Shown: positions 1 to 64,000 of the stretch, piece after piece | How positions within the stretch are numbered: the stretch's first letter is position 1 | Layout of the letters: every line of letters begins with the position of its first letter | Virus record (IMG/VR): IMGVR_UViG_3300020477_000990 | Span: 186,001-250,000 of that record | Reading direction: 5' to 3' (one strand) | Length of the DNA: 64,000 nt | The notes under the pieces: model-generated | What the model saw: only the letters and a program-made list of their open reading frames with translations | What the model was told of the DNA's origin: nothing | Databases searched by the model: none | Translations under genes and position numbers: made by a program

Positions 1-9
1 TTTTTTTGG

Positions 10-37
10 TTGACAGATTTCTATAGTATGCTATTAT
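10..37 (+). promoter_or_regulatory. sigma70-like early promoter
   Basis: TTGACA (10-15), 16 nt, then TG-n-TATTAT extended -10 (29-37). Confidence 0.65.
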
Positions 38-63
38 AGTTGAATATGTGGAGGTTATTAATT

Positions 64-636
64 ATGTATAAATTAAAAACAATAGTTGCAGGTTTGTTTG
101 CTATATTATTATTAACAAATTGTACAGCAACAACTGGTCAAACTGTTTCTAAAACAGATACCTATACATTAGGTGGAGCAGTAGTTGGCGGAGTTATTGG
201 TAATCAATTTGGTAGTGGAAGTGGTAAGACTGCGGCTACTATAGTTGGAATATTACTAGGTTCAAACATTGGTAATAATATTGGTCAACAATTAGATCAA
301 TATGATGAACTAAAACATCAAAAAGCGGCCTATCAAGCATTAGAGTATACTAAAGACGGAGTTCCAGTTAGATGGTCAAATCCAAATGGTCATAAAGGTG
401 GAATAATGATTACAGATACTTACTATATTGAAAACGGCCAGGTACCTTGTCGTAAGTTTTATCAAGAAGTACAAATTGGTGCTAGAATAGAAACAGGTGA
501 AGGAATTGCTTGTAGAACAGCATCAGGTAAATGGGAACTTATGAAAGATCCTAAAGTAAAGATTGAAAATGGTATGCAAGTCACTAATGATAAAGGCCAA
601 TATATGCTAACACCTGTTGGCGTTGGTTGGAATTAA
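64..636 (+). CDS. Lipoprotein with glycine-zipper 2TM and 17-kDa surface antigen-like C-terminal domain
   Basis: Start moved to ATG 64 (GGAGG at 50-54); lipobox LLTN-C; GGAVVGGVIG/GILLGSNIG glycine zipper; 'WSNP...CRKFYQEVQIG...GIACR...G.W' resembles Rickettsia 17-kDa antigen family. Confidence 0.75.
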   Translation: MYKLKTIVAGLFAILLLTNCTATTGQTVSKTDTYTLGGAVVGGVIGNQFGSGSGKTAATIVGILLGSNIGNNIGQQLDQYDELKHQKAAYQALEYTKDGVPVRWSNPNGHKGGIMITDTYYIENGQVPCRKFYQEVQIGARIETGEGIACRTASGKWELMKDPKVKIENGMQVTNDKGQYMLTPVGVGWN

Positions 637-2096
637 CTTGTATATTCTTCCCTAGCATAAGGTTCTCTAGATGGGAACCTTGTTAGGATTGTTCCTACCC
701 TCTCAGTATTTCTCGTATCAGTATCAGGACTTCTTGTATAAAGAGTATTTGTAAAATACAATTCACCTTTAGCATTTGCTTTAACAGTCAGCCCACCATA
801 ATTACTTGCACCAGCGGCTTCTGGTCCATTCATATGAACATTTGTTGCAGTTTCTATATGATCACCGCCACTTTTAATATTAGTACTTGCAGAAGCAGTA
901 AAATGATTTGCTCCTGTAGTTGATAAATGGAAATCACTTCCGGAAGTAATTTTTGTATTGTTACCTGTTTTAATGTTTACTGAACCTTCAACATCTAAAT
1001 TTAAATTACCTTCAACTGACGTTAATATGTTTGTTGTATCAGATGGTTGTCCACTATCACTAGTTTTATGAGCTTTAATATTAATATGTCTTCCTGACTC
1101 AATATTAAAATCTCTATCTGCTCTAAAATTAATATCTTTTTGTGAACGCACACTAATTGAATCATTTGCCCAAACATCTATTTTACCATCATTATCAATT
1201 TCAACATATCCAGATCCTTTTTTATTAATAATATAAACATTACCATTAGATTCATCTAATAATATTTGGGCTCCAGATTTAGTTCTTAATCTAATTAATT
1301 GTTGGTCACCATCATCCATTACAAATTGGTTTGCATCTGGTGTTAATATACCAAATACTTTTGAAGGTGTTTCACGTCTAGCTGATGACGATGTTAATCC
1401 TCTATTAGTATCAGATTCTAATCCTTGTTCTCTTAATCCTTCAAAGTGTGGAGTATGTGTAGGTCTTTTAATACCTGATTCTGGTTCACTAGTACTTTTT
1501 CGTTCTTTTGTCCAGTCAACGTCATCTGCTATTTCTGATAATTTATTGTATTCAGTTACTGGACAATCTTTTGATTCTTCATCATTAGATGTAAATGTTC
1601 CTGAACGAGCAATTCCTGGAACCATATGATTCATTAAATGTTGATATAAACAACCAACAACTACACCTCTAGAAATATCACCACCAACAAACATTACTAA
1701 AACTTTATTTCCAACATCAGGTGGAATCATCCACATACCATAACTTCTTTGTGAACCACTATATGTTTTAGATGGATCTGTATTTAAATGTGGAGTAACT
1801 ATTTCGCCTGGGGCAATATTATTATTAATATTTGTTGCTCCAGCAAATGGAGAAGACCAACGAACAGTTAAATTAAGATGTGTTTCATTAACATCAAATG
1901 AGTCTGGTAAAAAATCTACATTAACGTTTGCTCCAATTAAGCGAACAGTTAGCCTACCATTTTTTTGTATATCAGCGGCACTAATAACGATAGCTTCGTA
2001 TATGCCGTCATATGTTTTAACGTGACCTAGTGATTTAGCACTATCACTTTCTAAATTTTTAACATTTGATATTCTAGTTATTTTTTTAGTTGCCAT
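633..2096 (-). CDS. Baseplate central spike / gp5-VgrG-like protein (OB-fold + beta-helix, no lysozyme domain seen)
   Basis: 'PPDVGNKVLVMFVGGDISRGVVVGCL' gp5 OB-fold motif; C-terminal repetitive beta-strands; baseplate context. Confidence 0.8.
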   Translation of the reverse strand: MATKKITRISNVKNLESDSAKSLGHVKTYDGIYEAIVISAADIQKNGRLTVRLIGANVNVDFLPDSFDVNETHLNLTVRWSSPFAGATNINNNIAPGEIVTPHLNTDPSKTYSGSQRSYGMWMIPPDVGNKVLVMFVGGDISRGVVVGCLYQHLMNHMVPGIARSGTFTSNDEESKDCPVTEYNKLSEIADDVDWTKERKSTSEPESGIKRPTHTPHFEGLREQGLESDTNRGLTSSSARRETPSKVFGILTPDANQFVMDDGDQQLIRLRTKSGAQILLDESNGNVYIINKKGSGYVEIDNDGKIDVWANDSISVRSQKDINFRADRDFNIESGRHINIKAHKTSDSGQPSDTTNILTSVEGNLNLDVEGSVNIKTGNNTKITSGSDFHLSTTGANHFTASASTNIKSGGDHIETATNVHMNGPEAAGASNYGGLTVKANAKGELYFTNTLYTRSPDTDTRNTERVGTILTRFPSREPYAREEYTS

Positions 2097-5044
2097 TATT
2101 CTTCTCCAAATGATTCTAAAGTATTAGTATTATATATAAACGTTTCTCTAGGTCCTTTAATATTTTGTGTAAATTGACCACCTTCAAATCTACTAACAAT
2201 TTCTACTGCGGCATACACACCATTTAATAATCTTTCTTTATGTGTATCGCCTGGTGTTGCAATTCCAGTTTCTAAACTTGGTTCTCCAGCACTAGTACGT
2301 GCTGTAAATAGTAAATAATTTTCTCCAGCAAAGGTTGATACAGAGAATTCATCTGGATCATTTTCACTTTCTAACCAAAATATATCACCTCTAATTTCCA
2401 TATCCATTTGTACCATATCAGCTTGGAAGTCACTTAAAGTACCTTCCATTACCATATCAAATTGGTGTTTTCCTTTGTTTTTAGGATGTCCTTCACTATT
2501 ATATTTACCGCTCTCAGAACGATTAAGTCCCCACATTACTGTTACAGGACGATCCATACTTTCAATTTTATCAACTAATGATTGCTCATTTATTTTTTCT
2601 GCGTAAATTTGTTTAAAGTTTTCAGTTCCATCTACAGATACAGGAGTTTTTGCATCATCGTTCATTCTACCACGAACAATAACTTCTTTTTTATTTCCGA
2701 ACTCGTCTTCTACAACTTTAGTTCCACCATAAGTTGCTAACTGTCTATCTTCTTTTGTGTTTAAAGATTCAAGTGAGGTCGCCAATGCCTGGTCTGCTTC
2801 AAATGTACCATCTTTAATACCTGCAACAAATTGACTTACTAATTCTTTTCTTTCTTTTTCAAAATTACTTAATCCTGATTTCATTTCTTCTGTATTCTTT
2901 TTTTCTAATGAACTTGCTTTTGTTTTTAAATAACTTTTCCATGCTTCACGAACATTTTTTTGTTGTTCTCTAAAGTCATTAACTCTTATTGATGACTCTT
3001 TGATTTTTGTTTGTGCAGTATCATCTAACCCGGTAAATAAGTTTTGATAACTTTGTAGTGCCATGAAAAAATTATTATTATACTTAATATCAAATCTTAA
3101 AACTTTATCGTTTAACCCTGTAAATAGATAATCATATCTTTTCCTCATACATTTGTATGATGTAGTTTGACCTTCTTCACTACCAAAATTTTCATTTACT
3201 AGTGCTGTTATTTTCTTTTTTGCCCATTCTTCTGATTTATTAAATATTCCTTGTAAAATTTCTGGTCTGATAGTTGGAAACAATGATACTGTATAATGAT
3301 ATTCTCTAGCATAATCATTTCTTAATGAATCCCAAGCTATGTTAACAACGTCACATTTAATTTTAAAAATATATTTTATATGGTTTTTAACTTTATCTGA
3401 ATCATTTGAATCTGGATCTTCGTCATCAGGATTAAATCCTTTGGCTAAATTTTGCATTTTTTTTGAATGCGATAATCCAAATTCTAGTATTCTATCTAAA
3501 CTTGTATCTTGTGGAATAACAAATGATCTTAAAGTTGGATCCCATAACTCTTTATCCAATCCAGTACTTCTGTTTTCAGCAGTTGACTCTTTTTCTCCAT
3601 CAGTTGGAACAATATCATCATCGCCAATAAATTTTTTAGCTCCTGGACTTAAATGTATGTAATATTCATCTAATGTTTCTTTTTCAATTGCTAATTTATC
3701 AACTTCGTTAAGATTAATTGCTTCTGCTACTGAATCACATAAATTTTTAACTGTTCTAATATTGTTAAGTTGTAATGGTCTATCTGTAGTAAAGACGTGA
3801 TCGTATTTTCCTTGGTCACCTGCTCTAATACATTGTAAACTATATATTGCTCCTGATGTATCTACAGAAGTTTCTACAGCAATTATATTAATTAAAAATT
3901 GTCTTTCAGTATTTGGAATTGGTTTTACAATTTCTCCTGTATCTGGTTTACGTCCTATGAATTGGAGTTTCAATAAGTATGTTGCTTTTAAGCCATCTGG
4001 CATACCAAGTTTAACTGCACTATTAACTAAAATTGTTGTAAGTGATTCTCCTAATGGCTGAGCCATTGTAATCATAAAATCAACAGCCCCAGAAACTCTA
4101 TGAGCATTGCTAATTGGACCACCCACAGCATTAATTTGCACTCCTTGTATATTCATAACTGTAGAGGCTGTTTCTGCAATTGTAATAGGTTGTATAGTTG
4201 GACTCCATTTATTAAAAGATTTTCCACCTTCAACAATATATCTTTGAGCTCTAATGGCATCATCTTCATGAAGCATTTGTAGTTCAAAGTTATATGTTGG
4301 TCCATCATAATCTAAAAGTACATTTCTTTGAAAAAAGTGTGATAAATTTCTTTCAGCATCAGAAGTTACATTACCAGCTTTGTCTTTATAGTCGATATCA
4401 TCAAACCTTTGGAGAGCAACTGTTATATCTTTTTTAGTAAATTTTACAGCCGAACCTTCATGAGGATTTATAACAATTTTATCCTTTAGTACTGCTTTGT
4501 CTTCATTTGAAAACTTTTTTATTTTACCTTCTCCGGCATTTTCGTCACCTTCAAATAATCCTGGTTGTCTATCAGAAATTATTGATGCATTTGAATTTTT
4601 AATTATTTCTGCATGATCTCTATATGCTTTTGTATATATTGGATGTTGGAATGTTTTTTTCTCTTTACTTGCAACAGTATTATCAGTATTAGTAAGTGAA
4701 TTTTCTAAACTTCTTTTCCAACCAACATGAGCAAAACCTTTACCTGCGGCAGTATGATCACCTTTATAGTTGTTACCATGGGCTAATATTTCACTATGGT
4801 TAGTTTTTTTATTAGTAAGATCTTCGCCGCCAGTAACAATAGCTTCTGCAGATATACTATTTTTATGATTAGCTACCTCGGCAAATGCTCTAGGTTTATA
4901 AAATTTTCCATCTTTTATAAATCCACCTCTAGTTCGAACACCTCCCTCGATTTTACCCCAGTTTGGGTTTTCAGTCACAACCTCATCTTTCTTTTTATTT
5001 TTTTCTTTGTGTGCTGGATGTTTATTTTTTCCAAAGCCAACCAT
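2096..5044 (-). CDS. Large baseplate hub-like protein (gp27/VgrG-N-like)
   Basis: 982 aa; lies between LysM/wedge gene and spike; C-terminal 'YAAVEIVSRFEGGQFTQ' resembles hub proteins. Confidence 0.5.
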   Translation of the reverse strand: MVGFGKNKHPAHKEKNKKKDEVVTENPNWGKIEGGVRTRGGFIKDGKFYKPRAFAEVANHKNSISAEAIVTGGEDLTNKKTNHSEILAHGNNYKGDHTAAGKGFAHVGWKRSLENSLTNTDNTVASKEKKTFQHPIYTKAYRDHAEIIKNSNASIISDRQPGLFEGDENAGEGKIKKFSNEDKAVLKDKIVINPHEGSAVKFTKKDITVALQRFDDIDYKDKAGNVTSDAERNLSHFFQRNVLLDYDGPTYNFELQMLHEDDAIRAQRYIVEGGKSFNKWSPTIQPITIAETASTVMNIQGVQINAVGGPISNAHRVSGAVDFMITMAQPLGESLTTILVNSAVKLGMPDGLKATYLLKLQFIGRKPDTGEIVKPIPNTERQFLINIIAVETSVDTSGAIYSLQCIRAGDQGKYDHVFTTDRPLQLNNIRTVKNLCDSVAEAINLNEVDKLAIEKETLDEYYIHLSPGAKKFIGDDDIVPTDGEKESTAENRSTGLDKELWDPTLRSFVIPQDTSLDRILEFGLSHSKKMQNLAKGFNPDDEDPDSNDSDKVKNHIKYIFKIKCDVVNIAWDSLRNDYAREYHYTVSLFPTIRPEILQGIFNKSEEWAKKKITALVNENFGSEEGQTTSYKCMRKRYDYLFTGLNDKVLRFDIKYNNNFFMALQSYQNLFTGLDDTAQTKIKESSIRVNDFREQQKNVREAWKSYLKTKASSLEKKNTEEMKSGLSNFEKERKELVSQFVAGIKDGTFEADQALATSLESLNTKEDRQLATYGGTKVVEDEFGNKKEVIVRGRMNDDAKTPVSVDGTENFKQIYAEKINEQSLVDKIESMDRPVTVMWGLNRSESGKYNSEGHPKNKGKHQFDMVMEGTLSDFQADMVQMDMEIRGDIFWLESENDPDEFSVSTFAGENYLLFTARTSAGEPSLETGIATPGDTHKERLLNGVYAAVEIVSRFEGGQFTQNIKGPRETFIYNTNTLESFGEE

Positions 5045-5050
5045 AGTTAC

Positions 5051-5335
5051 CTACCTTATATTTTTTAATTTAGGAATTCTAATTACTATACCTGCTCTAA
5101 AATCTTGAATAGGATCAATTAATATGTTTTCATTTCTTACAGCAAATACCCACCAATAGTCTACAGTTCCATATTTATTGTTTGATAATAAATCTGGTCT
5201 TTTGTCATATTTTGATTCAATAACATAAGACTCATCTGACTCATCTTTAATAATATATTTTGGATCCATTATATCAAGGTAATCACCTTTAATTGATGTT
5301 TTACTATATGGACTTGTAGATTTATATGATGCCAT
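5051..5335 (-). CDS. Baseplate wedge LysM/gp53-like protein
   Basis: 'RPDLLS...YGTVDYWWVFAVRN...DF..G..IRIP' LysM/tail-X pattern. Confidence 0.75.
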   Translation of the reverse strand: MASYKSTSPYSKTSIKGDYLDIMDPKYIIKDESDESYVIESKYDKRPDLLSNNKYGTVDYWWVFAVRNENILIDPIQDFRAGIVIRIPKLKNIR

Positions 5336-6045
5336 TAATAAAATCCTTTATCTAATAATTTTCCTGTACGGAAATCTTCTAAATTAAATTCGTCTCTTAA
5401 TGCTGATGGATTAGGACTTACAACCAAATCAACAAACACATTAAGAATTAATGGTACATATGATTTTGATAGCATTTCTTGAAGTTGTGAAGTTTCGTTT
5501 CTTTGTTCTTGGATATTCATTCCTTCATAATCCATTGAAGAACCGCATGGAACATAATCAACATCTTGGTCTAAACCATAAGCAACTGATCTTATATATA
5601 CTGGTGTTCTATCAAACATTGCAGGACCATAAGCACTAAAGGCTAATTTTGGAGGTGGTGTACCTCTTTTTTGACGGTCTGCTTTATCTGATTCAACTCC
5701 ACCAAAAGCAGATTTTGACACCACTCTAAAAAAATGTAAAGCGGCCATCATATATGATGCTTCTTCTTCAGTATGAGCACCAAAAGTTCCTGTAACAGTC
5801 ATTGATGGTGATTGTGTTCTTGAGTATGCTAGATAATCATAGTTTGTGTGTGGTAGTTCATATTGTCCAAAACCAACGTTGGCGTGTTGTACTTGAATCA
5901 TTGGAGTATATGGAAACATTAATCCATTTGTTTTCCATAATGGTCTTATTAAATTACCTGGTTCATCTGGACCATAAATTAAGGCCTTATGTTCAGGTAA
6001 TTTACCCATTGCTTGAATTTTTGCTCTATAATCTGTACGTGCCAT
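5335..6045 (-). CDS. Tail tube initiator / baseplate gp48-gp54-like protein
   Basis: 'LMFPYTPMI...TNY.Y.AY...SP...VTGTF' tube-initiator pattern; directly upstream of LysM gene. Confidence 0.6.
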   Translation of the reverse strand: MARTDYRAKIQAMGKLPEHKALIYGPDEPGNLIRPLWKTNGLMFPYTPMIQVQHANVGFGQYELPHTNYDYLAYSRTQSPSMTVTGTFGAHTEEEASYMMAALHFFRVVSKSAFGGVESDKADRQKRGTPPPKLAFSAYGPAMFDRTPVYIRSVAYGLDQDVDYVPCGSSMDYEGMNIQEQRNETSQLQEMLSKSYVPLILNVFVDLVVSPNPSALRDEFNLEDFRTGKLLDKGFY

Positions 6046-6053
6046 TATAGTAT

Positions 6054-6059
6054 TATTTA
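6054..6059 (-). promoter_or_regulatory. Late promoter core TAAATA for baseplate operon
   Basis: TAAATA 8 nt upstream of ATG 6045; no SD. Confidence 0.6.
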
Positions 6060-6096
6060 TTGGAAAAATTAACTACACACATAATAAAAAACATTC

Positions 6097-6125
6097 TTGA
6101 CTTTTAGCCGTTAATATTATATTAT
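6097..6125 (+). promoter_or_regulatory. sigma70-like promoter for gp55-gp47-gp46
   Basis: TTGACT-17-TATTAT. Confidence 0.6.
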
Positions 6126-6149
6126 ATTATATAAATCAAAGGATATAGT

Positions 6150-6956
6150 GTGGCTAAAAGAGTAAATTACCTTAATAACAAAGATATGTTGGCTGAAATT
6201 CATAAGAGTAAAACCTCTTATTGCCATTATACAAAGCCAGAATATCAGCAATATGACATAATTTTACCAAGTATTTCAAAGATTAATAGGCTAACAATAT
6301 CACAAGCACGTAAGAACCATGCAGAAAGATTACTTCAAATTAAAGTAGATGAGCTTGGGCTAAAAAGATCACAATATGATGAATATAGAGTTGATCATAA
6401 AACAATACCTGTAACTTCTTTAATTTTTAGAGTAATGACATATGATCATATTCCAGATGAACCGGGGCGTAAATTAAATCCAAAAACTGTTGCTGACACA
6501 AAAGTTAAATTAAATTTTCCACCATTTAAACATTATAAGTTAAACAAAAATGGACAACCTTTTGAAGTAGGAAAAAGCCATTATAGAAATCATAATGAAT
6601 TTTGTTTAGATCATGGAAAAATTACACCAAAGTTAGCTACTATGTTTATTAAGTTATGCCATAGATATGGTACACGAGCTAACTGGCGAGGATATACGTA
6701 TAACGATGAAATGCAAGGACAAGCATTGTTACAATTATCACAAATTGGTTTACAATTTGATGAGTCAAAATCACAAAATCCATTTGCTTATTATACAGCA
6801 ACAATTACAAACTCATTTACAAGAGTTTTGAATATGGAAAAGAAAAATCAAAATTTAAGAGATGACTTGTTACAAGAGGCAGGAGTAATGCCATCCTTAA
6901 CAAGACAAATGCAAAACGAAGAAAAGCAGAAAGAACCACCCAAGGAAACTAAATGA
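6150..6956 (+). CDS. gp55: Late transcription sigma factor, T4 gp55-like
   Basis: N-terminal 'NYLNNKDML.EI' and 'NPFAYYT..I.NSF.R.LN.EKK'; upstream of gp47/gp46 as in T4-like phages. Confidence 0.8.
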   Translation: MAKRVNYLNNKDMLAEIHKSKTSYCHYTKPEYQQYDIILPSISKINRLTISQARKNHAERLLQIKVDELGLKRSQYDEYRVDHKTIPVTSLIFRVMTYDHIPDEPGRKLNPKTVADTKVKLNFPPFKHYKLNKNGQPFEVGKSHYRNHNEFCLDHGKITPKLATMFIKLCHRYGTRANWRGYTYNDEMQGQALLQLSQIGLQFDESKSQNPFAYYTATITNSFTRVLNMEKKNQNLRDDLLQEAGVMPSLTRQMQNEEKQKEPPKETK

Positions 6957-7963
6957 CGTTATTTAAAAAGGCGGCGTGTTTTACTGACATACACTTTGGT
7001 ATGAAAAACAATGCTAGGCAACATAACATAGATTGTGAAAATTTTGTCAAATGGTTTATAGAAGAAGCTAAAGAACGTGGATGCGAAACCTGTTTCTTTT
7101 TAGGCGATTGGCACCACCAAAGATCCGCAATTAATATTTCAACATTAAATTATTCAATATCAAATTTAAAAAGATTAAATGAATCTTTTGAAAAAGTTTA
7201 TTTTATTGTTGGTAATCATGATTTATTTTATAGAGATAAACGTGAGATATCTTCAGTAGTATTTGCTAATGAACTTGCAAATATTAAAGTAGTTGATGAA
7301 TGGATTGTTGAAGATGAAGTTGCTATTATACCATGGTTAGTAGGTGATGAATGGAAACAAATTAAAAAAATGAAATGTAAGTATATGTTTGGTCATTTTG
7401 AATTGCCACATTTTAAAATGAACGCAATGGTAGAGATGCCAGATATAGGAACAATACGAAGTGACCATTTTAAAAATGTTGGTCAAGTGTTTACAGGACA
7501 TTTTCATAAAAGACAACATTCAGGGAATATTTCTTATATTGGAAATCCTTTTCCTCATAACTTTGCAGATGTTTGGGATGATGACCGTGGAGCAATGTTT
7601 TTAGAATGGGACCAAAAACCAGAATATAGAATTTGGCCTGACGCACCTAGATATAGATCAATTAATTTAAGCAAGTTATTAGAAGACCCAGAAACAGTTT
7701 TAGAACCAAATTCTTATATAAGAGTAAAAGTAGATTTAGATATTTCATATGAAGAAGCAAATTTTATTAAAGAAAATTTTGCACAAAATTATGATATTAG
7801 AGATTTATCTTTAATACCGCAGAAAAAAGAAGAACACGCACAAGAAGTAGAAGGTGAGATTATATTTGAATCAGTTGATCAAATAGTAACAAATCAATTA
7901 TCAAAAATAGAATCTGATACTTTTGAAAATAATGTGCTAATTGAGATTTACAATAATTTATGA
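6953..7963 (+). CDS. gp47: Recombination endonuclease, Mre11/SbcD-like
   Basis: Phosphoesterase motifs DIHFG, GDWHH, GNHD, GHF, GHFH. Confidence 0.92.
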   Translation: MTLFKKAACFTDIHFGMKNNARQHNIDCENFVKWFIEEAKERGCETCFFLGDWHHQRSAINISTLNYSISNLKRLNESFEKVYFIVGNHDLFYRDKREISSVVFANELANIKVVDEWIVEDEVAIIPWLVGDEWKQIKKMKCKYMFGHFELPHFKMNAMVEMPDIGTIRSDHFKNVGQVFTGHFHKRQHSGNISYIGNPFPHNFADVWDDDRGAMFLEWDQKPEYRIWPDAPRYRSINLSKLLEDPETVLEPNSYIRVKVDLDISYEEANFIKENFAQNYDIRDLSLIPQKKEEHAQEVEGEIIFESVDQIVTNQLSKIESDTFENNVLIEIYNNL

Positions 7964-9792
7964 TTAAATTACAAAACATAACTATTAAAAATTTTATGAG
8001 TGTAGGTAATACTACTCAAGCAGTTAATTTTTCCCATGATGGACTTACACTAGTTCTTGGTAATAATTTAGACTTGGGTGGTGAAGGTTCTAGAAATGGT
8101 ACTGGAAAAACTACACTTATAAATGCTCTAAGCTATGCAATATATGGACAAGCACTTACAAATATTCGTAAGGACAATCTTGTTAATAAAACTAACAATA
8201 AAAACATGATTGTTACTGTGGATTTTGAAAAGGATGGTCACAAGTATAGATTAGAGAGAGGACGTAAGCCTAATAAATTCCAATTCATTGTTGACGATGC
8301 CGTTGTAAACGAGCAAGGTACAGATGAAGCACAAGGAGAAAATAGACTTACGCAAGATGAGGTGTTGAGGGTATTTGACATGAGCCACACCATGTTTAAA
8401 CATATTGTTGCCCTCAACACTTACACCGAACCATTTTTAGCAATGAAATCAAATGACCAACGTTCTATTATTGAAGAATTGTTAGGTATATTAAGGTTAA
8501 GTGAAAAAGCAGAAGTATTAAAAGAAAGAATTCGAGAAGTTAATGATGATATAAAAACTGAACAAGCACGATTAGAACAAATTAAAATATCAAATGAAAA
8601 AATTGAAGATACTATTAGAAAGTTTCATATTAAAAGTATTGCTTGGGAAGAGTCACATAAAAAAGCAATTACAGAACTTACTAATGGTATTATAGAATTA
8701 GAAAAAATAGATATTAATAGTGAAATTGAAAAACATAAATTACTAACATTATGGCAAGAACAATCTCAAAAAATTAAATCATATACACAAAATCTAAACT
8801 TTAATAAAAGTAATATAGTTGCTGTACAGAAGCAAATAGACTCTTTAAACACACAATTAAACACACTTGATGGTAAGCAATGCCCTATGTGTGAACAAGA
8901 ATTGCATACAGAGAAGCATACGCACTTGGTTGATGACGTTAAGGTACAACATACTGCTAAACTTGAAGAAGAAACACAAATACAATCAACAATAGAGTCA
9001 ATTGAAAAGCAAATTGCTGAACAAGGAGATATTGGTGAAAGGCCGGAAACAGCATACAGTTCAGCTGATGAGGCATATCAACATAGGCAAAATCTTGCAG
9101 AGTTAAAAACACAATTAGAAACAGAACAGCAAAAAGAAAATCCTCATACAGAACAAATTAATACTTTAAAAACTAAAAATATAGAAGAAGTTGATTATGC
9201 ACAAATTAATTCTTTAACAAAACTAAAAGATCATCAAGACTTTTTATATAAATTATTAACATCAAAAGATTCATTTATACGTAAAAAAATTATTGATCAA
9301 AACTTATTATATTTGAATTCAAGATTAAATTATTATTTGGATAAAATTGGTTTGCCTCATGAGGTTGTGTTTAAATCAGATTTATCTGTAGAAATTACTG
9401 AACTAGGACGAGAGTTAGACTTTGATAACTTATCTAGAGGTGAACGTAATAGACTTATACTTGGTTTAAGTTGGGCATTTAGAGATGTGTATGAATCAAT
9501 GAATACTACTGTAAACTTATTGTTTATTGACGAACTTGTAGATTCTGGTATGGATACAATGGGTGTAGAGTCAGCAATGTCGGTATTGAAAAAAATGTCT
9601 AGAGAACGTAGTAAAAATGTTTTCTTAATTTCACACAGAGATGAGCTAACATCTAGATGTTCTAATGTATTAAATGTTGTTAAAGAAAATGGATTTACAT
9701 CATTTGCTACAGACATTGAAACTGTAAGTCATAAATCACATCCTGATTTGTTTAAGGAAAAAGCAAATGAGCACGATACAGTTAGCACCTAA
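7960..9792 (+). CDS. gp46: Recombination ATPase, Rad50/SbcC-like
   Basis: Walker A NGTGKTT, coiled coil with CPMC zinc hook, LSRGE signature, LFIDE Walker B. Confidence 0.93.
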   Translation: MIKLQNITIKNFMSVGNTTQAVNFSHDGLTLVLGNNLDLGGEGSRNGTGKTTLINALSYAIYGQALTNIRKDNLVNKTNNKNMIVTVDFEKDGHKYRLERGRKPNKFQFIVDDAVVNEQGTDEAQGENRLTQDEVLRVFDMSHTMFKHIVALNTYTEPFLAMKSNDQRSIIEELLGILRLSEKAEVLKERIREVNDDIKTEQARLEQIKISNEKIEDTIRKFHIKSIAWEESHKKAITELTNGIIELEKIDINSEIEKHKLLTLWQEQSQKIKSYTQNLNFNKSNIVAVQKQIDSLNTQLNTLDGKQCPMCEQELHTEKHTHLVDDVKVQHTAKLEEETQIQSTIESIEKQIAEQGDIGERPETAYSSADEAYQHRQNLAELKTQLETEQQKENPHTEQINTLKTKNIEEVDYAQINSLTKLKDHQDFLYKLLTSKDSFIRKKIIDQNLLYLNSRLNYYLDKIGLPHEVVFKSDLSVEITELGRELDFDNLSRGERNRLILGLSWAFRDVYESMNTTVNLLFIDELVDSGMDTMGVESAMSVLKKMSRERSKNVFLISHRDELTSRCSNVLNVVKENGFTSFATDIETVSHKSHPDLFKEKANEHDTVST

Positions 9793-10924
9793 TAATTTAG
9801 CATATAAATTTGAAAGTCCTGGAAGATATGCTACTCATGTAAATTATCTTAATGGACATAATAGTTATGATATTATAGAATTTAATTCTTATTTAGATAA
9901 GCCATATCATCTTAATGATAGTTTTAAATTTGTTAATTTAACTAAATTAAAAAATCCAAATACCAGAGTATTAATAAGTCATATAAGAGAACGTTTAAAT
10001 TCTGATAGTAGTATATTACGAGGCCAGGCAGTTTTTATTGATTGGTTAGTGCAAAGCGAAGTATGTAAGGCAGAGCAAATTTTATATATTGTTGGATGTC
10101 AAACTGAACAAGATTTTTTACAAGAGTATACACAGGCTTGTTTAAAAGAACATACATTCCAACATAAAATAAAAATATTATCATATCCTCATTTTGAAAC
10201 TGATGCTGTTTGGCGTATGTATCAAGAAGGATTATCTATTGCAAATAGAAATTATGATGAACTAAAAACATTTGTTAAAAAAGATTTTTTATTTTTAAAT
10301 GCAAAAATACATAAAGCTAATAGAATTAATTTAGCAGTTGATTTGTTTCAACGTGGAATTTTAGATAATGGAATTTACTCTTTAAATACAAGTCATACAA
10401 GTACTGAACTTTATCCTTTAGTACAACACTTAATAGATCAATATTCATTTGGTCATTTTTATAGTAATATCCCACATAGTCCAGATAATATTGAGTACGA
10501 TAGTGAGTCGGACCATTATTTAGGTTATCCTTTTGATTATACTTTATATGAAAAAACAAAATATAGTTTAGTCGCAGAAACTCATTATGAAAATAATCCT
10601 TTTTTATTAACAGAAAAAACAGCAAGACCTATTTTAAATAAGCACCCTTTTGTTATAGCCAGTACGGTTGGTTTTTTAAAACAATTACATGAATTTGGAT
10701 ATCATACTTTTAATGAACTATGGCCAGAAGAATATGATTTAGAAACTGATACAACAAAACGTTTAAGCCTTGTTGCAGATACAGTTGAATACATAAACAA
10801 TAATACTGTTGATTGGATTTACGCATATCAAATCTCTAAGGAGAATTATACAACCCTGCAGAGGAGATATGATAGAAGTGTTAGACTATTAACAGAATGC
10901 CTTAGCGGTTCTTTTCGGATTTAG
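9767..10924 (+). CDS. Hypothetical protein, possibly glycosyltransferase-like
   Basis: C-terminal 'VAETH...FLLTEKT.RPI....PFVI' resembles GT10-like C-termini; weak. Confidence 0.4.
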   Translation: MSTIQLAPNNLAYKFESPGRYATHVNYLNGHNSYDIIEFNSYLDKPYHLNDSFKFVNLTKLKNPNTRVLISHIRERLNSDSSILRGQAVFIDWLVQSEVCKAEQILYIVGCQTEQDFLQEYTQACLKEHTFQHKIKILSYPHFETDAVWRMYQEGLSIANRNYDELKTFVKKDFLFLNAKIHKANRINLAVDLFQRGILDNGIYSLNTSHTSTELYPLVQHLIDQYSFGHFYSNIPHSPDNIEYDSESDHYLGYPFDYTLYEKTKYSLVAETHYENNPFLLTEKTARPILNKHPFVIASTVGFLKQLHEFGYHTFNELWPEEYDLETDTTKRLSLVADTVEYINNNTVDWIYAYQISKENYTTLQRRYDRSVRLLTECLSGSFRI

Positions 10925-11315
10925 TTACCATTACCTAAGAGATAAAATCATTTTGATTAATGATTGTATTGCATCATACAGAACCAGTCATAACTCACCC
11001 TGTTACGGGATGAGTCATTTTCGGCATCATACGAGACCACGCCATTCTAACTTTACAATCCTAAGGAAGCGGTTGGCCGGTACTCCCATCAATTGCGTCT
11101 CATCCAACGGAACTAAAATGTGTAAAGTAAGTTAGCACTACACACCTAGCTGAAGTTGTATCTTTTTCACAGAGCTTCATCGTTTAGCAGATATTAGCCT
11201 TTAGTCGCAACATCAGATTCACCATCATGAAGACGCATTTCTGAGATATTTCTATCAAGTAAGGTTGCTATGTAAGTTGATATTAGTTGATATTAGCCTT
11301 TATTAGCCTTATTGT
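10925..11315 (-). ncRNA. Putative large structured non-coding RNA of unknown family
   Basis: Intergenic gap richer in GC than its flanks, with no credible ORF; own promoter; hairpin 10990-11018; long-range complement 11094-11103/11227-11237; GCATCATAC direct repeat; ends approximate. Confidence 0.6.
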
Positions 11316-11321
11316 TATTAA

Positions 11322-11351
11322 AGTATAAGATTAAATTGGGTGTTTTGTCAA
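11322..11351 (-). promoter_or_regulatory. sigma70-like promoter firing leftward into the non-coding gap
   Basis: Minus strand TTGACA-18-TATACT with no ORF downstream. Confidence 0.7.
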
Positions 11352-11369
11352 GAGGAAAATTAAAAAATA

Positions 11370-11398
11370 TTGACTAATTGTGAAAATAGTTGTATAGT
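11370..11398 (+). promoter_or_regulatory. sigma70-like promoter (divergent)
   Basis: TTGACT-17-TATAGT, 10 nt before ATG 11409. Confidence 0.7.
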
Positions 11399-11408
11399 AT
11401 TATTATAA

Positions 11409-11705
11409 ATGACGAAAGATACAGTAATATCTAACATATATGGTGAAGATGAAAATGGGAATCCTATATTCATAGATAGGATTTATGGAGATAAAAATAC
11501 ACAAAGACTTATACAAAAAGATGGGTCTGAATATAAAGGTAGTATAACTAAACGTAGAATTATAGTAAAAAGAAGTAATGGAGATAGTTTTACATCACAC
11601 GTACATGAAACAGCAGACGGAAGATGGTTTGATAGAGGTGGTATGCCAATTGATAAACCAAAGAATTTAGATACTAGAAAAAAAGAAGAGGAAACACAAG
11701 AGTGA
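11409..11705 (+). CDS. Hypothetical protein
   Basis: 98-aa ORF behind promoter, overlapping next gene start. Confidence 0.6.
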   Translation: MTKDTVISNIYGEDENGNPIFIDRIYGDKNTQRLIQKDGSEYKGSITKRRIIVKRSNGDSFTSHVHETADGRWFDRGGMPIDKPKNLDTRKKEEETQE

Positions 11706-12220
11706 GTGGAGCAAAATCTAAAAATAAAGGTAAAATATACGAAAGAGATGTAGCAAATTTTCTTTCTGAATTATACAAAGAACCTTTTACAAGGGTTCCA
11801 TATTCAGGTGCATTTATTGGTGGACAAAATATTAAAAGAATAGATAGTTTATCTGAAAATCAAACTAGAGGTTTTAAAGGTGATATTATACCACCTGATA
11901 CATTTCCATTGTTAGTTATTGAAGCAAAGAACTATGGAGAGTTTCAATGGCATAATTTAGCATTAGGTAAAGAAGTAAAACAGTTAGATGAATGGATCAA
12001 ACAAGCACAAGATTCTTGTGAAGATAAAGACAAATGGATATTAAGTGTTAAAATATCTAGGCAAGGTGAATTTGTTTTATGGGATCCAACTTTATGGAGT
12101 GATTTAGATACAGACAATATGTATAAGCAATTCTTTTATACTGAAGCTTCAAAGTTTTGGCAATTAAATAGTGATAAAGTTAAACAACAATCTAAACAAC
12201 TACTTGACCAGCCTTCTTAA
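11702..12220 (+). CDS. PD-(D/E)XK nuclease, Holliday-junction-resolvase (Hjc)-like
   Basis: 'KNKGKIYERDV', 'GDII', 'IEAKNY' = E..D..ExK pattern. Confidence 0.75.
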   Translation: MSGAKSKNKGKIYERDVANFLSELYKEPFTRVPYSGAFIGGQNIKRIDSLSENQTRGFKGDIIPPDTFPLLVIEAKNYGEFQWHNLALGKEVKQLDEWIKQAQDSCEDKDKWILSVKISRQGEFVLWDPTLWSDLDTDNMYKQFFYTEASKFWQLNSDKVKQQSKQLLDQPS

Positions 12221-12428
12221 ATCGTTCTGCATTTTCACCAACATACTTAATCATCTCATTACGGTCCACATCGGAAAGTGACCATGCTTCTTCCCAAGTA
12301 ATTGATCCTCGCATATACCAACAAATTTCTGTTATTTGTTTTTGTATTGCAGAACGTTCTTTAGCTAACTGATCAAAGTAGGCATTTATTTCTTGAGGCT
12401 CAGCCCTTAAGAGCCAGCTACGAAAAAA
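12192..12428 (-). CDS. Start-less -1 frame extension of the 12407..13267 ORF (gp51/tail chaperone GT-like; 'WYMRGSITWEEAWSLS')
   Basis: 78 sense codons open from the slippery site to TAG at 12192-12194; TGA immediately precedes; only ATG/GTG codons are internal; absent from ORF track. Confidence 0.75.
   Translation of the reverse strand, partial: FFRSWLLRAEPQEINAYFDQLAKERSAIQKQITEICWYMRGSITWEEAWSLSDVDRNEMIKYVGENAERFKKAGQVVV
12397..12428 (-). promoter_or_regulatory. Programmed -1 ribosomal frameshift signal
   Basis: T TTT TTC heptamer (12422-12428), 6-nt spacer, GGCUC/GAGCC stem. Confidence 0.75.
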
Positions 12429-13267
12429 TCAGTTGGATTAATGTCTAACGTAGTTTCCCACTCATGTTTACATTTTTCATTTTGACAAATTAACGATATT
12501 TTTTTGTCAACGTCTAATGCATTAATTTCTGCTAATTTACTGTCAATTGCCTTAGCGGCAGTTGAATCTATATTTTGTAAAAATGCAAAAATTTCATTTG
12601 CGTGAGTTTCTTCGTCACCATCTGGTGTTACTACTTTAACAATACTTCTAGCAAGTAGTGATACACTAATGTCAGCCATTTTATTAAAACTTTTATTATA
12701 CACAGACATAGCGTCAGCACTAATGTCAGCAGTTTCTTTTGTCAATTGCTGTATTGCTTTTGTTTCATCAAAAGCCGCAAGTGCCGCCTCTGTTTGCATT
12801 GTGTAAGTATAAGGTTTAATATAAACTTTAATGCCAGTCTCTAATGTTACAACGTATTCAGTTTCTAACATTTTAGCAGTAGCTAACAAGTTACGCATAT
12901 TAACAGTAACTCTGTTGTCAGTTTTACAGCTAGGACATTTAGCAGTAACTTCGTGTTCATCTCCACTAGATGCAATTTTAATTGCAATTAAAAGAGTATC
13001 AATATCTGTTATTGGAATGTTTTTAGGTTCGCCAACTCCAGGAACACAACTTTTAATAACACTAGTAATAGCTTCGCCATTTAATAATGCATCTGGGTTT
13101 TTAGTTAATACTTCATCACGACCTGTCATAGCCATAACAGCTAATTCACCACTCATTGATTGTTCCATCTCTGGATTAAAAGCACCTTGACTTGGTATTT
13201 TTACATACAGTTTTGGAGCTCTATAATACTTCGATAGTTTGCTTTCGGTTTTAGTTTCTGTTGCCAT
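12407..13267 (-). CDS. Baseplate hub assembly / tail assembly chaperone, gp26-like
   Basis: 'MT..DE.L.KNPD.LLNG.AI..VIKSC', 'D.D.LLIAI.IAS.G', CPSC and C-terminal Cys pairs. Confidence 0.7.
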   Translation of the reverse strand: MATETKTESKLSKYYRAPKLYVKIPSQGAFNPEMEQSMSGELAVMAMTGRDEVLTKNPDALLNGEAITSVIKSCVPGVGEPKNIPITDIDTLLIAIKIASSGDEHEVTAKCPSCKTDNRVTVNMRNLLATAKMLETEYVVTLETGIKVYIKPYTYTMQTEAALAAFDETKAIQQLTKETADISADAMSVYNKSFNKMADISVSLLARSIVKVVTPDGDEETHANEIFAFLQNIDSTAAKAIDSKLAEINALDVDKKISLICQNEKCKHEWETTLDINPTDFFVAGS

Positions 13268-13308
13268 TTTTATTAGTTTCCCATTATATACGTAGTTTTC
13301 TACTACGA

Positions 13309-13318
13309 TAAATATTTA
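13309..13318. promoter_or_regulatory. Palindromic bidirectional late promoter core TAAATATTTA
   Basis: TAAATA on both strands between divergent chaperone and tape-measure genes. Confidence 0.5.
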
Positions 13319-13362
13319 TAATAATAGTATTTATTGAAGTATTTATATAGGGTTTTAATGAA

Positions 13363-15699
13363 ATGGCAGATGGCGATAGAATTATAGTTGATAAGATAAA
13401 TTGGAGTCCAGATCTTCCGGAATGGGCTACAGAAGCCACTCAAGCTAAAATTTTAGAAAAATTAGGTGGCCAATTAGATATTGTTAAAAAGACAGCAACT
13501 AAAACTACAACTAATTTAAAAGATAATACTAAAGCCCAAAAAGATACAACAACAATGCTTGAAAAAGGCTTTAAGTCGATGAAAGAAGCGGCTAGAAACC
13601 AAACGTCAGCCTTTAATAAATTTTCAGCACAAAAGCTAATACCCAAAACACCATTTAAAGCATTTAATAATGGAATTCAAAAAGTTGCAGGTAAATTAGG
13701 AATATTTGGTGCGGCACTAGGTGCAGTTGGATTTGTTATTGGTGGAATTATTGGTAGAATGAAAGCCTTTAGTGATCAATTTAGACAATTGTTTGCCGTA
13801 GGTTTCAGATTTGAAAAAGGTTCAATAGGTTTAGCACAGGCGGCTGTTAGAGCTGAAATGAGTTTAGATCAGTATAGTGAAATTTTAGGAAGATATTCAA
13901 CTACAATAGGAGTACTTGGTACAAGAGCATTTTCAGATTTAAATGTACAGATGAGGGAAACATTAATGGAAGTTGGATTACTTGGTATGAACTTATCTGA
14001 GTTAACTGAGTATACAGCTGATTATTTAGATCAAAGAAGATTGCTTGGTATATTAGAAGAAACAGATAGAGCGGCGTTGGCACAACAAACAGAAACATAT
14101 TTAAAAAATATTTCTGCAATGTCTACTTTACTGAATGTATCTAGAGACCAAATATCACAAATAGTTAAATCATCTGTAACAGTAGCGGCATTTACAAATG
14201 CATTAAACAAAGCACCACAAGAGTTACGAGAGCAGATGTTAGCTACAGCACAGGTAGTTACTGCCGGTTTTGCGGCATTAGGTAATGATTATGGTAATGC
14301 TTTAGCAAATGCATTTACAACAGCAGTTGGACGAGGTGGGTTATACTTCACAGAAGTAGGTAGAGAACTATTAGCAATAAGTCAACCATTGTATCATGCA
14401 ATGTCTGAATTAGCCAACACAGTTGGTCCACAAGAAGCTGGTGCTAAATTTAGTGCAATGTTAGATATAATGGCAAATGTATCTGATGCAGAACGTCAAC
14501 GTTTAATGATTTTAGAACGTTCTAATACTCAATATGCACAAGGTGCCAGAAATATGATTACATTAATTAATCAAGCACAACAATTAGAAGAAGAGCAAAT
14601 TGCGGCAATTAGAAACATGGAAAAAATGAGAGAGGCTCAAAGACCAGATGATACTACAAGAGCATTTACAAATTTAGAAATTGCAATGCAAAAATTAAGA
14701 GTTGTTTATGATAAGTTTTTTACAACATTATTTGGTAACAATAGAATATTAAATCTATTTGAAAGAATTATGATTAAGTTATCTAAAGCAGTAGTTAAGT
14801 TTGCTGATTGGATTTTAGAAAGAGCAGAAAAAATTGGTGATGCTATTGCTAATGTAGTTACAAGATTAATGGATTGGATTAAAGGTTTTGAAGGAATGGG
14901 ACTAGGAGCGTCAATTGCCAGAGCATTAAGCGGTGTGTTTGGATTAATGTCAGATATGATTGTTGGTGCAATTGTTAAAGGAATGAAAATGGCTCTACCA
15001 GGTGGTGGAGCGGCAAAAAGAGCTGAAAGTCAAAGACAAATAGCAAATCAAGATATTCAAAGATTATCAGGTGGTGGCTTAAATATAGATCCTAATAATA
15101 CAACATTTAATAAAGAATGGTTAAAGAGATGGTCCGGACCTAACGCAACAAGATTTGATTTTGATAACGATATAGTATCAGGAATTGCTAACGAATTACC
15201 ACCTACTCTTGCTAAAACGTTTGCATCAATGTTTCCAGATGGTGACGTAGATACGTCAGCAATAGAAACAATGCAATCTAGAGAAGGTGTTTTTGCAACA
15301 ATACTTGAAGAAGTAACTAAAAGTGGAAATAAAGATTTAATTGAAGCATTAAATAAATTATTACTTTCTCAAGCAGTTCTAGTAAGTAATACTGCAAAAG
15401 CAACACTAGATGACGAACTAGGTGTTAAAACAACTACTATGTCTGGTACTGACATTGCTAATAATTTAGCTGGCAAACAAGATGATAATGCAGTATTAAC
15501 TGGTACAAAAACACCAGCTGAAATTACTGAAGCTAAATTAAAAATAATGAGACAATATTTGCCAATGGCCGGAAAAGGTGATCCAAATCAGGACGCAACT
15601 GGTAATTATTATGAACAAATGATTGCTGAATTAAAGATTTTAAACGGTAAACAGGAAAAACAAATAAAAGAATTAGAGTCAGCAAACGCCAAATTATAA
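13363..15699 (+). CDS. Tail tape measure-like protein
   Basis: 778 aa, Ala/Leu-rich helical, Gly-rich hydrophobic segments; adjacent to chaperone genes. Confidence 0.7.
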   Translation: MADGDRIIVDKINWSPDLPEWATEATQAKILEKLGGQLDIVKKTATKTTTNLKDNTKAQKDTTTMLEKGFKSMKEAARNQTSAFNKFSAQKLIPKTPFKAFNNGIQKVAGKLGIFGAALGAVGFVIGGIIGRMKAFSDQFRQLFAVGFRFEKGSIGLAQAAVRAEMSLDQYSEILGRYSTTIGVLGTRAFSDLNVQMRETLMEVGLLGMNLSELTEYTADYLDQRRLLGILEETDRAALAQQTETYLKNISAMSTLLNVSRDQISQIVKSSVTVAAFTNALNKAPQELREQMLATAQVVTAGFAALGNDYGNALANAFTTAVGRGGLYFTEVGRELLAISQPLYHAMSELANTVGPQEAGAKFSAMLDIMANVSDAERQRLMILERSNTQYAQGARNMITLINQAQQLEEEQIAAIRNMEKMREAQRPDDTTRAFTNLEIAMQKLRVVYDKFFTTLFGNNRILNLFERIMIKLSKAVVKFADWILERAEKIGDAIANVVTRLMDWIKGFEGMGLGASIARALSGVFGLMSDMIVGAIVKGMKMALPGGGAAKRAESQRQIANQDIQRLSGGGLNIDPNNTTFNKEWLKRWSGPNATRFDFDNDIVSGIANELPPTLAKTFASMFPDGDVDTSAIETMQSREGVFATILEEVTKSGNKDLIEALNKLLLSQAVLVSNTAKATLDDELGVKTTTMSGTDIANNLAGKQDDNAVLTGTKTPAEITEAKLKIMRQYLPMAGKGDPNQDATGNYYEQMIAELKILNGKQEKQIKELESANAKL

Positions 15700-15702
15700 T
15701 GG

Positions 15703-15742
15703 TTGCTTATTTTATTAAAATACTATATAATTTATATAAATA
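15703..15742 (+). promoter_or_regulatory. Tandem sigma70-like and T4-late promoters upstream of portal
   Basis: TTGCTT-17-TATAAT (15703-15731) and exact TATAAATA (15735-15742). Confidence 0.65.
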
Positions 15743-15766
15743 CTGTTATAAAGGTACATATATACA

Positions 15767-17485
15767 ATGAGCTGGAAAAAACATTTTACAGAATATAGCA
15801 CAAAATTAGGTCAACAGTCAGTAATTGGTAATGCTGGAACGTCATATGGTAGTTCTTCACAATCAAAATACAGCACATGGTTACCAGAAGTATATGCAGG
15901 TCAACCAAATCGTATTGAACGTTATTACCAATATGATCAAATGGATTTAGATACTGAAATTAATGCTTCATTAGATACTATTGCAGAATTTGCCACTCAA
16001 GTAGAAACAAAAACAGGTACCCCATTTAAAATATTTTATAAAGATAAGCCAACAGATACAGAAACAGAAATTTTAAATCAATCAATTAAGCAATGGACTA
16101 ATATAAATGATTGGGACAAAAGATGCTTTAAGTTATTTAGAAATGTTATTAAGTATGGAGACCAAGTATTTGTTAGAGATCCAGAAACTTATAAATTACT
16201 TTGGGTTGATCAAAGTAAAATTGAAAAAATTATTGTTAATGAAGGTAAAGGTAAAAAACCAGAAGCATACTTTATTAGAGATTTAGATTTAAATTTACAA
16301 AACTTAAACTTAACAACAATGAGTCAATATAAAATGTCGGCTCCTATAGCATTCCAAGGTGGTAGTATGCCTTTTGCCACAGATGCAAAATATCAAGGAG
16401 TGACAACAAGTATTAGTACGTCAACAGGTGGTAGATTTATGCAAGAAACTCAAACAACACCTGTAGATGCTTCGCACATAGCACATATAAGTTTATCAGA
16501 AGGTATGGATAGATTTTGGCCTTTTGGTACTTCAGTACTAGAAAGTATTTTTAAAGTTTATAAACAAAAAGAATTATTAGAAGATGCAATTATAATTTAT
16601 AGAGTACAAAGAGCACCTGAAAGAAGAGTGTTCTATATTGATGTAGGTAATATGCCAACAAATAAAGCAATGGCATTTATTGAAAGAGTTAAAAATGAAA
16701 TACACCAAAAACGTATTCCAAATAAAACAGGTGGTGGTGCTAATGTAATGGATGCCGCATATAATCCATTGTCAATGATTGAAGATTATTTCTTTGCACA
16801 AACGGCTGAAGGTAGAGGATCAAAAGTTGAAACATTACCAGGTGGACAAAACTTAGGCGAAATTGATGATTTAAAATACTTTAATAATAAGTTGATGAAA
16901 GGCTTAAGAATTCCATCAAGTTATTTGCCATCAACACCAGAAGATCCAGGGTCAGCATTTACTGATGGTAGAGTTGGTACAGCATATATACAAGAATTTA
17001 GATTTACAAAATATTGTAAACGTTTACAATCAATGATTATGCCAACACTTGATAAAGAATTTAAAATGTTTTTAAAACATAGAGGTATTGAAATTGATTC
17101 AGGATCATTTGAATTACAATTTAATGAACCACAAAACTTTGGTAAGTATAGACAAATTGAAATTGATAATCAACAAACAAGTATCTTTACACAATTACAA
17201 CAAATTCCATTTATGTCAAAACGTTTTGCAATGAAACGTTATCTTGGACTTGATGAACATGAAATTTATCAAAATGAAAAATTGTGGGCAGAAGAAAATG
17301 CAAATGTAACAGGTCCAGCACCACAAGGTGATGATATAGCCGGCGGAGCAGGATTAAGTGATGTTGGTGCGGCTCCAATGCCAATGGCAGAACCAGAAGC
17401 AGATGCTGATGTAACTGACCCAGATACAGCAGGTGAAACTCCACCAATTAGTGGTGCTGAACCTACTCCAGACGAAACAGCATAA
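15767..17485 (+). CDS. gp20: Portal protein
   Basis: 'EDAIIIYRVQRAPERRVFYIDVGNMP', 'EDYFF...EGRGSKVETLPGGQNLGEIDDLKYF'. Confidence 0.96.
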   Translation: MSWKKHFTEYSTKLGQQSVIGNAGTSYGSSSQSKYSTWLPEVYAGQPNRIERYYQYDQMDLDTEINASLDTIAEFATQVETKTGTPFKIFYKDKPTDTETEILNQSIKQWTNINDWDKRCFKLFRNVIKYGDQVFVRDPETYKLLWVDQSKIEKIIVNEGKGKKPEAYFIRDLDLNLQNLNLTTMSQYKMSAPIAFQGGSMPFATDAKYQGVTTSISTSTGGRFMQETQTTPVDASHIAHISLSEGMDRFWPFGTSVLESIFKVYKQKELLEDAIIIYRVQRAPERRVFYIDVGNMPTNKAMAFIERVKNEIHQKRIPNKTGGGANVMDAAYNPLSMIEDYFFAQTAEGRGSKVETLPGGQNLGEIDDLKYFNNKLMKGLRIPSSYLPSTPEDPGSAFTDGRVGTAYIQEFRFTKYCKRLQSMIMPTLDKEFKMFLKHRGIEIDSGSFELQFNEPQNFGKYRQIEIDNQQTSIFTQLQQIPFMSKRFAMKRYLGLDEHEIYQNEKLWAEENANVTGPAPQGDDIAGGAGLSDVGAAPMPMAEPEADADVTDPDTAGETPPISGAEPTPDETA

Positions 17486-17506
17486 TATTAACGTCAATAT
17501 TTTTAT

Positions 17507-17514
17507 TATAAATA
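17507..17514 (+). promoter_or_regulatory. T4-type late promoter TATAAATA
   Basis: Exact T4 late consensus upstream of 17534. Confidence 0.7.
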
Positions 17515-17533
17515 GTATTAAAGGTATAGTACT

Positions 17534-17929
17534 ATGAAAATTTACGAAATTAGCAATACAGATTTTTATTGTTTTGAGCCAGTATTAGGCGAAGCAAGTA
17601 GAAGACAAGGTGGAGCATTCCAAATATTTGGTAGAAGTCCAGGTAAATTTGGATCAGGTGCTAAAAAAGGAAAACTAACTAGAAAATTTAGATGTCCTAC
17701 AGGTCCACGTAAAGGACGTATTGTTGCTAAACCTGAAACTTGTAATGCACCGTTAAATGTTAGACAAAGTACTAGAATGAAAGGCACACGTGCCGCGAAA
17801 GCTGGAATACATGGTAAAAAATCAAGCTATACTAAAAAATATAGTCCAGCATCAATACGTACTAAAAAAATGAATAAAGGCTTAAAGAAATTGCGTGGTA
17901 GAGCAAGAAAAAGTATTAGAAGAAGGTAA
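17534..17929 (+). CDS. Basic prohead core protein (gp68-like)
   Basis: Very Lys/Arg-rich 131 aa between portal and protease. Confidence 0.55.
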   Translation: MKIYEISNTDFYCFEPVLGEASRRQGGAFQIFGRSPGKFGSGAKKGKLTRKFRCPTGPRKGRIVAKPETCNAPLNVRQSTRMKGTRAAKAGIHGKKSSYTKKYSPASIRTKKMNKGLKKLRGRARKSIRRR

Positions 17930-17932
17930 ATA
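17927..17932 (+). promoter_or_regulatory. Late promoter core, leaderless
   Basis: TAAATA-5 nt-ATG(17938); overlaps upstream stop. Confidence 0.5.
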
Positions 17933-17937
17933 TTAAT

Positions 17938-18138
17938 ATGCGTTATAGAGAGTTAATTAAAGAGAATTATTTTCCAGCAGATGATCAATATCATCAAGCA
18001 ACTGTTAACGATAGTCGTAAGACTAGATTAACTTTAGTTCATTTAAATAAGTTGCGTAAAGTACGTGAAATGCGTAAAGCAGATAAAGAAAAAAACAGCG
18101 AATTTGTAGCTACAATGTATGCTCCAGTAATGCAATAG
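17938..18138 (+). CDS. Small head-module hypothetical protein
   Basis: 66 aa, starts MRYRELIKE. Confidence 0.6.
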   Translation: MRYRELIKENYFPADDQYHQATVNDSRKTRLTLVHLNKLRKVREMRKADKEKNSEFVATMYAPVMQ

Positions 18139-18162
18139 GCCAAATAAAGCATATTTTAATAT

Positions 18163-18195
18163 AAAATAGGTTCAAAAATGGCTCAAAATAGGCTT
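18163..18195 (+). repeat. Three imperfect tandem 11-nt repeats
   Basis: AAAATAGGTTC / AAAAATGGCTC / AAAATAGGCTT. Confidence 0.7.
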
Positions 18196-18296
18196 CTTTA
18201 CCTTAAATTTCCTATAAATCTGTTAAATAATATATACGATGGGTATCTTATAGGTATCTAAACTATTCACGTGAATAAGATTTAGGAGTATATATT

Positions 18297-19301
18297 ATGT
18301 CTACAACCAGATCAAAACTAGAACAAGTTCTAGAATATCTAGTAAACAATGAATCTGAAAAAGCTTCAGAGCTTTTGCATGATGTTATTGTTGAGAAAGC
18401 TAGAAAAATTCATGAAGAGTTAATCGATACACAGACTGATGAGATCGAAGAAGATCTTACTACTGAAACAAAAGACGAAGCAGTAGATGAAACTAAAGAC
18501 GAAGCTAAAGACGAAGCTAAAGAAGAAGTAGCTGAAACAGAAGAATCAAAAGATGAAGAAGCTGTTGAAGAAACTACTGACGCTGAAGCTGAAGATAAAG
18601 CTGATGTTGAAGAAACAGTTCTTGGTACAGGTGACTCTGAAGAAGATTTAATTAATGCTGTTAAAGACGAAGCTGACACAAATGCTGAAGAAATTGAGCA
18701 TGAAGAAACTAATGAAGAAGGCGACGATGACGAAGCATCTGATGATGCTGAAGCACCAGCTGACGACAATGGTGACGATGAAGGCGAAGTTGAAGACAGA
18801 GTTGACGACTTAGAAGACGCTTTAGAAGATCTTAAAGCTGAATTTGAAAAACTTATGGGCGACGAAGAAGCAGGTGACGATGCTGAAGCGGCGGCTGATG
18901 ACTTAGAAGGTGATGCAGAAGTTCCTGCAGAAATTCCAGTAATTGGTGCACCTGAAGAATCAGTTGAAGTTGCAGACGAAGTTGCTACTGAAAGCGAAGC
19001 TAAAGAAGATTCAAAAGAAGGCGAAGATTTAGAAGAAGCAACTGAATTATCTAAAGTGGCAGTTAGCCATTCAGATGGTTCTGATAGTACTAAATCACCA
19101 GTTGCGGCAGATGGCGGAGCTAAAAGAATCGACGGAGCAGATCCAGTTGATTTTACAGGCGGTGACGAAAAAGGTGGAAAAGCACCAGCAGTTAAGGACA
19201 ATCCAAATAGTTCTAAACAAGGCGATGCTAAATTGAAACCGGCACCAAAAGCTAAAGCACCAGCGAGTGATAAAAGTAAATCACCAGTTGCATCTAGATA
19301 A
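18297..19301 (+). CDS. Acidic prohead core/scaffold protein (gp67-like)
   Basis: Extremely Asp/Glu-rich; SD GGAG; precedes protease. Confidence 0.65.
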   Translation: MSTTRSKLEQVLEYLVNNESEKASELLHDVIVEKARKIHEELIDTQTDEIEEDLTTETKDEAVDETKDEAKDEAKEEVAETEESKDEEAVEETTDAEAEDKADVEETVLGTGDSEEDLINAVKDEADTNAEEIEHEETNEEGDDDEASDDAEAPADDNGDDEGEVEDRVDDLEDALEDLKAEFEKLMGDEEAGDDAEAAADDLEGDAEVPAEIPVIGAPEESVEVADEVATESEAKEDSKEGEDLEEATELSKVAVSHSDGSDSTKSPVAADGGAKRIDGADPVDFTGGDEKGGKAPAVKDNPNSSKQGDAKLKPAPKAKAPASDKSKSPVASR

Positions 19302-19338
19302 GGTGTAAGGAAGTTAGAAGATTAGGAGATCGTCAAAT

Positions 19339-19968
19339 ATGGTAAAACCGTTACTAGAGAGTTTAACTTTTGACCAAGCCGGAATGCAAGTATTACATGA
19401 AGGCGAAGGTGATAAGAAAAACTTATATATGAAAGGTGTTTTCATCCAAGGCGGAGTGAAAAACCAGAATCAACGTGTTTATCCACTTGAAGAAATTCAA
19501 AAAGCAGTTTCTTCAGTAGATGAAAGATTGAAATCTGGATTTTCAGTTTTGGGAGAAGCCGATCATCCTGAAGAATTAACAGTCAATTTGGATCGTGTGT
19601 CACATATGATAGAAAATATGTGGATGGACGGTCCGAATGGAATTGGTAAACTTAAAATTTTACCAACCCCAATGGGGAATATTGTTAAAACACTTTTGGA
19701 AAGTGGAGCGAAATTAGGTGTAAGCTCAAGAGGAACAGGAAACGTTAATGAGTCAGGCAATGTGTCTGATTTTGAAATTGTTACTGTTGATATTGTAGCT
19801 CAGCCATCGGCTCCAGATGCTTATCCGAAAGCAATATATGAAGGTCTTATGAACATGAGAGGCGGCAGACGAATTTATGGTCTAGGCGCTGAATCCGTAT
19901 ATGATCGTAGGGCTGAACGTTACCTTAAAGAAGAGGTAATGAAATTAATAAAAGAGCTGAAGTTATAG
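19339..19968 (+). CDS. gp21: Prohead protease
   Basis: 'GVFIQGGVKNQNQRVYP', 'GEADHP', 'LGVSSRGTG', 'DIVAQPSAPDAY'. Confidence 0.95.
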   Translation: MVKPLLESLTFDQAGMQVLHEGEGDKKNLYMKGVFIQGGVKNQNQRVYPLEEIQKAVSSVDERLKSGFSVLGEADHPEELTVNLDRVSHMIENMWMDGPNGIGKLKILPTPMGNIVKTLLESGAKLGVSSRGTGNVNESGNVSDFEIVTVDIVAQPSAPDAYPKAIYEGLMNMRGGRRIYGLGAESVYDRRAERYLKEEVMKLIKELKL

Positions 19969-19979
19969 GAGAACGACTC

Positions 19980-21092
19980 ATGGCAGATATTTTTACAGGT
20001 ATTCTTGAAGCAGACGGTATTTCAGAAGAATTGAAAAATCAAATTCAAGAAACGTGGAAAACTAAATTAGATGAAGCCAGAGAAGAAATCACAGCTGAAC
20101 TTCGCGATGAGTTTGCTCAACGTTACGAAAGTGACAAGAGCCAAATTGTTGAAGCAATGGACAAAATGTTAACTGATAGACTTGTTTCAGAAATGGAAGA
20201 GTTTAAAGCTGACAAAGAAGCTTTAGCGACAGAAAGAGTTGCATACAAAACTAATGTTGCAAAACATTTAGGTTTGGTAGACAAATTTGTTGCTGAGCAC
20301 CTTGCTAAAGAAGTGAAGGAATTACACGCTGATAAGACTGATTTGAAAAACAATTTTGCAAAATTGGAAAACTTTGTTGTTAAACAATTAGCAAAAGAGT
20401 TAACTGAGTTTGAAAATGACAAAAAAGCAGTTGTAGAACAAAAAGTTAAATTAGTAGCAGAAGGCAAGAAAATGATTGCTGAAGCTAAAAAACGTTTTGT
20501 TACTAAAGCGGCTGGTGTTGTTGAGAAAGCAGTTGAAAAATCACTAACTAGCGAATTATCACAACTTAAAGATGATATTAAAGTTGCTAAACAAAACAAC
20601 TTTGGTAGAAAAGTATTTGATGCATTCGCAGGCGAGTATATGTCTTCTCATCTAGCCGAAGGTACAGAGGTTAGAAAACTTCAAAAAGAATTAGAAACTG
20701 TTAAAGCAAATACTACTGAAACAGAATCTAAGATTAAAGAAAAAGACGCTGAAATTGAAGCAACTCAGACTAAATTGAGAATTGCTGAAGATAAAAACAT
20801 TCGTGAAAAAACTCTAGTAGAGTTAACAAGTGCTTTATCTAAAGATAAGCGTCGAGTAATGAATGAATTGCTTGAATCTGTACAAACAAGCGATTTAAAA
20901 AAGCAGTTTAACAAATACTTGCCAGCTGTTTTAAATGAATCTGCTCCGGCAGAATCAAATAAAACAATTGTTACTGAATCAGCTGATTCAAGAACAGAGG
21001 TAACTGGTAACAGAGAAACACCTGCTGAGCCTAGCTCAGAAGCTGGTGAAATTGTTGAACTTAAAAAACTAGCAGGTCTAGGAGTTAAGTAA
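19980..21092 (+). CDS. gp22: Prohead scaffolding protein
   Basis: Long coiled coil between protease and capsid; LLES/LNES/VTES cleavage-like sites. Confidence 0.85.
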   Translation: MADIFTGILEADGISEELKNQIQETWKTKLDEAREEITAELRDEFAQRYESDKSQIVEAMDKMLTDRLVSEMEEFKADKEALATERVAYKTNVAKHLGLVDKFVAEHLAKEVKELHADKTDLKNNFAKLENFVVKQLAKELTEFENDKKAVVEQKVKLVAEGKKMIAEAKKRFVTKAAGVVEKAVEKSLTSELSQLKDDIKVAKQNNFGRKVFDAFAGEYMSSHLAEGTEVRKLQKELETVKANTTETESKIKEKDAEIEATQTKLRIAEDKNIREKTLVELTSALSKDKRRVMNELLESVQTSDLKKQFNKYLPAVLNESAPAESNKTIVTESADSRTEVTGNRETPAEPSSEAGEIVELKKLAGLGVK

Positions 21093-21093
21093 A

Positions 21094-22290
21094 ATGACTG
21101 ATAAAGTAATCACAGATCAATGGGCTGATACAAAGAAGGCTTTAACTGAAGGTCTTGAAGGCCAAAGAAAAGCTTCAATGGAAACAGTTCTAGAGAATAC
21201 TAAATCATACTTGGCAGAGGCGGCAACAACAGGTGCTACAGGCGCCGGTAACGTTGCGGCTTTAAACAAAGTTGTATTGCCAATTATTAGACGTGTGATG
21301 CCAACTGTTATTGCGAACGAAATCATTGGTGTGCAACCAATGACTGGTCCAGTTGGACAAATTCACACATTAAGAGTTAGATATGCAGAAACAGCCGCTG
21401 GCGTAACAGCAGGTTCGGAAGCATTATCACCATTCGACATTGCAAGATCTTATTCAGGTTCTGGCACGTCAGACGATGGTAACCAAGGAACAGCAGGAAT
21501 GACTGGTGCAACTACTTCTACTTTAGAGGGTGCGGCAGGTTCTAAGATGTCAATTCAAATCTTAAAACAAACTGTTGAAGCTAAAACAAGAAAACTATCT
21601 GCAAGATGGACATTTGAAGCGGCGCAAGACGCAAGTGCTATGCACGGTTTAGATGTTGAAGCAGAAGTTATGGCGGCTTTAGCTCAAGAAATTACTGCTG
21701 AGATTGACCAAGAAGTTTTAACATCATTAGATAGATTAGCGGCACCAGGTGGTACTGCAGATGCTACTTATGATCAAAACTCTACAACAGGTACAGCAAC
21801 GTTTATTGGGGACAAACACGCGGCTTTGGCTGTTATGATCAATCAACAAGCTAACTTAATTGCACAAAAAACAAGACGTGGCGCGGCTAACTGGGCAGTG
21901 GTATCACCACACGCATTAACAGTTATCCAATCTGCGACAACTTCAGCGTTTGCAAGAACAACTGAAGGTACGTTCGAAGCTCCAACAAATACTAAATTCG
22001 TTGGTACATTAAATGGCGCTATGAGAGTTTATGTTAACTCTTATGCGGCTTCTTCAGCAAGAATCCTTATTGGATACAAAGGTGCTGGTGAAGTTGATGC
22101 GGCGGCTTTCTATTGCCCATACATTCCACTAATGTCTTCAGGCGTTATCGTTGATCCGTCAACTTTTGAACCAGTAGTAAGCTTCATGACAAGATATGGT
22201 TATGTTGAGTTAACAAACACAGCATCATCACTTGGTAATTCAGCTGACTATGTGGCTTCAATTGCGTTATCAAACGTAACATTTATCTAA
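21094..22290 (+). CDS. gp23: Major capsid protein
   Basis: 'IIGVQPMTGPVGQI', 'VEAKTRKLSARWTFEAAQD', 'FYCPYIPL', 'FMTRYG'. Confidence 0.97.
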   Translation: MTDKVITDQWADTKKALTEGLEGQRKASMETVLENTKSYLAEAATTGATGAGNVAALNKVVLPIIRRVMPTVIANEIIGVQPMTGPVGQIHTLRVRYAETAAGVTAGSEALSPFDIARSYSGSGTSDDGNQGTAGMTGATTSTLEGAAGSKMSIQILKQTVEAKTRKLSARWTFEAAQDASAMHGLDVEAEVMAALAQEITAEIDQEVLTSLDRLAAPGGTADATYDQNSTTGTATFIGDKHAALAVMINQQANLIAQKTRRGAANWAVVSPHALTVIQSATTSAFARTTEGTFEAPTNTKFVGTLNGAMRVYVNSYAASSARILIGYKGAGEVDAAAFYCPYIPLMSSGVIVDPSTFEPVVSFMTRYGYVELTNTASSLGNSADYVASIALSNVTFI

Positions 22291-22334
22291 TTTATATTAG
22301 ATACTTGAAGTGCAAATTAATTAATGAATAACTT

Positions 22335-22366
22335 AAACCCCCGGGGCAACTCGGGGGTTTTCTTTT
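22335..22366 (+). terminator. Rho-independent terminator after capsid
   Basis: AAACCCCCGGG-GCAA-CTCGGGGGTTT followed by T-tract. Confidence 0.9.
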
Positions 22367-22436
22367 ATAACAGCATATAATACATATTGGCCAAATCTGC
22401 TAAATAACTATATAGATATAAAAGAGAGATTATATA

Positions 22437-24848
22437 ATGGCTGATCTAACTATTTTAAAAGCAGATGATTTAGTAATTTCTGGTAACCTTACAGTTAAAG
22501 GTACAGAAGAAGTTATTACTACGACACAAACAGATTTACATATTAAAGATAGAATAATTACACTTAATAAAGGTGGTACTTTAGGTGGTAATACAGCAGG
22601 TATTGAAATAGAATCAGGTGGTGGTATTGTAGCTACAATGGGATACACTACAGCATCAGGATTTGATTTTGGTAATAAAAATATAACAACAAGTGGTACT
22701 ATTGCTGGTACTTTTAATATAGCAGTTAATTCAATTAATGATACACACTTAGATTGGGGTACTGGTGCTGATCAAATTAGTACAGCAGATATTCCAGAAA
22801 ATACAAATTTATTTTATACTCAAGCAAGATTTGATGCGGCTTTAACAGCAAAAGATACAGATGCATTATCAGAAGGTTCAACGAATTTATATTATACAGT
22901 TGCAAGAGCAAATTCAGCCATTGATGCTAGAGTATTAACAACGTCAATTAATTCATTACAAGATGTTGATACATCAGGTGTAGCAAGTAATAACACTTTA
23001 AAATGGAATGGTACAACTTGGGTACCAGGTGATCCAGGACACTCAACAACAGATACTTTAAATGAAGGATCAACAAATCTTTATTATACAAATGCAAGAG
23101 CTGATGCACGTATAGCCGCGGCAAGTATTAATGCATTATCAGATGTTAATACAACTGGAGCGGCAGGTGGTAAAGTTTTAATGTGGGATGGTACAAATTA
23201 TGTACCAAATGAAATTGCAGTAGGAGCCGCAAAAGCACAAAAAGGAACGTTAGCATCAAACCTAACTCATACAGCAACGTCAACAAGCGCCGCTGGTGAT
23301 CATGGCACAATTGTTATGTCTGGTCCATTAATAAATTATGTGGCTGGACAAGGAAAATTCTTAGTAAGTGTAGATATGACAATTAGTCAAACACACTCAC
23401 ACTTGGCAGTAAATGGTAGTGGTAATGGTACTGGACACGGAAACAAATATGAATTTAAAGTTCATAAAGTTCAAGGTGGTGCGGCAGTAAATTATGCATC
23501 ACCAATTTATTCATCAACAGTTTCAGGTTGGGAAGAACATATATCTTTACAATTTATTGATGATGGTTCAGTTGTAGGACATGGTTCAGCTCCAGATGGA
23601 GTTACATACCACGTTACAACAAATACAATATCAAATGGAGCAACAGTATATAATACAGCTGGTACAAGTGCGGCGGCATCAACAATAACAATATCAGCAA
23701 TAAATGGTTATGCAGTTGAATTAAATGATAAAGATTTTAATATAGGTGAATTAAAGAATGTCTTAATAACAACACCAGCAGAAGGACACCAATTGTATTA
23801 TGAAAATGCAACGTCAAAATGGAAAAACCATTTACCAACTTTAAGTAAACTTTCTGATGTAGATAGTGCTTTAAATCCTGCAGGTGGACAAATTTTAAAA
23901 TATACAGCAGGTGCAACAAATAAATGGCAACACGCAGACTTTAGTTTAAATGATGTTTCAGATGTTAACACGGCCGGTGTAGCAAATGGATCTATTATAA
24001 AATATAATGGTTCAAATTGGGTAATTGCTTCTGATGTTGATACAACAACAGATGTTGTTGATGATACAACACCACAACTTGGTGGTGATTTAGATGTTAA
24101 TGGTAAACAAATTGTTACAACGGCAAATGGTAATATTGCTTTAACACCAAATGGTTCAGGACAAGTAATTATAACAGGTGACTTAACAGTAACTGGTACA
24201 GCAACAACAATGGATGTTCAAAATATGACTGTTGAAGATTCAGTTATATTAGTTAACAAACATGACTCACAACCAGCAAATAATACTAATGATGCTGGAA
24301 TTATGGTACAACGTGGTTCAAGTGAAAATAATGCGGCTTGGTTCTGGGAAGAAACTACTGATCGTTGGATTGCAACAACTACAACAAGTGCGGCAAATGC
24401 CGTAGATATTACAGTAACAGCAAACGCAGATATACAAGCAGGAACAGTTTACGCAACAGCAACAACGGCTCAATATGCTGACTTGGCTGAGATATATGAA
24501 TCTGATTCAAATTATGAACCAGGAACAGTAGTTGTATTTGGTGGTGAAAAAGAAGTAACACAATCAACACACTTTACAGATCATAGAGTAGCAGGAGTTG
24601 TATCATCTAATCCAGCATATTTAATGAATAAAGATGCTGAAGGTGTTGCAGTAGCATTACGTGGTAAAGTTCCTTGTAAAATTGATGGACCTGTTAAAAA
24701 AGGTGATATTATAGTAACTGGAACACAACCAGGAACAGCAACAGGATTAGCAGAAGATAGTGCTATGCCAAGTGCTGTATGTGTTATTGGTAAATCAATT
24801 GAAGATGACAGCGGAACTAGTGTAAGATTAATTAATATTGTTGTTTAA
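22437..24848 (+). CDS. Virion fibre protein with repeats and C-terminal autocleaving chaperone-like domain
   Basis: 3x 'E.xTNL[YF]YT.AR', several 'L.DV' repeats; C-terminal 'AQYADLAEIY...PGTVVVFGG...VAGVVS.NPAYLMN'. Confidence 0.7.
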   Translation: MADLTILKADDLVISGNLTVKGTEEVITTTQTDLHIKDRIITLNKGGTLGGNTAGIEIESGGGIVATMGYTTASGFDFGNKNITTSGTIAGTFNIAVNSINDTHLDWGTGADQISTADIPENTNLFYTQARFDAALTAKDTDALSEGSTNLYYTVARANSAIDARVLTTSINSLQDVDTSGVASNNTLKWNGTTWVPGDPGHSTTDTLNEGSTNLYYTNARADARIAAASINALSDVNTTGAAGGKVLMWDGTNYVPNEIAVGAAKAQKGTLASNLTHTATSTSAAGDHGTIVMSGPLINYVAGQGKFLVSVDMTISQTHSHLAVNGSGNGTGHGNKYEFKVHKVQGGAAVNYASPIYSSTVSGWEEHISLQFIDDGSVVGHGSAPDGVTYHVTTNTISNGATVYNTAGTSAAASTITISAINGYAVELNDKDFNIGELKNVLITTPAEGHQLYYENATSKWKNHLPTLSKLSDVDSALNPAGGQILKYTAGATNKWQHADFSLNDVSDVNTAGVANGSIIKYNGSNWVIASDVDTTTDVVDDTTPQLGGDLDVNGKQIVTTANGNIALTPNGSGQVIITGDLTVTGTATTMDVQNMTVEDSVILVNKHDSQPANNTNDAGIMVQRGSSENNAAWFWEETTDRWIATTTTSAANAVDITVTANADIQAGTVYATATTAQYADLAEIYESDSNYEPGTVVVFGGEKEVTQSTHFTDHRVAGVVSSNPAYLMNKDAEGVAVALRGKVPCKIDGPVKKGDIIVTGTQPGTATGLAEDSAMPSAVCVIGKSIEDDSGTSVRLINIVV

Positions 24849-25516
24849 AGATAACGATTTTTAATATCGTCTTCAGAACCCCATTTTAAAAATTCTTGAA
24901 AAGTTTTAATCCAAGTAAGCATATCTTGTTCCATTTCTTTACAATGGTAATAACTCATTGGTAATACAAAATATGAATATTTTTCTTTAGCACGTAAATA
25001 TCTTTTTTGTAGCTCTTTTAATTTAAGCATATCATTTTTAATTGCAAATACAATTTCATTAATTTTTTCTACATTATGAAATTCTTTAACAATCCATATA
25101 TGATATTCTTCGGTAGCTTTATACATTGCCATTATTTCTTGGATTTCATATTTAAGAGCACGTATAGGATTAATATTTTTTCTATATTTAATTAGTATAG
25201 ATGGAACTTTCCATTTAGGATCTATAGTTTCTAGTTTTTGTAATAATGCAAAATAACTATCTTCGAGCTCGTATCTGATTTCTAAATTTTTATCACTAGT
25301 CATAGTTTTTACAGCACTTTTCATTTTTTGCAAAGTTTCATAAAAACGTACACGATCGTTGTCAGGATAGGAATCTAAAACATCATCTATATCGCTTTGA
25401 AAATGAAAATGTGGAATTATATTTTCTAATATATAATCAGTCACAGCAAAATCCTTTTCAAATTGTTCAAAAGTATGTGCTATTTTGGCTTGATCGAAAT
25501 TAATAATTCTTGACAA
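24845..25516 (-). CDS. Hypothetical protein
   Basis: TTG start with GGAG SD; 223 aa helical. Confidence 0.6.
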   Translation of the reverse strand: MSRIINFDQAKIAHTFEQFEKDFAVTDYILENIIPHFHFQSDIDDVLDSYPDNDRVRFYETLQKMKSAVKTMTSDKNLEIRYELEDSYFALLQKLETIDPKWKVPSILIKYRKNINPIRALKYEIQEIMAMYKATEEYHIWIVKEFHNVEKINEIVFAIKNDMLKLKELQKRYLRAKEKYSYFVLPMSYYHCKEMEQDMLTWIKTFQEFLKWGSEDDIKNRYL

Positions 25517-25534
25517 TGTTTTTCTCCAGTATTT

Positions 25535-25957
25535 TTAGCTATTGTTATTTACTATTAATTTTAGTTTTTTAACATTGTTTTTATCTAATAATGTTCTTTT
25601 AGCACCACGATGTAAAGGAGCAGGAAAGTGATTAATTTCGCACCAACGGTATCCTTTAGATTCATGATTTATTTTTGGTTTAAACTCAGTAGGTGTAATT
25701 ATAACAAATGTATGATACATAAATTTTTCATCATCACTTAAGAATACATCAAGTGGTTGTATTTTTATAATTTCTGGAACAAATCCCATTTCTTCTTTTA
25801 TTTCACGTCTAAGAGCTTGAATTGGATTTTCTCCAGACTCAAGTTTTCCACCCCAAAAACTCCAAGTTCCAGAATGACTTACTTCTTTTGAACGTAAGTT
25901 AAATATAATTCTTTTTGTGTCTTGTGCTAAAAATGTGGCGCCTACTGCATCATACAT
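25535..25957 (-). CDS. NUDIX hydrolase
   Basis: Nudix box GGKLESGENPIQALRREIKEEMG. Confidence 0.9.
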   Translation of the reverse strand: MYDAVGATFLAQDTKRIIFNLRSKEVSHSGTWSFWGGKLESGENPIQALRREIKEEMGFVPEIIKIQPLDVFLSDDEKFMYHTFVIITPTEFKPKINHESKGYRWCEINHFPAPLHRGAKRTLLDKNNVKKLKLIVNNNS

Positions 25958-25964
25958 AAAATTA

Positions 25965-27335
25965 TCAGCCTGTTAAATTTAATATCCAATAACCTGGTTT
26001 ATATTGACCTTGATATGTGTCAATCCATTCTGCTCCAGTCCATTTATATTGGTAACCTGTTGCTGTATTAGTAACATATTGTACAGTTGATCCATTAACA
26101 CTAACGTCTAAACTTACATTCCAATTAGTTCCATCAAACTCAATTATATCATTTGTTGATGCCTCTACGGAACCCCAGTTAACAGAGCCACTTAAAATAT
26201 CACCTACTAGTAAATATCTTTGTCCTGTAACTTGACCTGCTAATGTACCATCTCCTGGATTATTTTTTATTGGATCGACAATTTTTAAAACAGCCGTTTG
26301 TGTGTTAGTTGGTAATGTTGCTGAATCAACAGTAAACACTAATTGGTTTTCATTTAATGGATTATATGCAATGCTACCAACAATATCTTGTGATGAATCT
26401 TCTATATCTGAACTTCTTCTTAATTTAAGTTTGTCTGTACCACTTTGAAACTCTCCATATTGTTCAAAAAATTCTTTCCATGAATAATTTTCATTTACAC
26501 CGTGTTTATTTAATAAGCTAATTGTATTTCCAGAAACACTAACTTGAGCATCTTGTGGAGTAATAACAATTTCTTCTAATGTATTAAATTGACCAAAGAA
26601 ATCTGACATATTTTTATCATAAACTAAATCATCCATAGTTTCGTCTAAATGAATTCTATTAATAATTTGGTTTATAATAGTTTGCTTTTTAACTTTAGCT
26701 GGTGGATTAATCCAAATAGGTACTTGAAATATTAGTGTTCCAATATCTAATTGTGTGTCAACACCTTGTGGAACTGATCTTGAAGACCATTGTATATCAA
26801 TAAGTTCAACAACTGTAATATTTGTCCAATCTAAAGGGTTTGTGTTTGCTTGTAATTCAACAGTAGGATTAAACAAAGTTAATATTTGTTCCATAATTTG
26901 TAATTTTTGTTCTGTGTTAGAACACCAAATATCAACATTAATTGTTAGGTCGTATGGTACAGGCATATAACGTTCTACTGTATATGTGTTTCCTAATTCT
27001 GCTGTATATTGATCATTTAGAGGATCATATTTTCTTTCTTGAACTTGCTGTGCTGAAATTAATTTTGGATCATGACGTCTTTCACGTGCAACGTTCATGT
27101 TTGCAATATTACAAGTCATAAATGGTGTTGAATTAATTGCGTTCTCAGTATTACCACGTAATACGTGTGCAACTAATCTAGACATATCAGCATAACGCAT
27201 AGGTACAGTTTTATATACTTGTGATGAACTACCACCAGCATTTTTCTGTCCGCTTTGTACTTGAAAGCCATTAAAGATACGTACAAATTGTAGTAAATAT
27301 CTTCTTATTTGTTGATCATACCAAAAAGTTGCCAT
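25965..27335 (-). CDS. gp15: Tail sheath stabiliser/terminator, gp15-like
   Basis: 'FWYDQQIRRYLLQF', 'MPVPYDLT..VDIW..N..Q.LQI.EQIL..FNP'. Confidence 0.8.
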   Translation of the reverse strand: MATFWYDQQIRRYLLQFVRIFNGFQVQSGQKNAGGSSSQVYKTVPMRYADMSRLVAHVLRGNTENAINSTPFMTCNIANMNVARERRHDPKLISAQQVQERKYDPLNDQYTAELGNTYTVERYMPVPYDLTINVDIWCSNTEQKLQIMEQILTLFNPTVELQANTNPLDWTNITVVELIDIQWSSRSVPQGVDTQLDIGTLIFQVPIWINPPAKVKKQTIINQIINRIHLDETMDDLVYDKNMSDFFGQFNTLEEIVITPQDAQVSVSGNTISLLNKHGVNENYSWKEFFEQYGEFQSGTDKLKLRRSSDIEDSSQDIVGSIAYNPLNENQLVFTVDSATLPTNTQTAVLKIVDPIKNNPGDGTLAGQVTGQRYLLVGDILSGSVNWGSVEASTNDIIEFDGTNWNVSLDVSVNGSTVQYVTNTATGYQYKWTGAEWIDTYQGQYKPGYWILNLTG

Positions 27336-27340
27336 ATCAT

Positions 27341-29176
27341 TTAATCCGTTTTAGGCGTAACTGCCTTACTTAATCCTTGTTTCTCTTTACCGTCTGAAGT
27401 ATCTGTGTTTGTATTAGAATTTTCTATAAATGTATTTAATATTCTATTAGCCGCAGAGTAAGTACCTCTAAAGTCATCTTCAATTCTAATATATCTGTTA
27501 CCAGCTTTTTTAAATAATCTATTTGGTGAGTAATCAGTTCTTAGAACATAATCCCCGTCATTTAATGAATTAGGGAAACTTGTACCAGTATGTGCTATTG
27601 CGATACCATTTGGTGGAGTACCATCTCCTGCATGAATACCAACTTTAACTGAAAATCCAAATGCACTATTGGCTGAATCTCTGCTAGAGTGTAAAGCTAC
27701 ATCAACACCAACCCAATTATCAACAGTTGAATCATATTTTTTAAATGAAAGATTTAATCCACCAGTTGTATTAGTTTTTAACCAAATTTTGTTTGCTGTA
27801 TTATTACTTGGGGTTGTTGAATTAATAGCAACGTCAACTCCTAGTAAAGCTAAATTAGTAGCGTCAGTTGAAATTTTAACCCAAGAGCCATTTGTAACTT
27901 TTTTATAATAAGCTGAACCAAAGCTACCATCAATATTAACTACTGCATAATCGTTTGTAGGTGCATATGATGAAATTGGTGCTTTTGTTTGTCCGTCAAT
28001 ATTTGCATCATCAACTATTGAAACTGCTTGACTTGTCCAAGTAGTTCCATTTCCAATATATAACCCCCAATTAGTTGAAGTTGTATCTAACCAATAGTCT
28101 CCATTTTTATAATTTGTAGTTGGTTTAGTTGAGCTAACAAAATAATCAAATGTTTCCCATCTAGAATCAGTTGACTTATATAATTTAAGTGAAGCTTCAT
28201 TAGTTTGCCAATGTGCGTAAATGCTACCAGGTGTATATTGATCTGCTTTATTAATATATAAATGACCAGTTTCAACACCTTTTTTAGGTACATCAGTTTG
28301 TGCTTGGTTTACTATTGCTTCTGAAATGTCAATTTCTGATTGATAAGTTGAAATTAAATTTTTAATATCATCTTTTTGTTCACCAGTACCAAGTATATCT
28401 GTAAATTCTTGACTATCTGTAATTGGAGTACATTTAACTCTCCAAATATGTGGGAACCAAGTTGGTGAATAACCTTCTGATCCTCTAGCGGCATCTTCAA
28501 TAACATAGTAACGGTTCATTGCTTGTGGACCTTCAGGATAAAATGCTGATACTTCACTAGTTGCAGTACTCTTACTACCAGTAACAGTTTCTCCTGCAAT
28601 AAACACACCGTCAGTAACCATTCTTAAAACTTTAGCATCTTGATTAAAGTTTACTACAGTTGCAGTTGCTCCACTTGATGCTCCAGTTATTGTTTCGCCT
28701 TTTCTAAATTTTTTAGCCGCTTTAGTTGTAAATTCTAAACGTGCCATATCAAGCATCATATCTTCACGTTGATGTGGAAGTTCAATTACGTCACCACTCA
28801 TTAACTTTCTACCTAATATGTCTACCATATCATTTAGATGGAAAGTTAAAAAGATTGTATCGTTAGATAAAAATGCACCAAATTGTGTTAAATCAAATTC
28901 AGAATCAGCAACTTGATATACTCCACGTAAATCATATACGTCTGCATCATACTTGCGATCTCTATTTTCTAAAAATAATAAGTCTTGTATATTAGTAGGT
29001 CTAACTACAGAATTATCTGGTTGTGTAGCATCAGTAGTTGATGCTTGGGCATGAGGACCAAGGTACTTATGTACAAAAACTCCAGTACCACCCATATTAA
29101 AATGCTCCCGTATAACACGGTCTATCATTTTATAATCATTACCTTTTTCTGGTTTCCACAAACTGATTCTTGGCAT
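27341..29176 (-). CDS. gp14: Neck protein gp14-like with inserted domains
   Basis: 'DSEFDLTQFG.FL..D', 'GDVIELPH', 'PH.WRVKC.P'; insertions at aa ~145-213 and ~310-520. Confidence 0.7.
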   Translation of the reverse strand: MPRISLWKPEKGNDYKMIDRVIREHFNMGGTGVFVHKYLGPHAQASTTDATQPDNSVVRPTNIQDLLFLENRDRKYDADVYDLRGVYQVADSEFDLTQFGAFLSNDTIFLTFHLNDMVDILGRKLMSGDVIELPHQREDMMLDMARLEFTTKAAKKFRKGETITGASSGATATVVNFNQDAKVLRMVTDGVFIAGETVTGSKSTATSEVSAFYPEGPQAMNRYYVIEDAARGSEGYSPTWFPHIWRVKCTPITDSQEFTDILGTGEQKDDIKNLISTYQSEIDISEAIVNQAQTDVPKKGVETGHLYINKADQYTPGSIYAHWQTNEASLKLYKSTDSRWETFDYFVSSTKPTTNYKNGDYWLDTTSTNWGLYIGNGTTWTSQAVSIVDDANIDGQTKAPISSYAPTNDYAVVNIDGSFGSAYYKKVTNGSWVKISTDATNLALLGVDVAINSTTPSNNTANKIWLKTNTTGGLNLSFKKYDSTVDNWVGVDVALHSSRDSANSAFGFSVKVGIHAGDGTPPNGIAIAHTGTSFPNSLNDGDYVLRTDYSPNRLFKKAGNRYIRIEDDFRGTYSAANRILNTFIENSNTNTDTSDGKEKQGLSKAVTPKTD

Positions 29177-29225
29177 ATTAATATCCTTTTACATTAGTAT
29201 TTATTTGATTGAAATCTATTAGTGA

Positions 29226-29253
29226 TTGACAAAACTAGCTAATTATGTATAAT
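29226..29253 (+). promoter_or_regulatory. sigma70-like early promoter
   Basis: TTGACA-16-TATAAT. Confidence 0.75.
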
Positions 29254-29270
29254 CATGTATATATAGCTAT

Positions 29271-30200
29271 ATGGAGAAGAAAAAATTGACAAATGAGGAT
29301 TTATTAGATATTCCTGAGTTTCTAAAGCGTCAAAGTAATGGCGATTCTGCCGAAACTGAAGTAAAACAGCCAGTTAAAGAAGAACCAAAGCCAGAAGTTG
29401 TCGAAGAAGTTAAAGAGCCAGAGAAGCCAAAAAAGCCTACGATTCAAGATCGTATGCAAAGACGATTTTTAACTATCATGGGTGATATACATGATGCATT
29501 TGAAGACGTATGGGATCGTAATGGTGATCCAATGAAGTTTAAAGCATATGATTATTTTGCTAAAGAAGAAATTCCTGGGGCTTTTATGAAAATGATTATA
29601 GCAGATGTTAATGAATGTTTAGATGAAGAACGTAAAGCACTTGATTGGAGAGCAATTCCAAAAAGTGAACGTACAGATATTCAAGAAGATTATGTTGAAA
29701 GTTTTGATTCATACACTAAAAAAGAAATGCAAACACATATTTCTTGGTGGGAAAGAATTATAAAAGACTGTGAAATATATAAAATTCAAAAATTAAAAGA
29801 ACGTAAGCCAAGAAGATTTAAAGCACCTAGTAAAGAAAAACTAGCTAAAAAAGTAAAATATAAAGAAAAAGATGATGATGCTAAATTAACATCAATAAAC
29901 CCAGTACTTATTATAGGAGCTCATGGATTAATAGTGTATAATAGCAAAACTAGAAAACTAGGGTTATATGAAGCAACACATAAACACCATGGATTAACAG
30001 TACGTGGTACTACAGTATTAAATTATGATAGTGAAACGTCAGTACAAAAAACACTCCGTAAGCCGGTTGAAGTATTAGAAAGAGTACATACAGGGGGAAT
30101 TCAAGCATTTAAAAATACACTTGAATCAGTTAAATCAACTGATGTGAAGCTTACAGGACGTTTAAATGCTGATACTGTACTTGTCCGTGTTTTTAACTAA
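29271..30200 (+). CDS. Hypothetical protein with N-terminal FtsZ-tail-like peptide
   Basis: aa 12-23 LDIPEFLKRQSN, P/E/K-rich linker, then globular 'YNSKTRKLG...KTLRKP' domain. Confidence 0.8.
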   Translation: MEKKKLTNEDLLDIPEFLKRQSNGDSAETEVKQPVKEEPKPEVVEEVKEPEKPKKPTIQDRMQRRFLTIMGDIHDAFEDVWDRNGDPMKFKAYDYFAKEEIPGAFMKMIIADVNECLDEERKALDWRAIPKSERTDIQEDYVESFDSYTKKEMQTHISWWERIIKDCEIYKIQKLKERKPRRFKAPSKEKLAKKVKYKEKDDDAKLTSINPVLIIGAHGLIVYNSKTRKLGLYEATHKHHGLTVRGTTVLNYDSETSVQKTLRKPVEVLERVHTGGIQAFKNTLESVKSTDVKLTGRLNADTVLVRVFN

Positions 30201-30230
30201 AACAATAAATACATATATAGGATATATAAA

Positions 30231-30980
30231 ATGGCTAAAGACAAAAGCAACAGATCAAAAATTATCGACGAACTTCGCAATATATTAGGTGATGGTATGG
30301 TTGATGTAGAGCTTGATCCCAAGCACTATGATACAGCATTAGATTTAGCAGTTGATAGATTTAGACAAAGATCATCAAATGCTAATGAAGAAGCAACATT
30401 ATTTTTAACTTTGCTTGAAGATATAAATGAGTATACATTACCTGGTGAAGTAATTGAAGTACGTGAAACATTTAGACGTGCTTTAGGATCTGATACACAA
30501 AGTGGTGTTGATGTAGATCCATTTGAATTAGCATATACCAACTTATATTTCTTACAAGCAGGTAGAATTGGTGGGTTAACTACTTGGGAAGCATTTAGTC
30601 AATATCAAGAAACTGTAGGTAGATTGTTTGGTAATAAACTTAATTTTACTTGGGATACTGTTACTAAAAAAATTACACTTGTTAGAAGGCCAAGAAATAC
30701 AGAAACTATTTTATTACAAGTTTATATGCTAAGAACTGATGAAACATTATTATCTGATCCTTATGCTAAACCATGGTTACGTGATTATGCATTGGCACAA
30801 TGTAAAATGATGTTAGGAGAGGCCAGAAGTAAGTTTGCATCATTACCTGGTGCACAAGGTGGTGTTAGCTTAAATGGTGCTGATCTTAAAGCAGAAGCAC
30901 AGGCTACAATGGATAGATTAGAAGAAGAAATTCAAAAATATTCAGATGGTGGCGATCCTATTACATTTTTAATTGGATAA
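30231..30980 (+). CDS. gp13: Neck protein gp13-like
   Basis: 'LG...VDVEL', 'WLRDYALAQCK..LG.AR.KF..LPG..GGV.LNG'; TAAATA at 30206. Confidence 0.85.
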   Translation: MAKDKSNRSKIIDELRNILGDGMVDVELDPKHYDTALDLAVDRFRQRSSNANEEATLFLTLLEDINEYTLPGEVIEVRETFRRALGSDTQSGVDVDPFELAYTNLYFLQAGRIGGLTTWEAFSQYQETVGRLFGNKLNFTWDTVTKKITLVRRPRNTETILLQVYMLRTDETLLSDPYAKPWLRDYALAQCKMMLGEARSKFASLPGAQGGVSLNGADLKAEAQATMDRLEEEIQKYSDGGDPITFLIG

Positions 30981-30986
30981 TTCCAA

Positions 30987-31015
30987 TTGACAAACTCATT
31001 ATAATATTATACTAT
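30987..31015 (+). promoter_or_regulatory. sigma70-like promoter, near-leaderless
   Basis: TTGACA-17-TACTAT-7-ATG. Confidence 0.6.
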
Positions 31016-31022
31016 ATTAACT

Positions 31023-31283
31023 ATGATTGAAGTTACTTTAGATATAGATAAAATTTCCAAACGAGATGAATATATAGGACAATCAACAGGTACTAGTGTT
31101 GAGGGCGGAGCTCTTAATGCCAACTATAGAGAAGTTGATGCAGTAGCCAGAGTAGCAAACTTTATGGGTATGGTAGGTTATAAGTATGAAAAAGATTGGC
31201 ATTGGGAAGATGCTGGTTGTGATGAATTAATACTTAAAGTAAAAGACGAAGAAATAGCTACACAATTAAAGTTAAGGTGGTAA
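31023..31283 (+). CDS. Hypothetical protein
   Basis: 86-aa ORF behind promoter, co-operonic with kinase. Confidence 0.6.
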   Translation: MIEVTLDIDKISKRDEYIGQSTGTSVEGGALNANYREVDAVARVANFMGMVGYKYEKDWHWEDAGCDELILKVKDEEIATQLKLRW

Positions 31284-31284
31284 T

Positions 31285-31953
31285 ATGATCGTTGGACTAG
31301 TAGGCTGGATAGGTAGTGGTAAAAATACAGTTGCTAATATACTAACAGAAAAGCATAGTTTTAATTCTGATTCATTTGCGGCACCATTAAAAGATGCAAC
31401 AGCACACATTTTTAATTGGCCTAGAGAAACATTAGAAGGTGATACAGATCGTAGTAGGCATTTTAGAGAATGCGTAGATTATTGGTGGCAATCAAAGTTA
31501 AATATTAAAAATTTTACACCAAGATTAGCATTACAAATAGTTGGTACAGAATTATTTAGAGAACACTTCCACCATGAAATTTGGTTAAACAGTTTAGAAA
31601 ATAGATACATATCAGCTGGTAAAAAACTTACAGTAGTTACAGATTGTAGATTTAGAAATGAAATACAATTTATTAAAAATTTAGGTGGATTTACAATACG
31701 TGTAAAACGTGGTCCAGATCCACATTGGACTACAATGGCAGAAGAAGCTCAACAAGGAGATGAGTTTGCTGAACAACAATTGGCTGATATTGGTATACAT
31801 AAATCCGAATGGGATCATACAGGAGCCCCTGTAGATTTTATTATAACTAATGATGGTACGTTAGAGCAGTTGCATGATAAGGTTAGTAGTGTAATAAAAG
31901 TATTAAGCAATATAACTAAAGTTAAAAGACAAAAGCAACGTGAAGTATTTTAA
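31285..31953 (+). CDS. gp1: Deoxynucleoside monophosphate kinase
   Basis: P-loop GWIGSGKNT, 'SFAAPLKD', 'PRLALQIVGTE', 'DCRFRNE'. Confidence 0.9.
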   Translation: MIVGLVGWIGSGKNTVANILTEKHSFNSDSFAAPLKDATAHIFNWPRETLEGDTDRSRHFRECVDYWWQSKLNIKNFTPRLALQIVGTELFREHFHHEIWLNSLENRYISAGKKLTVVTDCRFRNEIQFIKNLGGFTIRVKRGPDPHWTTMAEEAQQGDEFAEQQLADIGIHKSEWDHTGAPVDFIITNDGTLEQLHDKVSSVIKVLSNITKVKRQKQREVF

Positions 31954-32303
31954 TCTGGCATTAAATCACCTTGTCTCCATTTAAATTGATCAGTACTTAA
32001 TAAACGTTGACAATTAGCACATATAGTTTTTAGATTATCCCAGCTACTATTTTTTAAATTACCGTCAATATGAAACACATCCATTTGTGCAGAGTGTTTA
32101 GCTTTATACCCACACTTTTCACATATAGATTTTTTCTTATAGCCACTACTTTGCCAAGATGCAGTACCACCAATACCTTTACCTTTGCCTAGGCGTATAC
32201 ATTTATCACACATTTTTCTATAGTAAGTCTTATCACCTTTTTTATAATTAAAGGCGGCTGGTCTAGACTTACATTTAACACATAATTGACGTAATTCGTT
32301 CAT
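31950..32303 (-). CDS. Zinc-finger/HNH-like protein
   Basis: Four CxxC pairs; 'HIDG.L.N....NL.TIC.NC'; TAAATA-5-ATG at 32309-32314. Confidence 0.7.
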   Translation of the reverse strand: MNELRQLCVKCKSRPAAFNYKKGDKTYYRKMCDKCIRLGKGKGIGGTASWQSSGYKKKSICEKCGYKAKHSAQMDVFHIDGNLKNSSWDNLKTICANCQRLLSTDQFKWRQGDLMPD

Positions 32304-32444
32304 ACTACTATTTACTGCCCTTTTAAAGGGAATTTTATTGGTGTATAAACCCCTTGTTTTACACCTGGTTCGAATAAATATTACTAACAGAATACGGCAA
32401 ATTCAATACTTTATTGAAGCAAAAGAGTTTAAGGAGAGATTATT

Positions 32445-35438
32445 ATGCCAGATTTAGTTTCACCAGGTATATCAGTTTCCGTAACCGATGAATCGTTTTA
32501 CGCAGGCGCTGGTACAGGTACTATACCTTTATTTGTAGTTGCTACGGCTGAAAACAAAACAGACCCTAGTTCAACAAATGCAACGGCTATTGGTACTACA
32601 TCAGCAAATGTTGGTAAAGCATATTTGATTGGTTCACAGAGAGAATTGATATCTACCTTTGGTACACCAAATTTTTATTCAGCTGGAGCTACAATGCTAC
32701 CAGGTGATGAAAGAAATGAATACGGCTTATTAGCCGCATATAGTTATTTAGGAATTGCAAATAGAGCCTATGTAGTTAGAGCTGGAGTAGATCTAGCAGA
32801 ACTTACAGGTTCAACTTCAGTACCTACATCTAACCCAGCTAATGGAACATATTGGTTGGATACAGCATCTACTGATTGGGGAATTTACGAATCAGCTGGT
32901 GCAGACTCAACAAGTTGGTCAAAAGTTACACCAACAGTATTATTAGATACACCAAGTGCATCAGCAACTTCAAACGTTGGCGCAGACGGATACCCAAAAG
33001 CATCATACGGTGCAAATGACGACTATGTAGTTGTAGCTTCAACTACACCAGCTAGATTGTTTGAAAAACTTGCTGGAACTTGGTATCAAGTAGGCGGAAC
33101 TGACGGTGGTGCTGGTTCTTGGGCATCAGACAAAACAGGTTCAGTTGATACACACATACAACCAGGAACAGGCGTAGCACCAACGGCAGGTGCGGCAGGT
33201 TCAATTTGGTTGAAATCAACAGCAATTGGATCAGGCTCAAACGTAGTTGTTAAATATTGGACAGGTTCAACATCAACTTGGTCAACATTATCATCACCAT
33301 TACACGCAGATGATGACAATGCAATTGGTACAACAACAGCGGCAGGTAGCTTATATACATTGTTTGATGATGAAGATGACGCCGCTTGGGACAAAACAGA
33401 TATCGGTAATGCATCAGTAACACAAAAAGCAAACAATGCCACTCCAGAAATACAATGGACAATTAGAAAAAGAGCGGCAGGTACTGAAACTACGGTTACA
33501 GGTACAGCTGATATGGCAGATACTACAGCTTGGTATACAGCAGGTGGTTCTGATACTCACGTTAAAGTAAAAATTAACGGAGTAGAAGTAGAATGTGCTA
33601 CAGCAGGTGCGGCAGGTACAAGAGTTAAAATATCAGAAGTAGTTGCGGCAATTAACGGTAATGCTACATTGTCAGCGGCAAAAATTGTTGCATCAATTGA
33701 TGCATCTTCTGGAACAAAAGAATATTTAAAATTAACTAGAACAAATGGTAAAGCAATTTGGGTTGAAGATTCTTCAGCATCAGGGGCTAACAAAACTGGA
33801 ACTGTTACATCAGATCTAGGCTTTACAGACAATATGGGAACAGGTTCAGATTCATGGTACATGACGTCTTTATGGGCAGACTTATCATATGAAGCAAAAG
33901 CAACTGCACCAACATCATCGCCAACAGATGGTACATATTGGTACGATACTAACGTTACAGCAGACTTATATATTGCTGAAAACGATGGTGGTACAATGAA
34001 ATGGTTTGCTTATGCAAACAGTAAAAATACATTTACGGCAGGTTCAGTTGTTACTGGCGGCATCAAAGACTTGCAAATGGTATCTACAGAACCAACTAAA
34101 CAATCAGATGGTACTGCATTAGAAGACGGTGATATTTGGGTTGATTCAAATGAATTAGAAGCATATCCAACAATTTACAAATGGGGTTCTTCAAAATGGA
34201 ACGCAATAGATACTACAGACCAAAACTCAGCGGCAGGTATTGTTTTCGCAGATGCGGCTGGTAATCCAGCAGGCACAACAGACGCGGCAGTAGGTTGGGG
34301 AACAGCATACGCATCATTTGATGCAGATGCTCCAGATCCATCGGCTTATCCAGCAGGTATATTATTGTGGAATACTAGAACATCAGGTTATGCTACAAGA
34401 AAATACAATACTTCATATACTGCACCTAACGGTACGGCTATGGGAGCTACTTGGACTAACGCGGCAGGCCTTAAAGCAGATGGTTCACCATTCATGGGTA
34501 GAAAATCACAAAGAAAAGTTGTAGTAACAGCTCTTCAAAGTGCATTTAGCTCAAATGATGAAATCAGAGCTGAATCAAGAAACTTTAACTTGATTGCTTG
34601 TCCTGGATACGCAGAAACATATGATGAAATGATTGCTCTAAATACAGCGAAAAAAGAAACAGCATTTATTGTTGTTGACGCTCCGTTTAGATTAAAAACT
34701 CCATCAGAAGTTTCTAACTGGATGAATAATACAGCTAACTCAACTGAAAACGGTGAAGACGGTTTAGTATCAGCATCAACATATTCAGGTGTTTACTATC
34801 CATCAGCACTTACAACTGATTTAGCAGGTAACAATGTTGTTGTTCCAGCTTCACACGTAGCATTAAGAACAATTGCTTACAATGACCAAGCGGCATTCCA
34901 ATGGTTTGCTCCAGCTGGTTACCAAAGAGGTTCAGTAACTAACGCAACTTCAGTAGGTTATATTGATTCAAGCACAGGTGAATATAATTCAGTTGTTTTA
35001 AGTTCAGGATCTAGAGATACACTTTATACAGCTAAAGTTAATCCAATTGCTTATATGCCAAATAGAGGTTTAGTAGTGTTTGGTCAAAAAACATTACACT
35101 CTACAGCATCAGCACTTGATAGAATTAACGTAGCTAGATTAATTTGTTACTTAAGATATCAATTTGATAACTTGGCTAAACCATTCTTATTTGAATTAAA
35201 TGACAGAATGACAAGAGATCAAGTAACTGATACTTTCGAAAGATTCTTAGCTGATTTATCGGCAAAGAGAGCATTATATGACTTCTTAGTTGTTTGTGAT
35301 GAAACGAATAATACAGGTACACGTATTGATGCAAATCAATTATGGGTAGATGTAGCAATTCAACCAGCAAAAGCGGCTGAATTTATTTACATTCCAATCA
35401 GAATAAAGAACACAGGTGAGTCTTTAAGCTACAGTTAA
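32445..35438 (+). CDS. gp18: Tail sheath protein (long, with inserted domains)
   Basis: 'LVSPGISVSVTDES', 'WFAPAGYQRG', 'RDTLY..KVNPI', 'GQKT...ALDRINVARL'; TAAATA at 32375. Confidence 0.95.
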   Translation: MPDLVSPGISVSVTDESFYAGAGTGTIPLFVVATAENKTDPSSTNATAIGTTSANVGKAYLIGSQRELISTFGTPNFYSAGATMLPGDERNEYGLLAAYSYLGIANRAYVVRAGVDLAELTGSTSVPTSNPANGTYWLDTASTDWGIYESAGADSTSWSKVTPTVLLDTPSASATSNVGADGYPKASYGANDDYVVVASTTPARLFEKLAGTWYQVGGTDGGAGSWASDKTGSVDTHIQPGTGVAPTAGAAGSIWLKSTAIGSGSNVVVKYWTGSTSTWSTLSSPLHADDDNAIGTTTAAGSLYTLFDDEDDAAWDKTDIGNASVTQKANNATPEIQWTIRKRAAGTETTVTGTADMADTTAWYTAGGSDTHVKVKINGVEVECATAGAAGTRVKISEVVAAINGNATLSAAKIVASIDASSGTKEYLKLTRTNGKAIWVEDSSASGANKTGTVTSDLGFTDNMGTGSDSWYMTSLWADLSYEAKATAPTSSPTDGTYWYDTNVTADLYIAENDGGTMKWFAYANSKNTFTAGSVVTGGIKDLQMVSTEPTKQSDGTALEDGDIWVDSNELEAYPTIYKWGSSKWNAIDTTDQNSAAGIVFADAAGNPAGTTDAAVGWGTAYASFDADAPDPSAYPAGILLWNTRTSGYATRKYNTSYTAPNGTAMGATWTNAAGLKADGSPFMGRKSQRKVVVTALQSAFSSNDEIRAESRNFNLIACPGYAETYDEMIALNTAKKETAFIVVDAPFRLKTPSEVSNWMNNTANSTENGEDGLVSASTYSGVYYPSALTTDLAGNNVVVPASHVALRTIAYNDQAAFQWFAPAGYQRGSVTNATSVGYIDSSTGEYNSVVLSSGSRDTLYTAKVNPIAYMPNRGLVVFGQKTLHSTASALDRINVARLICYLRYQFDNLAKPFLFELNDRMTRDQVTDTFERFLADLSAKRALYDFLVVCDETNNTGTRIDANQLWVDVAIQPAKAAEFIYIPIRIKNTGESLSYS

Positions 35439-35454
35439 TAGTTAAAATACATAG

Positions 35455-35490
35455 AAAAGGCTACTATAGAGATATAGTAGCCTTTTTTTT
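35455..35490 (+). terminator. Rho-independent terminator after sheath
   Basis: AAAAGGCTACTATA-GAGA-TATAGTAGCCTTTT plus T-tract. Confidence 0.9.
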
Positions 35491-35576
35491 ACCCTTTAAC
35501 TTCAAACTTTTTCCTAAATTTTCCTATATTAGCATAAATACTAGTAATACAAATTAGTTTGTAAGGAGAGATTACA

Positions 35577-36179
35577 ATGGCTACATTAAATAAATTTGGC
35601 GTACCAATAGACGGTTCTACAGGTAGAGGTGGTATTTTACAACCTAAACTTAAATATCGTTTTAGAGTACGTTTTACAGGTTTTGGTAACCTTGGTGCTA
35701 ATCCTATTGATTTAACTCAACAAGTGATGAACATTACAAGACCAAAAGTAACACACGAAGAAGTACCTGTTCACGTGTATAACTCAGTAGCATACCTAAT
35801 GGGTAAACATACATGGGAACCAATCACAATTACTTTACGTGATGACATCAATAACAGTATTTCAAGATTAACTGGTCAACAAGTTCAAAAGCAAATGAAC
35901 CACTTTGAACAAACTGGTCCAATTAGTGGTGGACAATATAAGTTCACTTCAAAAGTTGAAATATTAGATGGTACTAACGATGCTGAATTAGAGCAATGGA
36001 ATCTAGAAGGTTGTTTCCTACAGAACGTTGACTATTCAGATGGTGACTATGCAGTTTCTGAACCTGTACAAGTTATTATGACCATGAGATATGATAATGC
36101 TACACACTTTGGTGCGGGTGGTAATGAAATATTCCCACAATTCCCATTAACGTTTCCTGGCAATTCATCGATTGGTTAA
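35577..36179 (+). CDS. gp19: Tail tube protein
   Basis: Follows sheath; 'KHTWEPITITLRDD', 'W.LEGCF...VDYSD.DY'; TAAATA at 35535. Confidence 0.88.
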   Translation: MATLNKFGVPIDGSTGRGGILQPKLKYRFRVRFTGFGNLGANPIDLTQQVMNITRPKVTHEEVPVHVYNSVAYLMGKHTWEPITITLRDDINNSISRLTGQQVQKQMNHFEQTGPISGGQYKFTSKVEILDGTNDAELEQWNLEGCFLQNVDYSDGDYAVSEPVQVIMTMRYDNATHFGAGGNEIFPQFPLTFPGNSSIG

Positions 36180-36211
36180 TAGTATAACTTTAGTATAGGG
36201 AGAGATTAGCA

Positions 36212-37903
36212 ATGCCAGAGATTACACCGGAACACGCGAAGTTGCTTCATGCAAAATATAGTAAAAGCACAAATACAACTTCGCAGTTTCCTAATCCACA
36301 TTCAGATGACTATCAGAAGTATGTAAATCCAAACGAGGAAACTACTAGCTCTTCGGCTAAAGTACAAAAGACAGAAGCCAAAGAAGCTCAAGTCCAAGAA
36401 CCTGGTGCAGAGTCTAATTTTAGAACCGGTAATAATAGACGTCAGTCTGATTCATTTGATCCAAATCTTAGAGGTCCATCGAGAGCCCAAGAACAATTTA
36501 GTTTGCGACAATCGCCAACTGGTTTTATGGATGGTGTACCAAGGCAGAAATTTCAATATGTTGCAACACTTAGATTTGCAAATGATGATACGTTTGAGCA
36601 AGTATTTAAAACAGCAATTGATTCTCAAGTAGAAACAAATAGTGGACCAGATCAATATACTGGCCCAGATGCCGCTTGGTATGATCCAAACACAGAAGCA
36701 TTTAAAAATGGTTTAAAAATTATACGTCAAAATGTTATTAGAAATTTAAGAAAAGATTTAATTTGGAATATTAAAAATATAGATGGCCCAAAAGTAAATT
36801 TACAATTAGATGTTTTAAATCAATACAATAGAAAAAGAAATGTTTATAGAACTAGACAATACGATCCAATTAATGTAACATTTTATGATACAATGAATAG
36901 TACTGCATTAAATTTATGGAGATACTTGTATGAGTATTATGCAGTAGATGGAAGAAATAAAAGTAAATTATATAATAGTACTAGTGGTAAACATGGAAAA
37001 AGATCTCCGTATGGAAATACAACATTAGCAACAAGTGAACAGTTTACTGAAGAACATAATTATGGTTTGTCAAATAGCTTTACAAATGATGATTACTTAA
37101 TTAAAAGTTTAGATTTATTTTTAATTCATGGACAAAAATATACACTAATAAGATTTGTTCATCCTAAAATTACAGGAATGGATCATGATATATTTACATA
37201 TGAAGCTTCAGCACCTGTTGAGTTAAGAATGCAATTTGCATATGAAACAGTTTTATATGAAACAGTAAATCATCCATTTGAAGATGGAAAAGATATGAAT
37301 GTTGATTTAAAAGATTTATTTAGAACAGTAATGATGCCAGACACACCAACAGTTGATACTAGAGCAGGTTCAACAGGTGGTGGAGAAGGATCACTTAAAG
37401 ATGATTCATACTTAACAAAAATGACAGGAGATATGAATCTTCAAGATACATTAAAAGCAAAATCACCTGGTAGTGGAACAAATTATATGACAGCTAATCA
37501 AAGAGGTGACGCTAATATTATTAATAAAAAATCAAATGGAGTATTAACTAGTATATTAGGTGGGTCACCAATTAGTGATGCAATTAGTAAAGTTTCAGAA
37601 GAAGTTTATAATATAACAAAAGGTGCAGTTTCAAGTTTTGGTAATGCTATAGGAACTTCAGGAAATTCTTTTACTAATAGTACTGCAAGTATTGATAAAT
37701 TATATAGTGATGATATGTATGCTTCTTTTGGCGGCAAAGAAAATTATGAAGCGGCACAAAAGAAAGCATTAGAAAAAGCAAATTCAGGTGGCTGGGGTTG
37801 GCAGAAAAAAGATAAAAATAATAGAGTAGTTAAAAACAATGATGGTAATCCTACTAGACATGATAAGAAAAAAATTAATAATAATAAAGGGATTTGGACA
37901 TAA
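36212..37903 (+). CDS. Tube-like baseplate protein (gp48/gp54-like) with long extensions
   Basis: 'NQYNRKR....R.YDPINVTFYD', 'P.I....HD...Y......E..M.F.YE' tube-fold pattern. Confidence 0.6.
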   Translation: MPEITPEHAKLLHAKYSKSTNTTSQFPNPHSDDYQKYVNPNEETTSSSAKVQKTEAKEAQVQEPGAESNFRTGNNRRQSDSFDPNLRGPSRAQEQFSLRQSPTGFMDGVPRQKFQYVATLRFANDDTFEQVFKTAIDSQVETNSGPDQYTGPDAAWYDPNTEAFKNGLKIIRQNVIRNLRKDLIWNIKNIDGPKVNLQLDVLNQYNRKRNVYRTRQYDPINVTFYDTMNSTALNLWRYLYEYYAVDGRNKSKLYNSTSGKHGKRSPYGNTTLATSEQFTEEHNYGLSNSFTNDDYLIKSLDLFLIHGQKYTLIRFVHPKITGMDHDIFTYEASAPVELRMQFAYETVLYETVNHPFEDGKDMNVDLKDLFRTVMMPDTPTVDTRAGSTGGGEGSLKDDSYLTKMTGDMNLQDTLKAKSPGSGTNYMTANQRGDANIINKKSNGVLTSILGGSPISDAISKVSEEVYNITKGAVSSFGNAIGTSGNSFTNSTASIDKLYSDDMYASFGGKENYEAAQKKALEKANSGGWGWQKKDKNNRVVKNNDGNPTRHDKKKINNNKGIWT

Positions 37904-38343
37904 TGGCACAAGATAGTACAAGTATAGTTAGTAAAGTAGGAGCAGAGTCTAAAGTTACTACATTATTTGGTAATATTGTTAATTCATTAAGTAATAGTGC
38001 TGGCGGTATTCCTGCAGGAGATGTTACAACAAGAATATTAAATCAATATGGTGGCGAGTTAAGACAAATAAGCCCTGCAAAATATGATTACATATATGGT
38101 ATATTTCAAAAAGAAACTGAATCTGAACAATTAGCAAAAGCATATACTTTATTAACAATAGATTCTGTTAAAACTTTAGGTATTACTGTTGATGAATTAT
38201 TTAAGAGTATAGAAAATCCAATTGAGTTTACTAATTTAGGATTAACATTATTAAATCATTATAGACCATTAACAAGCCAAGTAGGTAAAACAGTAACAGT
38301 TTCACAATCTCCTGATCATGTATCAAGAATGATATCATACTAA
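37894..38343 (+). CDS. Hypothetical virion-associated protein
   Basis: 149-aa ORF in tail operon. Confidence 0.55.
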   Translation: MDIMAQDSTSIVSKVGAESKVTTLFGNIVNSLSNSAGGIPAGDVTTRILNQYGGELRQISPAKYDYIYGIFQKETESEQLAKAYTLLTIDSVKTLGITVDELFKSIENPIEFTNLGLTLLNHYRPLTSQVGKTVTVSQSPDHVSRMISY

Positions 38344-38362
38344 CATCTCAATAAATACTAAT

Positions 38363-39616
38363 ATGACAACAAATGTAAACTGGCAGATTAATAATTCTGT
38401 GCATATTCATCCTGACAAATTAGTAAAAATTCAGTTTGAGCCAACGAGTTATTGTAATTTAAGATGTCCAGGATGTTCAAGAACTGATGAGTATACAGGG
38501 TTAGCAAAAAAAGATGTAATAAAATATCAACAACATATTCCAATGTCATTAATTAAGCCTATATTTTCTAATTTACCAAATTTAAAAGAAGTTAAAATGG
38601 ATGGTGATATAGGAGATGCAATGATGCATCCACATCTAGATAAAATTTGTGAAATGCTTATAGAAATGTATCCTAACATTTATATTCAAATTAATACTAA
38701 TGGAACTCCTGGGAAAGATAGTGTTTTTACAAAATTGTTAAGAATGAAAAATGTTATGTTTGTTTTAGGAATAGATGGATTAGAAGATACAAACCATTTA
38801 CATCGTGTAGGAGCAAACTGGAAAATAATTAAAAGGCGTCTTAAGTTAATTAAAAACATTGCTCCAGATCGTCATAAATGGAGATGGCTTGATTTTAAAC
38901 ATACTAGGCATCAGTTAGATGAAGCATTAGAGGTAGCAAAGTATTATCGAATAAGAAATCTTGAAGTTGGTGTACCTTATTCAGGGTCTGATGGAATGAT
39001 GCAAGAAGTTATAAAAGAAAGACAAGAAGGTATAAGAGACAGTAAAGGTCGAAAAGAAAAGAAAGAAGAAAAATTTACACCAGAACCTTATGAATTACCC
39101 AACATACACCAACACATAATAGAAGAAAAATTATTAAAAAAAGATGAATTGTTTAGTTGTCCATGGCAGGGTGCAAAGTTAATACAAGTTATGAGTACTG
39201 GTCAAATCTGGCCTTGCTGTTGGTCATCACAAATGCAAATAAGTACAATGAAATTTACAGCTGATGAAATAGTTAGTGAATATTATTTAGAAGATAATAT
39301 GAGGTATTTGCAGGTAGCTATGACTGATTGGTATAGTAAAATAAGTACTAATTGGGTAAAAGAAATAACAGTTACACCTAGTTATACTTTACGTGATGTA
39401 TTATTAGGAAAGTCATACAGAAAATTAGCAATGCTTTTAAAACCACAAAAAGAAAAGTATAATTTAAGTTATTGTAATATAACGTGTGGGAAATTTACCG
39501 AAGTGGAGAGGAATTCATCTAAAGGAGATAATTTATCTTCTGGGGTTGGTATAGCTCTTAAAAAGCAAATTTTAATTGACCCTTCAGGTCCAATTAATAT
39601 ACATAAAGGTTCGTAA
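38363..39616 (+). CDS. Radical SAM protein with SPASM/twitch-like C-terminus
   Basis: CNLRCPGC (CxxxCxxC), 'INTNG', 'GIDG', 'CPW...G.IWPCC...C..TC'; TAAATA-5-ATG at 38352. Confidence 0.88.
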   Translation: MTTNVNWQINNSVHIHPDKLVKIQFEPTSYCNLRCPGCSRTDEYTGLAKKDVIKYQQHIPMSLIKPIFSNLPNLKEVKMDGDIGDAMMHPHLDKICEMLIEMYPNIYIQINTNGTPGKDSVFTKLLRMKNVMFVLGIDGLEDTNHLHRVGANWKIIKRRLKLIKNIAPDRHKWRWLDFKHTRHQLDEALEVAKYYRIRNLEVGVPYSGSDGMMQEVIKERQEGIRDSKGRKEKKEEKFTPEPYELPNIHQHIIEEKLLKKDELFSCPWQGAKLIQVMSTGQIWPCCWSSQMQISTMKFTADEIVSEYYLEDNMRYLQVAMTDWYSKISTNWVKEITVTPSYTLRDVLLGKSYRKLAMLLKPQKEKYNLSYCNITCGKFTEVERNSSKGDNLSSGVGIALKKQILIDPSGPINIHKGS

Positions 39617-39691
39617 ATAGTGTATATATTGGTGTCTGTGTCCTATTTTAAGGTAGGCTACAATAAGGTTTAGAGGTTAAATAGTAGTGTT

Positions 39692-40129
39692 ATGCCAAAG
39701 TTTCAATCAGGTAATTATACGTTAAAAAATCCAACAAAATATGTTGGCCAAACAGTTCCAAGATATCGTTCTGGGTGGGAATTTTCTTTTATGAAGTTTT
39801 GTGATGAACATCCTAATATAATTGCTTGGTCCAGTGAGCCAATTAAAATACCATATCGTAATCCTTTTACTGGAAAATGGACGGTATATGTTCCAGACTT
39901 TTTAGTAACATATCTTAATAGAAGAGGTAGACGTTTTAGTGAACTAATAGAAGTTAAACCACGTGCAGAAACAATTTTTGAAGCGGCTAAAAATGCAAAA
40001 CATCGTGCCACTATTGTTCTTAATAGAGCTAAATGGAAAGCGGCAGGTGAATGGTCTAAAAGAAAAGGAATACGTTTTCGTATTTTAAATGAAGATTCTA
40101 TATATAAAATGAAGCCAAAAGGTAGATAA
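39692..40129 (+). CDS. gp4: Head completion nuclease (TnsA-like)
   Basis: 'YRSGWE..FMKFCD', 'WSSEP..IPY', 'YVPDF', 'IEVKP', 'N.AKW.AA'. Confidence 0.88.
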   Translation: MPKFQSGNYTLKNPTKYVGQTVPRYRSGWEFSFMKFCDEHPNIIAWSSEPIKIPYRNPFTGKWTVYVPDFLVTYLNRRGRRFSELIEVKPRAETIFEAAKNAKHRATIVLNRAKWKAAGEWSKRKGIRFRILNEDSIYKMKPKGR

Positions 40130-40159
40130 ATAATATACGTAGTTAATAGGTATTATAAT

Positions 40160-40777
40160 ATGACAAAAAAATTAGAAGAAGAATTCGATTTACCACCAAT
40201 GGAAGAGGTAATTAGAAAAGCCAAGGAGAAAGCTGATGAGGAAACTATCGAAAAAACAGAAAATTCGAAAGATCAAAATGGACAAGAAGAAGTTCAGCAG
40301 GAAGTTAGTGAGCAAAGCGAAGAAAAAAGCGGAGAGAGTAGCGAAGGCAATTCACAGTCAATTATAAGAGCACTCTCAACAGCAGAAAAAATTGATAGAG
40401 CATTACCACAAGTAACAGGATTAGATTCAGAAGATATTGATATGGACACTTACTCAAATGAAGCAATGAAATCATATAAAGATTTAATGGATTTAGGAAT
40501 GAATGTAGAAGTACGACATTCAGGTAAGCTATTTGAAGTAGCTTCAGCTATGCTTAAAAATGCTGTAGAAGCCAAAAACGCCAAATTAGAGAAAAAATTG
40601 CGTATGGTAGAATTACAATTAAAGAAGCAACGTATAGATCAAATGTCAGGAAATGACACAAATTCTGCAGATATTGTAGAAGGTGAAGGCTATATTGTTG
40701 GTGAAAGAAACCAATTATTAAAGCAAATTATAGACAAAGTACAAGATAATAGCAATAAAGACAAAAAGGATAAATAA
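40160..40777 (+). CDS. Terminase small subunit-like
   Basis: Helical 'R...LFEVAS.MLK..VEAK...L..ELQLKK'; next to gp4 and upstream of terminase large subunit. Confidence 0.55.
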   Translation: MTKKLEEEFDLPPMEEVIRKAKEKADEETIEKTENSKDQNGQEEVQQEVSEQSEEKSGESSEGNSQSIIRALSTAEKIDRALPQVTGLDSEDIDMDTYSNEAMKSYKDLMDLGMNVEVRHSGKLFEVASAMLKNAVEAKNAKLEKKLRMVELQLKKQRIDQMSGNDTNSADIVEGEGYIVGERNQLLKQIIDKVQDNSNKDKKDK

Positions 40778-40794
40778 AAATATAGGATATTATT

Positions 40795-41406
40795 ATGAAA
40801 ACATTTAAAGACTATCTTGCAGAAGCAGTAAAAGAGTACACGTTTAAAGTTAAAATTGCTGGTATTCTTGAAGATGAACATTTAAGCTCAATGGAAAGAG
40901 CTTTATCACGTTATAACGTAGTTAAAATGTCATCACCTAAAAAAACTATTATGCAAGAACATCCACTGGATTTTCCAACAGATGTTACAAACACAGAAGT
41001 AACAATGTTTGAAGTAACAACTTCACTTCCGGTATCATATGATACTGTAGCAAGACAAATTTCTGATCATACAGGAATACCATTTCAATCAGTTGTAGTA
41101 ACACACGAAGGTATGCCTTTAGAGCAAGAGCAAGTTAAAGAAATTGAAAAAGCAAAAGCTAAACCAGAAGATTATAAACCAGTTATGGGTCAAGCATACG
41201 ATAAAAAAGAAGAAGCTAATACTAAAAATGTAGTACATGATGAAAAATCTAAAGTAAGTTTTTTAGCTAAATTAGAAAAAGCTAAAAAAGAACGTGCAAA
41301 CGTTGAAGTAGTTACAGGCTTATCAGAAAGTAAAGAACCAGAAACATTAAGTCCGTCAACTACAATTACTACACCAACAAGTTATTTTGCAAAGGGGAAA
41401 AAATAA
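40795..41406 (+). CDS. Putative internal head protein
   Basis: N-terminus MKTFKDYLAE resembles T4 capsid-targeting sequence. Confidence 0.55.
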   Translation: MKTFKDYLAEAVKEYTFKVKIAGILEDEHLSSMERALSRYNVVKMSSPKKTIMQEHPLDFPTDVTNTEVTMFEVTTSLPVSYDTVARQISDHTGIPFQSVVVTHEGMPLEQEQVKEIEKAKAKPEDYKPVMGQAYDKKEEANTKNVVHDEKSKVSFLAKLEKAKKERANVEVVTGLSESKEPETLSPSTTITTPTSYFAKGKK

Positions 41407-41726
41407 TGTCAGATAAAATTAACGAAGATTTTGGTTTATCAAGATTATTATCATTAGCTGGTCTAAAACCAACTATTGTTGTTCTTCCAACTAAAGCAGT
41501 TGAACCAACAGATGAAGAGGTTGAAGACGAAGTTGAAACTGATGCTGAAATGAAATATTCAGATGCTAAAGTTGTAGACCCTAATGCATTTGTTCCATCT
41601 AAAAAAACTACTAGAAAACTTAAATGGGTACCTTCTAAACAAGGTGACAATCCATTAGATGAAAAAGTAATCGACGAAAAAGCTACACAACTTCAAGACG
41701 AGTACGCAAAATTTAAAGCGGAGTAA
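41406..41726 (+). CDS. Putative internal head protein
   Basis: INE site near N-terminus; 'RLLSLAGL' motif shared with scaffold C-terminus. Confidence 0.45.
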   Translation: MSDKINEDFGLSRLLSLAGLKPTIVVLPTKAVEPTDEEVEDEVETDAEMKYSDAKVVDPNAFVPSKKTTRKLKWVPSKQGDNPLDEKVIDEKATQLQDEYAKFKAE

Positions 41727-41731
41727 CTATC

Positions 41732-42100
41732 ATGGCTACTTTAGGAGCCACGATATTTCTTTTTTTACTTCTTAAGCATTGTGTAATTGATTTATACTTA
41801 CAAAGTTTAATTCATTTTAAAACTAGAAAATCTGATTATCTTTCTTTACCGGCACAGTTCCATTATTTTGAACATGGTGTTGGTACTTTTATTGTATTAA
41901 CATTTTTTATTCCATGGCCAATGGCACTATTTTTTGGAATGGTGGATCATTTATCCCATTGGCATATTGATTATTCTAAATCAGTAGCACAAAAACATTT
42001 TGGTATTGTTGCACCAGATAAAGGATATTGGTTCTTGTCGTCAATTGACCAAGCACTACATTATTTTACATATTATCTAATTGTATTATTAATTACGTAA
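41732..42100 (+). CDS. DUF3307-like membrane protein
   Basis: Hydrophobic; 'H..ID..LQ', 'H...HG', 'H.HID..K', 'DQ.LH' His pattern. Confidence 0.7.
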   Translation: MATLGATIFLFLLLKHCVIDLYLQSLIHFKTRKSDYLSLPAQFHYFEHGVGTFIVLTFFIPWPMALFFGMVDHLSHWHIDYSKSVAQKHFGIVAPDKGYWFLSSIDQALHYFTYYLIVLLIT

Positions 42101-42117
42101 TAATATTAAATAATTGT

Positions 42118-42366
42118 ATGCTTATTCGTGATCTAAGAATAACAACTATTAAAGTTTATTATTGGATGCCAGATTATATAAACATCCTACAATTATTCAT
42201 GTGGCAATTTGATGACTTGCCACCACGTTTTCCAAAAGCACATAAGTTTTTAAATCATTGGCATAAAAATATAGATGCAATTATTAAAGACATTTATTTA
42301 GGCCATTCCGGAAAATATAGACAAGTAGAATTTAATCCTATTGATGATATTTTTAATCTTCATTAA
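42118..42366 (+). CDS. usg: Usg-family protein
   Basis: 'TT..V.Y.MPD...LQ.F.WQ..D..P.FP....FL..W...I' Usg pattern; TAAATA-5-ATG at 42107. Confidence 0.75.
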   Translation: MLIRDLRITTIKVYYWMPDYINILQLFMWQFDDLPPRFPKAHKFLNHWHKNIDAIIKDIYLGHSGKYRQVEFNPIDDIFNLH

Positions 42367-42395
42367 GTACGCATATAATTCTGATAAATATAATT

Positions 42396-43991
42396 ATGTC
42401 AAGAAGTAAAGTATTAGAAGGCAATTTAATTAAAAAAGCATACGCCAAAACAAAGTATACAGCAAAGCAAATAAGAGAATTAAAAAGTTGTGCTGATTCT
42501 GAAAACGGTTATATGTATTGGATGAAAAAGTATATGTGGATACAACATCCAACAAAAGGTCGTATGAAATTTAAACCATATAAGTTTCAAGAAGAATTAT
42601 TAGAAGCATACAATGGTTATAGATTTAGTATTGCCATGTGTGCAAGGCAAACAGGTAAAACAACCTGTGCGGCCGGATATTTATTATGGTATGCAATGTT
42701 TCATCCTGATACTTTAATTTTAATTGCGGCACACAAATATCAAGGTGCCCAAGATATTATGCAACGTGTTAGATTTGCATATGAAGAATGTCCGGATTAT
42801 ATTAGATGTGGGGTTACAAGTTATAATAAAGGATCAATGGATTTTGATAATGGATCAAGAATTATAGCACAAACAACTACAGAAACAACAGGACGTGGTA
42901 TGTCTATTTCAATGATATACATGGATGAGTTTGCGTTTGTTGAACCACAAAATAAAGCAAGAGAATTTTGGACTTCTTTATCTCCAACTTTGTCAACAGG
43001 TGGTAAATGTGTAATTACATCTACACCAAATAATGATGATGATTTGTTTGCTCAACTTTGGCGTGGTGCAAATAAATTGCAAGATGAATATGGTAATCCT
43101 GCTGAAGTAGGGCTTAATGGTTTTAAGCCAACATTTGTTCATTGGAGCCAACATCCTGAACGTGATGAAGATTGGGCTAAAGAAGAAAGACAACGTATTG
43201 GTGAAGAAAGATTTAGACGTGAGCATGAATGTGAGTTTATTGCATTTGATGAAACATTAATTGATGGATTAAAATTAATTACATTACAAGGAACGCAACC
43301 ACAAGTTAAACATGGACAAGTTCGTTGGTATGATAAAGTTAAAAAAGGTAGTAGTTATGTTATTGGACTAGATCCTTGTTTAGGAACGGGCGGTGATTAT
43401 GCCGCAATACAAGTTTTTAGTTTACCAGATTTTAAACAAGTTGCAGAATGGCAACACAATAAAACACCAATACAAGGACAAGTAAGAATAATGCATAGTA
43501 TATTAAAAGAAATAGATGCAAAATTACGTGAGCTAGGTACACCACAACCTGAAATATATTGGACAGTAGAAAATAATACATTAGGTGAAGCGGCAATTGT
43601 TACTATTGATGAAATGGGAGAAGATAAATTTCCAGGATACTTTTTACACGAACCACGTAAAGGTGGACAGCAAAGAAGAGTACGTAAAGGATATAATACT
43701 ACTCATAAATCAAAAGTTACTGCTTGTTCAAAACTTAAAGCATGGATAGAAACAGATAAAATTACAGTATATTCAAAACCATTAATACGAGAATTAAAAG
43801 TTTATGTTGCTAGAGGAAATAGTTTTCAAGCCAAGTCTGGTGAAAATGATGATTTAGTAGCCGCATTATTATTAGTAATTCGAATGACAGACTTTTTAAC
43901 AAAGTATGATGCTACAATGGAAGAGTCTTTAGGAGCCACACTTGAAGACGATGATGAATATAGAGATCCACCTCCAATAATGATTGGATAG
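42396..43991 (+). CDS. gp17: Terminase large subunit
   Basis: Walker A ARQTGKTT, Walker B YMDEFAF, 'ITSTPN', nuclease 'GLDP..G.G.DY', 'DDLV'; TAAATA-5-ATG at 42385. Confidence 0.96.
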   Translation: MSRSKVLEGNLIKKAYAKTKYTAKQIRELKSCADSENGYMYWMKKYMWIQHPTKGRMKFKPYKFQEELLEAYNGYRFSIAMCARQTGKTTCAAGYLLWYAMFHPDTLILIAAHKYQGAQDIMQRVRFAYEECPDYIRCGVTSYNKGSMDFDNGSRIIAQTTTETTGRGMSISMIYMDEFAFVEPQNKAREFWTSLSPTLSTGGKCVITSTPNNDDDLFAQLWRGANKLQDEYGNPAEVGLNGFKPTFVHWSQHPERDEDWAKEERQRIGEERFRREHECEFIAFDETLIDGLKLITLQGTQPQVKHGQVRWYDKVKKGSSYVIGLDPCLGTGGDYAAIQVFSLPDFKQVAEWQHNKTPIQGQVRIMHSILKEIDAKLRELGTPQPEIYWTVENNTLGEAAIVTIDEMGEDKFPGYFLHEPRKGGQQRRVRKGYNTTHKSKVTACSKLKAWIETDKITVYSKPLIRELKVYVARGNSFQAKSGENDDLVAALLLVIRMTDFLTKYDATMEESLGATLEDDDEYRDPPPIMIG

Positions 43992-44602
43992 TGATGTTTA
44001 ATTTAGATACAATAAAAAATACAAAAATAGATACGTATCCATGGGAGCATATTATAATTAAAAATTATATTAATAGTGATATAGCAATTAATCTTAGTAA
44101 AGAATTACAAGAAATATATAATTGGAAGTATGATACACATCCAGATATGAAAGGATGTGTGCAAGTTGCAGTTAATACAGAAAATTTTGAACATTTTAAT
44201 AGTAAAAATTTTTGTGAAGTTATAGTAGAAAAATTTGGTCATAAATTACCAAATAATTATCTATCAACACAAACTAATACTTGGCATACACAAGGAGCAA
44301 CTTTACCAGCTCATACAGATATGCATTGTCTTCCAAATACTAATGAAAAAATGAATACTAATTATACAAATTGTTTAACTTGGCAATTATATCTTCCAGA
44401 TACGGATAAATTTCCAAATAGTGGAGTTTGGTTGCATGGCGATTGGAATGATAGTGAAAATTCAAGGCAAAAAATAAAGCAAATTCCATGCTATCCAGGA
44501 ACATTTTTTGCATATATTAATACTAAAAAAAGCTACCATTCTGTACCAGAACAAATTGACAATTTTAATAGGGTAAGTCATATGGGTAGGATATATTGGT
44601 AG
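43991..44602 (+). CDS. 2OG-Fe(II) oxygenase
   Basis: HxD (AHTD), distal 'SYHSV', 'R.S' co-substrate motif. Confidence 0.75.
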   Translation: MMFNLDTIKNTKIDTYPWEHIIIKNYINSDIAINLSKELQEIYNWKYDTHPDMKGCVQVAVNTENFEHFNSKNFCEVIVEKFGHKLPNNYLSTQTNTWHTQGATLPAHTDMHCLPNTNEKMNTNYTNCLTWQLYLPDTDKFPNSGVWLHGDWNDSENSRQKIKQIPCYPGTFFAYINTKKSYHSVPEQIDNFNRVSHMGRIYW

Positions 44603-44620
44603 TAAAGGATAAATATTAGT

Positions 44621-46807
44621 ATGGCAGTTAATTATAGTACAGTTTCTGATAAAGTTTTTAAAGTTATTAAAGGTAGTGGGCATGAAGTAAAGATGTATGA
44701 CTCAACTACTGGTGATGAAACAGTTGATCCATCAAAATCACGTTATTTTTACGTAAAAAATCCAAATTTTATGGTTAATATTGATGAAGAAACTGGAGAA
44801 ATTAAGTTCCACGAAGGGTCAAATGATAATGTGGCTACTAATTTAAAAAGTATTATAAATAACATAAAGCATTTAGCAAAAGGTTATATGCTTGATTTTG
44901 ACCATAGGCAATTTGGTAAAGAATTAAAACCAAAGAATTATGCTTGGAGAGTTGAGCAAAATAAAGGTACACAAATGGCAGACGTTACAACAGAAGGTTA
45001 TACACCGTTACAAGGATCAACAAAAACAAGTGAACAAAAACTTGAAGGTGTTAAAGTTATTGTAAGACACAATAAAGCAGTTGACGAAACTAGCAGAGGT
45101 GCTAGATCAAGAAATATACAAGGTATATTTGTTGAAACATCAGAAGGTGAAAGATTTAAATATCCGCACATTCATTTAAATGGTGCTAGAGCAATGGCAC
45201 GTCACGTACACGCAGGTGGTAAACCACATGATGAAGTAGGTGAAGCAATTGTTGAATTATCAGACACATTAGCAAAATTAAAAGAAGTTACAAAATACGC
45301 AAGACGTTTTAGCCAAGTACAAGAACAAGCGGCAGATATTTTACCATTAGTAGATAGCAAAATTGCTAGTGTTAAAAATCAAATTCATAAATTAACAACT
45401 GCAAGTGGATACACTTCATTTGTTGAAGGATATAAAAAAGCAGAATCAAAAGAACATAGTATTGAATCATTAGAAGATTTAAAAACTAAATTTACTGTTA
45501 CAAAATTTGATGAAAAAATTGGAGAGGTTCTTCCATTATTACAATCAATAATGGATGAAGCAAAAGCAGAACAAGACAATTCTACAGAAGCAATGATGCA
45601 ACGAATTGCACAAAAATTAAAAACTGGCGAACCAGTTGAATTAATGGCACCAGCCAAGGACGAGTACGCGATCGATAAAGTGGGGAGCTTTAAAGATAAT
45701 GCGAGTGCAATTTCATATAAATTAGCAGACATGGCAGGTAAAATTAAAGATGATGAAATGAGTGTATTCCTTTCAAGACTTTCAGATAAAGTTGGTCATA
45801 TGCATAGAAGTAAATATGAACCACAACCAACAAGACAAGAAATGGAATTAGCAAAACAAATAGTTTCTTTGTCTAAAATGAAAGATGTAACACCAAATGA
45901 AGATTTAGTTCCAGACACAGTTAAAGAGTTAGAAGAGTCAGTAGAAGACTTTGGTACAGATGCTTCATTTATAGAAGCAGACCCGGCAGTAAAAAGAGAT
46001 GATACTGTAGATAGAGCTGTTAAAAATGTTATGTCATATGTTGGTAAAGATGTTAATCCAAAAATGAGTTACCATAATTGGTTAAAAAAAGTTAAAGGTA
46101 TCGAAAGAGGTGCTAGAGGAATTAGTGGTAATCAACACGCAGAATTTTCAAAAGAGTTTAGAGCATATAAAGGTGAATCAGCTAATGAAGATGGAATAAC
46201 TCAAGCTGATTTAGATTCAGAAAGATTTGCTGAATTGCATGATTATGAAGAATATAAAGATGCAGTATTAGATGATATTAAAACAAATCCGCATTATGCA
46301 AAAATGTCAAGAGAACAAGTTATTGCAGATTTAAGAAAAGAAGCTGATAGTATTGGATATGCTGATGTTTCAGATGGTGATAGACGTCCAGAAGAACCAA
46401 CTTGGTTAACTAAAATTGCAGATGAGTTAGAAAGTGAACGACAAGAACCATCATTAAATGATCTAGTAAAACAAGATGCAGAATCAAAAGATGAAGATAC
46501 TACAGAAGCAAGTGGATATGAAGGACAAAATGAAGCACACGCACATCAAGTTTCATTTGATGGTGATTGGGATCAAGACAGAGGTATAAGTGATAAGGAT
46601 TGTAAAGAAGTTGAATTTGCACTTGCTAAAGTTGGAATTAAATCACAATGTGAACCAGATGAAATGAGACAAGGTGGAGTAATTATCCACACTATGGCTG
46701 ATAGAGATGCTACAGTTGATGCTTTAGATAAAGCAGGAATGAATTTAGACGAAACTTCTGAAGAATCAGAAGAAGTAAATAGAATCAAAGACCTAGCTGG
46801 TCTTTAA
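44621..46807 (+). CDS. Large putative internal/core virion protein
   Basis: TAAATA-5-ATG at 44610; multiple xxE-[ASG] sites; C-terminal RIKDLAGL. Confidence 0.6.
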   Translation: MAVNYSTVSDKVFKVIKGSGHEVKMYDSTTGDETVDPSKSRYFYVKNPNFMVNIDEETGEIKFHEGSNDNVATNLKSIINNIKHLAKGYMLDFDHRQFGKELKPKNYAWRVEQNKGTQMADVTTEGYTPLQGSTKTSEQKLEGVKVIVRHNKAVDETSRGARSRNIQGIFVETSEGERFKYPHIHLNGARAMARHVHAGGKPHDEVGEAIVELSDTLAKLKEVTKYARRFSQVQEQAADILPLVDSKIASVKNQIHKLTTASGYTSFVEGYKKAESKEHSIESLEDLKTKFTVTKFDEKIGEVLPLLQSIMDEAKAEQDNSTEAMMQRIAQKLKTGEPVELMAPAKDEYAIDKVGSFKDNASAISYKLADMAGKIKDDEMSVFLSRLSDKVGHMHRSKYEPQPTRQEMELAKQIVSLSKMKDVTPNEDLVPDTVKELEESVEDFGTDASFIEADPAVKRDDTVDRAVKNVMSYVGKDVNPKMSYHNWLKKVKGIERGARGISGNQHAEFSKEFRAYKGESANEDGITQADLDSERFAELHDYEEYKDAVLDDIKTNPHYAKMSREQVIADLRKEADSIGYADVSDGDRRPEEPTWLTKIADELESERQEPSLNDLVKQDAESKDEDTTEASGYEGQNEAHAHQVSFDGDWDQDRGISDKDCKEVEFALAKVGIKSQCEPDEMRQGGVIIHTMADRDATVDALDKAGMNLDETSEESEEVNRIKDLAGL

Positions 46808-46820
46808 GAATCCTCCCAGG

Positions 46821-46860
46821 AAAAAAAGGACCTAAGGCCTAAAAGCTATGGTTCTTTTTT
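46821..46860 (+). terminator. Probable (imperfect) terminator
   Basis: A-tract, GGACC..GGC-loop-GCT..GGTTC, T-tract. Confidence 0.55.
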
Positions 46861-46874
46861 TATGAAAAAAATAC

Positions 46875-46903
46875 TTGACAAATTGAAAAATAATAAATAT
46901 ACT
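46875..46903 (+). promoter_or_regulatory. Overlapping early and late promoters for gp32
   Basis: TTGACA-17-TATACT with TAAATA embedded at 46894-46899. Confidence 0.8.
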
Positions 46904-46936
46904 AGTAGATAATGTTTATAGAAACATTATTTACAG

Positions 46937-46990
46937 AGGCTAACATAGGCAATTATAGGCTAATATTTACAAAAGGAGGCAATTATGGCT
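46937..46990 (+). repeat. 10-nt phased AGGC(T/A)A repeats in gp32 leader
   Basis: AGGC at 46937, 46947, 46957, 46977 (last inside the SD). Confidence 0.8.
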
Positions 46991-48004
46991 ACATTGGCAC
47001 AAATTAGAGCAAAGCTTCAAGAACAAGAAGTAAAACGTTCACCGAACGCCACAGGAGGCGACAACGCAATTTATCCGTTCTGGAATATTCCTGAAGGTAC
47101 AACAGCAACATTAAGATTTCTAGCAGACAAAGATCAGAATAATACTTTTTTCTGGGTAGAAAGACAAATGATTAAATTACCATTTGCTGGAATTAAAGGA
47201 CAATCAGAAGCAAAACCAACTTTGGTACAAGTTCCTTGTATGGAGATGTGGGGAGAACCATGTCCAGTATTAAGTGAAATTAGACCATGGTTTAAAGATC
47301 CACAATTGGAAGATATGGGTAGAAAATATTGGAAGAAAAGAAGTTATATATTCCAAGGTTTTGTTGTAAATTCTCCACTTGATGAAGATACAACACCAGA
47401 AAATCCGATTAGACGTTTTGTAATTAATCCGTCAATCTTTAATATTATTAGATCAGCATTGATGAATCCAGAAATGGAAGATCTTCCAACTGATTTAGAT
47501 AAAGGTAGAGAGTTTAAATTAACTAAAACTCAAAAAGGTGGGTATGCTGACTATTCAACATCATCTTGGTCTTTCAAAGAAAGAGCATTGCAAGATAGCG
47601 AACGTCAAGCAATTAACACTAATGGGTTATATACTCTTAGTGATTATCTTCCTAAGAAACCTTCTTCAGAAGATGTTAAAATTATCGCAGAAATGTTTAA
47701 AGCATCTGTTGATGGTGAGTTGTATGATGAAAGCAGATTTGGTCAATATTACAGACCAGCTGGAATGGCATCAACACCTAAAACTGTACAAGCAACTACA
47801 ACAACTACAACTGCACCAGCGGCACCAGTTGTTGAAACTGCAACAGCACCAGCACCAGTAACACCGGTTCAAACTGCACCAGCACCAGCGGCACAGCCAG
47901 AAGTGGCTACTGCAACTGCAACTGCAAGTGCACCAGCATCGGATGGTTCTAAAGCATCAGCTGAAGATATTTTAGCAATGATTAGATCAAGGCAAAACAA
48001 ATAA
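46985..48004 (+). CDS. gp32: Single-stranded DNA-binding protein
   Basis: 'LRFL.D', 'C...WGE.CP', 'YWKK.SY', 'GY.DYS.S.W'; long A/T/P linker. Confidence 0.9.
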   Translation: MATLAQIRAKLQEQEVKRSPNATGGDNAIYPFWNIPEGTTATLRFLADKDQNNTFFWVERQMIKLPFAGIKGQSEAKPTLVQVPCMEMWGEPCPVLSEIRPWFKDPQLEDMGRKYWKKRSYIFQGFVVNSPLDEDTTPENPIRRFVINPSIFNIIRSALMNPEMEDLPTDLDKGREFKLTKTQKGGYADYSTSSWSFKERALQDSERQAINTNGLYTLSDYLPKKPSSEDVKIIAEMFKASVDGELYDESRFGQYYRPAGMASTPKTVQATTTTTTAPAAPVVETATAPAPVTPVQTAPAPAAQPEVATATATASAPASDGSKASAEDILAMIRSRQNK

Positions 48005-48014
48005 ATCAAAATTG

Positions 48015-48042
48015 TATAGTGCATAGGCAACTATGCACTATA
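48015..48042 (+). other. Perfect 12-bp GNRA-capped hairpin between gp32 and uvsX
   Basis: TATAGTGCATAG-GCAA-CTATGCACTATA; no U-tract. Confidence 0.85.
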
Positions 48043-48058
48043 TTAAAAGGAGAAATTT

Positions 48059-49120
48059 ATGGTAAGACCATTTGACGTTAGTAAGTTTAGAAAATCGATA
48101 ACAAAAAGCATTGGTGGTATTTCTGTTGGCTTTGATTCTGATCCAGTAGATTGGATAGATACAGGAAACTACACTTTAAATTATTTAATTAGCGGAGATT
48201 TTCAAAAAGGTATTCCGCTAGGTAGAGTAACAATGTTAGCAGGTGAATCAGGATCTGGTAAGAGTTTGATTGCATCTGGTAATATTATAGCTAATGCACA
48301 GAAGCAAGGAATATTTTGTATTCTTTTTGATTCTGAAAATGCATTAGATGAAAAATGGCTACAAGCATTAAACGTTGATACAGCAAAAGATAAATTAATG
48401 CGTATTAATGTTGCAATGATTGATGATGTAGCAAAAACAATATCAGATTTTGTAACAACATATAGAGCAGACTATGGATCTTTAGATATAAGTGAAAGAC
48501 CAAAAGTTATGTTTGTTATAGATTCGTTAGGTATGTTGTTAACACCAACAGATAGAGACCAATTTGATAAAGGTGATTTAAAAGGTGATATGGGTAGAAA
48601 ACCTAAAGCACTTACGGCACTTATTAGAAATTGTGTTAATATGTTTGCAGAATTAAACATTGGATTAGTAGCAACAAATCATACATACGCATCGCAAGAT
48701 ATGTTTGATCCAGATGACAAAATATCTGGAGGACAAGGATTTGTATATGCAAGTTCAATTGTAATAGCGATGAAAAAATTAAAACTTAAAGAAGATGAAG
48801 CAGGTAACAAGATATCGAGTGTTACTGGAATTAGATCGGCGGTTAAAGTAATGAAAACTAGATTTTCAAAACCTTTTGAATCTGTGCAAGTTAAAATTCC
48901 ATATGAATCAGGAATGGATCCATATTCAGGATTAGTTGATTTATGTGAGAAAAAAGGTTTACTTGTTAAAGATGGAAATAGATTAAGGTATGTAGATCGT
49001 TTAGGCAAAGAGCATAAGCACTATAGAAAAGATTGGACTGGAGACAACCTAGCAATGGTTATGGCCGAGTGGGATTCTAAAGTAGTAGAATCAGAGGAAC
49101 CTGCTGAAGCGGAGGCATAA
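48059..49120 (+). CDS. uvsX: RecA-like recombinase
   Basis: Walker A GESGSGKS, 'DSENA', 'VIDSLG', 'ATNHTY', 'SGG.G..Y'. Confidence 0.93.
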   Translation: MVRPFDVSKFRKSITKSIGGISVGFDSDPVDWIDTGNYTLNYLISGDFQKGIPLGRVTMLAGESGSGKSLIASGNIIANAQKQGIFCILFDSENALDEKWLQALNVDTAKDKLMRINVAMIDDVAKTISDFVTTYRADYGSLDISERPKVMFVIDSLGMLLTPTDRDQFDKGDLKGDMGRKPKALTALIRNCVNMFAELNIGLVATNHTYASQDMFDPDDKISGGQGFVYASSIVIAMKKLKLKEDEAGNKISSVTGIRSAVKVMKTRFSKPFESVQVKIPYESGMDPYSGLVDLCEKKGLLVKDGNRLRYVDRLGKEHKHYRKDWTGDNLAMVMAEWDSKVVESEEPAEAEA

Positions 49121-49365
49121 TGACTGAAGAAATTCAAGTGTTAATCGAAGCATGGGGAAAACTAAAAAGTTATATTCCTGCAAAAGATAGACTTGATGCG
49201 GCAATATCGTATGTTAATATAATTGACGAATACGGTGCAGATGAGCAAGATTGGAGAGAAGTTTTTTCATCGTCAACTCATTTACATGATGCATACAAAG
49301 AAGTCTTTGGTGAAATGGAAGATGATAACCCATTCCATGAAGATGAAAGCGAAGAGGATTATTAA
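49120..49365 (+). CDS. Hypothetical acidic protein
   Basis: 81 aa, coupled between uvsX and uvsY. Confidence 0.65.
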   Translation: MTEEIQVLIEAWGKLKSYIPAKDRLDAAISYVNIIDEYGADEQDWREVFSSSTHLHDAYKEVFGEMEDDNPFHEDESEEDY

Positions 49366-49841
49366 TGATTAACTGGTATGGTTTAGTTTCAAGTAATTTA
49401 GGAAAGTTACCAGAATGTATTGAATACTATTTAAAACAATTAGAAGAGGCTAGAGTTGAAGCAGGATTAGTAGGTAATATTGAACGTAATGCTTCACAAA
49501 TACCTGGAGTTGTTGAACATAGATTTAATCAATTACAGGAAATTGAAGCCATACTAGAGCATCTTAATATTGAATTAAGAAAAATAAGAGCAAGACATTA
49601 TAAGAAATTTTTAGAAGCATATCAAAGAGCTTTAACATCAAGAGATGCTGAAAAATATATTGATGGTGAAGATGAAGTAGTTACAATGAGTAGATTAATA
49701 AACGAGTTTGCACTTGTTCGTAACAAGTATCTAGGATTATTAAAAGCCATAGATGCAAAACAATTTCAAATTAACAATATTGTAAAATTAAGAGTAGCGG
49801 GGTTAGATGATGCGGAACTCTACAGCAAAAACAGGCACTAA
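49365..49841 (+). CDS. uvsY: Recombination mediator
   Basis: 'LTSRDAEKYIDGEDEV', 'K..FQINNI.KLR'; next to uvsX. Confidence 0.75.
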   Translation: MINWYGLVSSNLGKLPECIEYYLKQLEEARVEAGLVGNIERNASQIPGVVEHRFNQLQEIEAILEHLNIELRKIRARHYKKFLEAYQRALTSRDAEKYIDGEDEVVTMSRLINEFALVRNKYLGLLKAIDAKQFQINNIVKLRVAGLDDAELYSKNRH

Positions 49842-50022
49842 AGGTTGGAAAAACCACGAAGACGATCCTATGGAACAAATGCGTAGGTCACTTTTAGCTA
49901 AAGAAGATATCATACAAGGTCTTAAAAGACAAATAAAAGAAGAAGTAAAAGAGAAGTATTCTTTATATCATAGAATTATGGAATTGAATACTGAAATTGA
50001 AAAACTTAAGAGTAGTCTTTAA
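49807..50022 (+). CDS. Small coiled-coil hypothetical protein
   Basis: 71 aa, codon-like composition. Confidence 0.5.
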   Translation: MMRNSTAKTGTKGWKNHEDDPMEQMRRSLLAKEDIIQGLKRQIKEEVKEKYSLYHRIMELNTEIEKLKSSL

Positions 50023-50218
50023 GTGGACCACCATAGTGTACTGAACGTACTTTTTTACCCCTTAAAGATTTTCCTTTGTATTTTTTATCGGTTTCTCTAG
50101 CACGATGACCCTGTGCTTTACAACTAGATTCATCAGAAGCACCCAATTTTTTGTTACTTCTGCATACAGAACCGGGTACTGCACCCTTCCATTCACCAAT
50201 AATATCAATAACTTTCAT
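50006..50218 (-). CDS. Small basic late protein (possible head-internal)
   Basis: Start moved to ATG 50218 (TAAATA-5-ATG, 50224-50229); MKVIDIIGE N-terminus. Confidence 0.6.
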   Translation of the reverse strand: MKVIDIIGEWKGAVPGSVCRSNKKLGASDESSCKAQGHRARETDKKYKGKSLRGKKVRSVHYGGPLKDYS

Positions 50219-50242
50219 ACATTTATTTATGCTAAATTCCAG

Positions 50243-50270
50243 TTGACAAAGCAACTAAATATGTTATAGT
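50243..50270 (+). promoter_or_regulatory. sigma70-like promoter, leaderless
   Basis: TTGACA-16-TATAGT with TGn, 5 nt to ATG 50276. Confidence 0.7.
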
Positions 50271-50275
50271 AAGAT

Positions 50276-50890
50276 ATGCGATTAATAACAGTTATATTAA
50301 TAGTTGTAATAACTCTATTACCAAGTACTACAGTTGGTAATGGTATTAAAAAAGTAGACGTATTTTCAGTACAAAATAATGAAGATTTTGTGCTAAAAAT
50401 ATTTTCTTGTGTAAAAACCCTATATACAGAATTTCCGGAAAAATATCCATTAGAAAAACAAATACCATTTGATTTAATTGTAGCTATGGCGGCATATGAG
50501 TCAGCTTGGGGTAAAAGTAGATTTGCATTTGAAGGTAATAATTTATTTGGTATTAGGACTTGGGATCCATTAATTCCTCAAATGAAAGCTAAACAGAAAC
50601 CAAATGCTCCATGGGGAGTAAGAAAATATGAAACATATTGTACTTGTATAGTAGATTATATTCAAATTTTAAATAATCATCCTGCATATGAAGAATTTAG
50701 AACAGAAAGATCAATTGAGCTTGAAACATACGGATATACAAATGCAACTAATTTAGCACAATTCCTTGTAGCTTGGTCTGAACTTGGTGACCAATATACA
50801 AATAGATTAAGAGAAATTATTGTTTTAATTCATAAGCAAGGATATTATCAAGGTCTACCGGTTGATAATAAAGGCCGGATTATTAAATAA
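50276..50890 (+). CDS. Glucosaminidase (GH73/Bax-like) peptidoglycan hydrolase with N-terminal signal/anchor
   Basis: 'AAYESAWGKSRFA..GNNLFGI', 'LN.HPAY..FR'; hydrophobic N-terminus. Confidence 0.8.
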   Translation: MRLITVILIVVITLLPSTTVGNGIKKVDVFSVQNNEDFVLKIFSCVKTLYTEFPEKYPLEKQIPFDLIVAMAAYESAWGKSRFAFEGNNLFGIRTWDPLIPQMKAKQKPNAPWGVRKYETYCTCIVDYIQILNNHPAYEEFRTERSIELETYGYTNATNLAQFLVAWSELGDQYTNRLREIIVLIHKQGYYQGLPVDNKGRIIK

Positions 50891-50891
50891 G

Positions 50892-50920
50892 TTGCAATTC
50901 AATATTAAATCAGTTATTAT
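50892..50920 (+). promoter_or_regulatory. sigma70-like promoter, leaderless
   Basis: TTGCAA-17-TATTAT-6-ATG. Confidence 0.6.
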
Positions 50921-50926
50921 ATAATT

Positions 50927-52381
50927 ATGTCTAAAGTTACGAAATTAATTATTAAAGATGAAGTGAATGTAAGATTTGAAGGCCTAGATGTTATAACTAG
51001 ACGTAAAATTTCTGATAAGCTAAAATTCTTTTTACCGTATGCATATCATTTACCTGCTTATAAGTTAGGAAGATGGGATGGTAATATACGATTTTGTGAT
51101 ATTGGAGGAAGAACATATTTAAATTTACTTGATAAAATTTTACCAATAATTGAAGATCAAGAGTATGATGTGCAAATTGAAGATAATAGACAGCCACATG
51201 ATTTTCAATTTCAGTTAATAGATGAAAGTTTACATTTTAGTAAAAATTGGGGAGCAAAACATCCATTGGCAGGACAGCCAATTGTTTTAAGAGATTATCA
51301 AGTAAAAGCAATTAATAAATTTTTACAAGAGCCACAATGTTTACAAGAAATTGCCACAGGTGCAGGAAAAACATTAATTACAGCAACGTTATCTCAATTA
51401 GTGCAACCATATGGAAGATCAATTGTAATTGTTCCAAATAAATCATTAGTATCGCAAACAGAAGAAGATTATAAAACACTTGGATTAGATGTTGGTGTTT
51501 ATTATGGTGAAAGAAAAGAATTTGATAAAAAACATACAATTTGTACTTGGCAAAGTCTTAATGTATTATTAAAGAAAACAAAAAAATATGAAGCTGAAGT
51601 ATCTATAGGAGATTTTTTGCAAGATGTTGTATGTGTTATGGTTGATGAAGTACATCAGGCTAAAGCAGATGTTCTTAAAACATTATTAACAGGACCTTTT
51701 GCTAATGTTCCAATACGTTGGGGACTTACAGGTACAATACCTAAAGAAGATTATGAAATGGCATCATTAAAAGCAAGTTTAGGTGAAGTTATTAGTAAAC
51801 TATCAGCAAGTGAATTACAAGAAAAAGGTGTATTAGCAAAATGTCATGTAAATATTATTCAAACACAAGATACTCAAGCATTTACAAATTATGCAAATGA
51901 GCAAACACATTTAGTTACTAATCATGAACGTTTAGAATTTATTTCAGATTTAATTGATAAAATTAGAGCAGAAGGAAATACATTAATTTTAGTTGATAGA
52001 ATTAAATCAGGACAGTTGCTAGAAGAATTAGTTGTTGGATCGGTATTTGTTCAAGGTAGAACAAAGATGGAAGATAGAGAAGAAGAATATGATAGTATTG
52101 CAACAGAGCAACATAAAGTTATTATTGCTACATATGGTGTAGCGGCAGTAGGAATTAATTTACCAAGAATATTTAATTTGGTATTATTAGAACCAGGTAA
52201 ATCTTTTGTAAGGGTTATACAGTCAATTGGTAGAGGTATACGTAAAGCAGAAGATAAAGATCATGTAGAAATATGGGATATAACGTCGACGTGTAAGTTT
52301 TCAAAACGACATTTGACTACAAGAAAGAAATTTTATAAAGAAGCAAATTATCCTTTTACAATAGAAAAGGTAACAATATGA
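50927..52381 (+). CDS. uvsW: SF2 DNA helicase
   Basis: 'LRDYQ', ATGAGKT, DEVH, 'GLTGT', 'QSIGRG.R'. Confidence 0.92.
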   Translation: MSKVTKLIIKDEVNVRFEGLDVITRRKISDKLKFFLPYAYHLPAYKLGRWDGNIRFCDIGGRTYLNLLDKILPIIEDQEYDVQIEDNRQPHDFQFQLIDESLHFSKNWGAKHPLAGQPIVLRDYQVKAINKFLQEPQCLQEIATGAGKTLITATLSQLVQPYGRSIVIVPNKSLVSQTEEDYKTLGLDVGVYYGERKEFDKKHTICTWQSLNVLLKKTKKYEAEVSIGDFLQDVVCVMVDEVHQAKADVLKTLLTGPFANVPIRWGLTGTIPKEDYEMASLKASLGEVISKLSASELQEKGVLAKCHVNIIQTQDTQAFTNYANEQTHLVTNHERLEFISDLIDKIRAEGNTLILVDRIKSGQLLEELVVGSVFVQGRTKMEDREEEYDSIATEQHKVIIATYGVAAVGINLPRIFNLVLLEPGKSFVRVIQSIGRGIRKAEDKDHVEIWDITSTCKFSKRHLTTRKKFYKEANYPFTIEKVTI

Positions 52382-52878
52382 ACATATTAACAGTTGATAA
52401 CGTAACTTACGATTTAAATGCAGTTCCAAATGAAGTTGATGATTTACAATATTGTGTTTTAGATTGTGGAAATCCAAAATCATTGGATTATTTTTTTATA
52501 CCATTAATATTTTTAGAATCCTTTAATGCTCCAGCAGTAATATTAGACATTGGAGGACAACAAATAGAAATGCCAATGGATTGGAGTATATTAATTGGAG
52601 AAAAAGAAATGGGTATATGTGAAATGGTTCCATTAACAAGTTTAAATGATAGAGGATTTGAAGCATTTGTACATAATCCATTTTCAGGCTATACACACGA
52701 GTTTAAAGAAGTTAAAATAGTAAATGTATTTCAAGAAGTTAAATGGTATTTTCCAAAACTTAAAAATGGTCATATATTAACAGCACCGTTATATGCAGGA
52801 ACTAAACCGTCATGTGTATTTTTTGCTAAAGAATTAAACCAAATACCAGATACTATACAAGTAGGAGATTTAATATAA
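52378..52878 (+). CDS. Hypothetical beta-rich protein
   Basis: 166 aa, coupled to uvsW. Confidence 0.65.
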   Translation: MNILTVDNVTYDLNAVPNEVDDLQYCVLDCGNPKSLDYFFIPLIFLESFNAPAVILDIGGQQIEMPMDWSILIGEKEMGICEMVPLTSLNDRGFEAFVHNPFSGYTHEFKEVKIVNVFQEVKWYFPKLKNGHILTAPLYAGTKPSCVFFAKELNQIPDTIQVGDLI

Positions 52879-53357
52879 TGAGTGATAAAAAAATTAATTT
52901 AAATCAAATGTTATATAATATTGATATGGCAAATTCTAATTGGTATAATACATTAGAAGATGAAGAAAAGAAAACATTTTCTCCATATACAGCAATGAGA
53001 TTTACTAGCAATGTACAAGGTCAGAAAGCATTTAAAGAGCATTATATTTTAGCTATAAATGATTTTGCTAATAAGCATTTTGGTGTAACGCAAAAGCATC
53101 AAGGAGATTCTACAATGTTTTGGAAATTATTATCACTAGCTGGTATTAAAAAGAAAATGTTTCATCCATGGGTTAAAGCACCAAAAGGAAAAGGTAAAAA
53201 AAACGTAGTTGATAAACTATTATATGAGTGTTATCCAAATGCAAAACGTGATGAAATAGAAGTTTTAAGACAAATTAATAATAAAGATAGTTTAAAAAAG
53301 TTAGCACAAGAGCATGGTTGGACAGATAAGGAAATTAAAGAGCTTGGTAAAAAATAA
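52878..53357 (+). CDS. Clamp-loader small subunit (gp62)-like
   Basis: 'F.PY...R', 'KK.FHPWVK.PK' pattern. Confidence 0.5.
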   Translation: MSDKKINLNQMLYNIDMANSNWYNTLEDEEKKTFSPYTAMRFTSNVQGQKAFKEHYILAINDFANKHFGVTQKHQGDSTMFWKLLSLAGIKKKMFHPWVKAPKGKGKKNVVDKLLYECYPNAKRDEIEVLRQINNKDSLKKLAQEHGWTDKEIKELGKK

Positions 53358-54031
53358 TGTTTAAATGTAAGTATTGTGAATCAGAATTTACTAAAGAACA
53401 AACGTTATCAATTCATATGTGTGAGCCAAAAAGGCGATGGAAACAACAAGATGATCGATTTGTTCAGTTGGCATTTAGAGCTTATCAACATTTTTATAAA
53501 CAAACAATGACTCAAGCAGTAAAAGAAAGAACATATGAAGATTTTTCTAAAAGTAGATATTATACGGCATTTACAAAATTTGGAAGATATTTAGTAGATG
53601 TAAATGTTATAGACCCAACTGATTATGTAAATTATTTAATTAAGAATACAGTTAATATTGATAAATGGCATTTGGATTCTATATATGAACAATATGTTAA
53701 AGATCATGGTAAAAAAGAAGAAGCAAAAAATGCCATAGAACGTGGAATAATAGTTATGAAACGTTGGGAAGATGAAACAGGAGAACCTTGGTATATGTTT
53801 TTAGAAAATATAACACCAAACAGGGCAGTTCATTATATTAGATGTGGAAAAATATCACCTTGGATCTTGTATAATTCCAAAAGTGGTGTTAAACTATTAC
53901 AGTCATTAAATGAAGAACAGGTATCATTAGTAAATGATTACATTGATCCTGATTTTTGGACAGCAAAATTTCAGATGGCAAATAATGATGTTAAGTTTGT
54001 AACTGAAGTATTAGAAAAGGCGGGTATATGA
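53357..54031 (+). CDS. Hypothetical protein with N-terminal zinc finger
   Basis: CKYC-x12-H-x-C. Confidence 0.65.
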   Translation: MFKCKYCESEFTKEQTLSIHMCEPKRRWKQQDDRFVQLAFRAYQHFYKQTMTQAVKERTYEDFSKSRYYTAFTKFGRYLVDVNVIDPTDYVNYLIKNTVNIDKWHLDSIYEQYVKDHGKKEEAKNAIERGIIVMKRWEDETGEPWYMFLENITPNRAVHYIRCGKISPWILYNSKSGVKLLQSLNEEQVSLVNDYIDPDFWTAKFQMANNDVKFVTEVLEKAGI

Positions 54032-54579
54032 GTGAAAAAGATAATATGAAAAAATATCATGGCACACCAGAAATAGTTGCCAAAATAGCAGAAGAAAGTG
54101 ATCATCCATCTGTACGTGAAAAATGGGACGAGCTTAATACATTAGTACATTTGGTGCATAAAGAAAAAGTTATAAAGAAAAAACAAGAAGCATCTGACTT
54201 ATCAAAAACTTGGGATGAAATTGAACATAGAATGAGATTAGTTAAGAATGCAACTAAAGGTTCAGGTATTGATTATGAAGGATACGATGTTGATAAAGGT
54301 TTTTTAGATGGGTATAATCCAAATGTAACGTATTCGTTTGGTAATGATGATGGGACGTATGAATGGCCTGACCCGTCAACACAAATGACTTTAGACTTTC
54401 CTGGAGTAGATATGCAACCAACGGCATCAAGTGCTGTTAATGTAGAAACAGTTGCAGTATCGTTTCCAAAAGAAAAACCACTTAAACTTGATGAAATGGA
54501 AAAACATATTGAAGAAAATACATTGTCATCACCGTTATCAGAATATGAAGCAATTGAAAAATTAAGTAAAGATGATTAA
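54028..54579 (+). CDS. Hypothetical, largely disordered protein with QMTLDF motif
   Basis: Acidic low-complexity C-half; overlaps mini-DnaE start. Confidence 0.55.
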   Translation: MSEKDNMKKYHGTPEIVAKIAEESDHPSVREKWDELNTLVHLVHKEKVIKKKQEASDLSKTWDEIEHRMRLVKNATKGSGIDYEGYDVDKGFLDGYNPNVTYSFGNDDGTYEWPDPSTQMTLDFPGVDMQPTASSAVNVETVAVSFPKEKPLKLDEMEKHIEENTLSSPLSEYEAIEKLSKDD

Positions 54580-55144
54580 AACAGACGTAGATATTGATGT
54601 AAAAGATAGAGATAAAGTTTTAGAAAAGCTAAAACATATACCAGCAAGTATTATACAAAATGGTGAAATTAAAAAGCATAATACTGGAGTATACTTTACT
54701 GACATACCTACACATCCGTTTACTAATTCAGCAAATATAGATTACAAGGAAGCAGAAGACAGAGGTTATTTTAAATTAGATTTTTTAAATGTAGGTGTTT
54801 ATGAAAAAGTAAAAGACGAAAAGCATTTAATTGAATTAATTAATCAAGAACCAAATTGGTCGTTATTAGACCATAAAGAAATTGTAGAGGGGTTATTTCA
54901 TATTCATAATCATTTTGATATTGTTAGTAAATTAAAACCAAAGTCAGTTGAAGAATTGGCGGCAGTTTTGGCAATAATAAGACCAGCTAAGAGACATTTG
55001 CTTAATGTTAGCTGGCCAGAAATTCATTCCAAAGTTTGGGTAAAGCCAGAGGATAACACATATTACTTTAAGAAAAGTCATGCTGTAGGATATGCGTTAG
55101 CCATTTGCGTACAATTAAATCTATTATCTAATGCTATTGTTTAA
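54572..55144 (+). CDS. Miniature DNA polymerase III alpha (DnaE)-like protein
   Basis: DVDID, KHNTGVYF, GYFKLDFLN, FKKSHAVGYA match successive DnaE motifs. Confidence 0.8.
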   Translation: MIKTDVDIDVKDRDKVLEKLKHIPASIIQNGEIKKHNTGVYFTDIPTHPFTNSANIDYKEAEDRGYFKLDFLNVGVYEKVKDEKHLIELINQEPNWSLLDHKEIVEGLFHIHNHFDIVSKLKPKSVEELAAVLAIIRPAKRHLLNVSWPEIHSKVWVKPEDNTYYFKKSHAVGYALAICVQLNLLSNAIV

Positions 55145-55512
55145 TCGTCAGTCTTTTTCACTAATTGAATTTGACGCCTTTTAATACGTTTTCTTATAAT
55201 ATTGTTTAAGCTAGTTACAGGGCCAAATACTAATTTAACATCTTTAGTAGTAAATGTTTTTAAGCAGTTTCCAAATTTAGTAAAATCACCAGCTAAAAAT
55301 ATATTAATAGGAATTACACGGTTTGATTCCCACCACCATACATCACCTAGACGTAAAAATTCACGTTTTTGATCTTCATTATCTAGCACATCATACACGT
55401 ACATACTGGTAACAAAATCATCTTGATTTTGCATAATGCCAACATATTCGTTAGTACCATGCTTTATGCATGATAAGAAAGGAAATTTATCTGTAAGTTC
55501 GTTATAATCCAT
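55141..55512 (-). CDS. Hypothetical protein
   Basis: 123 aa with own promoter. Confidence 0.7.
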   Translation of the reverse strand: MDYNELTDKFPFLSCIKHGTNEYVGIMQNQDDFVTSMYVYDVLDNEDQKREFLRLGDVWWWESNRVIPINIFLAGDFTKFGNCLKTFTTKDVKLVFGPVTSLNNIIRKRIKRRQIQLVKKTDD

Positions 55513-55518
55513 CGCTAT

Positions 55519-55547
55519 ATTATACTTGCTTTAATTTTATTTAGCAA
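55519..55547 (-). promoter_or_regulatory. sigma70-like promoter, leaderless
   Basis: TTGCTA-17-TATAAT-6-ATG. Confidence 0.7.
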
Positions 55548-55581
55548 CATAAATATACATATAATTTGAAGGAAATTTACT

Positions 55582-56373
55582 ATGTCAATAAATGTATATG
55601 TATATAATAATACCCATACAGTTATAGTAAATACAAGTACAAATCAAGGTAGTGTAACTATGTACGATAAAACTATAAAACTATATCAAGGTATTGATAA
55701 TACAGTAAAGTTTGAGTTAAAAGATAATGACAGAGCACCTGTTAATTTAACCAATATGACTGTAACTATGAATATTCTTGATACTAAAAGCAACGAAACA
55801 TCAATCACACGAGCTTTAGAAATAACAAACGCAACTTCAGGGTTAGCATCATTGAATTTAACTAGTGCTGATTTAGACAATTTAGCTTCTGGATTTTATA
55901 ATTATAGTCTATATACTACAGATGCTAATAGTGAACAACAAATAGTATATACAGACTTAAATCAAGCGGCAAAAGGTACAGTTGAAATTATTGAAGGTGT
56001 AGTACCAAATCCAGCAACAACATTTACAATGGAATGGAATCCTGGTACAAATGATGGAACTTGGTATTATTCAAATGCAGTTTCAGGAGCATCAGAACGT
56101 AATTTAACATCAAGTAATCATACTATTGCAGTTTATACATCATCATTTGATGGTAAATTTAAAATGCAAGGTTGTTTGGCAGACACGGCTAGTACTGTTA
56201 ATACTGATTGGTTTGATATTCCATTAACAACTGGAACAACTGAAGTAACATTAACTAATTCAGATTCACTTGCACCATATAGATTTATAAGTCAAGCACG
56301 TTGGATTAGATCAGCATATGATCCAGATGCCGGTAACGCAGGAACTTTTACTAAAGTACTAATGAGGAACTAA
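55582..56373 (+). CDS. Virion structural protein (BppU-N-like Ig-type fold)
   Basis: 'LYQGIDNTVKF...D.D..PVNLT', 'G.A.L.LT..DL....G.Y.Y'; T/N-rich; TAAATA upstream. Confidence 0.55.
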   Translation: MSINVYVYNNTHTVIVNTSTNQGSVTMYDKTIKLYQGIDNTVKFELKDNDRAPVNLTNMTVTMNILDTKSNETSITRALEITNATSGLASLNLTSADLDNLASGFYNYSLYTTDANSEQQIVYTDLNQAAKGTVEIIEGVVPNPATTFTMEWNPGTNDGTWYYSNAVSGASERNLTSSNHTIAVYTSSFDGKFKMQGCLADTASTVNTDWFDIPLTTGTTEVTLTNSDSLAPYRFISQARWIRSAYDPDAGNAGTFTKVLMRN

Positions 56374-56375
56374 GA

Positions 56376-57533
56376 ATGGTTAATAGACCATTTTTAAAAA
56401 TAGAAGAAATCAAAAGAGCTGATTTTGAAAGAGTTATTCATGCGACTCAAGAAGATTCAAATTTCAGTTGCTATATTGCAATTCATACTTTAAAAAATGG
56501 TCCAGCTTTTGGCGGCATAAGATTTTGGAAGTATAAAGATTCACAAACACCATATAAAGATGTTTTAAATTTATCAAGAGCAATGACAACTAAATGTGCA
56601 ATTGCTGGAATACAGTTAAGTGGTGGAAAAACAGTTATTGAAGGAGTAGTTCATAGAGAAACAGGTAATCTTGGTGTTGAACCAAAACGAATATTAGGTT
56701 GGTTAGGCGACGCAATTAATTATTTAAAAGGTGATTATTATGCAGGGCTAGATGTTGGCTTTGATTTTGATATGTTAACAAAACTAAGATTACATACAGA
56801 ATATACTGCAACATATTCTGATCCAAATGTTGGTAGTTCATGTACTGCTTATAGTGTTTATAATTCTATGAAAGCCGCTGTTGAATATAAACTTGGTAAG
56901 CAATCACTTGAAGGTGTTAAAGTAGGTATTAAAGGTTTAGGAAAAGTTGGTTTTCAGTTAGCAAATTATTTGTGTGATGATGGTGCTAAATTATATTTTT
57001 CAGAAGTAGATCAAGATAAATTTAATCAGTTTAAAAATGAATCATTACCACCTAGGTGGGTATATAAAGTTGTACCAACATATAATTTGCATAGAGAAGA
57101 TCTTGATGTTTATTCTCCATGTGCATTAGGTAATGATATAAAATTGCATATGGCTGAAGAAATGAATTGTAAAATTATTTGTGGAGCCGCAAATAATCAA
57201 ATTGATTTATCTGAACCAGATAGAACAATAGAAGCATTAACTAAAAAAGATATATTATATATACCAGATAATTTGGCCAATGTTGGCGGGGTATTTAGAT
57301 CTGCTGGAACAATATTAAAATCAAGAGATGAAGAAGAATCATTTAAATTAATAGGAACATCATATCCAAGAACATTGCATATATTAAAAATAGCAGAAAA
57401 TTATAAAGTTACACCTAATGAAATTTGTAAAGAAATGGGTCTAGCGGCATCAGGAGAAGGTCAAAATAGGTTTAAACTTAATGTTGGTGGCCTTGGTGAT
57501 GTTTTTGAAGGCAATAATACCTATAATTATTAA
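56376..57533 (+). CDS. Glu/Leu/Phe/Val dehydrogenase (leucine dehydrogenase-like)
   Basis: 'GPAFGGIR', 'MTTK...AG...GGKTV', 'DVG', GLGKVG, 'SPCALG', 'GAANNQ', 'N.GG'. Confidence 0.9.
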   Translation: MVNRPFLKIEEIKRADFERVIHATQEDSNFSCYIAIHTLKNGPAFGGIRFWKYKDSQTPYKDVLNLSRAMTTKCAIAGIQLSGGKTVIEGVVHRETGNLGVEPKRILGWLGDAINYLKGDYYAGLDVGFDFDMLTKLRLHTEYTATYSDPNVGSSCTAYSVYNSMKAAVEYKLGKQSLEGVKVGIKGLGKVGFQLANYLCDDGAKLYFSEVDQDKFNQFKNESLPPRWVYKVVPTYNLHREDLDVYSPCALGNDIKLHMAEEMNCKIICGAANNQIDLSEPDRTIEALTKKDILYIPDNLANVGGVFRSAGTILKSRDEEESFKLIGTSYPRTLHILKIAENYKVTPNEICKEMGLAASGEGQNRFKLNVGGLGDVFEGNNTYNY

Positions 57534-57562
57534 TTGACTTTTTGTTAATTTTCTTATATTAT
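57534..57562 (+). promoter_or_regulatory. sigma70-like promoter, leaderless
   Basis: TTGACT-17-TATTAT-6-ATG 57569. Confidence 0.7.
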
Positions 57563-57568
57563 ATAAGC

Positions 57569-58558
57569 ATGAATCTTCAAACAACAATATTAACACATTT
57601 ACGTGGAAAAAGAAAAATGACTCCAAGTGGGTGGACAACGGTTAATTGTCCAATGTGTGTGACTAACGGGCAACCAAGGCCAGACACTAGATCACGAGGA
57701 GGCTTCAGTTTTGTTGATGGAATGGTTTACCATTGCTTCAATTGTGGATTCAGTACTAGTTTTAAATCAGGTAGATTATTTGGTAAGAAACTAGTAGGAC
57801 TATTGCGTGGAATTGGTATACCTGATAATGAAGTTAAAAAACTTCAATTGTTAGCAATACGTGAAAAAGAAACTTTCACGCAAGAAGTCCATAAAGAAAA
57901 ACCAAAGGTATCGTGGAGAGAAATACAGTTACCAAAAGGATCTAAACCTTTAATCGAGATTATTAAAAATGATAATCCACCAGATGATGCTGTGTGGGTA
58001 TACAAGCACATTATTGATAGAGGTTTAGATCATTATGGTGATTTTTATTGGAGCAATGATACATATTTAGATTTGAACAGAAGGTTTATCGTACCGTTTT
58101 ATTATCAAGGTAGTACAGTTGGTTATACATCAAGAATTATTGATAATAATCCAGATAAGCCAAAATATTTTACAAATTCACAACCAAATTATATGTATAA
58201 TTTAGATGTATTAAGTAAAAAAAGAAAATATTTAATTGTTGTAGAAGGTGTACTAGATGCTTTAAGTATTGATGGATTAGCAGTATTACATAATAAACTA
58301 AACCAACAGCAAATAGATATTATAAATGAATTTGAAGGTGAAATTATAGTTTGTCCTGATAGAGATAGAGCAGGAACAACATTAATTGATCAAGCAGTTG
58401 AAAATAATTGGGCTGTCAGTTTTCCGCCATGGCATAAAAAAATAAAAGATTGTGCTGATGCTGTAAAAAATTATGGTCAATTGTTTACTATAAAAAGCAT
58501 CATAGAAAATCGAGTAAATAATAAAGTAAAGATTAATGTATTGAGAAAGATCGCATAG
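57569..58558 (+). CDS. DNA primase (gp61/DnaG-like)
   Basis: CPMC...HCFNC zinc domain; TOPRIM 'VVEGVLDAL', 'PDRDRAG'; start moved to 57569. Confidence 0.9.
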   Translation: MNLQTTILTHLRGKRKMTPSGWTTVNCPMCVTNGQPRPDTRSRGGFSFVDGMVYHCFNCGFSTSFKSGRLFGKKLVGLLRGIGIPDNEVKKLQLLAIREKETFTQEVHKEKPKVSWREIQLPKGSKPLIEIIKNDNPPDDAVWVYKHIIDRGLDHYGDFYWSNDTYLDLNRRFIVPFYYQGSTVGYTSRIIDNNPDKPKYFTNSQPNYMYNLDVLSKKRKYLIVVEGVLDALSIDGLAVLHNKLNQQQIDIINEFEGEIIVCPDRDRAGTTLIDQAVENNWAVSFPPWHKKIKDCADAVKNYGQLFTIKSIIENRVNNKVKINVLRKIA

Positions 58559-58571
58559 GAGAATAAAAAGA

Positions 58572-59183
58572 ATGGCGGATTTAGATAGAAAGAAAAAAGA
58601 AGATAAAGCAAGAGGGCCGACCCCATCTCCACAACCATTACAACCAGGAGTAATGATGTGGGAAGCTGGAATAATGTATTTTAGTGAACCATTTGATGCT
58701 AAAACAACGCAACCAGTTATTAACACAATTATCGAAAAGAACTTATTGCCAAATTCACAAAGACCAAATGAACTTACGTTAGTAATTAATTCACCAGGTG
58801 GGCAAGTTCATTCAGCATTTGCTTTAATTGACACGATGAAAGGATCAGCTATTCCTGTAAAAACTGTAGGATTAGGTATGATAGCATCATGTGGATTATT
58901 AACATTTATGAGTGGAACAAAAGGACGTAGAGTGTTAACACCAAATACATCTATATTATCACATCAATATAGTTGGGGATCAGGCGGAAAAGAACACGAA
59001 TTATTTGCAAGAGTACGAGAATTTGAATTAAGCACAAAAAGAATGATTGAACATTACAAAAAATGTACAGGATTATCTGAAAAGAAAATTAGAGAGATAT
59101 TATTACCACCAGAGGACGTTTGGTTATCAGCCAAAGAAGCAGTCAAATATGGTATAGCAGATAAAATTGTAAAAACTTATTAA
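58572..59183 (+). CDS. clpP: ClpP-like serine protease
   Basis: 'INSPGG', 'IASCG' (Ser), 'SHQ' (His), 'EDVWLSA.EAV.YG..D' (Asp). Confidence 0.85.
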   Translation: MADLDRKKKEDKARGPTPSPQPLQPGVMMWEAGIMYFSEPFDAKTTQPVINTIIEKNLLPNSQRPNELTLVINSPGGQVHSAFALIDTMKGSAIPVKTVGLGMIASCGLLTFMSGTKGRRVLTPNTSILSHQYSWGSGGKEHELFARVREFELSTKRMIEHYKKCTGLSEKKIREILLPPEDVWLSAKEAVKYGIADKIVKTY

Positions 59184-59365
59184 TGAGTCCAAGAGAAAAA
59201 ATATTAATAGTAATTTTTTTATTTGTATTAGGAATATCAAACTTGTTTTTAGCTTATCAGATAATTGATTTGCAGGTTACTGTAACTGAATTGTTTGAAA
59301 TGGTTTATAAGCATGATGCTTTTTTACGAATGATAGAAATGTTTAGTCCAGGAATGGAAATTTAA
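59183..59365 (+). CDS. Small single-pass membrane protein
   Basis: N-terminal hydrophobic helix; coupled to both neighbours. Confidence 0.55.
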   Translation: MSPREKILIVIFLFVLGISNLFLAYQIIDLQVTVTELFEMVYKHDAFLRMIEMFSPGMEI

Positions 59366-60012
59366 TGATTGTAGAATTAATAGATAAAATGGGATCTGAT
59401 CTAACGGTAGTAAATGCCGCTAGAGTTAGTTATGGTAAAAACAAAGAAGTATTTGATGCATCAGATGAAAAACTTATTAAGTTTTTAGCTTTGCATAATC
59501 ATTGGTCTCCATTTGCTCATTGTAGCCTACAATTTAGAATTAAAGCACCAATATTTGTTGCTAGGCAGTTAGTTAAGCATCAAGTAGGATTAAGTTGGAA
59601 TGAAATTAGTAGACGCTATGTTGATTTCCCACCTGAATTATATAGCCCAAAAGAATGGAGAGGCAGACCAAAAAATTCTAAACAAGGATCAGATGGCACA
59701 GTTGAATTTAATAAAAATGAACAACATATACTTGATACAACTATGGAACAATGTTTATTAATTTATAATAATATGATAGCAAAAGGTGTAGCACCAGAGC
59801 AGGCTAGAATGGTATTACCACAATCAATGATAACAGAATGGTATTGGACAGGAAGTTTATATGCGTTTGCTAGAGTTTGTGATTTAAGATGTGCAAGTGA
59901 TACACAAGAAGAAACTAGAATAATAGCAAATTCAATTGATAAATTTTGCAATGAGGAATTTCCATATAGTTGGAAATATTTAAGACTTGTAAAACAACAG
60001 GAAAGTGTGTAA
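59365..60012 (+). CDS. thyX: Flavin-dependent thymidylate synthase
   Basis: 'VNAARVSY', 'HWSPF', 'RQLVKH....NEISRRY', 'EQARMVLP', 'TQ.E.R'. Confidence 0.95.
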   Translation: MIVELIDKMGSDLTVVNAARVSYGKNKEVFDASDEKLIKFLALHNHWSPFAHCSLQFRIKAPIFVARQLVKHQVGLSWNEISRRYVDFPPELYSPKEWRGRPKNSKQGSDGTVEFNKNEQHILDTTMEQCLLIYNNMIAKGVAPEQARMVLPQSMITEWYWTGSLYAFARVCDLRCASDTQEETRIIANSIDKFCNEEFPYSWKYLRLVKQQESV

Positions 60013-60021
60013 TATATAACT

Positions 60022-60189
60022 ATGGGTATGGATATTAAAAGAGAATATAGTGCTGATAAACCAGAAGATATAAAAGCAAAAGAAGATGCAAAGAAAAAAA
60101 TGTGGAAAGAGTTTTTTGCAAAAGGTGGAAAAATTGAAAAGATTCCATATAAGGTAACAAAAGATCAATTGAAAAAAGGACAACTGTAA
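60022..60189 (+). CDS. 55-aa protein with SutA RNAP-binding-like motif (not in ORF track)
   Basis: MGMDIKREY...EFFAKGGKIEKIPY; TAATG overlap with helicase; TTGTAA-17-TAATAT-6-ATG. Confidence 0.65.
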   Translation: MGMDIKREYSADKPEDIKAKEDAKKKMWKEFFAKGGKIEKIPYKVTKDQLKKGQL

Positions 60190-61619
60190 TGGCCGCATCT
60201 GACTATAAAAATTATGATGAAAGTTTACAAAAACTTTTTATAGAGTTTTGTGCAACTGATCCTGAGTTATTTGTAAGAGTAAAAAATATAGTTAGGAAAG
60301 AATATTTTTCAGGAAAATTATCTAATGCAGTTAAGTTTATGTTAGAGCATACTGAACAATATAATGCATTACCAACAACTGAACAAATTAAAGCAACCTG
60401 TGATGTAGAATTAACAAAAGTTGAAATAACTGAACAACATAAAAATTGGTTCTTTGATGAGTTTGAAACATTTTGTAGGCACAAGGCATTAGAACACGCA
60501 ATTATAAGTTCAGCTGATTTATTAGAAAAAGGCGATTATGGTCAAGTAGAAGAAAAAATAAAACACGCAGTAAGAATTGGACTTACAAAAGATTTAGGTA
60601 CAGATTACTTTGTTGATCCAAAAGCAAGATTGTTAGCACTTAAAGATAATAATGGCACAATTAGTACAGGATGGACAGCATTAGATCAAAAATTATATGG
60701 TGGATTTAATAAAGGTGAATTGAATATATTTGCAGGACAAAGTGGTGCAGGTAAAAGTTTATTTTTACAAAATCTTGCATTAAATTGGGTAACTTCTGGA
60801 ATGAATGTAGTTTACTTTACTTTTGAGTTAAGTGAAAATTTAAGTTCGATGAGAATTGATTCGATGTCAACAGGTGTAGCATCAAATGAAATATTTAAAA
60901 AGATTGATGATATTGATTTAATGGTACGTATGCAAGGACAAAAAGCAGGTAAGTTTCAATTAAAGTACATGAATAGTGGATGTACAGTAAATGATTTAAG
61001 ATCATATATAAAAGAATATGAAGTACAAACAAATGCAAGACCAGATTGTATTTGTGTTGATTATTTAGATTTGTTAATGCCAATTAGTAAGAGAGTTTCA
61101 CCAAGTGATTTATATATTAAAGACAAATATGTATCTGAAGAATTACGTAATTTAGCAGTAGAAAATCAAATTGTATTAGCAACAGCATCACAATTAAATA
61201 GGTCATCAGTAGAAGAAATTGAATATGATCATTCACATATAGCTGGTGGGTTAAGTAAGGTTCAAACAGCTGATAATGTTATAGGGATTCAAACTAGTAG
61301 AGCTATGCGTGAACGTGGTAGATATTTAATACAATTAATGAAAACTAGGTCAAGTGGTGGTATTGGAAATAAAATATCATTATCATTTAATATAGATACC
61401 TTAAGAATTACTGATCTAACTGAAGAGCAAATAGCAGAAGATGATAATATGACGTCATCATCAATAACTAGTTCTATTAAGAAGCGAACTGCTACAATTA
61501 AGCCAAAAACACCACAAAATCAAGGAGCTCAAGTAGTTCAACAAGTAGAACAAGTAGCAAATTTACGTAGTATGCTTAAGACTAGAAGAACTGCATTAGA
61601 TGACACAGACAAGTTATAA
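60189..61619 (+). CDS. gp41: Replicative DnaB-like helicase
   Basis: GQSGAGKS, 'FTFELSE', 'VDYLDL', 'TASQLNRS', 'QLMKTR'. Confidence 0.93.
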   Translation: MAASDYKNYDESLQKLFIEFCATDPELFVRVKNIVRKEYFSGKLSNAVKFMLEHTEQYNALPTTEQIKATCDVELTKVEITEQHKNWFFDEFETFCRHKALEHAIISSADLLEKGDYGQVEEKIKHAVRIGLTKDLGTDYFVDPKARLLALKDNNGTISTGWTALDQKLYGGFNKGELNIFAGQSGAGKSLFLQNLALNWVTSGMNVVYFTFELSENLSSMRIDSMSTGVASNEIFKKIDDIDLMVRMQGQKAGKFQLKYMNSGCTVNDLRSYIKEYEVQTNARPDCICVDYLDLLMPISKRVSPSDLYIKDKYVSEELRNLAVENQIVLATASQLNRSSVEEIEYDHSHIAGGLSKVQTADNVIGIQTSRAMRERGRYLIQLMKTRSSGGIGNKISLSFNIDTLRITDLTEEQIAEDDNMTSSSITSSIKKRTATIKPKTPQNQGAQVVQQVEQVANLRSMLKTRRTALDDTDKL

Positions 61620-61681
61620 TACACACTTATATAGGTTTCCTTTAATAATAAATAATAGTATAAGATTTAGGAGATGTAGTT

Positions 61682-61945
61682 GTGAATAAGCGAAATACAA
61701 AATCAATACTTGAAGAAATCAGTAAAGTTATACCAAATAGCAATCGTGAGTCATTAATTGAATCACGAGCTGGGCACGTTATATCTTCAGCTATAAATCT
61801 TATTGATATGCTCCACGAGTCATATGATCAAGAAACTGCCGGCGAGCTAACTAGACGTTTAGTTAATAGTATTAAAAGTAGCGACCCTGCTAAATTTGAA
61901 CGTGGAATTAGAAGGGTTTTACAGAATAAAAATGAAGATAAATGA
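61682..61945 (+). CDS. Hypothetical helical protein
   Basis: GTG start, GGAG SD, TAAATA at 61649. Confidence 0.65.
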   Translation: MNKRNTKSILEEISKVIPNSNRESLIESRAGHVISSAINLIDMLHESYDQETAGELTRRLVNSIKSSDPAKFERGIRRVLQNKNEDK

Positions 61946-63926
61946 TATTAAAATCGATGAAAATATCAACACACATTTAACCCATTTAGAAGATTTAAGT
62001 CTTTTTAATGGTAAAAAAGGTGCGGTGCAGGCACTTGGTTTTTTAACAGGATTATCTAATATTGTAAAAGGGAATTCATCAAAAAAATTTAATATTACTA
62101 CAAAATGGGATGGGTCTCCAGCAATTGTTTGTGGAACAGATCCTAAAGATGGTAAATTTTTTATTGGCACAAAAGGTGTTTTTAACAAAAACCCAAAATT
62201 AAATAAGTCAATGAAAGATGTATCAGTAAATCATGCTGATACAGTTGCTAAAGGTGAAACTACAGATAAAAGTGAGTTAAGAGGCAAATTAAGACAAGCA
62301 TTAAAATATTTAGAAAAATTAAATATTAAAGGTGTATTACAAGGTGATTTAATGTTTACACAAGGTGACCTTCAAGAAAAGAATTGCCAAGGTGAAGCTT
62401 GTATAACGTTTCAACCAAATGAAATAGTTTATGCTGTCCCATCAAATAGTGAATTAGCACAAAGAATTAAAAGAGCTAAAGTTGGAATAGTATTTCATAC
62501 ATCATATGAAGGTGATAGTTTAGATAATATGACAGCGTCATTTAGAGTTGATTTATCTAATTTAACACCTACACCAGATGTTTGGTTTGATGATGCATAT
62601 ATTAAAGACTATTCTGGTATGGCAACAATGACAGCACAAGAGTCAGCGGCAGTAGATTCTGGAATAGCTCAAATAAAAAGTAGTTTGCAATCAGTAGGAA
62701 ATGCATTTGAATTTTTAGATGGTTCTGAAGCTGGTAATGATTTAAAGATTAATATTGCGGCTAATATTAATTCTAATATTAAGCAAAATGTAATACAACA
62801 AAATCCTGAAACATTTTTTAATCAATTTGTTGAGGATTATAAGAAAAGAGCAGAAGCTAAAATAGAGCAATTAAAGACGGGTAGAGAGGGTGTTGCAGGA
62901 CAACGTCGCTTAAATGCCCTACAAATTGGCTTAAATTACTTAAATACTAATAAGAATAATATGTTGAGTTTTTACTCTATATGGCTTAAATTAGGTGCTA
63001 TGAAGAACATATTATATAAAAAATTATCAAGTATTAAAGCAATTGATAGTTTTGAACAAAATGGAGATGAATTAAAAGTAAGAGATCCAGAAGGTTTTGT
63101 TGCTGTTGACCATATAGGAAATGCAATAAAAGTTGTGGATAGATTAGATTTTAGTAGGAAAAATTTTATGAAAAAAGAAGGTATAGAATTAGATTTAGTT
63201 ACACAATTGCTTACTGAAGCAAGAATGTTTAAATCAAGACAAGGTGTATCAAAGTTTTCAGCACGTGAAATAGCTGATATGGCTTTTGCACATTGTATCG
63301 CTTTGCAAGTAATGAATCGTGAATTCAAGTACACATCAGTTGCAAAAAGTTATGCATCAAGAACTTCAAGTTATGGTAACTATGATTATTTTAGATCAAA
63401 TGGTACTGATTTATATGTAATGTTACACGCCTTATTTGGTAAAGGTTCTATTATTAAATTTGATGATGAAAAAAATAGTAAAATTTTATTAAGCAGAATG
63501 AAAAGTGATATAATGCCGTTTAGAGAATTTTTAAGTCATATTGGATCTTCAGGATCAAATACTGATACTGAACAACGTATGTTAATGAGATTGCAAGGAG
63601 CATTGTATATTTCAAACAGTAAGTTACGTTCTATGAAACGTTTAGCAGGTGATTGGGAAAATTTAAAAACACGAGAAAAAAGAACATTAGTATCTAGCTT
63701 ATTAACTTATTTTAGATCAAATTCACCTATGTCATCGCTTACAACTTATATTCAAAGATTAGCACGTGAACGTGATTTTGGTGATGATAAGCAAAAAGTT
63801 AAAACATCAAAAGCAATGGCAGTTGGTGCGGCATTGGCAGGTGCATATTTAGGTTATAAACTTGGTCGTGGTAAAACACCAAGCTATGCAGATAAAAAAT
63901 TTAATTTTAAAAAGGATAAAAAATAA
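61932..63926 (+). CDS. Covalent nucleotidyltransferase/RNA-ligase-like protein (DUF6267-like) with extra C-terminal domain
   Basis: KWDG (motif I, Lys58), 'LQGDL', 'EGFV', 'KVVDR'; start moved to ATG 61932. Confidence 0.65.
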   Translation: MKINDIKIDENINTHLTHLEDLSLFNGKKGAVQALGFLTGLSNIVKGNSSKKFNITTKWDGSPAIVCGTDPKDGKFFIGTKGVFNKNPKLNKSMKDVSVNHADTVAKGETTDKSELRGKLRQALKYLEKLNIKGVLQGDLMFTQGDLQEKNCQGEACITFQPNEIVYAVPSNSELAQRIKRAKVGIVFHTSYEGDSLDNMTASFRVDLSNLTPTPDVWFDDAYIKDYSGMATMTAQESAAVDSGIAQIKSSLQSVGNAFEFLDGSEAGNDLKINIAANINSNIKQNVIQQNPETFFNQFVEDYKKRAEAKIEQLKTGREGVAGQRRLNALQIGLNYLNTNKNNMLSFYSIWLKLGAMKNILYKKLSSIKAIDSFEQNGDELKVRDPEGFVAVDHIGNAIKVVDRLDFSRKNFMKKEGIELDLVTQLLTEARMFKSRQGVSKFSAREIADMAFAHCIALQVMNREFKYTSVAKSYASRTSSYGNYDYFRSNGTDLYVMLHALFGKGSIIKFDDEKNSKILLSRMKSDIMPFREFLSHIGSSGSNTDTEQRMLMRLQGALYISNSKLRSMKRLAGDWENLKTREKRTLVSSLLTYFRSNSPMSSLTTYIQRLARERDFGDDKQKVKTSKAMAVGAALAGAYLGYKLGRGKTPSYADKKFNFKKDKK

Positions 63927-64000
63927 TGGCAGTAAGAATTAATGGTGCGGCAAGAGGCGGCGAGTTTATTAGTAATAACTTACAGTTTTATACAATGTAT
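63926..64000 (+). CDS. Partial ORF running off window (MAVRINGAARGGEF...)
   Basis: TAATG coupling; open to end of window. Confidence 0.5.
   Translation, partial: MAVRINGAARGGEFISNNLQFYTMY

What the first reader, a model, noticed from the sequence alone, without database searches (positions are those of the whole stretch)
10925..11351. Promoter-driven ~390-nt structured RNA in a 'gap' between genes
Seen: a leftward TTGACA-18-TATACT promoter (11351-11322) points into ~390 nt with no credible ORF that is visibly richer in G/C than its flanks. On the minus strand it can fold: AUGACUCA-UCCC-GUAACA-GGG-UGAGUUAU (10990-11018), flanked by a GUAUGAUGC direct repeat (10971-10979, 11024-11032); a long-range helix UGCGUCU(U)CAU/AUGAGACGCA (11227-11237 with 11094-11103); and UGAAG...UGUG-AAAAAGA-UACA...CUUCA. 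The 5' end is a 10-nt-period repeat (AAGGCUAAUA x2, UCAACUAAUA, UCAACUUACA). I do not recognise tmRNA, RNase P, SRP, riboswitch or intron signatures. Inference: an unannotated phage ncRNA, or an R-loop-priming origin transcript as at T4 origins.
Basis: partly seen in the sequence, partly recalled or inferred. Interest (0 to 1): 0.85.

Follow-up and report, generated by a model that had tools for sequence, protein, structure and literature searches.

The report
New pseudoknotted RNA in marine phages
The gap holds a real, promoter-driven, roughly 350-375-base structured non-coding RNA, conserved in uncultured marine giant T4-like phages and matching no described RNA family; its 5' tail copies the repeat array in the leader of the phage's single-stranded-DNA-binding protein gene, which suggests a link to that gene's self-regulation.

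Summary
Window 10940-11351 (minus strand) carries a sigma-70-type promoter conserved in 65 unique relatives. Behind it lies an RNA whose helices keep pairing through many compensatory changes. In the core domain 97.6% of cells are paired, against 34-48% when partners are slid, and 16 of 25 pairs show two-sided changes.

The core is an H-type pseudoknot around an invariant 14-nt joiner. There is no ORF, no codon periodicity, no tRNA or tmRNA, and no Rfam match, even at E = 1-10 and in five divergent homologs. All relatives come from marine viral or metagenome contigs. The gene neighbourhood is variable and the element's orientation flips.

A new observation: the 5' tail consists of 2-4 copies of a 10-nt unit, AGGC(A/U)AAYAU. 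In 1.5 Mb of related DNA, arrays of this unit occur only there and in the gene 32 (gp32-like SSB) leader, between a hairpin and the ribosome-binding site. That layout parallels the T4 gene 32 operator.

Best reading: a stand-alone phage ncRNA coupled to the gp32 autoregulatory circuit. What the folded body does is unknown.

The parts
11322..11351 (-). Sigma-70-type promoter: -35 TTGACA at 11351-11346, 18-nt spacer, -10 TATACT at 11327-11322. The transcription start is inferred near 11314.
   Evidence: Best match in the scan. TTGAC is found in 65 of 65 unique relatives; 44 have a -10-like hexamer after 18 nt, with a variable spacer sequence.
11269..11310 (-). 5' tail: 10-nt units (AAGGCUAAUA twice, then degenerate UCAACUAAUA and UCAACUUACA). 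It is about 26% G+C. It runs in register into the 5' strand of helix Pa.
   Evidence: Relatives carry 2-4 AGGC units, the first 7-12 nt after the -10, mostly spaced 10-11 nt. The last unit lies 9-12 nt before the AGC of Pa in 49 of 64 sequences. The same array occurs in the g32 leader.
11207..11268 (-). Domain 1. Closing helix Pa (GCAAC 11268-11264 with GUUGC 11211-11207) encloses the GNRA hairpin Hb (11256-11245, GAUA-GAAA-UAUC) and hairpin Hc (11244-11213, UCAGA/UCUGA plus CGUC/GAUG).
   Evidence: All 5 pairs of Pa are paired in 61 of 61 sequences, with AU/GC and AU/UA exchanges. The outer helix of Hc has up to five pair types per position. Hb is missing in one lineage.
11180..11202 (-). Single-stranded joiner carrying a further AAGGCUAAUA unit. 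The other clade has two AGGCA units here.
   Evidence: The unit type (AGGCU or AGGCA) matches the type in the tail of the same clade.
11151..11179 (-). Hairpin Hd: UGAAG/CUUCA, an inner UGU/ACA, and an A-rich loop ending in the invariant CAAC.
   Evidence: At least 8 distinct complementary outer stems occur among relatives. The inner pair switches between U-A and C-G.
11113..11149 (-). Hairpin S1, a 10-11-bp stem. Its loop holds the 5' strand of the pseudoknot (CUAACUU, 11135-11129).
   Evidence: All four inner S1 pairs show two-sided changes.
11100..11113 (-). Joiner GUUCCGUUGGAUGA inside the pseudoknot. Its last 11 nt are invariant in every relative, but that 11-mer was part of the search pattern; its invariance among relatives found through the neighbouring protein is independent of the pattern.
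   Evidence: Invariant columns in A1 and A2. No complementary target was found in the window.
11055..11096 (-). Hairpin Hy: outer helix (C)AAUU/GAUUG, middle helix GGGAGU/GCUUCC, inner GG/CC with a CCAA loop.
   Evidence: The outer 5 bp and middle 6 bp are paired in 61 of 61 sequences, with GC/CG, GC/AU and AU/GC exchanges.
11047..11053 (-). 3' strand of the pseudoknot (AAGUUAG), pairing with 11135-11129.
   Evidence: All 7 bp are paired in 61 of 61 sequences in the curated alignment, and 5 pairs show two-sided changes.
11023..11043 (-). Variable hairpin Hf, containing the first copy of the direct repeat (GUAUGAUGC, 11032-11024).
   Evidence: Stems are lineage-specific, and one lineage has a 30-nt expansion.
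10994..11014 (-). Hairpin He: CUCAUCCC-GUAACA-GGGUGAG.
   Evidence: Three invariant C-G pairs plus covarying outer pairs (UA/CG).
10965..10980 (-). Second copy of the direct repeat (10979-10971) within a possible small hairpin Hg.
   Evidence: The two copies share lineage-specific versions: GUAUGAU, UGGUAAU, CUAAUAG, GAUAAU.
10940..10965 (-). Candidate weak intrinsic terminator: AAUCAUU-AAUCAA-AAUGAUU followed by UUAUCU. The 3' end is not determined.
   Evidence: Only 39 of 64 relatives have any hairpin plus U-rich tail within 170 nt, at varying positions.
46875..46984 (+). Linked feature: the gene 32 leader. It has a twin promoter (TTGACA-17-TATACT, 46875-46903), a 13-bp hairpin, three AGGC(U/A)AAYAU units (46937-46966) and the SD AAGGAGGC, ahead of the gp32-like SSB gene (46985-48004).
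   Evidence: Gene identity rests on phrog_1192 at E = 3.7e-65 and Pfam gp32 at E = 3.5e-5, which is below the cutoff. The same leader layout occurs in related phages.

Best explanation
Shown: a stand-alone non-coding RNA gene of uncultured marine giant T4-like phages. A conserved sigma-70-type promoter drives a minus-strand transcript of roughly 350-375 nt. The order of parts is as follows. (1) An unstructured 5' tail of 2-4 ten-nucleotide AGGC(A/U)AAYAU units. (2) A three-helix domain closed by helix Pa. (3) A joiner with one or two more AGGC units. (4) An A-rich-loop hairpin. (5) An H-type pseudoknot around an invariant 14-nt joiner. (6) Three 3' hairpins, including two copies of a short repeat that evolve in concert. 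Inferred: the tail is a second copy of the protein-binding lattice found in the phage's gene 32 mRNA leader between a hairpin and the ribosome-binding site. In T4, gp32 nucleates at a folded element, spreads cooperatively over short repeats and covers the RBS. By analogy, the same factor, most likely free gp32, would coat the ncRNA tail. Because the lattice runs in register into the 5' strand of helix Pa, coating would open domain 1. The fold and activity of the RNA would then be gated by the pool of free gp32, that is, by replication status. To a lesser degree the RNA would also compete with the g32 leader for the repressor. What the pseudoknotted body binds or does is not known. The invariant joiner and the two concerted repeats look like sites for a partner acting in trans.
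For: A real RNA on this strand. The promoter is conserved over a variable spacer. In the core, 97.6% of cells are paired against 34-48% when partners are slid, 16 of 25 pairs have two-sided changes, and 0 of 500 shuffles reach the observed values. Pa, PK and Hy are paired in 61 of 61 sequences, and Hd has at least 8 stem versions. Invariant G-U pairs favour the sense strand (93.8% against 83.8%). There is no coding signal. The element is single-copy and conserved while its neighbours and orientation change. Link to gene 32. In the 64-kb window, tandem AGGC arrays occur only in the tail and in the g32 leader, both behind TTGACA-N17/18-TATACT promoters. In 1.52 Mb of related DNA, triple arrays are 13 unique RNA tails, 8 unique g32 leaders and 1 chance site inside an ORF. 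Of 104 unique g32 leaders, 86 have at least 2 AGGC and 49 have a tandem pair, against 1.4% of background windows. In most leaders (57 of 93) the last unit lies 8-12 nt before the AUG and, in the leaders read, merges with the SD; in the RNA the last unit lies 9-12 nt before Pa. The T4 operator architecture is described in PMC535899.
Against: No binding data exist, and the factor that reads AGGC units is unidentified. It could be RegA-like, host S1, or the 30S subunit itself. From textbook knowledge, gp32 occupies about 7 nt per monomer, not 10, and is very abundant, so 3-5 sites per RNA make a poor sponge. The order of parts differs: in the leader the fold is followed by the repeats, and in the ncRNA the repeats are followed by the fold. 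The AGGC-type g32 leader is far more widespread than the RNA, so the circuit works without it. The match of unit type (AGGCU or AGGCA) between RNA and leader could be checked in only two genomes. Transcription and the RNA ends are inferred, not observed.
Confidence: 0.45

Rival explanations
1. A structured ncRNA (a ribozyme, an RNP scaffold, or a self-assembling RNA like GOLLD and ROOL) whose function has nothing to do with gp32. In this reading the AGGC units are a generic 5' module that both transcripts happen to share, for example a stabiliser against 5'-end-dependent decay, or an S1 or 30S standby site.
For: The fold is complex and conserved, with an invariant joiner and GNRA and A-rich loops typical of tertiary contacts. 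The units resemble partial Shine-Dalgarno sequences, and the last one forms the SD in g32. The RNA is absent from most phages that have AGGC-type g32 leaders.
Against: The array occurs in only two kinds of place in 1.5 Mb, not at other strongly expressed genes of the window such as structural genes. A translational standby site has no obvious use on an RNA without an ORF.
Confidence: 0.25
2. An origin-of-replication transcript. The promoter fires into an A+T-rich repeat tract that acts as an unwinding element. The RNA forms a persistent R-loop that primes leading-strand synthesis, as at T4 oriF and oriG or with ColE1 RNA II. The displaced strand, which carries the same AGGC units, loads gp32 and the helicase loader.
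For: A strong conserved promoter is followed at once by about 45 bp at 26% G+C with a 10-11-bp periodic repeat. The same units sit beside gene 32, next to uvsX and uvsY, and T4 oriF lies in uvsY (T4 origins from textbook knowledge). The element's orientation is free relative to its neighbours.
Against: There is no GC-skew inflection at 11 kb. About 300 nt of covarying helices and a pseudoknot downstream argue that selection acts on a free folded RNA. The AGGC units always lie on the sense strand and merge with the SD in g32, which points to RNA-level reading.
Confidence: 0.1
3. An anti-defence decoy RNA that mimics a host or phage nucleic acid to neutralise a bacterial immune or toxin system, like pseudo-ToxI or RNA anti-CRISPRs.
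For: It lies in a hypervariable region with homing endonucleases, radical SAM proteins and methyltransferases. Two short repeats evolve in concert, as if tracking a partner acting in trans.
Against: There is no similarity to any known antitoxin, CRISPR repeat, tRNA or retron RNA. The core is highly conserved in sequence, unlike most arms-race elements.
Confidence: 0.08
4. A cis-acting leader or riboswitch of a neighbouring gene. Alternatively, a decayed gene, intron or other mobile-element remnant.
For: In some relatives the RNA is co-directional with the next gene (PDDEXK/RusA-like). SegE-like endonucleases are nearby.
Against: In the window and its whole clade, the downstream gene converges on the RNA. 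The neighbours differ among loci. No gene is interrupted and no intron model matches. There is no coding signal.
Confidence: 0.05

Closest known systems
T4/RB69 gene 32 translational operator (a folded pseudoknot, then UUAAA/UAAA repeats, then the RBS; PMC535899)
   Same: A folded element lies beside an unstructured lattice of short repeated units. The window's own g32 leader has exactly this layout, and the ncRNA tail carries the same units.
   Different: The units are 10-nt AGGC(A/U)AAYAU rather than UUAAA. In the ncRNA the lattice comes before the fold rather than after it, ends in a helix strand rather than an RBS, and no gene follows. Binding by gp32 is untested.
Protein-titrating sRNAs (CsrB/RsmZ for CsrA, CrcZ for Hfq/Crc, 6S RNA for RNA polymerase); from my own knowledge
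   Same: A non-coding RNA repeats the motif that a regulator recognises in its mRNA targets.
   Different: There are only 3-5 units per RNA. A large, conserved pseudoknotted body is not needed for titration. The presumed partner, gp32, is far more abundant than CsrA.
Large phage-associated structured RNAs of unknown function (GOLLD, ROOL; Rfam; bioRxiv 10.1101/2024.12.08.627333)
   Same: Large, intricately folded RNAs supported by covariation, found in phage genomes, with no known function.
   Different: There is no match to their models. This RNA is smaller (about 320 nt of fold), is not next to tRNA genes, and has an operator-like tail.
Origin transcripts: T4 oriF/oriG R-loop RNAs and ColE1 RNA II; from my own knowledge
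   Same: A promoter is followed by an easily unwound tract. For RNA II, a defined fold is also needed for function.
   Different: There is no evidence of replication initiation here. Conservation extends 300 nt beyond the A+T-rich tract and includes a pseudoknot.
Candidate structured RNAs mined from IMG/VR, including 12 motifs upstream of GP32 (PMC10690425)
   Same: The same data source. That study also noticed conserved elements in g32 leaders, and fragments of this RNA may be among its 8,495 motifs.
   Different: Those motifs are 29-151 nt long. No full-length RNA, pseudoknot, or link between a free-standing RNA and the g32 leader is described in the main text. The supplementary lists were not available to check.

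Membership tests
Any Rfam 15 family (tmRNA, RNase P, SRP, 6S, group I/II introns, riboswitches, GOLLD, ROOL, OLE, raiA, HEARO, marine IMES/Ocean motifs and others) | A match to the family covariance model at or near its gathering score | tested here: not met
   Zero matches at gathering score in the whole window. At E up to 10 on 10700-11600 there were only three hits, at 13-18 bits, two outside the RNA and one on its promoter/5' tail. Zero matches at E up to 1 in five divergent homologs.
tRNA / tmRNA | A cloverleaf, or a tRNA-like domain with a tag reading frame | tested here: not met
   ARAGORN finds none in the window.
Group I intron | Interrupts a gene, so flanking exons restore an ORF | tested here: not met
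   Upstream of the RNA is a promoter. Downstream is the 3' end of a converging gene. The neighbours differ among loci.
Group I intron | A P3-P9 catalytic core recognised by the intron model, with a P4-P6 domain between P3 and P7 | tested here: not met
   No model match. The pseudoknot strands lie within one hairpin loop, with no domain between them.
Protein-coding gene or pseudogene | A conserved reading frame and third-position variability | tested here: not met
   Stops occur in all frames. Stop-free runs are 36-84 aa in changing frames, and variability by position is 0.224/0.248/0.252.
Cis-regulatory leader / riboswitch | A constant position upstream of one gene family, on the same strand | tested here: not met
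   The downstream neighbour is convergent in the window's clade, and seven or more unrelated gene clusters follow the RNA in other loci.
T4-type gene 32 translational operator | Lies in the 5' leader of gene 32 and includes its RBS | tested here: not met
   The RNA is 35 kb from gene 32 and has no RBS or ORF. The phage's true g32 leader at 46904-46984 does meet this feature.
T4-type gene 32 translational operator | A folded element adjacent to a lattice of short repeated units | tested here: met
   The tail has 2-4 units at a 10-11-nt period, abutting helix Pa. The units are identical in type to those of the g32 leader.
T4-type gene 32 translational operator | Specific cooperative binding of gp32 | not testable with these tools
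   Needs purified protein and RNA.
Protein-sponge sRNA (CsrB/RsmZ type) | Carries multiple copies of the motif present in the regulated mRNA leaders | tested here: met
   There are 3-5 AGGC(A/U) units per RNA (tail plus joiner), and the same units occur in g32 leaders.
Protein-sponge sRNA (CsrB/RsmZ type) | Sequesters the regulator in vivo and derepresses its targets | not testable with these tools
   No cultured host-phage pair and no expression data.
R-loop replication origin (T4 oriF/oriG type) | A promoter followed directly by an A+T-rich unwinding element | tested here: met
   The promoter is at 11351-11322, followed by 42 nt at about 26% G+C.
R-loop replication origin (T4 oriF/oriG type) | Replication starts there (skew switch, coverage peak, or intermediates) | tested here: inconclusive
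   There is no GC-skew switch at 11 kb, but skew in T4-like phages follows transcription, so this test is weak.

The most novel reading that the evidence does not exclude
A new class of about 320-nt pseudoknotted phage RNA that is wired into the SSB (gp32) autoregulatory loop. Free gp32 polymerises on an operator-like 5' tail and melts the closing helix. The RNA's activity, through its invariant joiner and twin repeat sites, would then report or control the replication state of a giant phage. That would make it a protein-gated RNA switch acting in trans, with no described precedent.
Probability: 0.25. Interest if true: 0.85.

Novelty: new variant of a known kind. Interest (0 to 1): 0.72.

Why it matters
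Gene 32 autoregulation is a textbook case of translational control, yet no trans-acting RNA has been tied to it. Here an orphan RNA with an elaborate, strongly covarying fold carries the same repeat lattice as the g32 operator in a whole group of ocean giant phages. Two things become directly testable with synthetic RNA and recombinant protein. First, what reads the AGGC units. Second, whether an SSB can gate the fold of a separate RNA. Independently of that, the RNA is a well-defined new family: about 60 distinct sequences, a pseudoknot and an invariant 14-nt strand. It is suitable for structure determination and for annotation of marine viral contigs, where the region is currently an unexplained gap.

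Tried and rejected
- Rfam at gathering and at permissive E-values, on the window and on five divergent homologs: nothing.
- ARAGORN: nothing.
- blastn in distant mode against 50,697 GenBank phage records: no match, so no cultured phage carries the RNA.
- The genome contigs motif scan gave one hit, in a Fibrobacteres MAG. It lacks every other element and is a chance match.
- A coding reading, including the small ORFs seen in the window, is rejected.
- A constant protein partner next to the RNA is rejected. The 98-aa divergent ORF is limited to one clade, and the neighbours are SegE-like, radical SAM, methyltransferase or unknown.
- A search inside the RNA for a strand complementary to the two concerted repeats found none.
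- A search of the window for a target of the invariant joiner found only chance-level matches.
- A second RNA copy, or a copy near g32, was not found.
- A consistent intrinsic terminator was not found, so the 3' end stays open.
- Attempts to pair more RNA-bearing genomes with their g32 leaders failed, because the gp32 scans hit the 600-stretch limit.
- The supplementary tables of PMC10690425, needed to check prior listing, are not held.
The covariation counts come instead.

Full report
**Setting.** The window is part of IMG/VR contig IMGVR_UViG_3300020477_000990 (328 kb). It encodes T4-type functions: SbcD/SbcC-like gp47/gp46 at 6953-9792, a baseplate hub, a portal, terminase, a gp32-like SSB, UvsX and UvsY. 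Its portal is closest (52-54% identity) to giant phages such as Pseudomonas PA5oct and Agrobacterium Atu_ph07. Overall G+C is 32%. The finding lies between the end of a 385-aa ORF (9767-10924, + strand) and a 98-aa ORF (11409-11705, + strand).

**The observation.** The promoter, the lack of an ORF, the G+C rise, two of the hairpins, the 9-nt direct repeat and the 10-nt 5' repeat are all present as described. The fold energy of the single sequence is only mildly unusual: z = -1.9 on the minus strand and -0.7 on the plus strand. The window alone would therefore not settle the matter.

**Relatives.**
- The neighbouring PDDEXK (RusA-phrog) protein recovered 31 related viral loci. The gap sequence is conserved in 29 of them, at 70-93% identity in close ones and in blocks in distant ones. 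In about half it is inverted relative to that gene.
- An invariant motif taken from the first alignment recovered 35 viral contigs and 74 marine metagenome contigs (Tara and JGI ocean samples). It also gave one chance hit in a bacterial MAG.
- No GenBank phage record matches.
- After removing duplicates there are 65 full-length unique sequences. The curated alignment used for the pair counts holds 64 of them, which reduce to 61 unique rows.

**Promoter and strand.**
- TTGAC, usually as GGTTGAC, is present in all 65 sequences. In 44 of them a -10-like hexamer follows after 18 nt, most often TATACT; in the rest a -10-like hexamer was read by eye at other spacings. The spacer sequence differs between sequences.
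- Invariant G-U pairs in the helices would be C-A mismatches on the other strand. Cells paired are 93.8% on the sense strand against 83.8% on the antisense strand.
- The RNA is therefore read from the window's minus strand, starting near 11314.

**Structure.** RNAalifold on 21 sequences already gave 48 pairs, 20 of them with compensatory changes. A segment-anchored alignment of 64 sequences and per-pair counts define these elements.
- Helix Pa: 5 bp, paired in 61 of 61 sequences, with three positions covarying.
- Hairpin Hb: a GNRA hairpin, absent in one lineage.
- Hairpin Hc.
- Hairpin Hd: its outer stem occurs in at least eight complementary versions.
- Hairpin S1: its loop pairs with a strand about 80 nt downstream (CUAACUU with AAGUUAG). 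Other versions include CCAACUU/AAGUUGG, UCAGCUC/GAGCUGG, UCGAUUU/AAAUUGA and CCAAUUC/GAAUUGG. This is an H-type pseudoknot, with hairpin Hy and an invariant 14-nt joiner inside it.
- Hairpins Hf, He and Hg at the 3' end.

On a 52-sequence MAFFT alignment of the S1-PK-Hy core, the pair counter gave the following.

| Measure | Result |
|---|---|
| Cells paired, structure as given | 97.6% |
| Cells paired, partners slid | 34-48% |
| Pairs with two-sided changes | 16 of 25 |
| Shuffles reaching the observed pairing or covariation score | 0 of 500 |

The only unpaired cells in PK and Hy come from four sequences with a 1-nt indel that MAFFT left misaligned.

**Not coding and not a known RNA.** There is no conserved frame and no 3-nt periodicity. 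There is no tRNA or tmRNA and no Rfam family, even with permissive settings and in divergent homologs. The topology does not fit a group I core, and no gene is interrupted.

**Context.**
- The RNA sits in a plastic region between the hub/PDDEXK module and the SbcCD module.
- Its immediate neighbours vary: small unknown ORFs, a SegE-like GIY-YIG endonuclease, radical SAM proteins and a methyltransferase. Its orientation flips.
- It is single-copy.
- This pattern fits an autonomous gene with its own promoter. It does not fit a leader of another gene.

**The 5' tail and gene 32.**
- The transcript begins almost at once with 2-4 units of AGGC(A/U)AAYAU, spaced 10-11 nt. One or two more units lie in the joiner after Pa.
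- Searching the window for tandem AGGC units gave only one other site, 46937-46966. It lies behind the only other perfect TTGACA...TATACT promoter and a 13-bp hairpin, immediately before the SD (AAGGAGGC) of the gp32-like SSB gene.
- In related phages the g32 leader has the same plan: a promoter, a hairpin of varying sequence, 3-6 AGGC units, then an SD that is itself the last unit.
- Of 104 unique leaders, 86 have at least two AGGC and 49 have a tandem pair, against 1.4% of background windows.
- In 1.52 Mb of related DNA, triple arrays are found only in RNA tails (13 unique) and g32 leaders (8 unique). One further site lies inside an ORF.
- In T4, gp32 represses its own mRNA by nucleating at a 5' pseudoknot and spreading over UUAAA/UAAA repeats to the RBS (PMC535899). 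The leaders seen here are a clear analogue with a different repeat unit. The ncRNA tail is a second copy of that lattice.
- In the RNA, the last unit lies 9-12 nt before the AGC of helix Pa in 49 of 64 sequences, and 19 or 30 nt before it in the rest. The 5' strand of Pa therefore occupies the place that the SD holds in the mRNA.

**Mechanism proposed.**
- Shown: a folded ncRNA, and a repeat lattice shared with the g32 operator region.
- Inferred: the same factor reads both. By the T4 precedent this is most likely free gp32.
- Inferred further: spreading along the tail would invade Pa and remodel domain 1, coupling the RNA's state to the free-SSB pool. Competition with the g32 leader is possible but quantitatively doubtful, given how abundant gp32 is.
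- Unknown: the role of the body. The invariant joiner and the two repeat copies are the best candidate contact sites. The two copies carry the same lineage-specific version in at least five lineages and have no complementary strand inside the RNA.

**Rivals.** Four alternatives are considered:
- an RNA unrelated to gp32, with the AGGC units acting as a generic 5' module;
- an R-loop origin transcript;
- an anti-defence decoy;
- a cis-acting leader or a remnant of a gene or mobile element.

The last is largely excluded by synteny and by the lack of coding or intron signals. The origin idea keeps some appeal, because a promoter fires into a 26% G+C periodic tract. However, it has no positive evidence, and it does not explain selection on a 300-nt pseudoknotted fold.

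**Prior art.** A 2023 survey mined IMG/VR for structured motifs of 29-151 nt and reported 12 motifs upstream of GP32. It noted that Rfam has no g32 operator model (PMC10690425). Pieces of this RNA may be in its lists, which I could not open. I found no description of the full RNA, its pseudoknot, or its link to the g32 leader.

**Verdict.** This is a genuine new structured RNA family of marine giant T4-like phages. As a fold it belongs to no known family. As a system it most resembles an operator mimic or a protein-gated RNA. Confidence that it is a functional ncRNA is about 0.95. Confidence in a functional link to the gp32 circuit is about 0.45. The 3' end, the expression level and the biochemical role remain open.

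Noticed in passing
window 46875-46984 (+): The gene 32 (gp32-like SSB) leader has a T4-operator-like plan with a different repeat: a perfect sigma-70 promoter, a 13-bp hairpin (z = -3.5), three AGGC(U/A)AAYAU units, and the SD AAGGAGGC. The plan is conserved in many related marine phages, with covarying hairpins.
   Followed up: yes
window 11024-11032 and 10971-10979 (-); same columns in L018, L020, L029, L050, L141: The two copies of a short direct repeat flanking hairpin He carry the same lineage-specific sequence in at least five lineages (GUAUGAU, UGGUAAU, CUAAUAG, GAUAAU, AGUAAU). No complementary strand exists inside the RNA. The cause is unexplained: a shared partner acting in trans, or gene conversion.
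   Followed up: partly
window 11370-11398 (+) and 11409-11705 (+): A divergent sigma-70-like promoter (TTGACT-17-TATAGT) lies 19 nt from the RNA's -35 and drives a 98-aa ORF with no Pfam or PHROG match. That ORF family is found only in the window's clade.
   Followed up: partly
L057, L058, L068, L072, L086, L089, L123, L133, L138 (immediately upstream of the RNA): A SegE-like GIY-YIG homing endonuclease (Pfam PF19835, E = 1e-33) sits next to the RNA in one lineage. Radical SAM and methyltransferase genes sit next to it in others. The RNA's orientation relative to the PDDEXK/RusA-like gene is inverted in about half of the loci.
   Followed up: partly
L008 (Hd stem): In one relative the two strands of hairpin Hd do not match (UGAAG against CCCCA), although its nearest relative L007 has GGGG/CCCC. 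This may be a recombinant or an assembly chimera.
   Followed up: no
whole window; contigs of 178-328 kb among the relatives: The RNA-bearing contigs are of giant-phage size, and the portal is nearest to PA5oct and Atu_ph07-type phages (52-54% identity). No cultured phage carries the RNA.
   Followed up: partly
L069 (JAQBPO010000072.1, Fibrobacteres MAG): This is the only hit of the 21-base-specified motif in 596 Gb of prokaryotic genomes. It is a chance match in G+C-rich DNA and has none of the other elements.
   Followed up: yes

Follow-up and report, generated by a model that had tools for sequence, protein, structure and literature searches.

Long-tailed phages commonly express their tail assembly chaperones from one gene as a short and a long form, the latter arising by a conserved -1 ribosomal frameshift. 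In the closest known system, lambda gpG/gpGT (Levin et al. 1993; Xu, Hendrix and Duda 2004, as cited in PMC5009743), the ribosome slips on an X XXY YYZ heptamer a few codons before the stop, the two products share the whole N-terminal part, the extension ORF has no start of its own, and the arrangement is conserved despite very low sequence identity. The group includes myovirus examples such as P2 E/E+E'. To our knowledge and in the literature we searched, T4-like phages have no recognised counterpart. T4 instead encodes two baseplate hub assembly chaperones, gp26 (208 aa) and gp51 (249 aa), from two paralogous genes whose products are about 20% identical and which lack a slippery site: gene 26 ends GAG TTC TTT GAG... 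and is followed by gene 25. Gene 26 also has an internal-start product, 26'. The gp51 protein is absent from the virion and its role is still described as unknown (PMC3004832), whereas both proteins are annotated as 'tape measure protein assembly chaperone' in Acinetobacter phage Octan (MT409116).

Here we analyse a 64,000-nucleotide stretch (the window) of the 328-kb genome of an uncultured marine jumbo phage, IMGVR_UViG_3300020477_000990, for which a search of the phage collection found no near-identical DNA. A sequence-only reading of the window had proposed a programmed -1 frameshift that fuses a gp26-like to a gp51-like tail chaperone, stimulated by a downstream stem and analogous to lambda G/GT, in a gene transcribed divergently from the tape measure. 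We find that what it observed in the sequence is correct in every particular, while its interpretation is only partly supported: comparative evidence strongly supports its central claim, but the nature of the extension, the stem and the neighbouring gene need correction or qualification.

Results

Anatomy of the gp26-like gene

We first verified each element on the minus strand (Table 1). The zero-frame ORF ends GAT TTT TTC GTA GCT GGC TCT TAA and carries the heptamer T TTT TTC in the X XXY YYZ register, 16 nt before its stop. Since a TGA lies directly 5' of the heptamer in the -1 frame, the -1 ORF cannot be entered from further upstream, and its first ATG, GTG or TTG is the ATG at codon 38 (MRG...). 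The predicted products are thus 286 aa and 282+76 = 358 aa. The T6 run is real DNA, since two independent DNA runs reproduce it without an indel, and one RNA-library contig also spans the site unchanged.

Table 1. Coordinates of the features at the locus, numbered from the first nucleotide of the window
Feature	Coordinates	Strand	Description
Zero-frame ORF	12407..13267	-	286 aa plus TAA stop (12409..12407); T4 gp26/gp51-family baseplate-hub assembly protein; predicted short product
Slippery heptamer	12422..12428	-	T TTT TTC, in register with Phe281-Phe282
-1 frame stop	12429..12431	-	TGA directly 5' of the heptamer
-1 frame ORF	12192..12428	-	78 codons from the heptamer (12428..12195) plus TAG (12194..12192); C-terminal 76 residues of the predicted 358-aa trans-frame product
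Candidate 3' stimulatory hairpin	12397..12415	-	GGCUC-N9-GAGCC, 6 nt after the heptamer; encloses the zero-frame stop
Divergent neighbour	13363..15699	+	778-aa protein; probable tail tape measure and presumed client of the chaperone

The N-terminal part belongs to the T4 gp26/gp51 family

The 286-aa protein matches Pfam PF12322 (T4_baseplate) with an E value of 1.1e-19 and 71.5 bits against a cut-off of 24.5, residues 51-282 aligning with profile positions 34-218 of 219, and matches the baseplate hub family phrog_150 at 2.7e-24. Its AlphaFold2 model (pLDDT 92.3) retrieved T4-like baseplate hub and hub-assembly proteins from BFVD by Foldseek, with E values down to 3e-25. Four cysteines (C111, C114, C261 and C266), forming a central CxxC and a C-terminal pair, are invariant in 55 sequences, as is F281, and the equivalent four-Cys pattern and C-terminal Phe-Phe or Val-Phe motif can be read in T4 gp26 and gp51. 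The window contains only one PF12322 ORF and 95 phage records gave one match per genome, although a very divergent second paralogue elsewhere in the 328-kb genome cannot be excluded.

By contrast, we found no sequence or fold relationship to known tail assembly chaperone (TAC) families. Neither part of the gene matched a TAC family in Pfam or PHROGs, the gp26-like protein had no sequence match in the PDB, a Foldseek search of the PDB with its model gave a best E value of 0.52, and a wide VIA-align search gave only helical-hairpin matches with Z below 8. The resemblance to G/GT is therefore one of functional analogy and not of homology.

The slippery heptamer and the -1 ORF are conserved

We next asked whether relatives preserve the heptamer. 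All 83 analysable relatives from IMG/VR and GenBank (33-78% identity, 21 clusters below 60% identity) keep an in-frame slippery heptamer at the same aligned place, 10-19 nt before the stop: T TTT TTC in 63, only A AAT TTT in 18 and T TTT TTT in two. Over the 21 clusters, the joint probability of slippery spelling given the amino acids and codon usage is 1.3e-11. The -1 ORF is 73-103 codons long in all but one relative (mostly 78-81) and opens 0-13 codons before the heptamer (0 in the window). No start codon occurs within its first 30 codons in 58 of the 83, and PA5oct has none anywhere in its -1 ORF. Only 14 relatives, including Phosso, Atu_ph07 and 121Q, have a start codon within the first 10 codons; there the small ORF could also be translated by coupling, and GenBank annotates it as a separate gene.

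Several lines of evidence indicate that the -1 ORF is coding. In the window's own clade, substitutions in this ORF fall mainly on its third codon positions (48 against 20 and 11), as expected under purifying selection, and AlphaFold2 predicts a helical domain with a pLDDT of 87.8. Moreover, a profile built from 48 such ORFs finds 670 proteins, among them six of 333-351 aa that carry the gp26-like domain and the extension in one frame (metagenomic proteins that we labelled P0143, P0151, P0156, P0158, P0186 and P0232). In these natural long forms the extension domain is clearly homologous (E 1e-23 with the extension profile) and follows the same Phe-containing junction. In the two contexts examined (loci L086-L088 for P0143 and L089 for P0151), the long form lies directly downstream of a separate short PF12322 paralogue, so that no frameshift is needed.

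Possible RNA structure downstream of the heptamer

We then probed for a structure 3' of the heptamer. The window does contain the proposed stem, with a folding energy of -6.9 kcal/mol on its own, and this is the consensus hairpin of the window's clade (five loci, L006, which is the window, to L010). However, this 5-bp hairpin is weak and the 80-nt fold of the window is indistinguishable from dinucleotide shuffles (z = 0.05). RNAalifold gave no consensus structure on all 67 distinct junctions, and on the large clade B it gave only an implausible structure that pairs the heptamer itself. We therefore turned to per-sequence z-scores with internal control windows and to an explicitly stated structure. 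Across the family, the 60 nt after the heptamer have a mean z of -2.46 against -0.2 to -0.5 for control windows in the same genes (Mann-Whitney p 8e-23), and in one large clade a two-helix structure has 77% of cells paired, four pairs with compensatory changes and a covariation score reached by 0 of 500 shuffles. The indications of a stimulatory structure thus come from the family as a whole and not from the window.

The extension resembles the tail of gp51

The sequence-only reading took the downstream ORF to be gp51-like and T4 to encode the two halves as separate genes. This is not what we find. Both gp26 and gp51 match PF12322 over its full length, gp51 through residues 1-201, and gp51 has about 48 extra C-terminal residues; the extension aligns only with this helical C-terminal tail of about 50 residues. 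An hhalign comparison of the extension profile with gp51 tails gave a probability of 63.6% and a P value of 6.7e-5, with a score of 27.5 against 10.0+-2.3 for 200 column permutations, none of which scored as high, the alignment being colinear over extension 5-79 and tail 4-64. The natural long forms also align colinearly with gp51 over their full length. The strength of this homology is moderate: a first comparison with Tevenvirinae gp51 tails alone was weak (probability 28%) and improved after the addition of RB16, Slopekvirus, Bragavirus and RB49 gp51; the gp51 tail is about 25 residues shorter than the extension; and Pfam's gp51-tail model PF28602, recorded on all T4-type gp51, is not on record for the natural long forms P0143 and P0151. 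Moreover, a profile search with a gp51 alignment added no new diversity, and a Foldseek search of BFVD with the extension model found only homologous small uncharacterised ORFs and a weak 'tape measure chaperone' hit (E 0.31), but not gp51. T4 thus encodes a short form (gp26) and a long form (gp51) as paralogues, with the 286-aa product corresponding to gp26 and the predicted 358-aa fusion to gp51, which makes the G/GT analogy stronger than had been argued.

Genomic context

The sequence-only reading also took the divergently transcribed neighbour for the tape measure, an identity that we consider probable but not certain. Its named look-alikes in a language-model atlas are all tape-measure families (scores 0.93-0.94), and the PA5oct and 121Q orthologues in the same position are virion structural proteins, yet it has no Pfam or PHROG hit and no significant BLASTP match to T4 gp29. 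Unlike lambda-type chaperone genes, which lie between the tail tube and tape-measure genes on the same strand, the gene studied here is divergent from the probable tape-measure gene, and its downstream neighbour is a convergent PDDEXK endonuclease gene. The T4 genes likewise sit in the hub and tape-measure neighbourhood. As the only hint on the location of the protein, the PA5oct orthologue of the gp26-like protein lacks the ESI-MS/MS virion mark that its neighbours carry.

Discussion

We conclude that this gene, which encodes the phage's only detectable member of the T4 gp26/gp51 family, very probably (at roughly 85%) gives rise to a short and a long hub assembly chaperone by programmed -1 frameshifting. 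In this view, most ribosomes terminate at the TAA and make the 286-aa form, while a fraction slip back one nucleotide when tRNA-Phe occupies the P and A sites on T TTT TTC, probably helped by an RNA structure that starts a few nucleotides downstream. These ribosomes would then read CGT AGC TGG... and add a 76-residue helical domain. The short and long forms would share the whole N-terminal domain, as gpG and gpGT do, and by inference would act together, in a ratio set by the frameshift efficiency, in assembling the hub and tape-measure core of the tail without being part of the virion. Our analysis establishes the sequence anatomy and its conservation, coding selection on the -1 ORF, the existence of natural in-frame fusions and the family membership of the N-terminal domain. 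By contrast, that the long product is made, that the slip is ribosomal, how efficient it is, that the proteins act as chaperones, and what they bind or serve as client, whether tape measure or tube protein, are inferred from sequence, without protein, ribosome-profiling or reporter data. The locus differs from lambda G/GT in that the protein is a 286-aa, Zn-ribbon-containing PF12322 protein and the heptamer is T TTT TTC or A AAT TTT instead of G GGA AAG.

Transcriptional slippage is unlikely but not excluded. If RNA polymerase added an extra U on the T6 run in a fraction of transcripts, standard translation would give the identical 358-aa protein, and 65 of the 83 relatives have a run of six or seven T's. 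However, 18 of the 83 have only five T's, preceded by AAA, yet preserve the X XXY YYZ pattern as A AAT TTT, which fits tandem tRNA slippage and not homopolymer slippage. Runs used for programmed transcriptional slippage in bacteria are typically 8-9 or longer (reviewed in PMC5009743), and the conserved feature 3' of the site appears to be an RNA structure at the spacing typical of ribosomal frameshifting. The RNA-library contig, the only one across the site, has the genomic run length, but this is weak evidence since it has depth 2 and contigs hide minor variants.

Slightly less likely still, the downstream ORF might be a separate small gene, translated by termination-reinitiation or coupling, from a non-canonical start, or from the internal ATG at codon 38 (a 40-aa product), with the heptamer simply spelling a conserved Phe-Phe motif. 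Phe-Phe (or Val-Phe) is indeed conserved at this position in T4 gp26 and gp51, which do not frameshift; the early start codons of the 14 relatives often overlap the stop (ATGA, TAATG); and gene callers predicted many stand-alone versions of 49-102 aa. Yet in the 58 relatives without a start codon in the first 30 codons, which include the window and PA5oct, the N-terminal half of the extension is conserved, and it is predicted to fold as one domain with the rest. Codon choice is also non-random far beyond what Phe-Phe requires, T4 spelling the same motif TTC TTT, and the natural in-frame fusions show that the extension works as a C-terminal domain of this protein. Finally, a sequencing or assembly error in an error-prone homopolymer, or decay of a long-form gene of the kind found in frame in other phages, is effectively refuted, since the same frame relation occurs in 83 independent assemblies and in isolate genomes finished by different methods, DNA reads reproduce T6, the zero-frame stop always follows within 1-5 codons and the -1 ORF is under purifying selection.

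Conserved -1 frameshifting in tail assembly chaperone genes is a classic feature of long-tailed phages, but we found no report or annotation of it in gp26/gp51-family genes, at least within the open-access literature. Our findings indicate that a large, widespread clade of jumbo myoviruses very probably uses it in this gene, which is mis-annotated in every public record examined, either as two genes or with the extension missing, such that the annotation of hundreds of genomes would be corrected. They would also add a protein family unrelated to G/GT to the known set of frameshifted tail chaperones. A broader hypothesis, which we regard as about as likely as not, is that a short/long chaperone pair is a universal requirement of long-tail assembly that extends to T4-like phages. 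The enigmatic 'hub assembly catalyst' gp51 would then be the GT-like long form and gp26 the G-like short form of one ancestral gene, expressed by -1 frameshifting in the jumbo myoviruses (RaK2/121Q, PA5oct, Atu_ph07 and marine relatives) and resolved into two paralogous genes in T4 and some other lineages. As the protein fold is unrelated to lambda G/GT, this would be convergent evolution of the same expression logic on a different fold. It would give gp51 a concrete mechanism, in which the shared domain binds the tape measure gp29 and the tail domain recruits hub or tube components. T4's gp26 and gp51 have exactly the short/long architecture that the frameshift would produce, which provides a direct hypothesis for the function of both proteins.

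Architecture of the proposed frameshift site

Knowing that the sequence-only reading had described a slippery heptamer, an open -1 frame and a downstream stem at the end of a gp26-like ORF, we first verified each of these elements on the minus strand and found that everything it described is indeed present in the sequence. The 286-residue zero-frame ORF ends GAT TTT TTC GTA GCT GGC TCT TAA, and a slip of one nucleotide at T TTT TTC would give a product of 282 + 76 = 358 residues. The first ATG, GTG or TTG of the -1 frame is the ATG at codon 38. At its 3' end, the -1 ORF overlaps the 3' end of a convergent endonuclease ORF, and no terminator-like site lies between the two.

Coordinates of the features in the window and in the compared loci
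Feature	Sequence	Position	Strand	Description
Zero-frame ORF	window	13267..12407	-	286 aa
Slippery heptamer	window	12428..12422	-	T TTT TTC in X XXY YYZ register (Phe281, Phe282)
-1 frame stop 5' of heptamer	window	12431..12429	-	TGA
-1 ORF	window	12428..12195	-	78 codons
-1 ORF stop	window	12194..12192	-	TAG
Hairpin	window	12415..12397	-	GGCUC-N9-GAGCC, 5 bp, starts 6 nt after the heptamer, -6.9 kcal/mol
PDDEXK / RusA-like endonuclease ORF	window	11702-12220	+	172 aa, convergent
Overlap of -1 ORF and endonuclease ORF	window	12192-12220		29 nt
Probable tape measure gene	window	13363-15699		778 aa, divergent
gp46-like SbcC-type ORF	window	7960-9792
ORF of 385 aa	window	9767-10924		starts 26 nt inside the end of the gp46-like ORF (9767-9792)
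Variable stretch in a related strain	window	12342-12372		1-nt deletion at 12365, 1-nt insertion behind 12372
Span of metatranscriptome-library contig	window	12307-12471		depth 2
End of short paralogue	L089 (two-gene lineage)	1680-1704
End of short paralogue	L086 (two-gene lineage)	1015-1040
Genes 51, 26 and 25	L091 (RB16)	1201-2887		in tandem on one strand
Genes 26-25 and 51-27-28-29	L005 (T4)	3405-5229		divergent
Internal-start product 26'	L005 (T4)	3803-4090

To identify the encoded proteins we searched Pfam and PHROGs. The 286-residue protein matches Pfam PF12322 (T4_baseplate; E 1.1e-19) and phrog_150 'baseplate hub', whereas the extension matches no family in either library (the Pfam copy searched does not include PF28602, see below). 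The window belongs to the genome of an uncultured marine jumbo phage (IMGVR_UViG_3300020477_000990, 328 kb) that is found in many marine metagenome runs and has no close DNA relative among isolated phages. The nearest isolates, at 29-41% protein identity, are Sinorhizobium phage Phosso, Pseudomonas phage PA5oct, Agrobacterium phage Atu_ph07 and the 121Q/RaK2 group. The gene is flanked by the divergent 778-residue gene, which is followed by the T4-type portal, and by the convergent PDDEXK endonuclease gene, with the gp46-like gene further on.

The proposed recoding site is conserved

We next asked whether the site is retained in relatives. All four isolates examined have T TTT TTC at the same place and a -1 ORF of 73-79 codons with a conserved sequence. 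Among 80 IMG/VR loci plus these four isolates, 83 were analysable, and every one has an in-frame slippery heptamer 10-19 nt before the stop: T TTT TTC in 63, A AAT TTT only in 18 and T TTT TTT in 2. The -1 ORF is mostly 78-81 codons long and opens only 0-13 codons upstream of the heptamer. In 58 of the 83 loci it has no start codon within its first 30 codons (PA5oct has none at all), and only 14 of 83 have one within 10 codons. Given the encoded amino acids and the codon usage of each gene, the probability that all 21 clusters (below 60% identity) are slippery is 1.3e-11. By contrast, T4 gene 26 has the same Phe-Phe motif but spells it TTC TTT, and is followed by gene 25 rather than by an extension. 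In the 18 loci with only five T's the pattern is kept as A AAT TTT, and there the Phe-Phe motif is restored only in the trans-frame product, which favours tandem tRNA slippage over polymerase slippage.

To guard against errors in the T6 run, we inspected independent sequencing data. Two independent DNA runs reproduce the run. A related strain in another marine sample (run X4, contig record 16) differs within the extension by six substitutions and by paired 1-nt indels that restore the -1 reading frame, as expected if the extension is translated. One metatranscriptome-library contig spans the site without change, but this is weak evidence on transcription and cannot exclude rare slipped transcripts.

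The -1 ORF codes for a C-terminal domain

In the clade of the window itself (loci L006-L010), variable columns fall 48 to 20 to 11 on the third, first and second positions of -1-frame codons, and AlphaFold2 with 48 sequences predicts a confident helical domain (pLDDT 87.8). A profile of the extension finds 670 proteins in 1.84 billion representatives, most of which are short ORF calls. Six hits, however, are proteins of 333-351 residues in which a gp26-like domain and the extension are one in-frame polypeptide. The two of these whose contigs were examined (P0143 and P0151) lie directly downstream of a second PF12322 paralogue that lacks the extension. The extension therefore functions as a C-terminal domain of this protein family, and a two-gene solution exists beside the frameshift solution. 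In this two-gene lineage the short paralogues also end with slippery-looking runs after the Phe motif in L089 and L086 (TCT TTT TTC AAT GAC TAA; AAT TTT TTA CCG...), but in L089 the -1 frame stops at once and in L086 it is not the frame of the next gene; these runs could be relics of a frameshift site or simply Phe codons.

Relation to T4 gp26 and gp51

T4 gp26 (208 aa) and gp51 (249 aa) both match PF12322 over its whole length, and gp51 has about 48 extra C-terminal residues. We compared the extension profile with the gp51 tail and obtained an alignment with a probability of 63.6% and P 6.7e-5, with a score of 27.5 against 10.0+-2.3 for 200 column-permuted controls, none of which scored as high. 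The alignment is colinear over the whole tail at a relaxed threshold, with one 12-residue gap, and natural long forms align colinearly with full-length gp51 from end to end. The protein database records a second Pfam family, PF28602, on all T4-type gp51 (P0001-P0092), presumably the C-terminal tail; it is not recorded on the long forms of the jumbo-phage lineage. Thus, the predicted trans-frame product corresponds to gp51 and the zero-frame product to gp26, while the downstream ORF alone is not a gp51 homologue, contrary to its description as gp51-like in the sequence-only reading.

The window holds only one PF12322 ORF and each of 95 related phage genomes holds one detectable copy, although a very divergent second copy cannot be excluded. 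In RB16 and Slopekvirus, genes 51, 26 and 25 lie in tandem on one strand after 48 and 54, whereas in T4 genes 26-25 are divergent from 51-27-28-29; the two paralogues stay adjacent in every arrangement seen. T4 gene 26 is itself annotated with a second, internal-start product (26'), and T4 therefore also makes more than one polypeptide from this gene, by a different route.

RNA structure downstream of the heptamer

In the window itself, the 80-nt stretch at this site folds no better than shuffled sequences (z 0.05), so the stem proposed from sequence alone is weak. Across 67 distinct junctions, the 60 nt after the heptamer have a mean z of -2.46 and a mean MFE of -15.6 kcal/mol, while six control windows in the same genes give z of -0.2 to -0.5 and MFE of -5.6 to -11.4 (Mann-Whitney p 8e-23, though the sequences are not independent). 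No single consensus fits all clades. In one clade of 25 sequences, a two-helix structure has 77% of cells paired, against 19-37% in five of the six slid registers and 60% in the +1 register, with four pairs showing compensatory changes and 0/500 shuffles reaching its covariation score. In another clade, 3 of 10 pairs show compensatory changes.

Presumed function and client

T4 gp26 and gp51 are listed as hub assembly chaperones, with gp51 required for assembly but absent from the particle and of unknown function (PMC3004832). One GenBank record, that of Acinetobacter phage Octan, annotates gp26, gp51 and gp28 as 'tape measure protein assembly chaperone', and the idea of a chaperone for the tape measure therefore already exists. 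The divergent 778-residue neighbour is probably the tape measure, since all of its named language-model look-alikes are tape-measure families and its orthologues in PA5oct and 121Q are virion structural proteins. It has, however, no Pfam or PHROG match at all and no significant similarity to T4 gp29, and its orthologues in isolated jumbo phages are annotated only as 'structural protein' or 'hypothetical protein'. The predicted structure of the gp26-like protein (pLDDT 92.3) resembles no solved structure, including known tail assembly chaperones, but does resemble baseplate-hub proteins of many myoviruses in BFVD. The resemblance to lambda G/GT is therefore one of expression logic and presumed role, not of descent.

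Interpretation

The observation made from the sequence alone is confirmed. Its interpretation is supported in part: the programmed -1 frameshift stands as the best explanation, but the stem of the window is weak and the downstream ORF by itself is not gp51-like. What the analysis establishes is the anatomy of the site, its conservation and the coding nature of the -1 ORF; the frameshift itself, its ribosomal nature and the chaperone role are inferred. We put the probability of a programmed -1 ribosomal frameshift at about 0.85. Transcriptional slippage is an unlikely alternative, disfavoured by the loci that keep A AAT TTT with only five T's, although the single metatranscriptome-library contig cannot exclude rare slipped transcripts. 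Independent translation of the downstream ORF is slightly less likely still.

None of the roughly 170 related GenBank records examined annotates slippage; they show a baseplate hub gene plus a separate hypothetical protein, or no second gene. Full-text searches outside the subscription-only literature, together with the frameshifting review (PMC5009743) and the PA5oct paper (PMC7318152), gave no mention of a frameshift in this family. Frameshifting of the G/GT style is already known, and what differs here is that it would operate in an unrelated chaperone family, a reading that also offers a useful explanation for T4 gp26 and gp51.

What the first reader, a model, noticed from the sequence alone, without database searches (positions are those of the whole stretch)
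17927..60024. Pervasive leaderless translation under both early and late promoters
Seen: TAAATA lies exactly 5 nt before ATG, with no SD, at 17938, 32303(-), 38363, 42118, 42396 (terminase), 44621 and 50218(-), and 8 nt before ATG at 6045(-) and 39692. A sigma70 -10 box lies 5-7 nt before ATG at 31023, 50276, 50927, 55512(-), 57569 and 60022. High-copy structural genes (scaffold, protease, sheath, tube, gp32) instead have strong GGAG SDs. Established: that spacing places the start of transcription at or next to the AUG. Inference: two translation classes, with leaderless mRNAs for lower-abundance enzymes, possibly insensitive to host MazF/anti-SD stress responses.
Basis: partly seen in the sequence, partly recalled or inferred. 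Interest (0 to 1): 0.6.

Follow-up and report, generated by a model that had tools for sequence, protein, structure and literature searches.

The report
Leaderless genes in a jumbo phage
In this 328-kb uncultured aquatic phage and its wild relatives, about one gene in six has its promoter set directly against the ATG, so the mRNA should begin at AUG with no ribosome-binding leader; this is a known but uncommon layout, conserved here gene by gene, and not yet confirmed by RNA 5'-end mapping.

Summary
All 15 sites are as described. The spacing is strongly non-random. Genome-wide, TAAATA-N5-ATG occurs 30 times against about 10 at other spacings (p=3e-7). A sigma70-like -10 box ends exactly 6 nt before ATG 14 times against about 4 (p=6e-5). 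The excess applies to ATG only, not GTG or TTG.

TAAATA is the core of a T4-type late promoter. The window encodes a gp55-like late sigma factor. The hexamer is the most avoided A/T hexamer in coding DNA, on both strands. A T-purine step sits at a fixed distance downstream, whether or not a leader follows.

Each promoter class peaks at the spacing that puts +1 on the A of ATG. The layout is conserved per gene across wild relatives: terminase in 47 of 52 contexts at 55-93% identity, g44621 in 28 of 30 down to 27% identity, and also primase and helicase. SSB, UvsX, capsid, sheath and tube genes keep strong SDs. Cultured relatives (PA5oct, 121Q, a Vibrio phage, Phosso) and T4 lack the excess.

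No transcription start data exist, because the public RNA runs are contigs only. The "enzymes versus structural" split is only approximate. The MazF idea has no support. I rate it a new variant of a known kind; Thermus phages are the closest precedent.

The parts
6150..6956 (+). Gene for a gp55-like late sigma factor (268 aa). It is the presumed reader of the TAAATA motif.
   Evidence: phrog_12791 'sigma factor for late transcription', E 2.9e-81; phrog_234, E 7.7e-23. T4 gp55 matches this ORF by tblastn, E 8.7e-5.
17927..17940 (+). GTAAATA-N5-ATG in front of a 66-aa ORF (17938-18138). The TAA of the motif is also the stop codon of the upstream ORF (17534-17929).
   Evidence: phrog_13986, function unknown
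32301..32314 (-). GTAAATA-N5-ATG in front of an HNH endonuclease-like ORF (31950-32303, minus strand).
   Evidence: PHROG HNH endonuclease families, E about 1e-6
38352..38365 (+). ATAAATA-N5-ATG in front of a radical SAM gene (38363-39616).
   Evidence: Pfam PF04055, 39.2 bits; distant homologues in L012/L013 also have TAAATA at N5
39678..39694 (+). TTAAATA-N8-ATG in front of the head-closure gene (39692-40129). The predicted leader is 3 nt, with +1 = G at 39689.
   Evidence: phrog_218, E 2.5e-39; close relatives have N5, N6 or N8
42107..42120 (+). TTAAATA-N5-ATG in front of an 82-aa ORF (42118-42366).
   Evidence: N5 kept in 9 of 9 distinct relatives
42385..42398 (+). ATAAATA-N5-ATG in front of the large terminase gene (42396-43991).
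   Evidence: 47 of 52 distinct upstream contexts in relatives (55-93% aa identity) have TAA[AG]TA at N4-N6, often directly after a terminator hairpin
44610..44623 (+). ATAAATA-N5-ATG in front of a 728-aa virion structural protein gene (44621-46807).
   Evidence: 28 of 30 relatives are flush, down to 27% aa identity
50216..50229 (-). ATAAATA-N5-ATG in front of a 70-aa ORF (50006-50218, minus strand). It diverges from the 50276 promoter within a 57-bp gap.
   Evidence: CTAAATA/ATAAATA-N5-ATG kept in 12 relatives
6043..6059 (-). ATAAATA-N8-ATG in front of a virion structural protein gene (5335-6045, minus strand).
   Evidence: phrog_12050, E 2.5e-46
30987..31025 (+). TTGACA-N17-TACTAT-N7-ATG in front of an 86-aa ORF (31023-31283).
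   Evidence: conservation not examined
50243..50278 (+). TTGACA-N16-(TG)TATAGT-N5-ATG in front of a 204-aa protein with an endolysin-like domain (50276-50890).
   Evidence: the promoter is kept at N5-7 in most relatives
50892..50929 (+). TTGCAA-N17-TATTAT-N6-ATG in front of the DNA helicase gene (50927-52381).
   Evidence: the same layout is kept in close relatives, and TTGACA-N16/17-TATAAT-N6-ATG is found in several at about 63% identity
55510..55547 (-). TTGCTA-N17-TATAAT-N6-ATG in front of a 123-aa ORF (55141-55512, minus strand).
   Evidence: relatives vary, with either a leader of 18-20 nt or a TAAATA flush to the ATG
57534..57571 (+). TTGACT-N17-TATTAT-N6-ATG in front of the DNA primase gene (57569-58558).
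   Evidence: -35/-10 at N6-7 is kept in relatives down to about 35% identity
59987..60024 (+). TTGTAA-N17-TAATAT-N6-ATG in front of a 55-aa ORF (60022-60189). This is the weakest site.
   Evidence: 8 of 12 matches. No family hit. Conservation was not examined. By sequence alone it is not distinguishable from chance.
15725..15769 (+). Comparator: the TATAAATA late motif, then a leader of about 18 nt with AAGGT, in front of the portal gene (15767-17485).
   Evidence: phrog_213, E 1e-113
46876..46987 (+). Comparator: TTGACA-N17-TATACT promoter, then a leader of about 75 nt with AGGC(T/A)A(A/T) repeats and an AGGAGG SD, in front of the gp32-like SSB gene (46985-48004).
   Evidence: an SD is present in 34 of 34 relatives

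Best explanation
The phage transcribes about a sixth of its genes as leaderless mRNAs, with a 5'UTR of 0-3 nt. These come from two promoter classes.

- Early genes use host-type sigma70 promoters of the form TTGACA-N16/17-(TGn)TATtAT. The -10 hexamer ends 6 nt (range 5-7) before ATG.
- Late genes use a T4-type promoter, (A/G)TAAATA-N4-T-R. It is read by the phage's gp55-like sigma factor (window 6150-6956). The motif ends 5 nt before ATG, and in a smaller set 8 nt before.

In both classes RNA polymerase should start on the A of ATG, or 3 nt upstream in the N8 set. Ribosomes would then initiate on a 5'-terminal AUG without a Shine-Dalgarno pairing.

Which gene uses which mode is heritable. Terminase, a 728-aa virion protein, helicase, primase and many radical SAM genes are leaderless. 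Capsid, protease, sheath, tube, SSB and UvsX genes keep leaders with strong SDs.

Shown here: the motifs, the spacing peaks, the ATG exclusivity, the avoidance of TAAATA on both DNA strands, the sigma factor gene, and the conservation. Inferred: the position of +1 and the mode of translation.

My suggested rationale is inference only. A 5'-terminal AUG makes translation depend on the use of the gene's own promoter. Read-through transcripts would carry the same AUG internally without an SD. The layout also lets a promoter fill the whole intergenic gap.
For: 1. Spacing.
- TAAATA-N5-ATG occurs 30 times against 10.1, and RTAAATA 19 times against 3.7.
- The sigma70 -10 followed by ATG at N6 occurs 14 times against 3.9.
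- TAAATA at d=5 is the top positional hexamer at gene starts.

2. The transcription start signature does not depend on the ATG.
- The 5th base after TAAATA is T in 17 of 17 N5 genes and 82% of N8 genes.
- The 6th base is a purine in 100% of N8 genes and 80% of genes with leaders of 10-60 nt.

3. The excess applies to ATG only. GTG is 5 against 3.4 and TTG is 9 against 10.2. In relatives, ATG is 194 against 24, GTG 6 against 8 and TTG 19 against 22. This fits the known need of leaderless mRNAs for a 5'-terminal AUG (Brock et al. 2008, cited in PMC5312081).

4. TAAATA acts at the DNA level.
- It is the most depleted A/T hexamer in coding DNA. O/E is 0.50 on the sense strand and 0.56 on the antisense strand, while neighbouring words are 0.9-1.06.
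- A gp55-like sigma factor is encoded.
- The same ATAAATA motif was predicted as the late promoter in the related phages CBB and GAP32 (PMC5259590).

5. Conservation.
- Terminase: 47 of 52 contexts are flush. In many, a terminator hairpin and T-run abut the motif.
- g44621: 28 of 30. g42118: 9 of 9.
- Primase and helicase keep the -35/-10/N6-7/ATG layout.
- SSB (34 of 34) and UvsX (24 of 28) always have an SD.
- In 160 related loci, 128 of 1408 distinct gene starts have TAAATA at N5.

6. Start codons are sound, and the N-termini align with homologues.

7. Divergent pairs (50218/50276 and 55512/55582) leave no room for another promoter. Intergenic gaps before early-type flush genes have a median of 37.5 nt, about one promoter length.

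8. In cultured PA5oct, gp262 has ATAAATA-N5-ATG with no SD, after a divergent neighbour. It is annotated as detected in virions by mass spectrometry.
Against: - No 5'-end data. The four marine metatranscriptome runs are short assembled contigs that cannot show starts.
- One contig of a related strain runs about 70 nt upstream of the 44621 ATG. Leadered (read-through) RNA, or contaminating DNA, therefore also exists.
- The +1 geometry of T4 late promoters is taken from established knowledge, not from a tool result. The reviews read here say only that the box sits at the -10 position.
- The host is unknown. Leaderless mRNAs are translated poorly in E. coli-type hosts.
- The counts are not fully independent. 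Nine of 43 late-type flush genes are radical SAM paralogues. The related loci were collected around genes already known to be flush.
- Permissive sigma70 matches are at chance level in this AT-rich DNA. Sites 60022 and 31023 therefore rest on spacing alone.
Confidence: 0.75

Rival explanations
1. The motifs are real promoters, but these genes are translated mainly from longer polycistronic transcripts. Initiation would be internal and SD-independent, or by reinitiation or coupling after the upstream gene. The promoter next to the ATG would serve mostly to transcribe downstream genes.
For: - 30 of 42 late-type flush genes have a same-strand gene upstream, often within 10-90 nt.
- At 17938 the motif's TAA is the upstream stop codon.
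- About 140 other genes in the genome lack any SD and must already use coupling or SD-independent initiation.
- An RNA-library contig of a relative spans the region upstream of the 44621 ATG.
Against: - It does not explain why the spacing is fixed at exactly N5 or N6, at a different value for each promoter class.
- It does not explain why only ATG is enriched.
- In many relatives the terminase motif follows a terminator hairpin directly.
- 12 of 42 late-type flush genes have a divergent upstream neighbour, so read-through is impossible.
Confidence: 0.14
2. Transcription starts a few bases off the A of ATG. The mRNAs would then have very short leaders, or begin inside the ATG, and the true start codon would lie downstream.
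For: - The N8 class (12 genes) and occasional N4, N6 and N7 spacings show that the distance is not absolute.
- Start sites of bacterial RNA polymerase can vary by 1-2 nt.
Against: - The ATG and the residues after it align across homologues.
- No in-frame downstream start with an SD exists within 40 codons.
- The T-purine step lies at the same offset in all classes.
- Leaders of 1-3 nt would still be functionally leaderless.
Confidence: 0.07
3. The pattern is a by-product of AT-rich sequence or of wrongly chosen start codons.
For: - The genome is 31.8% GC.
- Consensus promoter hits are at shuffle level.
- Unconditioned Markov shuffles give only z=2.5.
Against: - Conditional tests give p values of 1e-5 to 1e-8.
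- The excess is absent for GTG and TTG.
- It is absent from equally AT-rich cultured relatives and from T4.
- It is conserved for the same genes at 27-60% protein identity while the flanks diverge.
Confidence: 0.02

Closest known systems
Phage T4 late transcription (gp55 sigma factor, TATAAATA box)
   Same: A gp55-like sigma factor is encoded. The core is a TAAATA-containing -10-type box with no conserved -35 element. An AT-rich segment follows it. The motif stands upstream of virion genes.
   Different: T4 late mRNAs carry leaders with SDs. T4 shows little or no clear excess of TAAATA-N5-ATG (10 against 5 in the control). The conserved core here is 7 bp, (A/G)TAAATA. No gp45 homologue was found with T4 gp45 as query, and gp33 was not sought.
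Thermus phages YS40 and Lalka27a (most transcripts leaderless, early and late)
   Same: Leaderless mRNAs come from more than one temporal promoter class, with the A or G of the initiator codon at the 5' end (bioRxiv 10.64898/2026.04.20.719267).
   Different: This is a different phage lineage, with different promoters (TAGGGT-type late box) and a host phylum in which leaderless genes are common. There, most transcripts are leaderless. Here it is about 16% of genes, or roughly 25-45% of genes that sit next to a promoter, and strong SDs coexist. The Thermus cases are mapped experimentally; this one is not.
Rak2-like and PA5oct-like jumbo phages (CBB, GAP32, 121Q, PA5oct)
   Same: These are the nearest cultured relatives. 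PA5oct terminase is 56% identical. An ATAAATA late motif and a gp55-like sigma factor were predicted in CBB and GAP32 (PMC5259590). Sigma70-like early promoters are reported in PA5oct (PMC7318152). IF3 and/or bS21 genes are shared.
   Different: None has an excess of TAAATA-N5-ATG (PA5oct 15 against 12, 121Q 6 against 11). PA5oct terminase has an SD leader. Leaderless mRNAs are not mentioned in those papers.
T4 genes e, soc, 49 and I-TevI: translated only from transcripts that start at the late promoter
   Same: A late promoter stands directly in front of the coding sequence, so that only the gene's own late transcript is translatable (PMC3014915). Here too an HNH endonuclease gene (31950-32303) is among the flush genes.
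   Different: In T4 the gate is an RNA hairpin that hides the SD in longer transcripts. Here there is no SD at all, and the gate, if it exists, would be the 5'-terminal position of the AUG. This is a suggestion and was not tested.
Lambda cI mRNA from pRM, and leaderless mRNAs of mycobacteria
   Same: Both have a 5'-terminal AUG and no SD (PMC10491246 and PMC4633059, listed).
   Different: One is a single regulatory gene and the other a host-wide feature of actinobacteria. Neither is a gene-specific programme under two phage promoter classes.

Membership tests
Leaderless mRNA | The primary transcript begins at the start codon, or within a few nt of it | not testable with these tools
   Only assembled metatranscriptome contigs were available. 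The start is inferred from promoter geometry.
Leaderless mRNA | No Shine-Dalgarno sequence and no room for one | tested here: met
   The promoter element ends 5-8 nt before ATG at all 15 sites.
Leaderless mRNA | The start codon must be AUG | tested here: met
   The N5 excess applies to ATG only (30 against 10.1). GTG is 5 against 3.4 and TTG is 9 against 10.2. The same holds in 160 related loci.
Leaderless mRNA | The ORF is really translated from that ATG | tested here: inconclusive
   The N-termini align with homologues and no alternative start exists. PA5oct gp262 (ATAAATA-N5-ATG) is annotated as found in virions by MS. There is no proteomics for this phage.
T4-type (gp55) late promoter | A phage-encoded gp55-family sigma factor | tested here: met
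   Window 6150-6956: phrog_12791, E 2.9e-81; phrog_234, E 7.7e-23; T4 gp55 tblastn, E 8.7e-5.
T4-type (gp55) late promoter | A TATAAATA-like box at -10 with no conserved -35 element | tested here: met
   The core is (A/G)TAAATA. No base is conserved from -20 to -2 of the motif. The motif is avoided on both strands of coding DNA.
T4-type (gp55) late promoter | The gp33 co-activator and the gp45 sliding clamp as activator | tested here: inconclusive
   T4 gp45 found no match in the genome. gp33 was not searched. CBB also lacks detectable gp33 and gp45 (PMC5259590).
T4-type (gp55) late promoter | Late timing and dependence on replication | not testable with these tools
   There is no time-course data. 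The motif precedes virion and packaging genes.
Sigma70 (host RNA polymerase) promoter | -35 TTGACA, a 16-18 bp spacer, and -10 TATAAT | tested here: met
   Five of six window sites have 3 or fewer mismatches of 12. Genome-wide, 26 genes have such a pair ending 5-7 nt before ATG. The layout is conserved for primase, helicase and 50276.
Thermus-phage type 'mostly leaderless' transcriptome | Most transcripts are leaderless | tested here: not met
   69 of 433 genes (16%) are flush. 42 late-type genes are flush against 52 with a leader.

The most novel reading that the evidence does not exclude
A widespread clade of uncultured marine and freshwater jumbo phages may have replaced the ribosome-binding leader with the promoter itself for a fixed set of genes, including terminase, helicase, primase and radical SAM enzymes. 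This would apply under both host sigma70 and phage gp55-type transcription. A 5'-terminal AUG would then act as a gate: a gene is translated only from transcripts started at its own promoter. That would be a structure-free counterpart of the hairpin gates of T4 genes e and I-TevI. It may operate together with the phage's own IF3 and N-terminally extended bS21.
Probability: 0.25. Interest if true: 0.75.

Novelty: new variant of a known kind. Interest (0 to 1): 0.6.

Why it matters
- **A new setting for a known mechanism.** Leaderless translation is well known in actinobacteria, Deinococcus-Thermus, archaea and a few phage genes. It has not been reported for phages with T4-type late transcription. 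The open-access search found no paper that combines "leaderless mRNA" with gp55 or T4-like phages.
- **Contrast with mapped jumbo phages.** The jumbo phages with mapped transcription starts show the opposite. phiKZ has no leaderless transcript, and AR9 has 5'UTRs of 26-491 nt.
- **A phylogenetically replicated data set.** If the reading is right, the same orthologue is found flush to its promoter in some relatives and with an SD leader in others. That can be used to ask what decides the choice of initiation mode.
- **Annotation.** RBS-based gene finders will place these starts badly.
- **Host inference.** The unknown hosts would have to translate 5'-terminal AUGs well.
- **Engineering.** The layout offers very compact promoter-ORF cassettes of about 35 bp.

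Tried and rejected
1. **RNA evidence.** Four marine metatranscriptome runs hold parts of the region, but only as Logan contigs of 150-650 nt inside genes. No start could be read.

2. **Unconditioned Markov shuffles.** These are misleading because TAAATA itself is depleted two-fold. I replaced them with spacing-conditional tests.

3. **A specific link to phage IF3 and bS21.**
- The genome encodes a full-length IF3 and an extended bS21 next to each other.
- The same genes occur in cultured relatives that lack the leaderless excess: the Vibrio phage and Phosso have both, 121Q has IF3, and PA5oct has bS21.
- I therefore claim no specific link.

4. **Host inference from the phage IF3.** This gave only two weak hits, at 33-40% identity, to Saccharibacteria MAGs. 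It is uninformative, and the host remains unknown.

5. **T4 gp45 as query.** No match in the genome.

6. **Promoter features in the T4 record, to check the +1 geometry.** None are annotated in the copy held.

7. **Generic sigma70 scan.** Hits are at chance level, so it is not usable as evidence.

8. **The PA5oct paper.** It reports only sigma70-like promoters and does not mention leaderless mRNAs.

The large protein searches, structure prediction and complex prediction were not needed and were not run.

Full report
**What the window is.**
- The window is bases 186001-250000 of a complete 328,149-bp virus record with direct terminal repeats and 31.8% GC.
- Its large terminase is about 56% identical to that of Pseudomonas jumbo phage PA5oct. 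It is 43-53% identical to those of Phosso, a Vibrio jumbo phage, Atu_ph07 and the Rak2/121Q group.
- There is no close cultured relative, and the host is unknown.
- Parts of the region occur in marine metatranscriptomes.

- TAAATA ends 5 nt before ATG at seven sites and 8 nt before at two.
- At six sites a -10-like hexamer ends 5-7 nt before ATG. Each of these also has a -35-like hexamer 16-17 bp upstream.
- Every ATG is the first usable start after a nearby in-frame stop, with two exceptions: 50218(-) and 57569 have an upstream TTG.
- No downstream in-frame start within 40 codons has an SD.

**The spacing is far from chance.**
- I called 433 genes in the whole genome, covering 93% of it.
- The commonest position-specific hexamer upstream of their starts is TAAATA at distance 5 (17 genes). 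Next among TAAATA positions is distance 8 (11 genes). Both stand ahead of any Shine-Dalgarno word.
- Without any gene calls, TAAATA-N5-ATG occurs 30 times against a mean of 10.1 at other spacings (p=3e-7).
- With the better-defined motif [AG]TAAATA the count is 19 against 3.7 (p=2e-8).
- Stringent -35/-10 pairs are followed by ATG at N6 14 times against 3.9 (p=6e-5).
- Plain Markov shuffles understate the effect (z=2.5). TAAATA is half as frequent in the real genome as in the shuffles.
- Permissive sigma70 matches are at chance level in this AT-rich DNA. Single weak sites such as 60022 therefore carry little weight alone.

**TAAATA is a promoter, not an mRNA signal.**
- The window encodes a gp55-family late sigma factor at 6150-6956.
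- Within coding DNA, TAAATA is the most depleted of all 64 A/T-only hexamers. By a maximal-order Markov expectation it is depleted equally on the sense strand (O/E 0.50) and the antisense strand (0.56). Overlapping and neighbouring words are at 0.9-1.06. Avoidance on both strands points to a DNA-level signal.
- Functional copies are preceded by A or G, whereas T is usual at copies away from gene starts, most of them inside genes. Nothing is conserved further upstream.
- The 5th base after the motif is T and the 6th is a purine. This holds in the N8 genes (82% and 100%) and in genes with leaders of 10-60 nt (53% and 80%, diluted by chance copies).
- Typical leadered examples in the window stand in front of the genes at 15767 (portal), 17534, 27341(-), 30231, 40795 and 61682. 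They read ATAAATA-N4-T-A followed by a leader of 12-20 nt with an SD.
- The same ATAAATA motif and a gp55-like factor were predicted for the related phages CBB and GAP32 (PMC5259590).

**Where +1 falls.**
- T4 late promoters place their box at the position of the bacterial -10 element (PMC2988020 and PMC7892883).
- From established knowledge, not from a tool result, the T4 box spans -13 to -6 and a sigma70 hexamer spans -12 to -7. The start is then the 6th and the 7th base after each, respectively.
- The two classes here peak at N5 and N6, exactly those values. The internally conserved T-purine step agrees.
- In all 17 N5 genes at a first-called gene start, the base before ATG is T.
- The excess applies to ATG only, in this genome and in 160 related loci. 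This fits the reliance of leaderless mRNAs on a 5'-terminal AUG (Brock et al. 2008, as cited in PMC5312081).

**Conservation.** I fetched 160 IMG/VR loci around homologues of the terminase and the helicase.

| Gene | Result in relatives |
|---|---|
| Terminase | 47 of 52 distinct upstream contexts (55-93% aa identity) have TAA[AG]TA at N4-N6, 37 of them at N5. Many follow a terminator hairpin and T-run directly. Four have an SD leader instead. |
| 728-aa virion protein (44621) | 28 of 30 flush, down to 27% identity |
| ORF 42118 | 9 of 9 at N5 |
| Primase | TTGAC(A/T)-N17-TAtAAT-N6/7-ATG kept down to about 35% identity |
| Helicase | Same layout in close relatives and in several at about 63% identity |
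| SSB | SD in 34 of 34 |
| UvsX | SD in 24 of 28 |
| 40160, 40795, 55512, 55582 | Switch between flush and leadered among relatives |

- Over all loci, 128 of 1408 distinct gene starts have TAAATA at N5. This figure is inflated, because the loci were chosen around genes already known to be flush.

**Where the habit is found.**
- Larger contigs of uncultured relatives show the excess: 85 matches against 33 for the reversed-pattern control.
- Cultured relatives and T4 do not: PA5oct 15 against 12, the Vibrio phage 3 against 3, Phosso 3 against 2, 121Q 6 against 11, and T4 10 against 5.
- PA5oct terminase has an SD leader.
- One PA5oct gene, gp262, has ATAAATA-N5-ATG after a divergent neighbour. 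It is annotated as detected in virions by mass spectrometry. Its orthologue in this window (55582) is leadered.

**How large the class is, and what it holds.**
- Genome-wide, 43 genes have TAAATA or TAAGTA ending 5-8 nt before ATG (22 at N5, 12 at N8).
- A further 26 genes have a sigma70-type pair ending 5-7 nt before ATG (19 at N6).
- Together these are 69 of 433 genes, or 16%.
- Late-type flush genes number 42, against 52 late-motif genes with leaders.
- About a quarter of stringent sigma70-type sites that lie near a gene start are flush.
- The gap before early-type flush genes has a median of 37.5 nt, about one promoter length.
- Flush genes in the window encode terminase, a head-closure protein, two virion proteins, an HNH endonuclease, a radical SAM enzyme, helicase, primase, an endolysin-domain protein and small unknown proteins.
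- Strong SDs precede the protease, major head protein, sheath, tube, SSB and UvsX genes. The portal gene has a leader with a weak SD.
"Low-copy enzymes versus high-copy structural proteins" is only a rough description of them.

**RNA data.** The only public RNA runs are assembled contigs of 150-650 nt lying inside genes. They show presence in RNA libraries, not transcript starts. One contig of a related strain extends about 70 nt upstream of the 44621 ATG, so longer RNA (or DNA carry-over) also exists.

**Relation to what is known.**
- The nearest precedent is in Thermus phages YS40 and Lalka27a, where most early and late transcripts are leaderless.
- The jumbo phages with mapped transcription starts show none. 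phiKZ has no leaderless transcript, and AR9 has 5'UTRs of 26-491 nt.
- The PA5oct paper reports only sigma70-like promoters.
- No paper in the searched library links leaderless mRNA with gp55 or T4-like phages.
- T4 does restrict translation of genes e, soc, 49 and I-TevI to transcripts started at a late promoter just upstream, by means of an RNA hairpin. A 5'-terminal AUG could achieve the same result without RNA structure. This is my suggestion and was not tested.
- Nothing here supports the MazF or anti-SD stress idea.

**Verdict.** The leaderless reading is well supported by sequence statistics and comparative evidence, but it is not shown at the RNA level. I rate it a new variant of a known kind.

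Noticed in passing
whole genome G000; in the window 38363-39616: The phage carries 22 matches to Pfam Radical_SAM (19 over the cut-off), plus one weaker paralogue. Some have a SPASM domain at the N-terminus. This is a very large expansion for a phage. Nine of these genes have a TAAATA motif flush to the ATG; the others lie inside operons.
   Followed up: partly
G000:C1:274793-275713 (about 25 kb beyond the window end; locus L165:1222-2142): Two adjacent genes encode a full-length translation initiation factor IF3 (IF3_N + IF3_C, 185 aa) and a ribosomal protein bS21 with a basic N-terminal extension of about 40 aa. The bS21 gene itself has TTGACA-N16-TATTAT-N6-ATG. Both gene families also occur in cultured relatives that lack the leaderless excess, so I claim no specific link.
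   Followed up: partly
window 46876-46987: The gp32-like SSB gene has a sigma70-like promoter and a leader of about 75 nt. The leader holds a small hairpin and three AGGC(T/A)A(A/T) repeats before an AGGAGG SD. Similar AGGC-repeat leaders are conserved in relatives. They could be an autoregulatory operator or standby sites.
   Followed up: no
loci L018-L080, upstream of the terminase gene: In many distant relatives, a GC-rich terminator hairpin and T-run are followed directly by (G/A)TAAATA-N5-ATG. Terminator, promoter and start codon fit within about 45 bp.
   Followed up: partly
window 50219-50275 and 55513-55581: Two divergent gene pairs have short gaps (57 and 69 bp) filled by back-to-back promoters. 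At 50219-50275 a late-type motif faces a sigma70-type promoter, and both are conserved in relatives.
   Followed up: partly
window 31950-32303 (-): An HNH endonuclease-like ORF has a late motif flush to its ATG. This recalls the late-promoter-gated homing endonucleases of T4.
   Followed up: no
loci L016, L053, L073 and others: A variant box, TAAGTA, at N4-N5 replaces TAAATA in some relatives, upstream of terminase and of the homologue of 40160.
   Followed up: partly
locus L165:560-1225 and 2111-3230: Next to IF3 and bS21 lie three ORFs that look by eye like a ClpX-like ATPase C-terminal part, a NadE-like NAD synthetase and a SpeD-like decarboxylase. I named them from the translations only and did not run them against any family library.
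   Followed up: no
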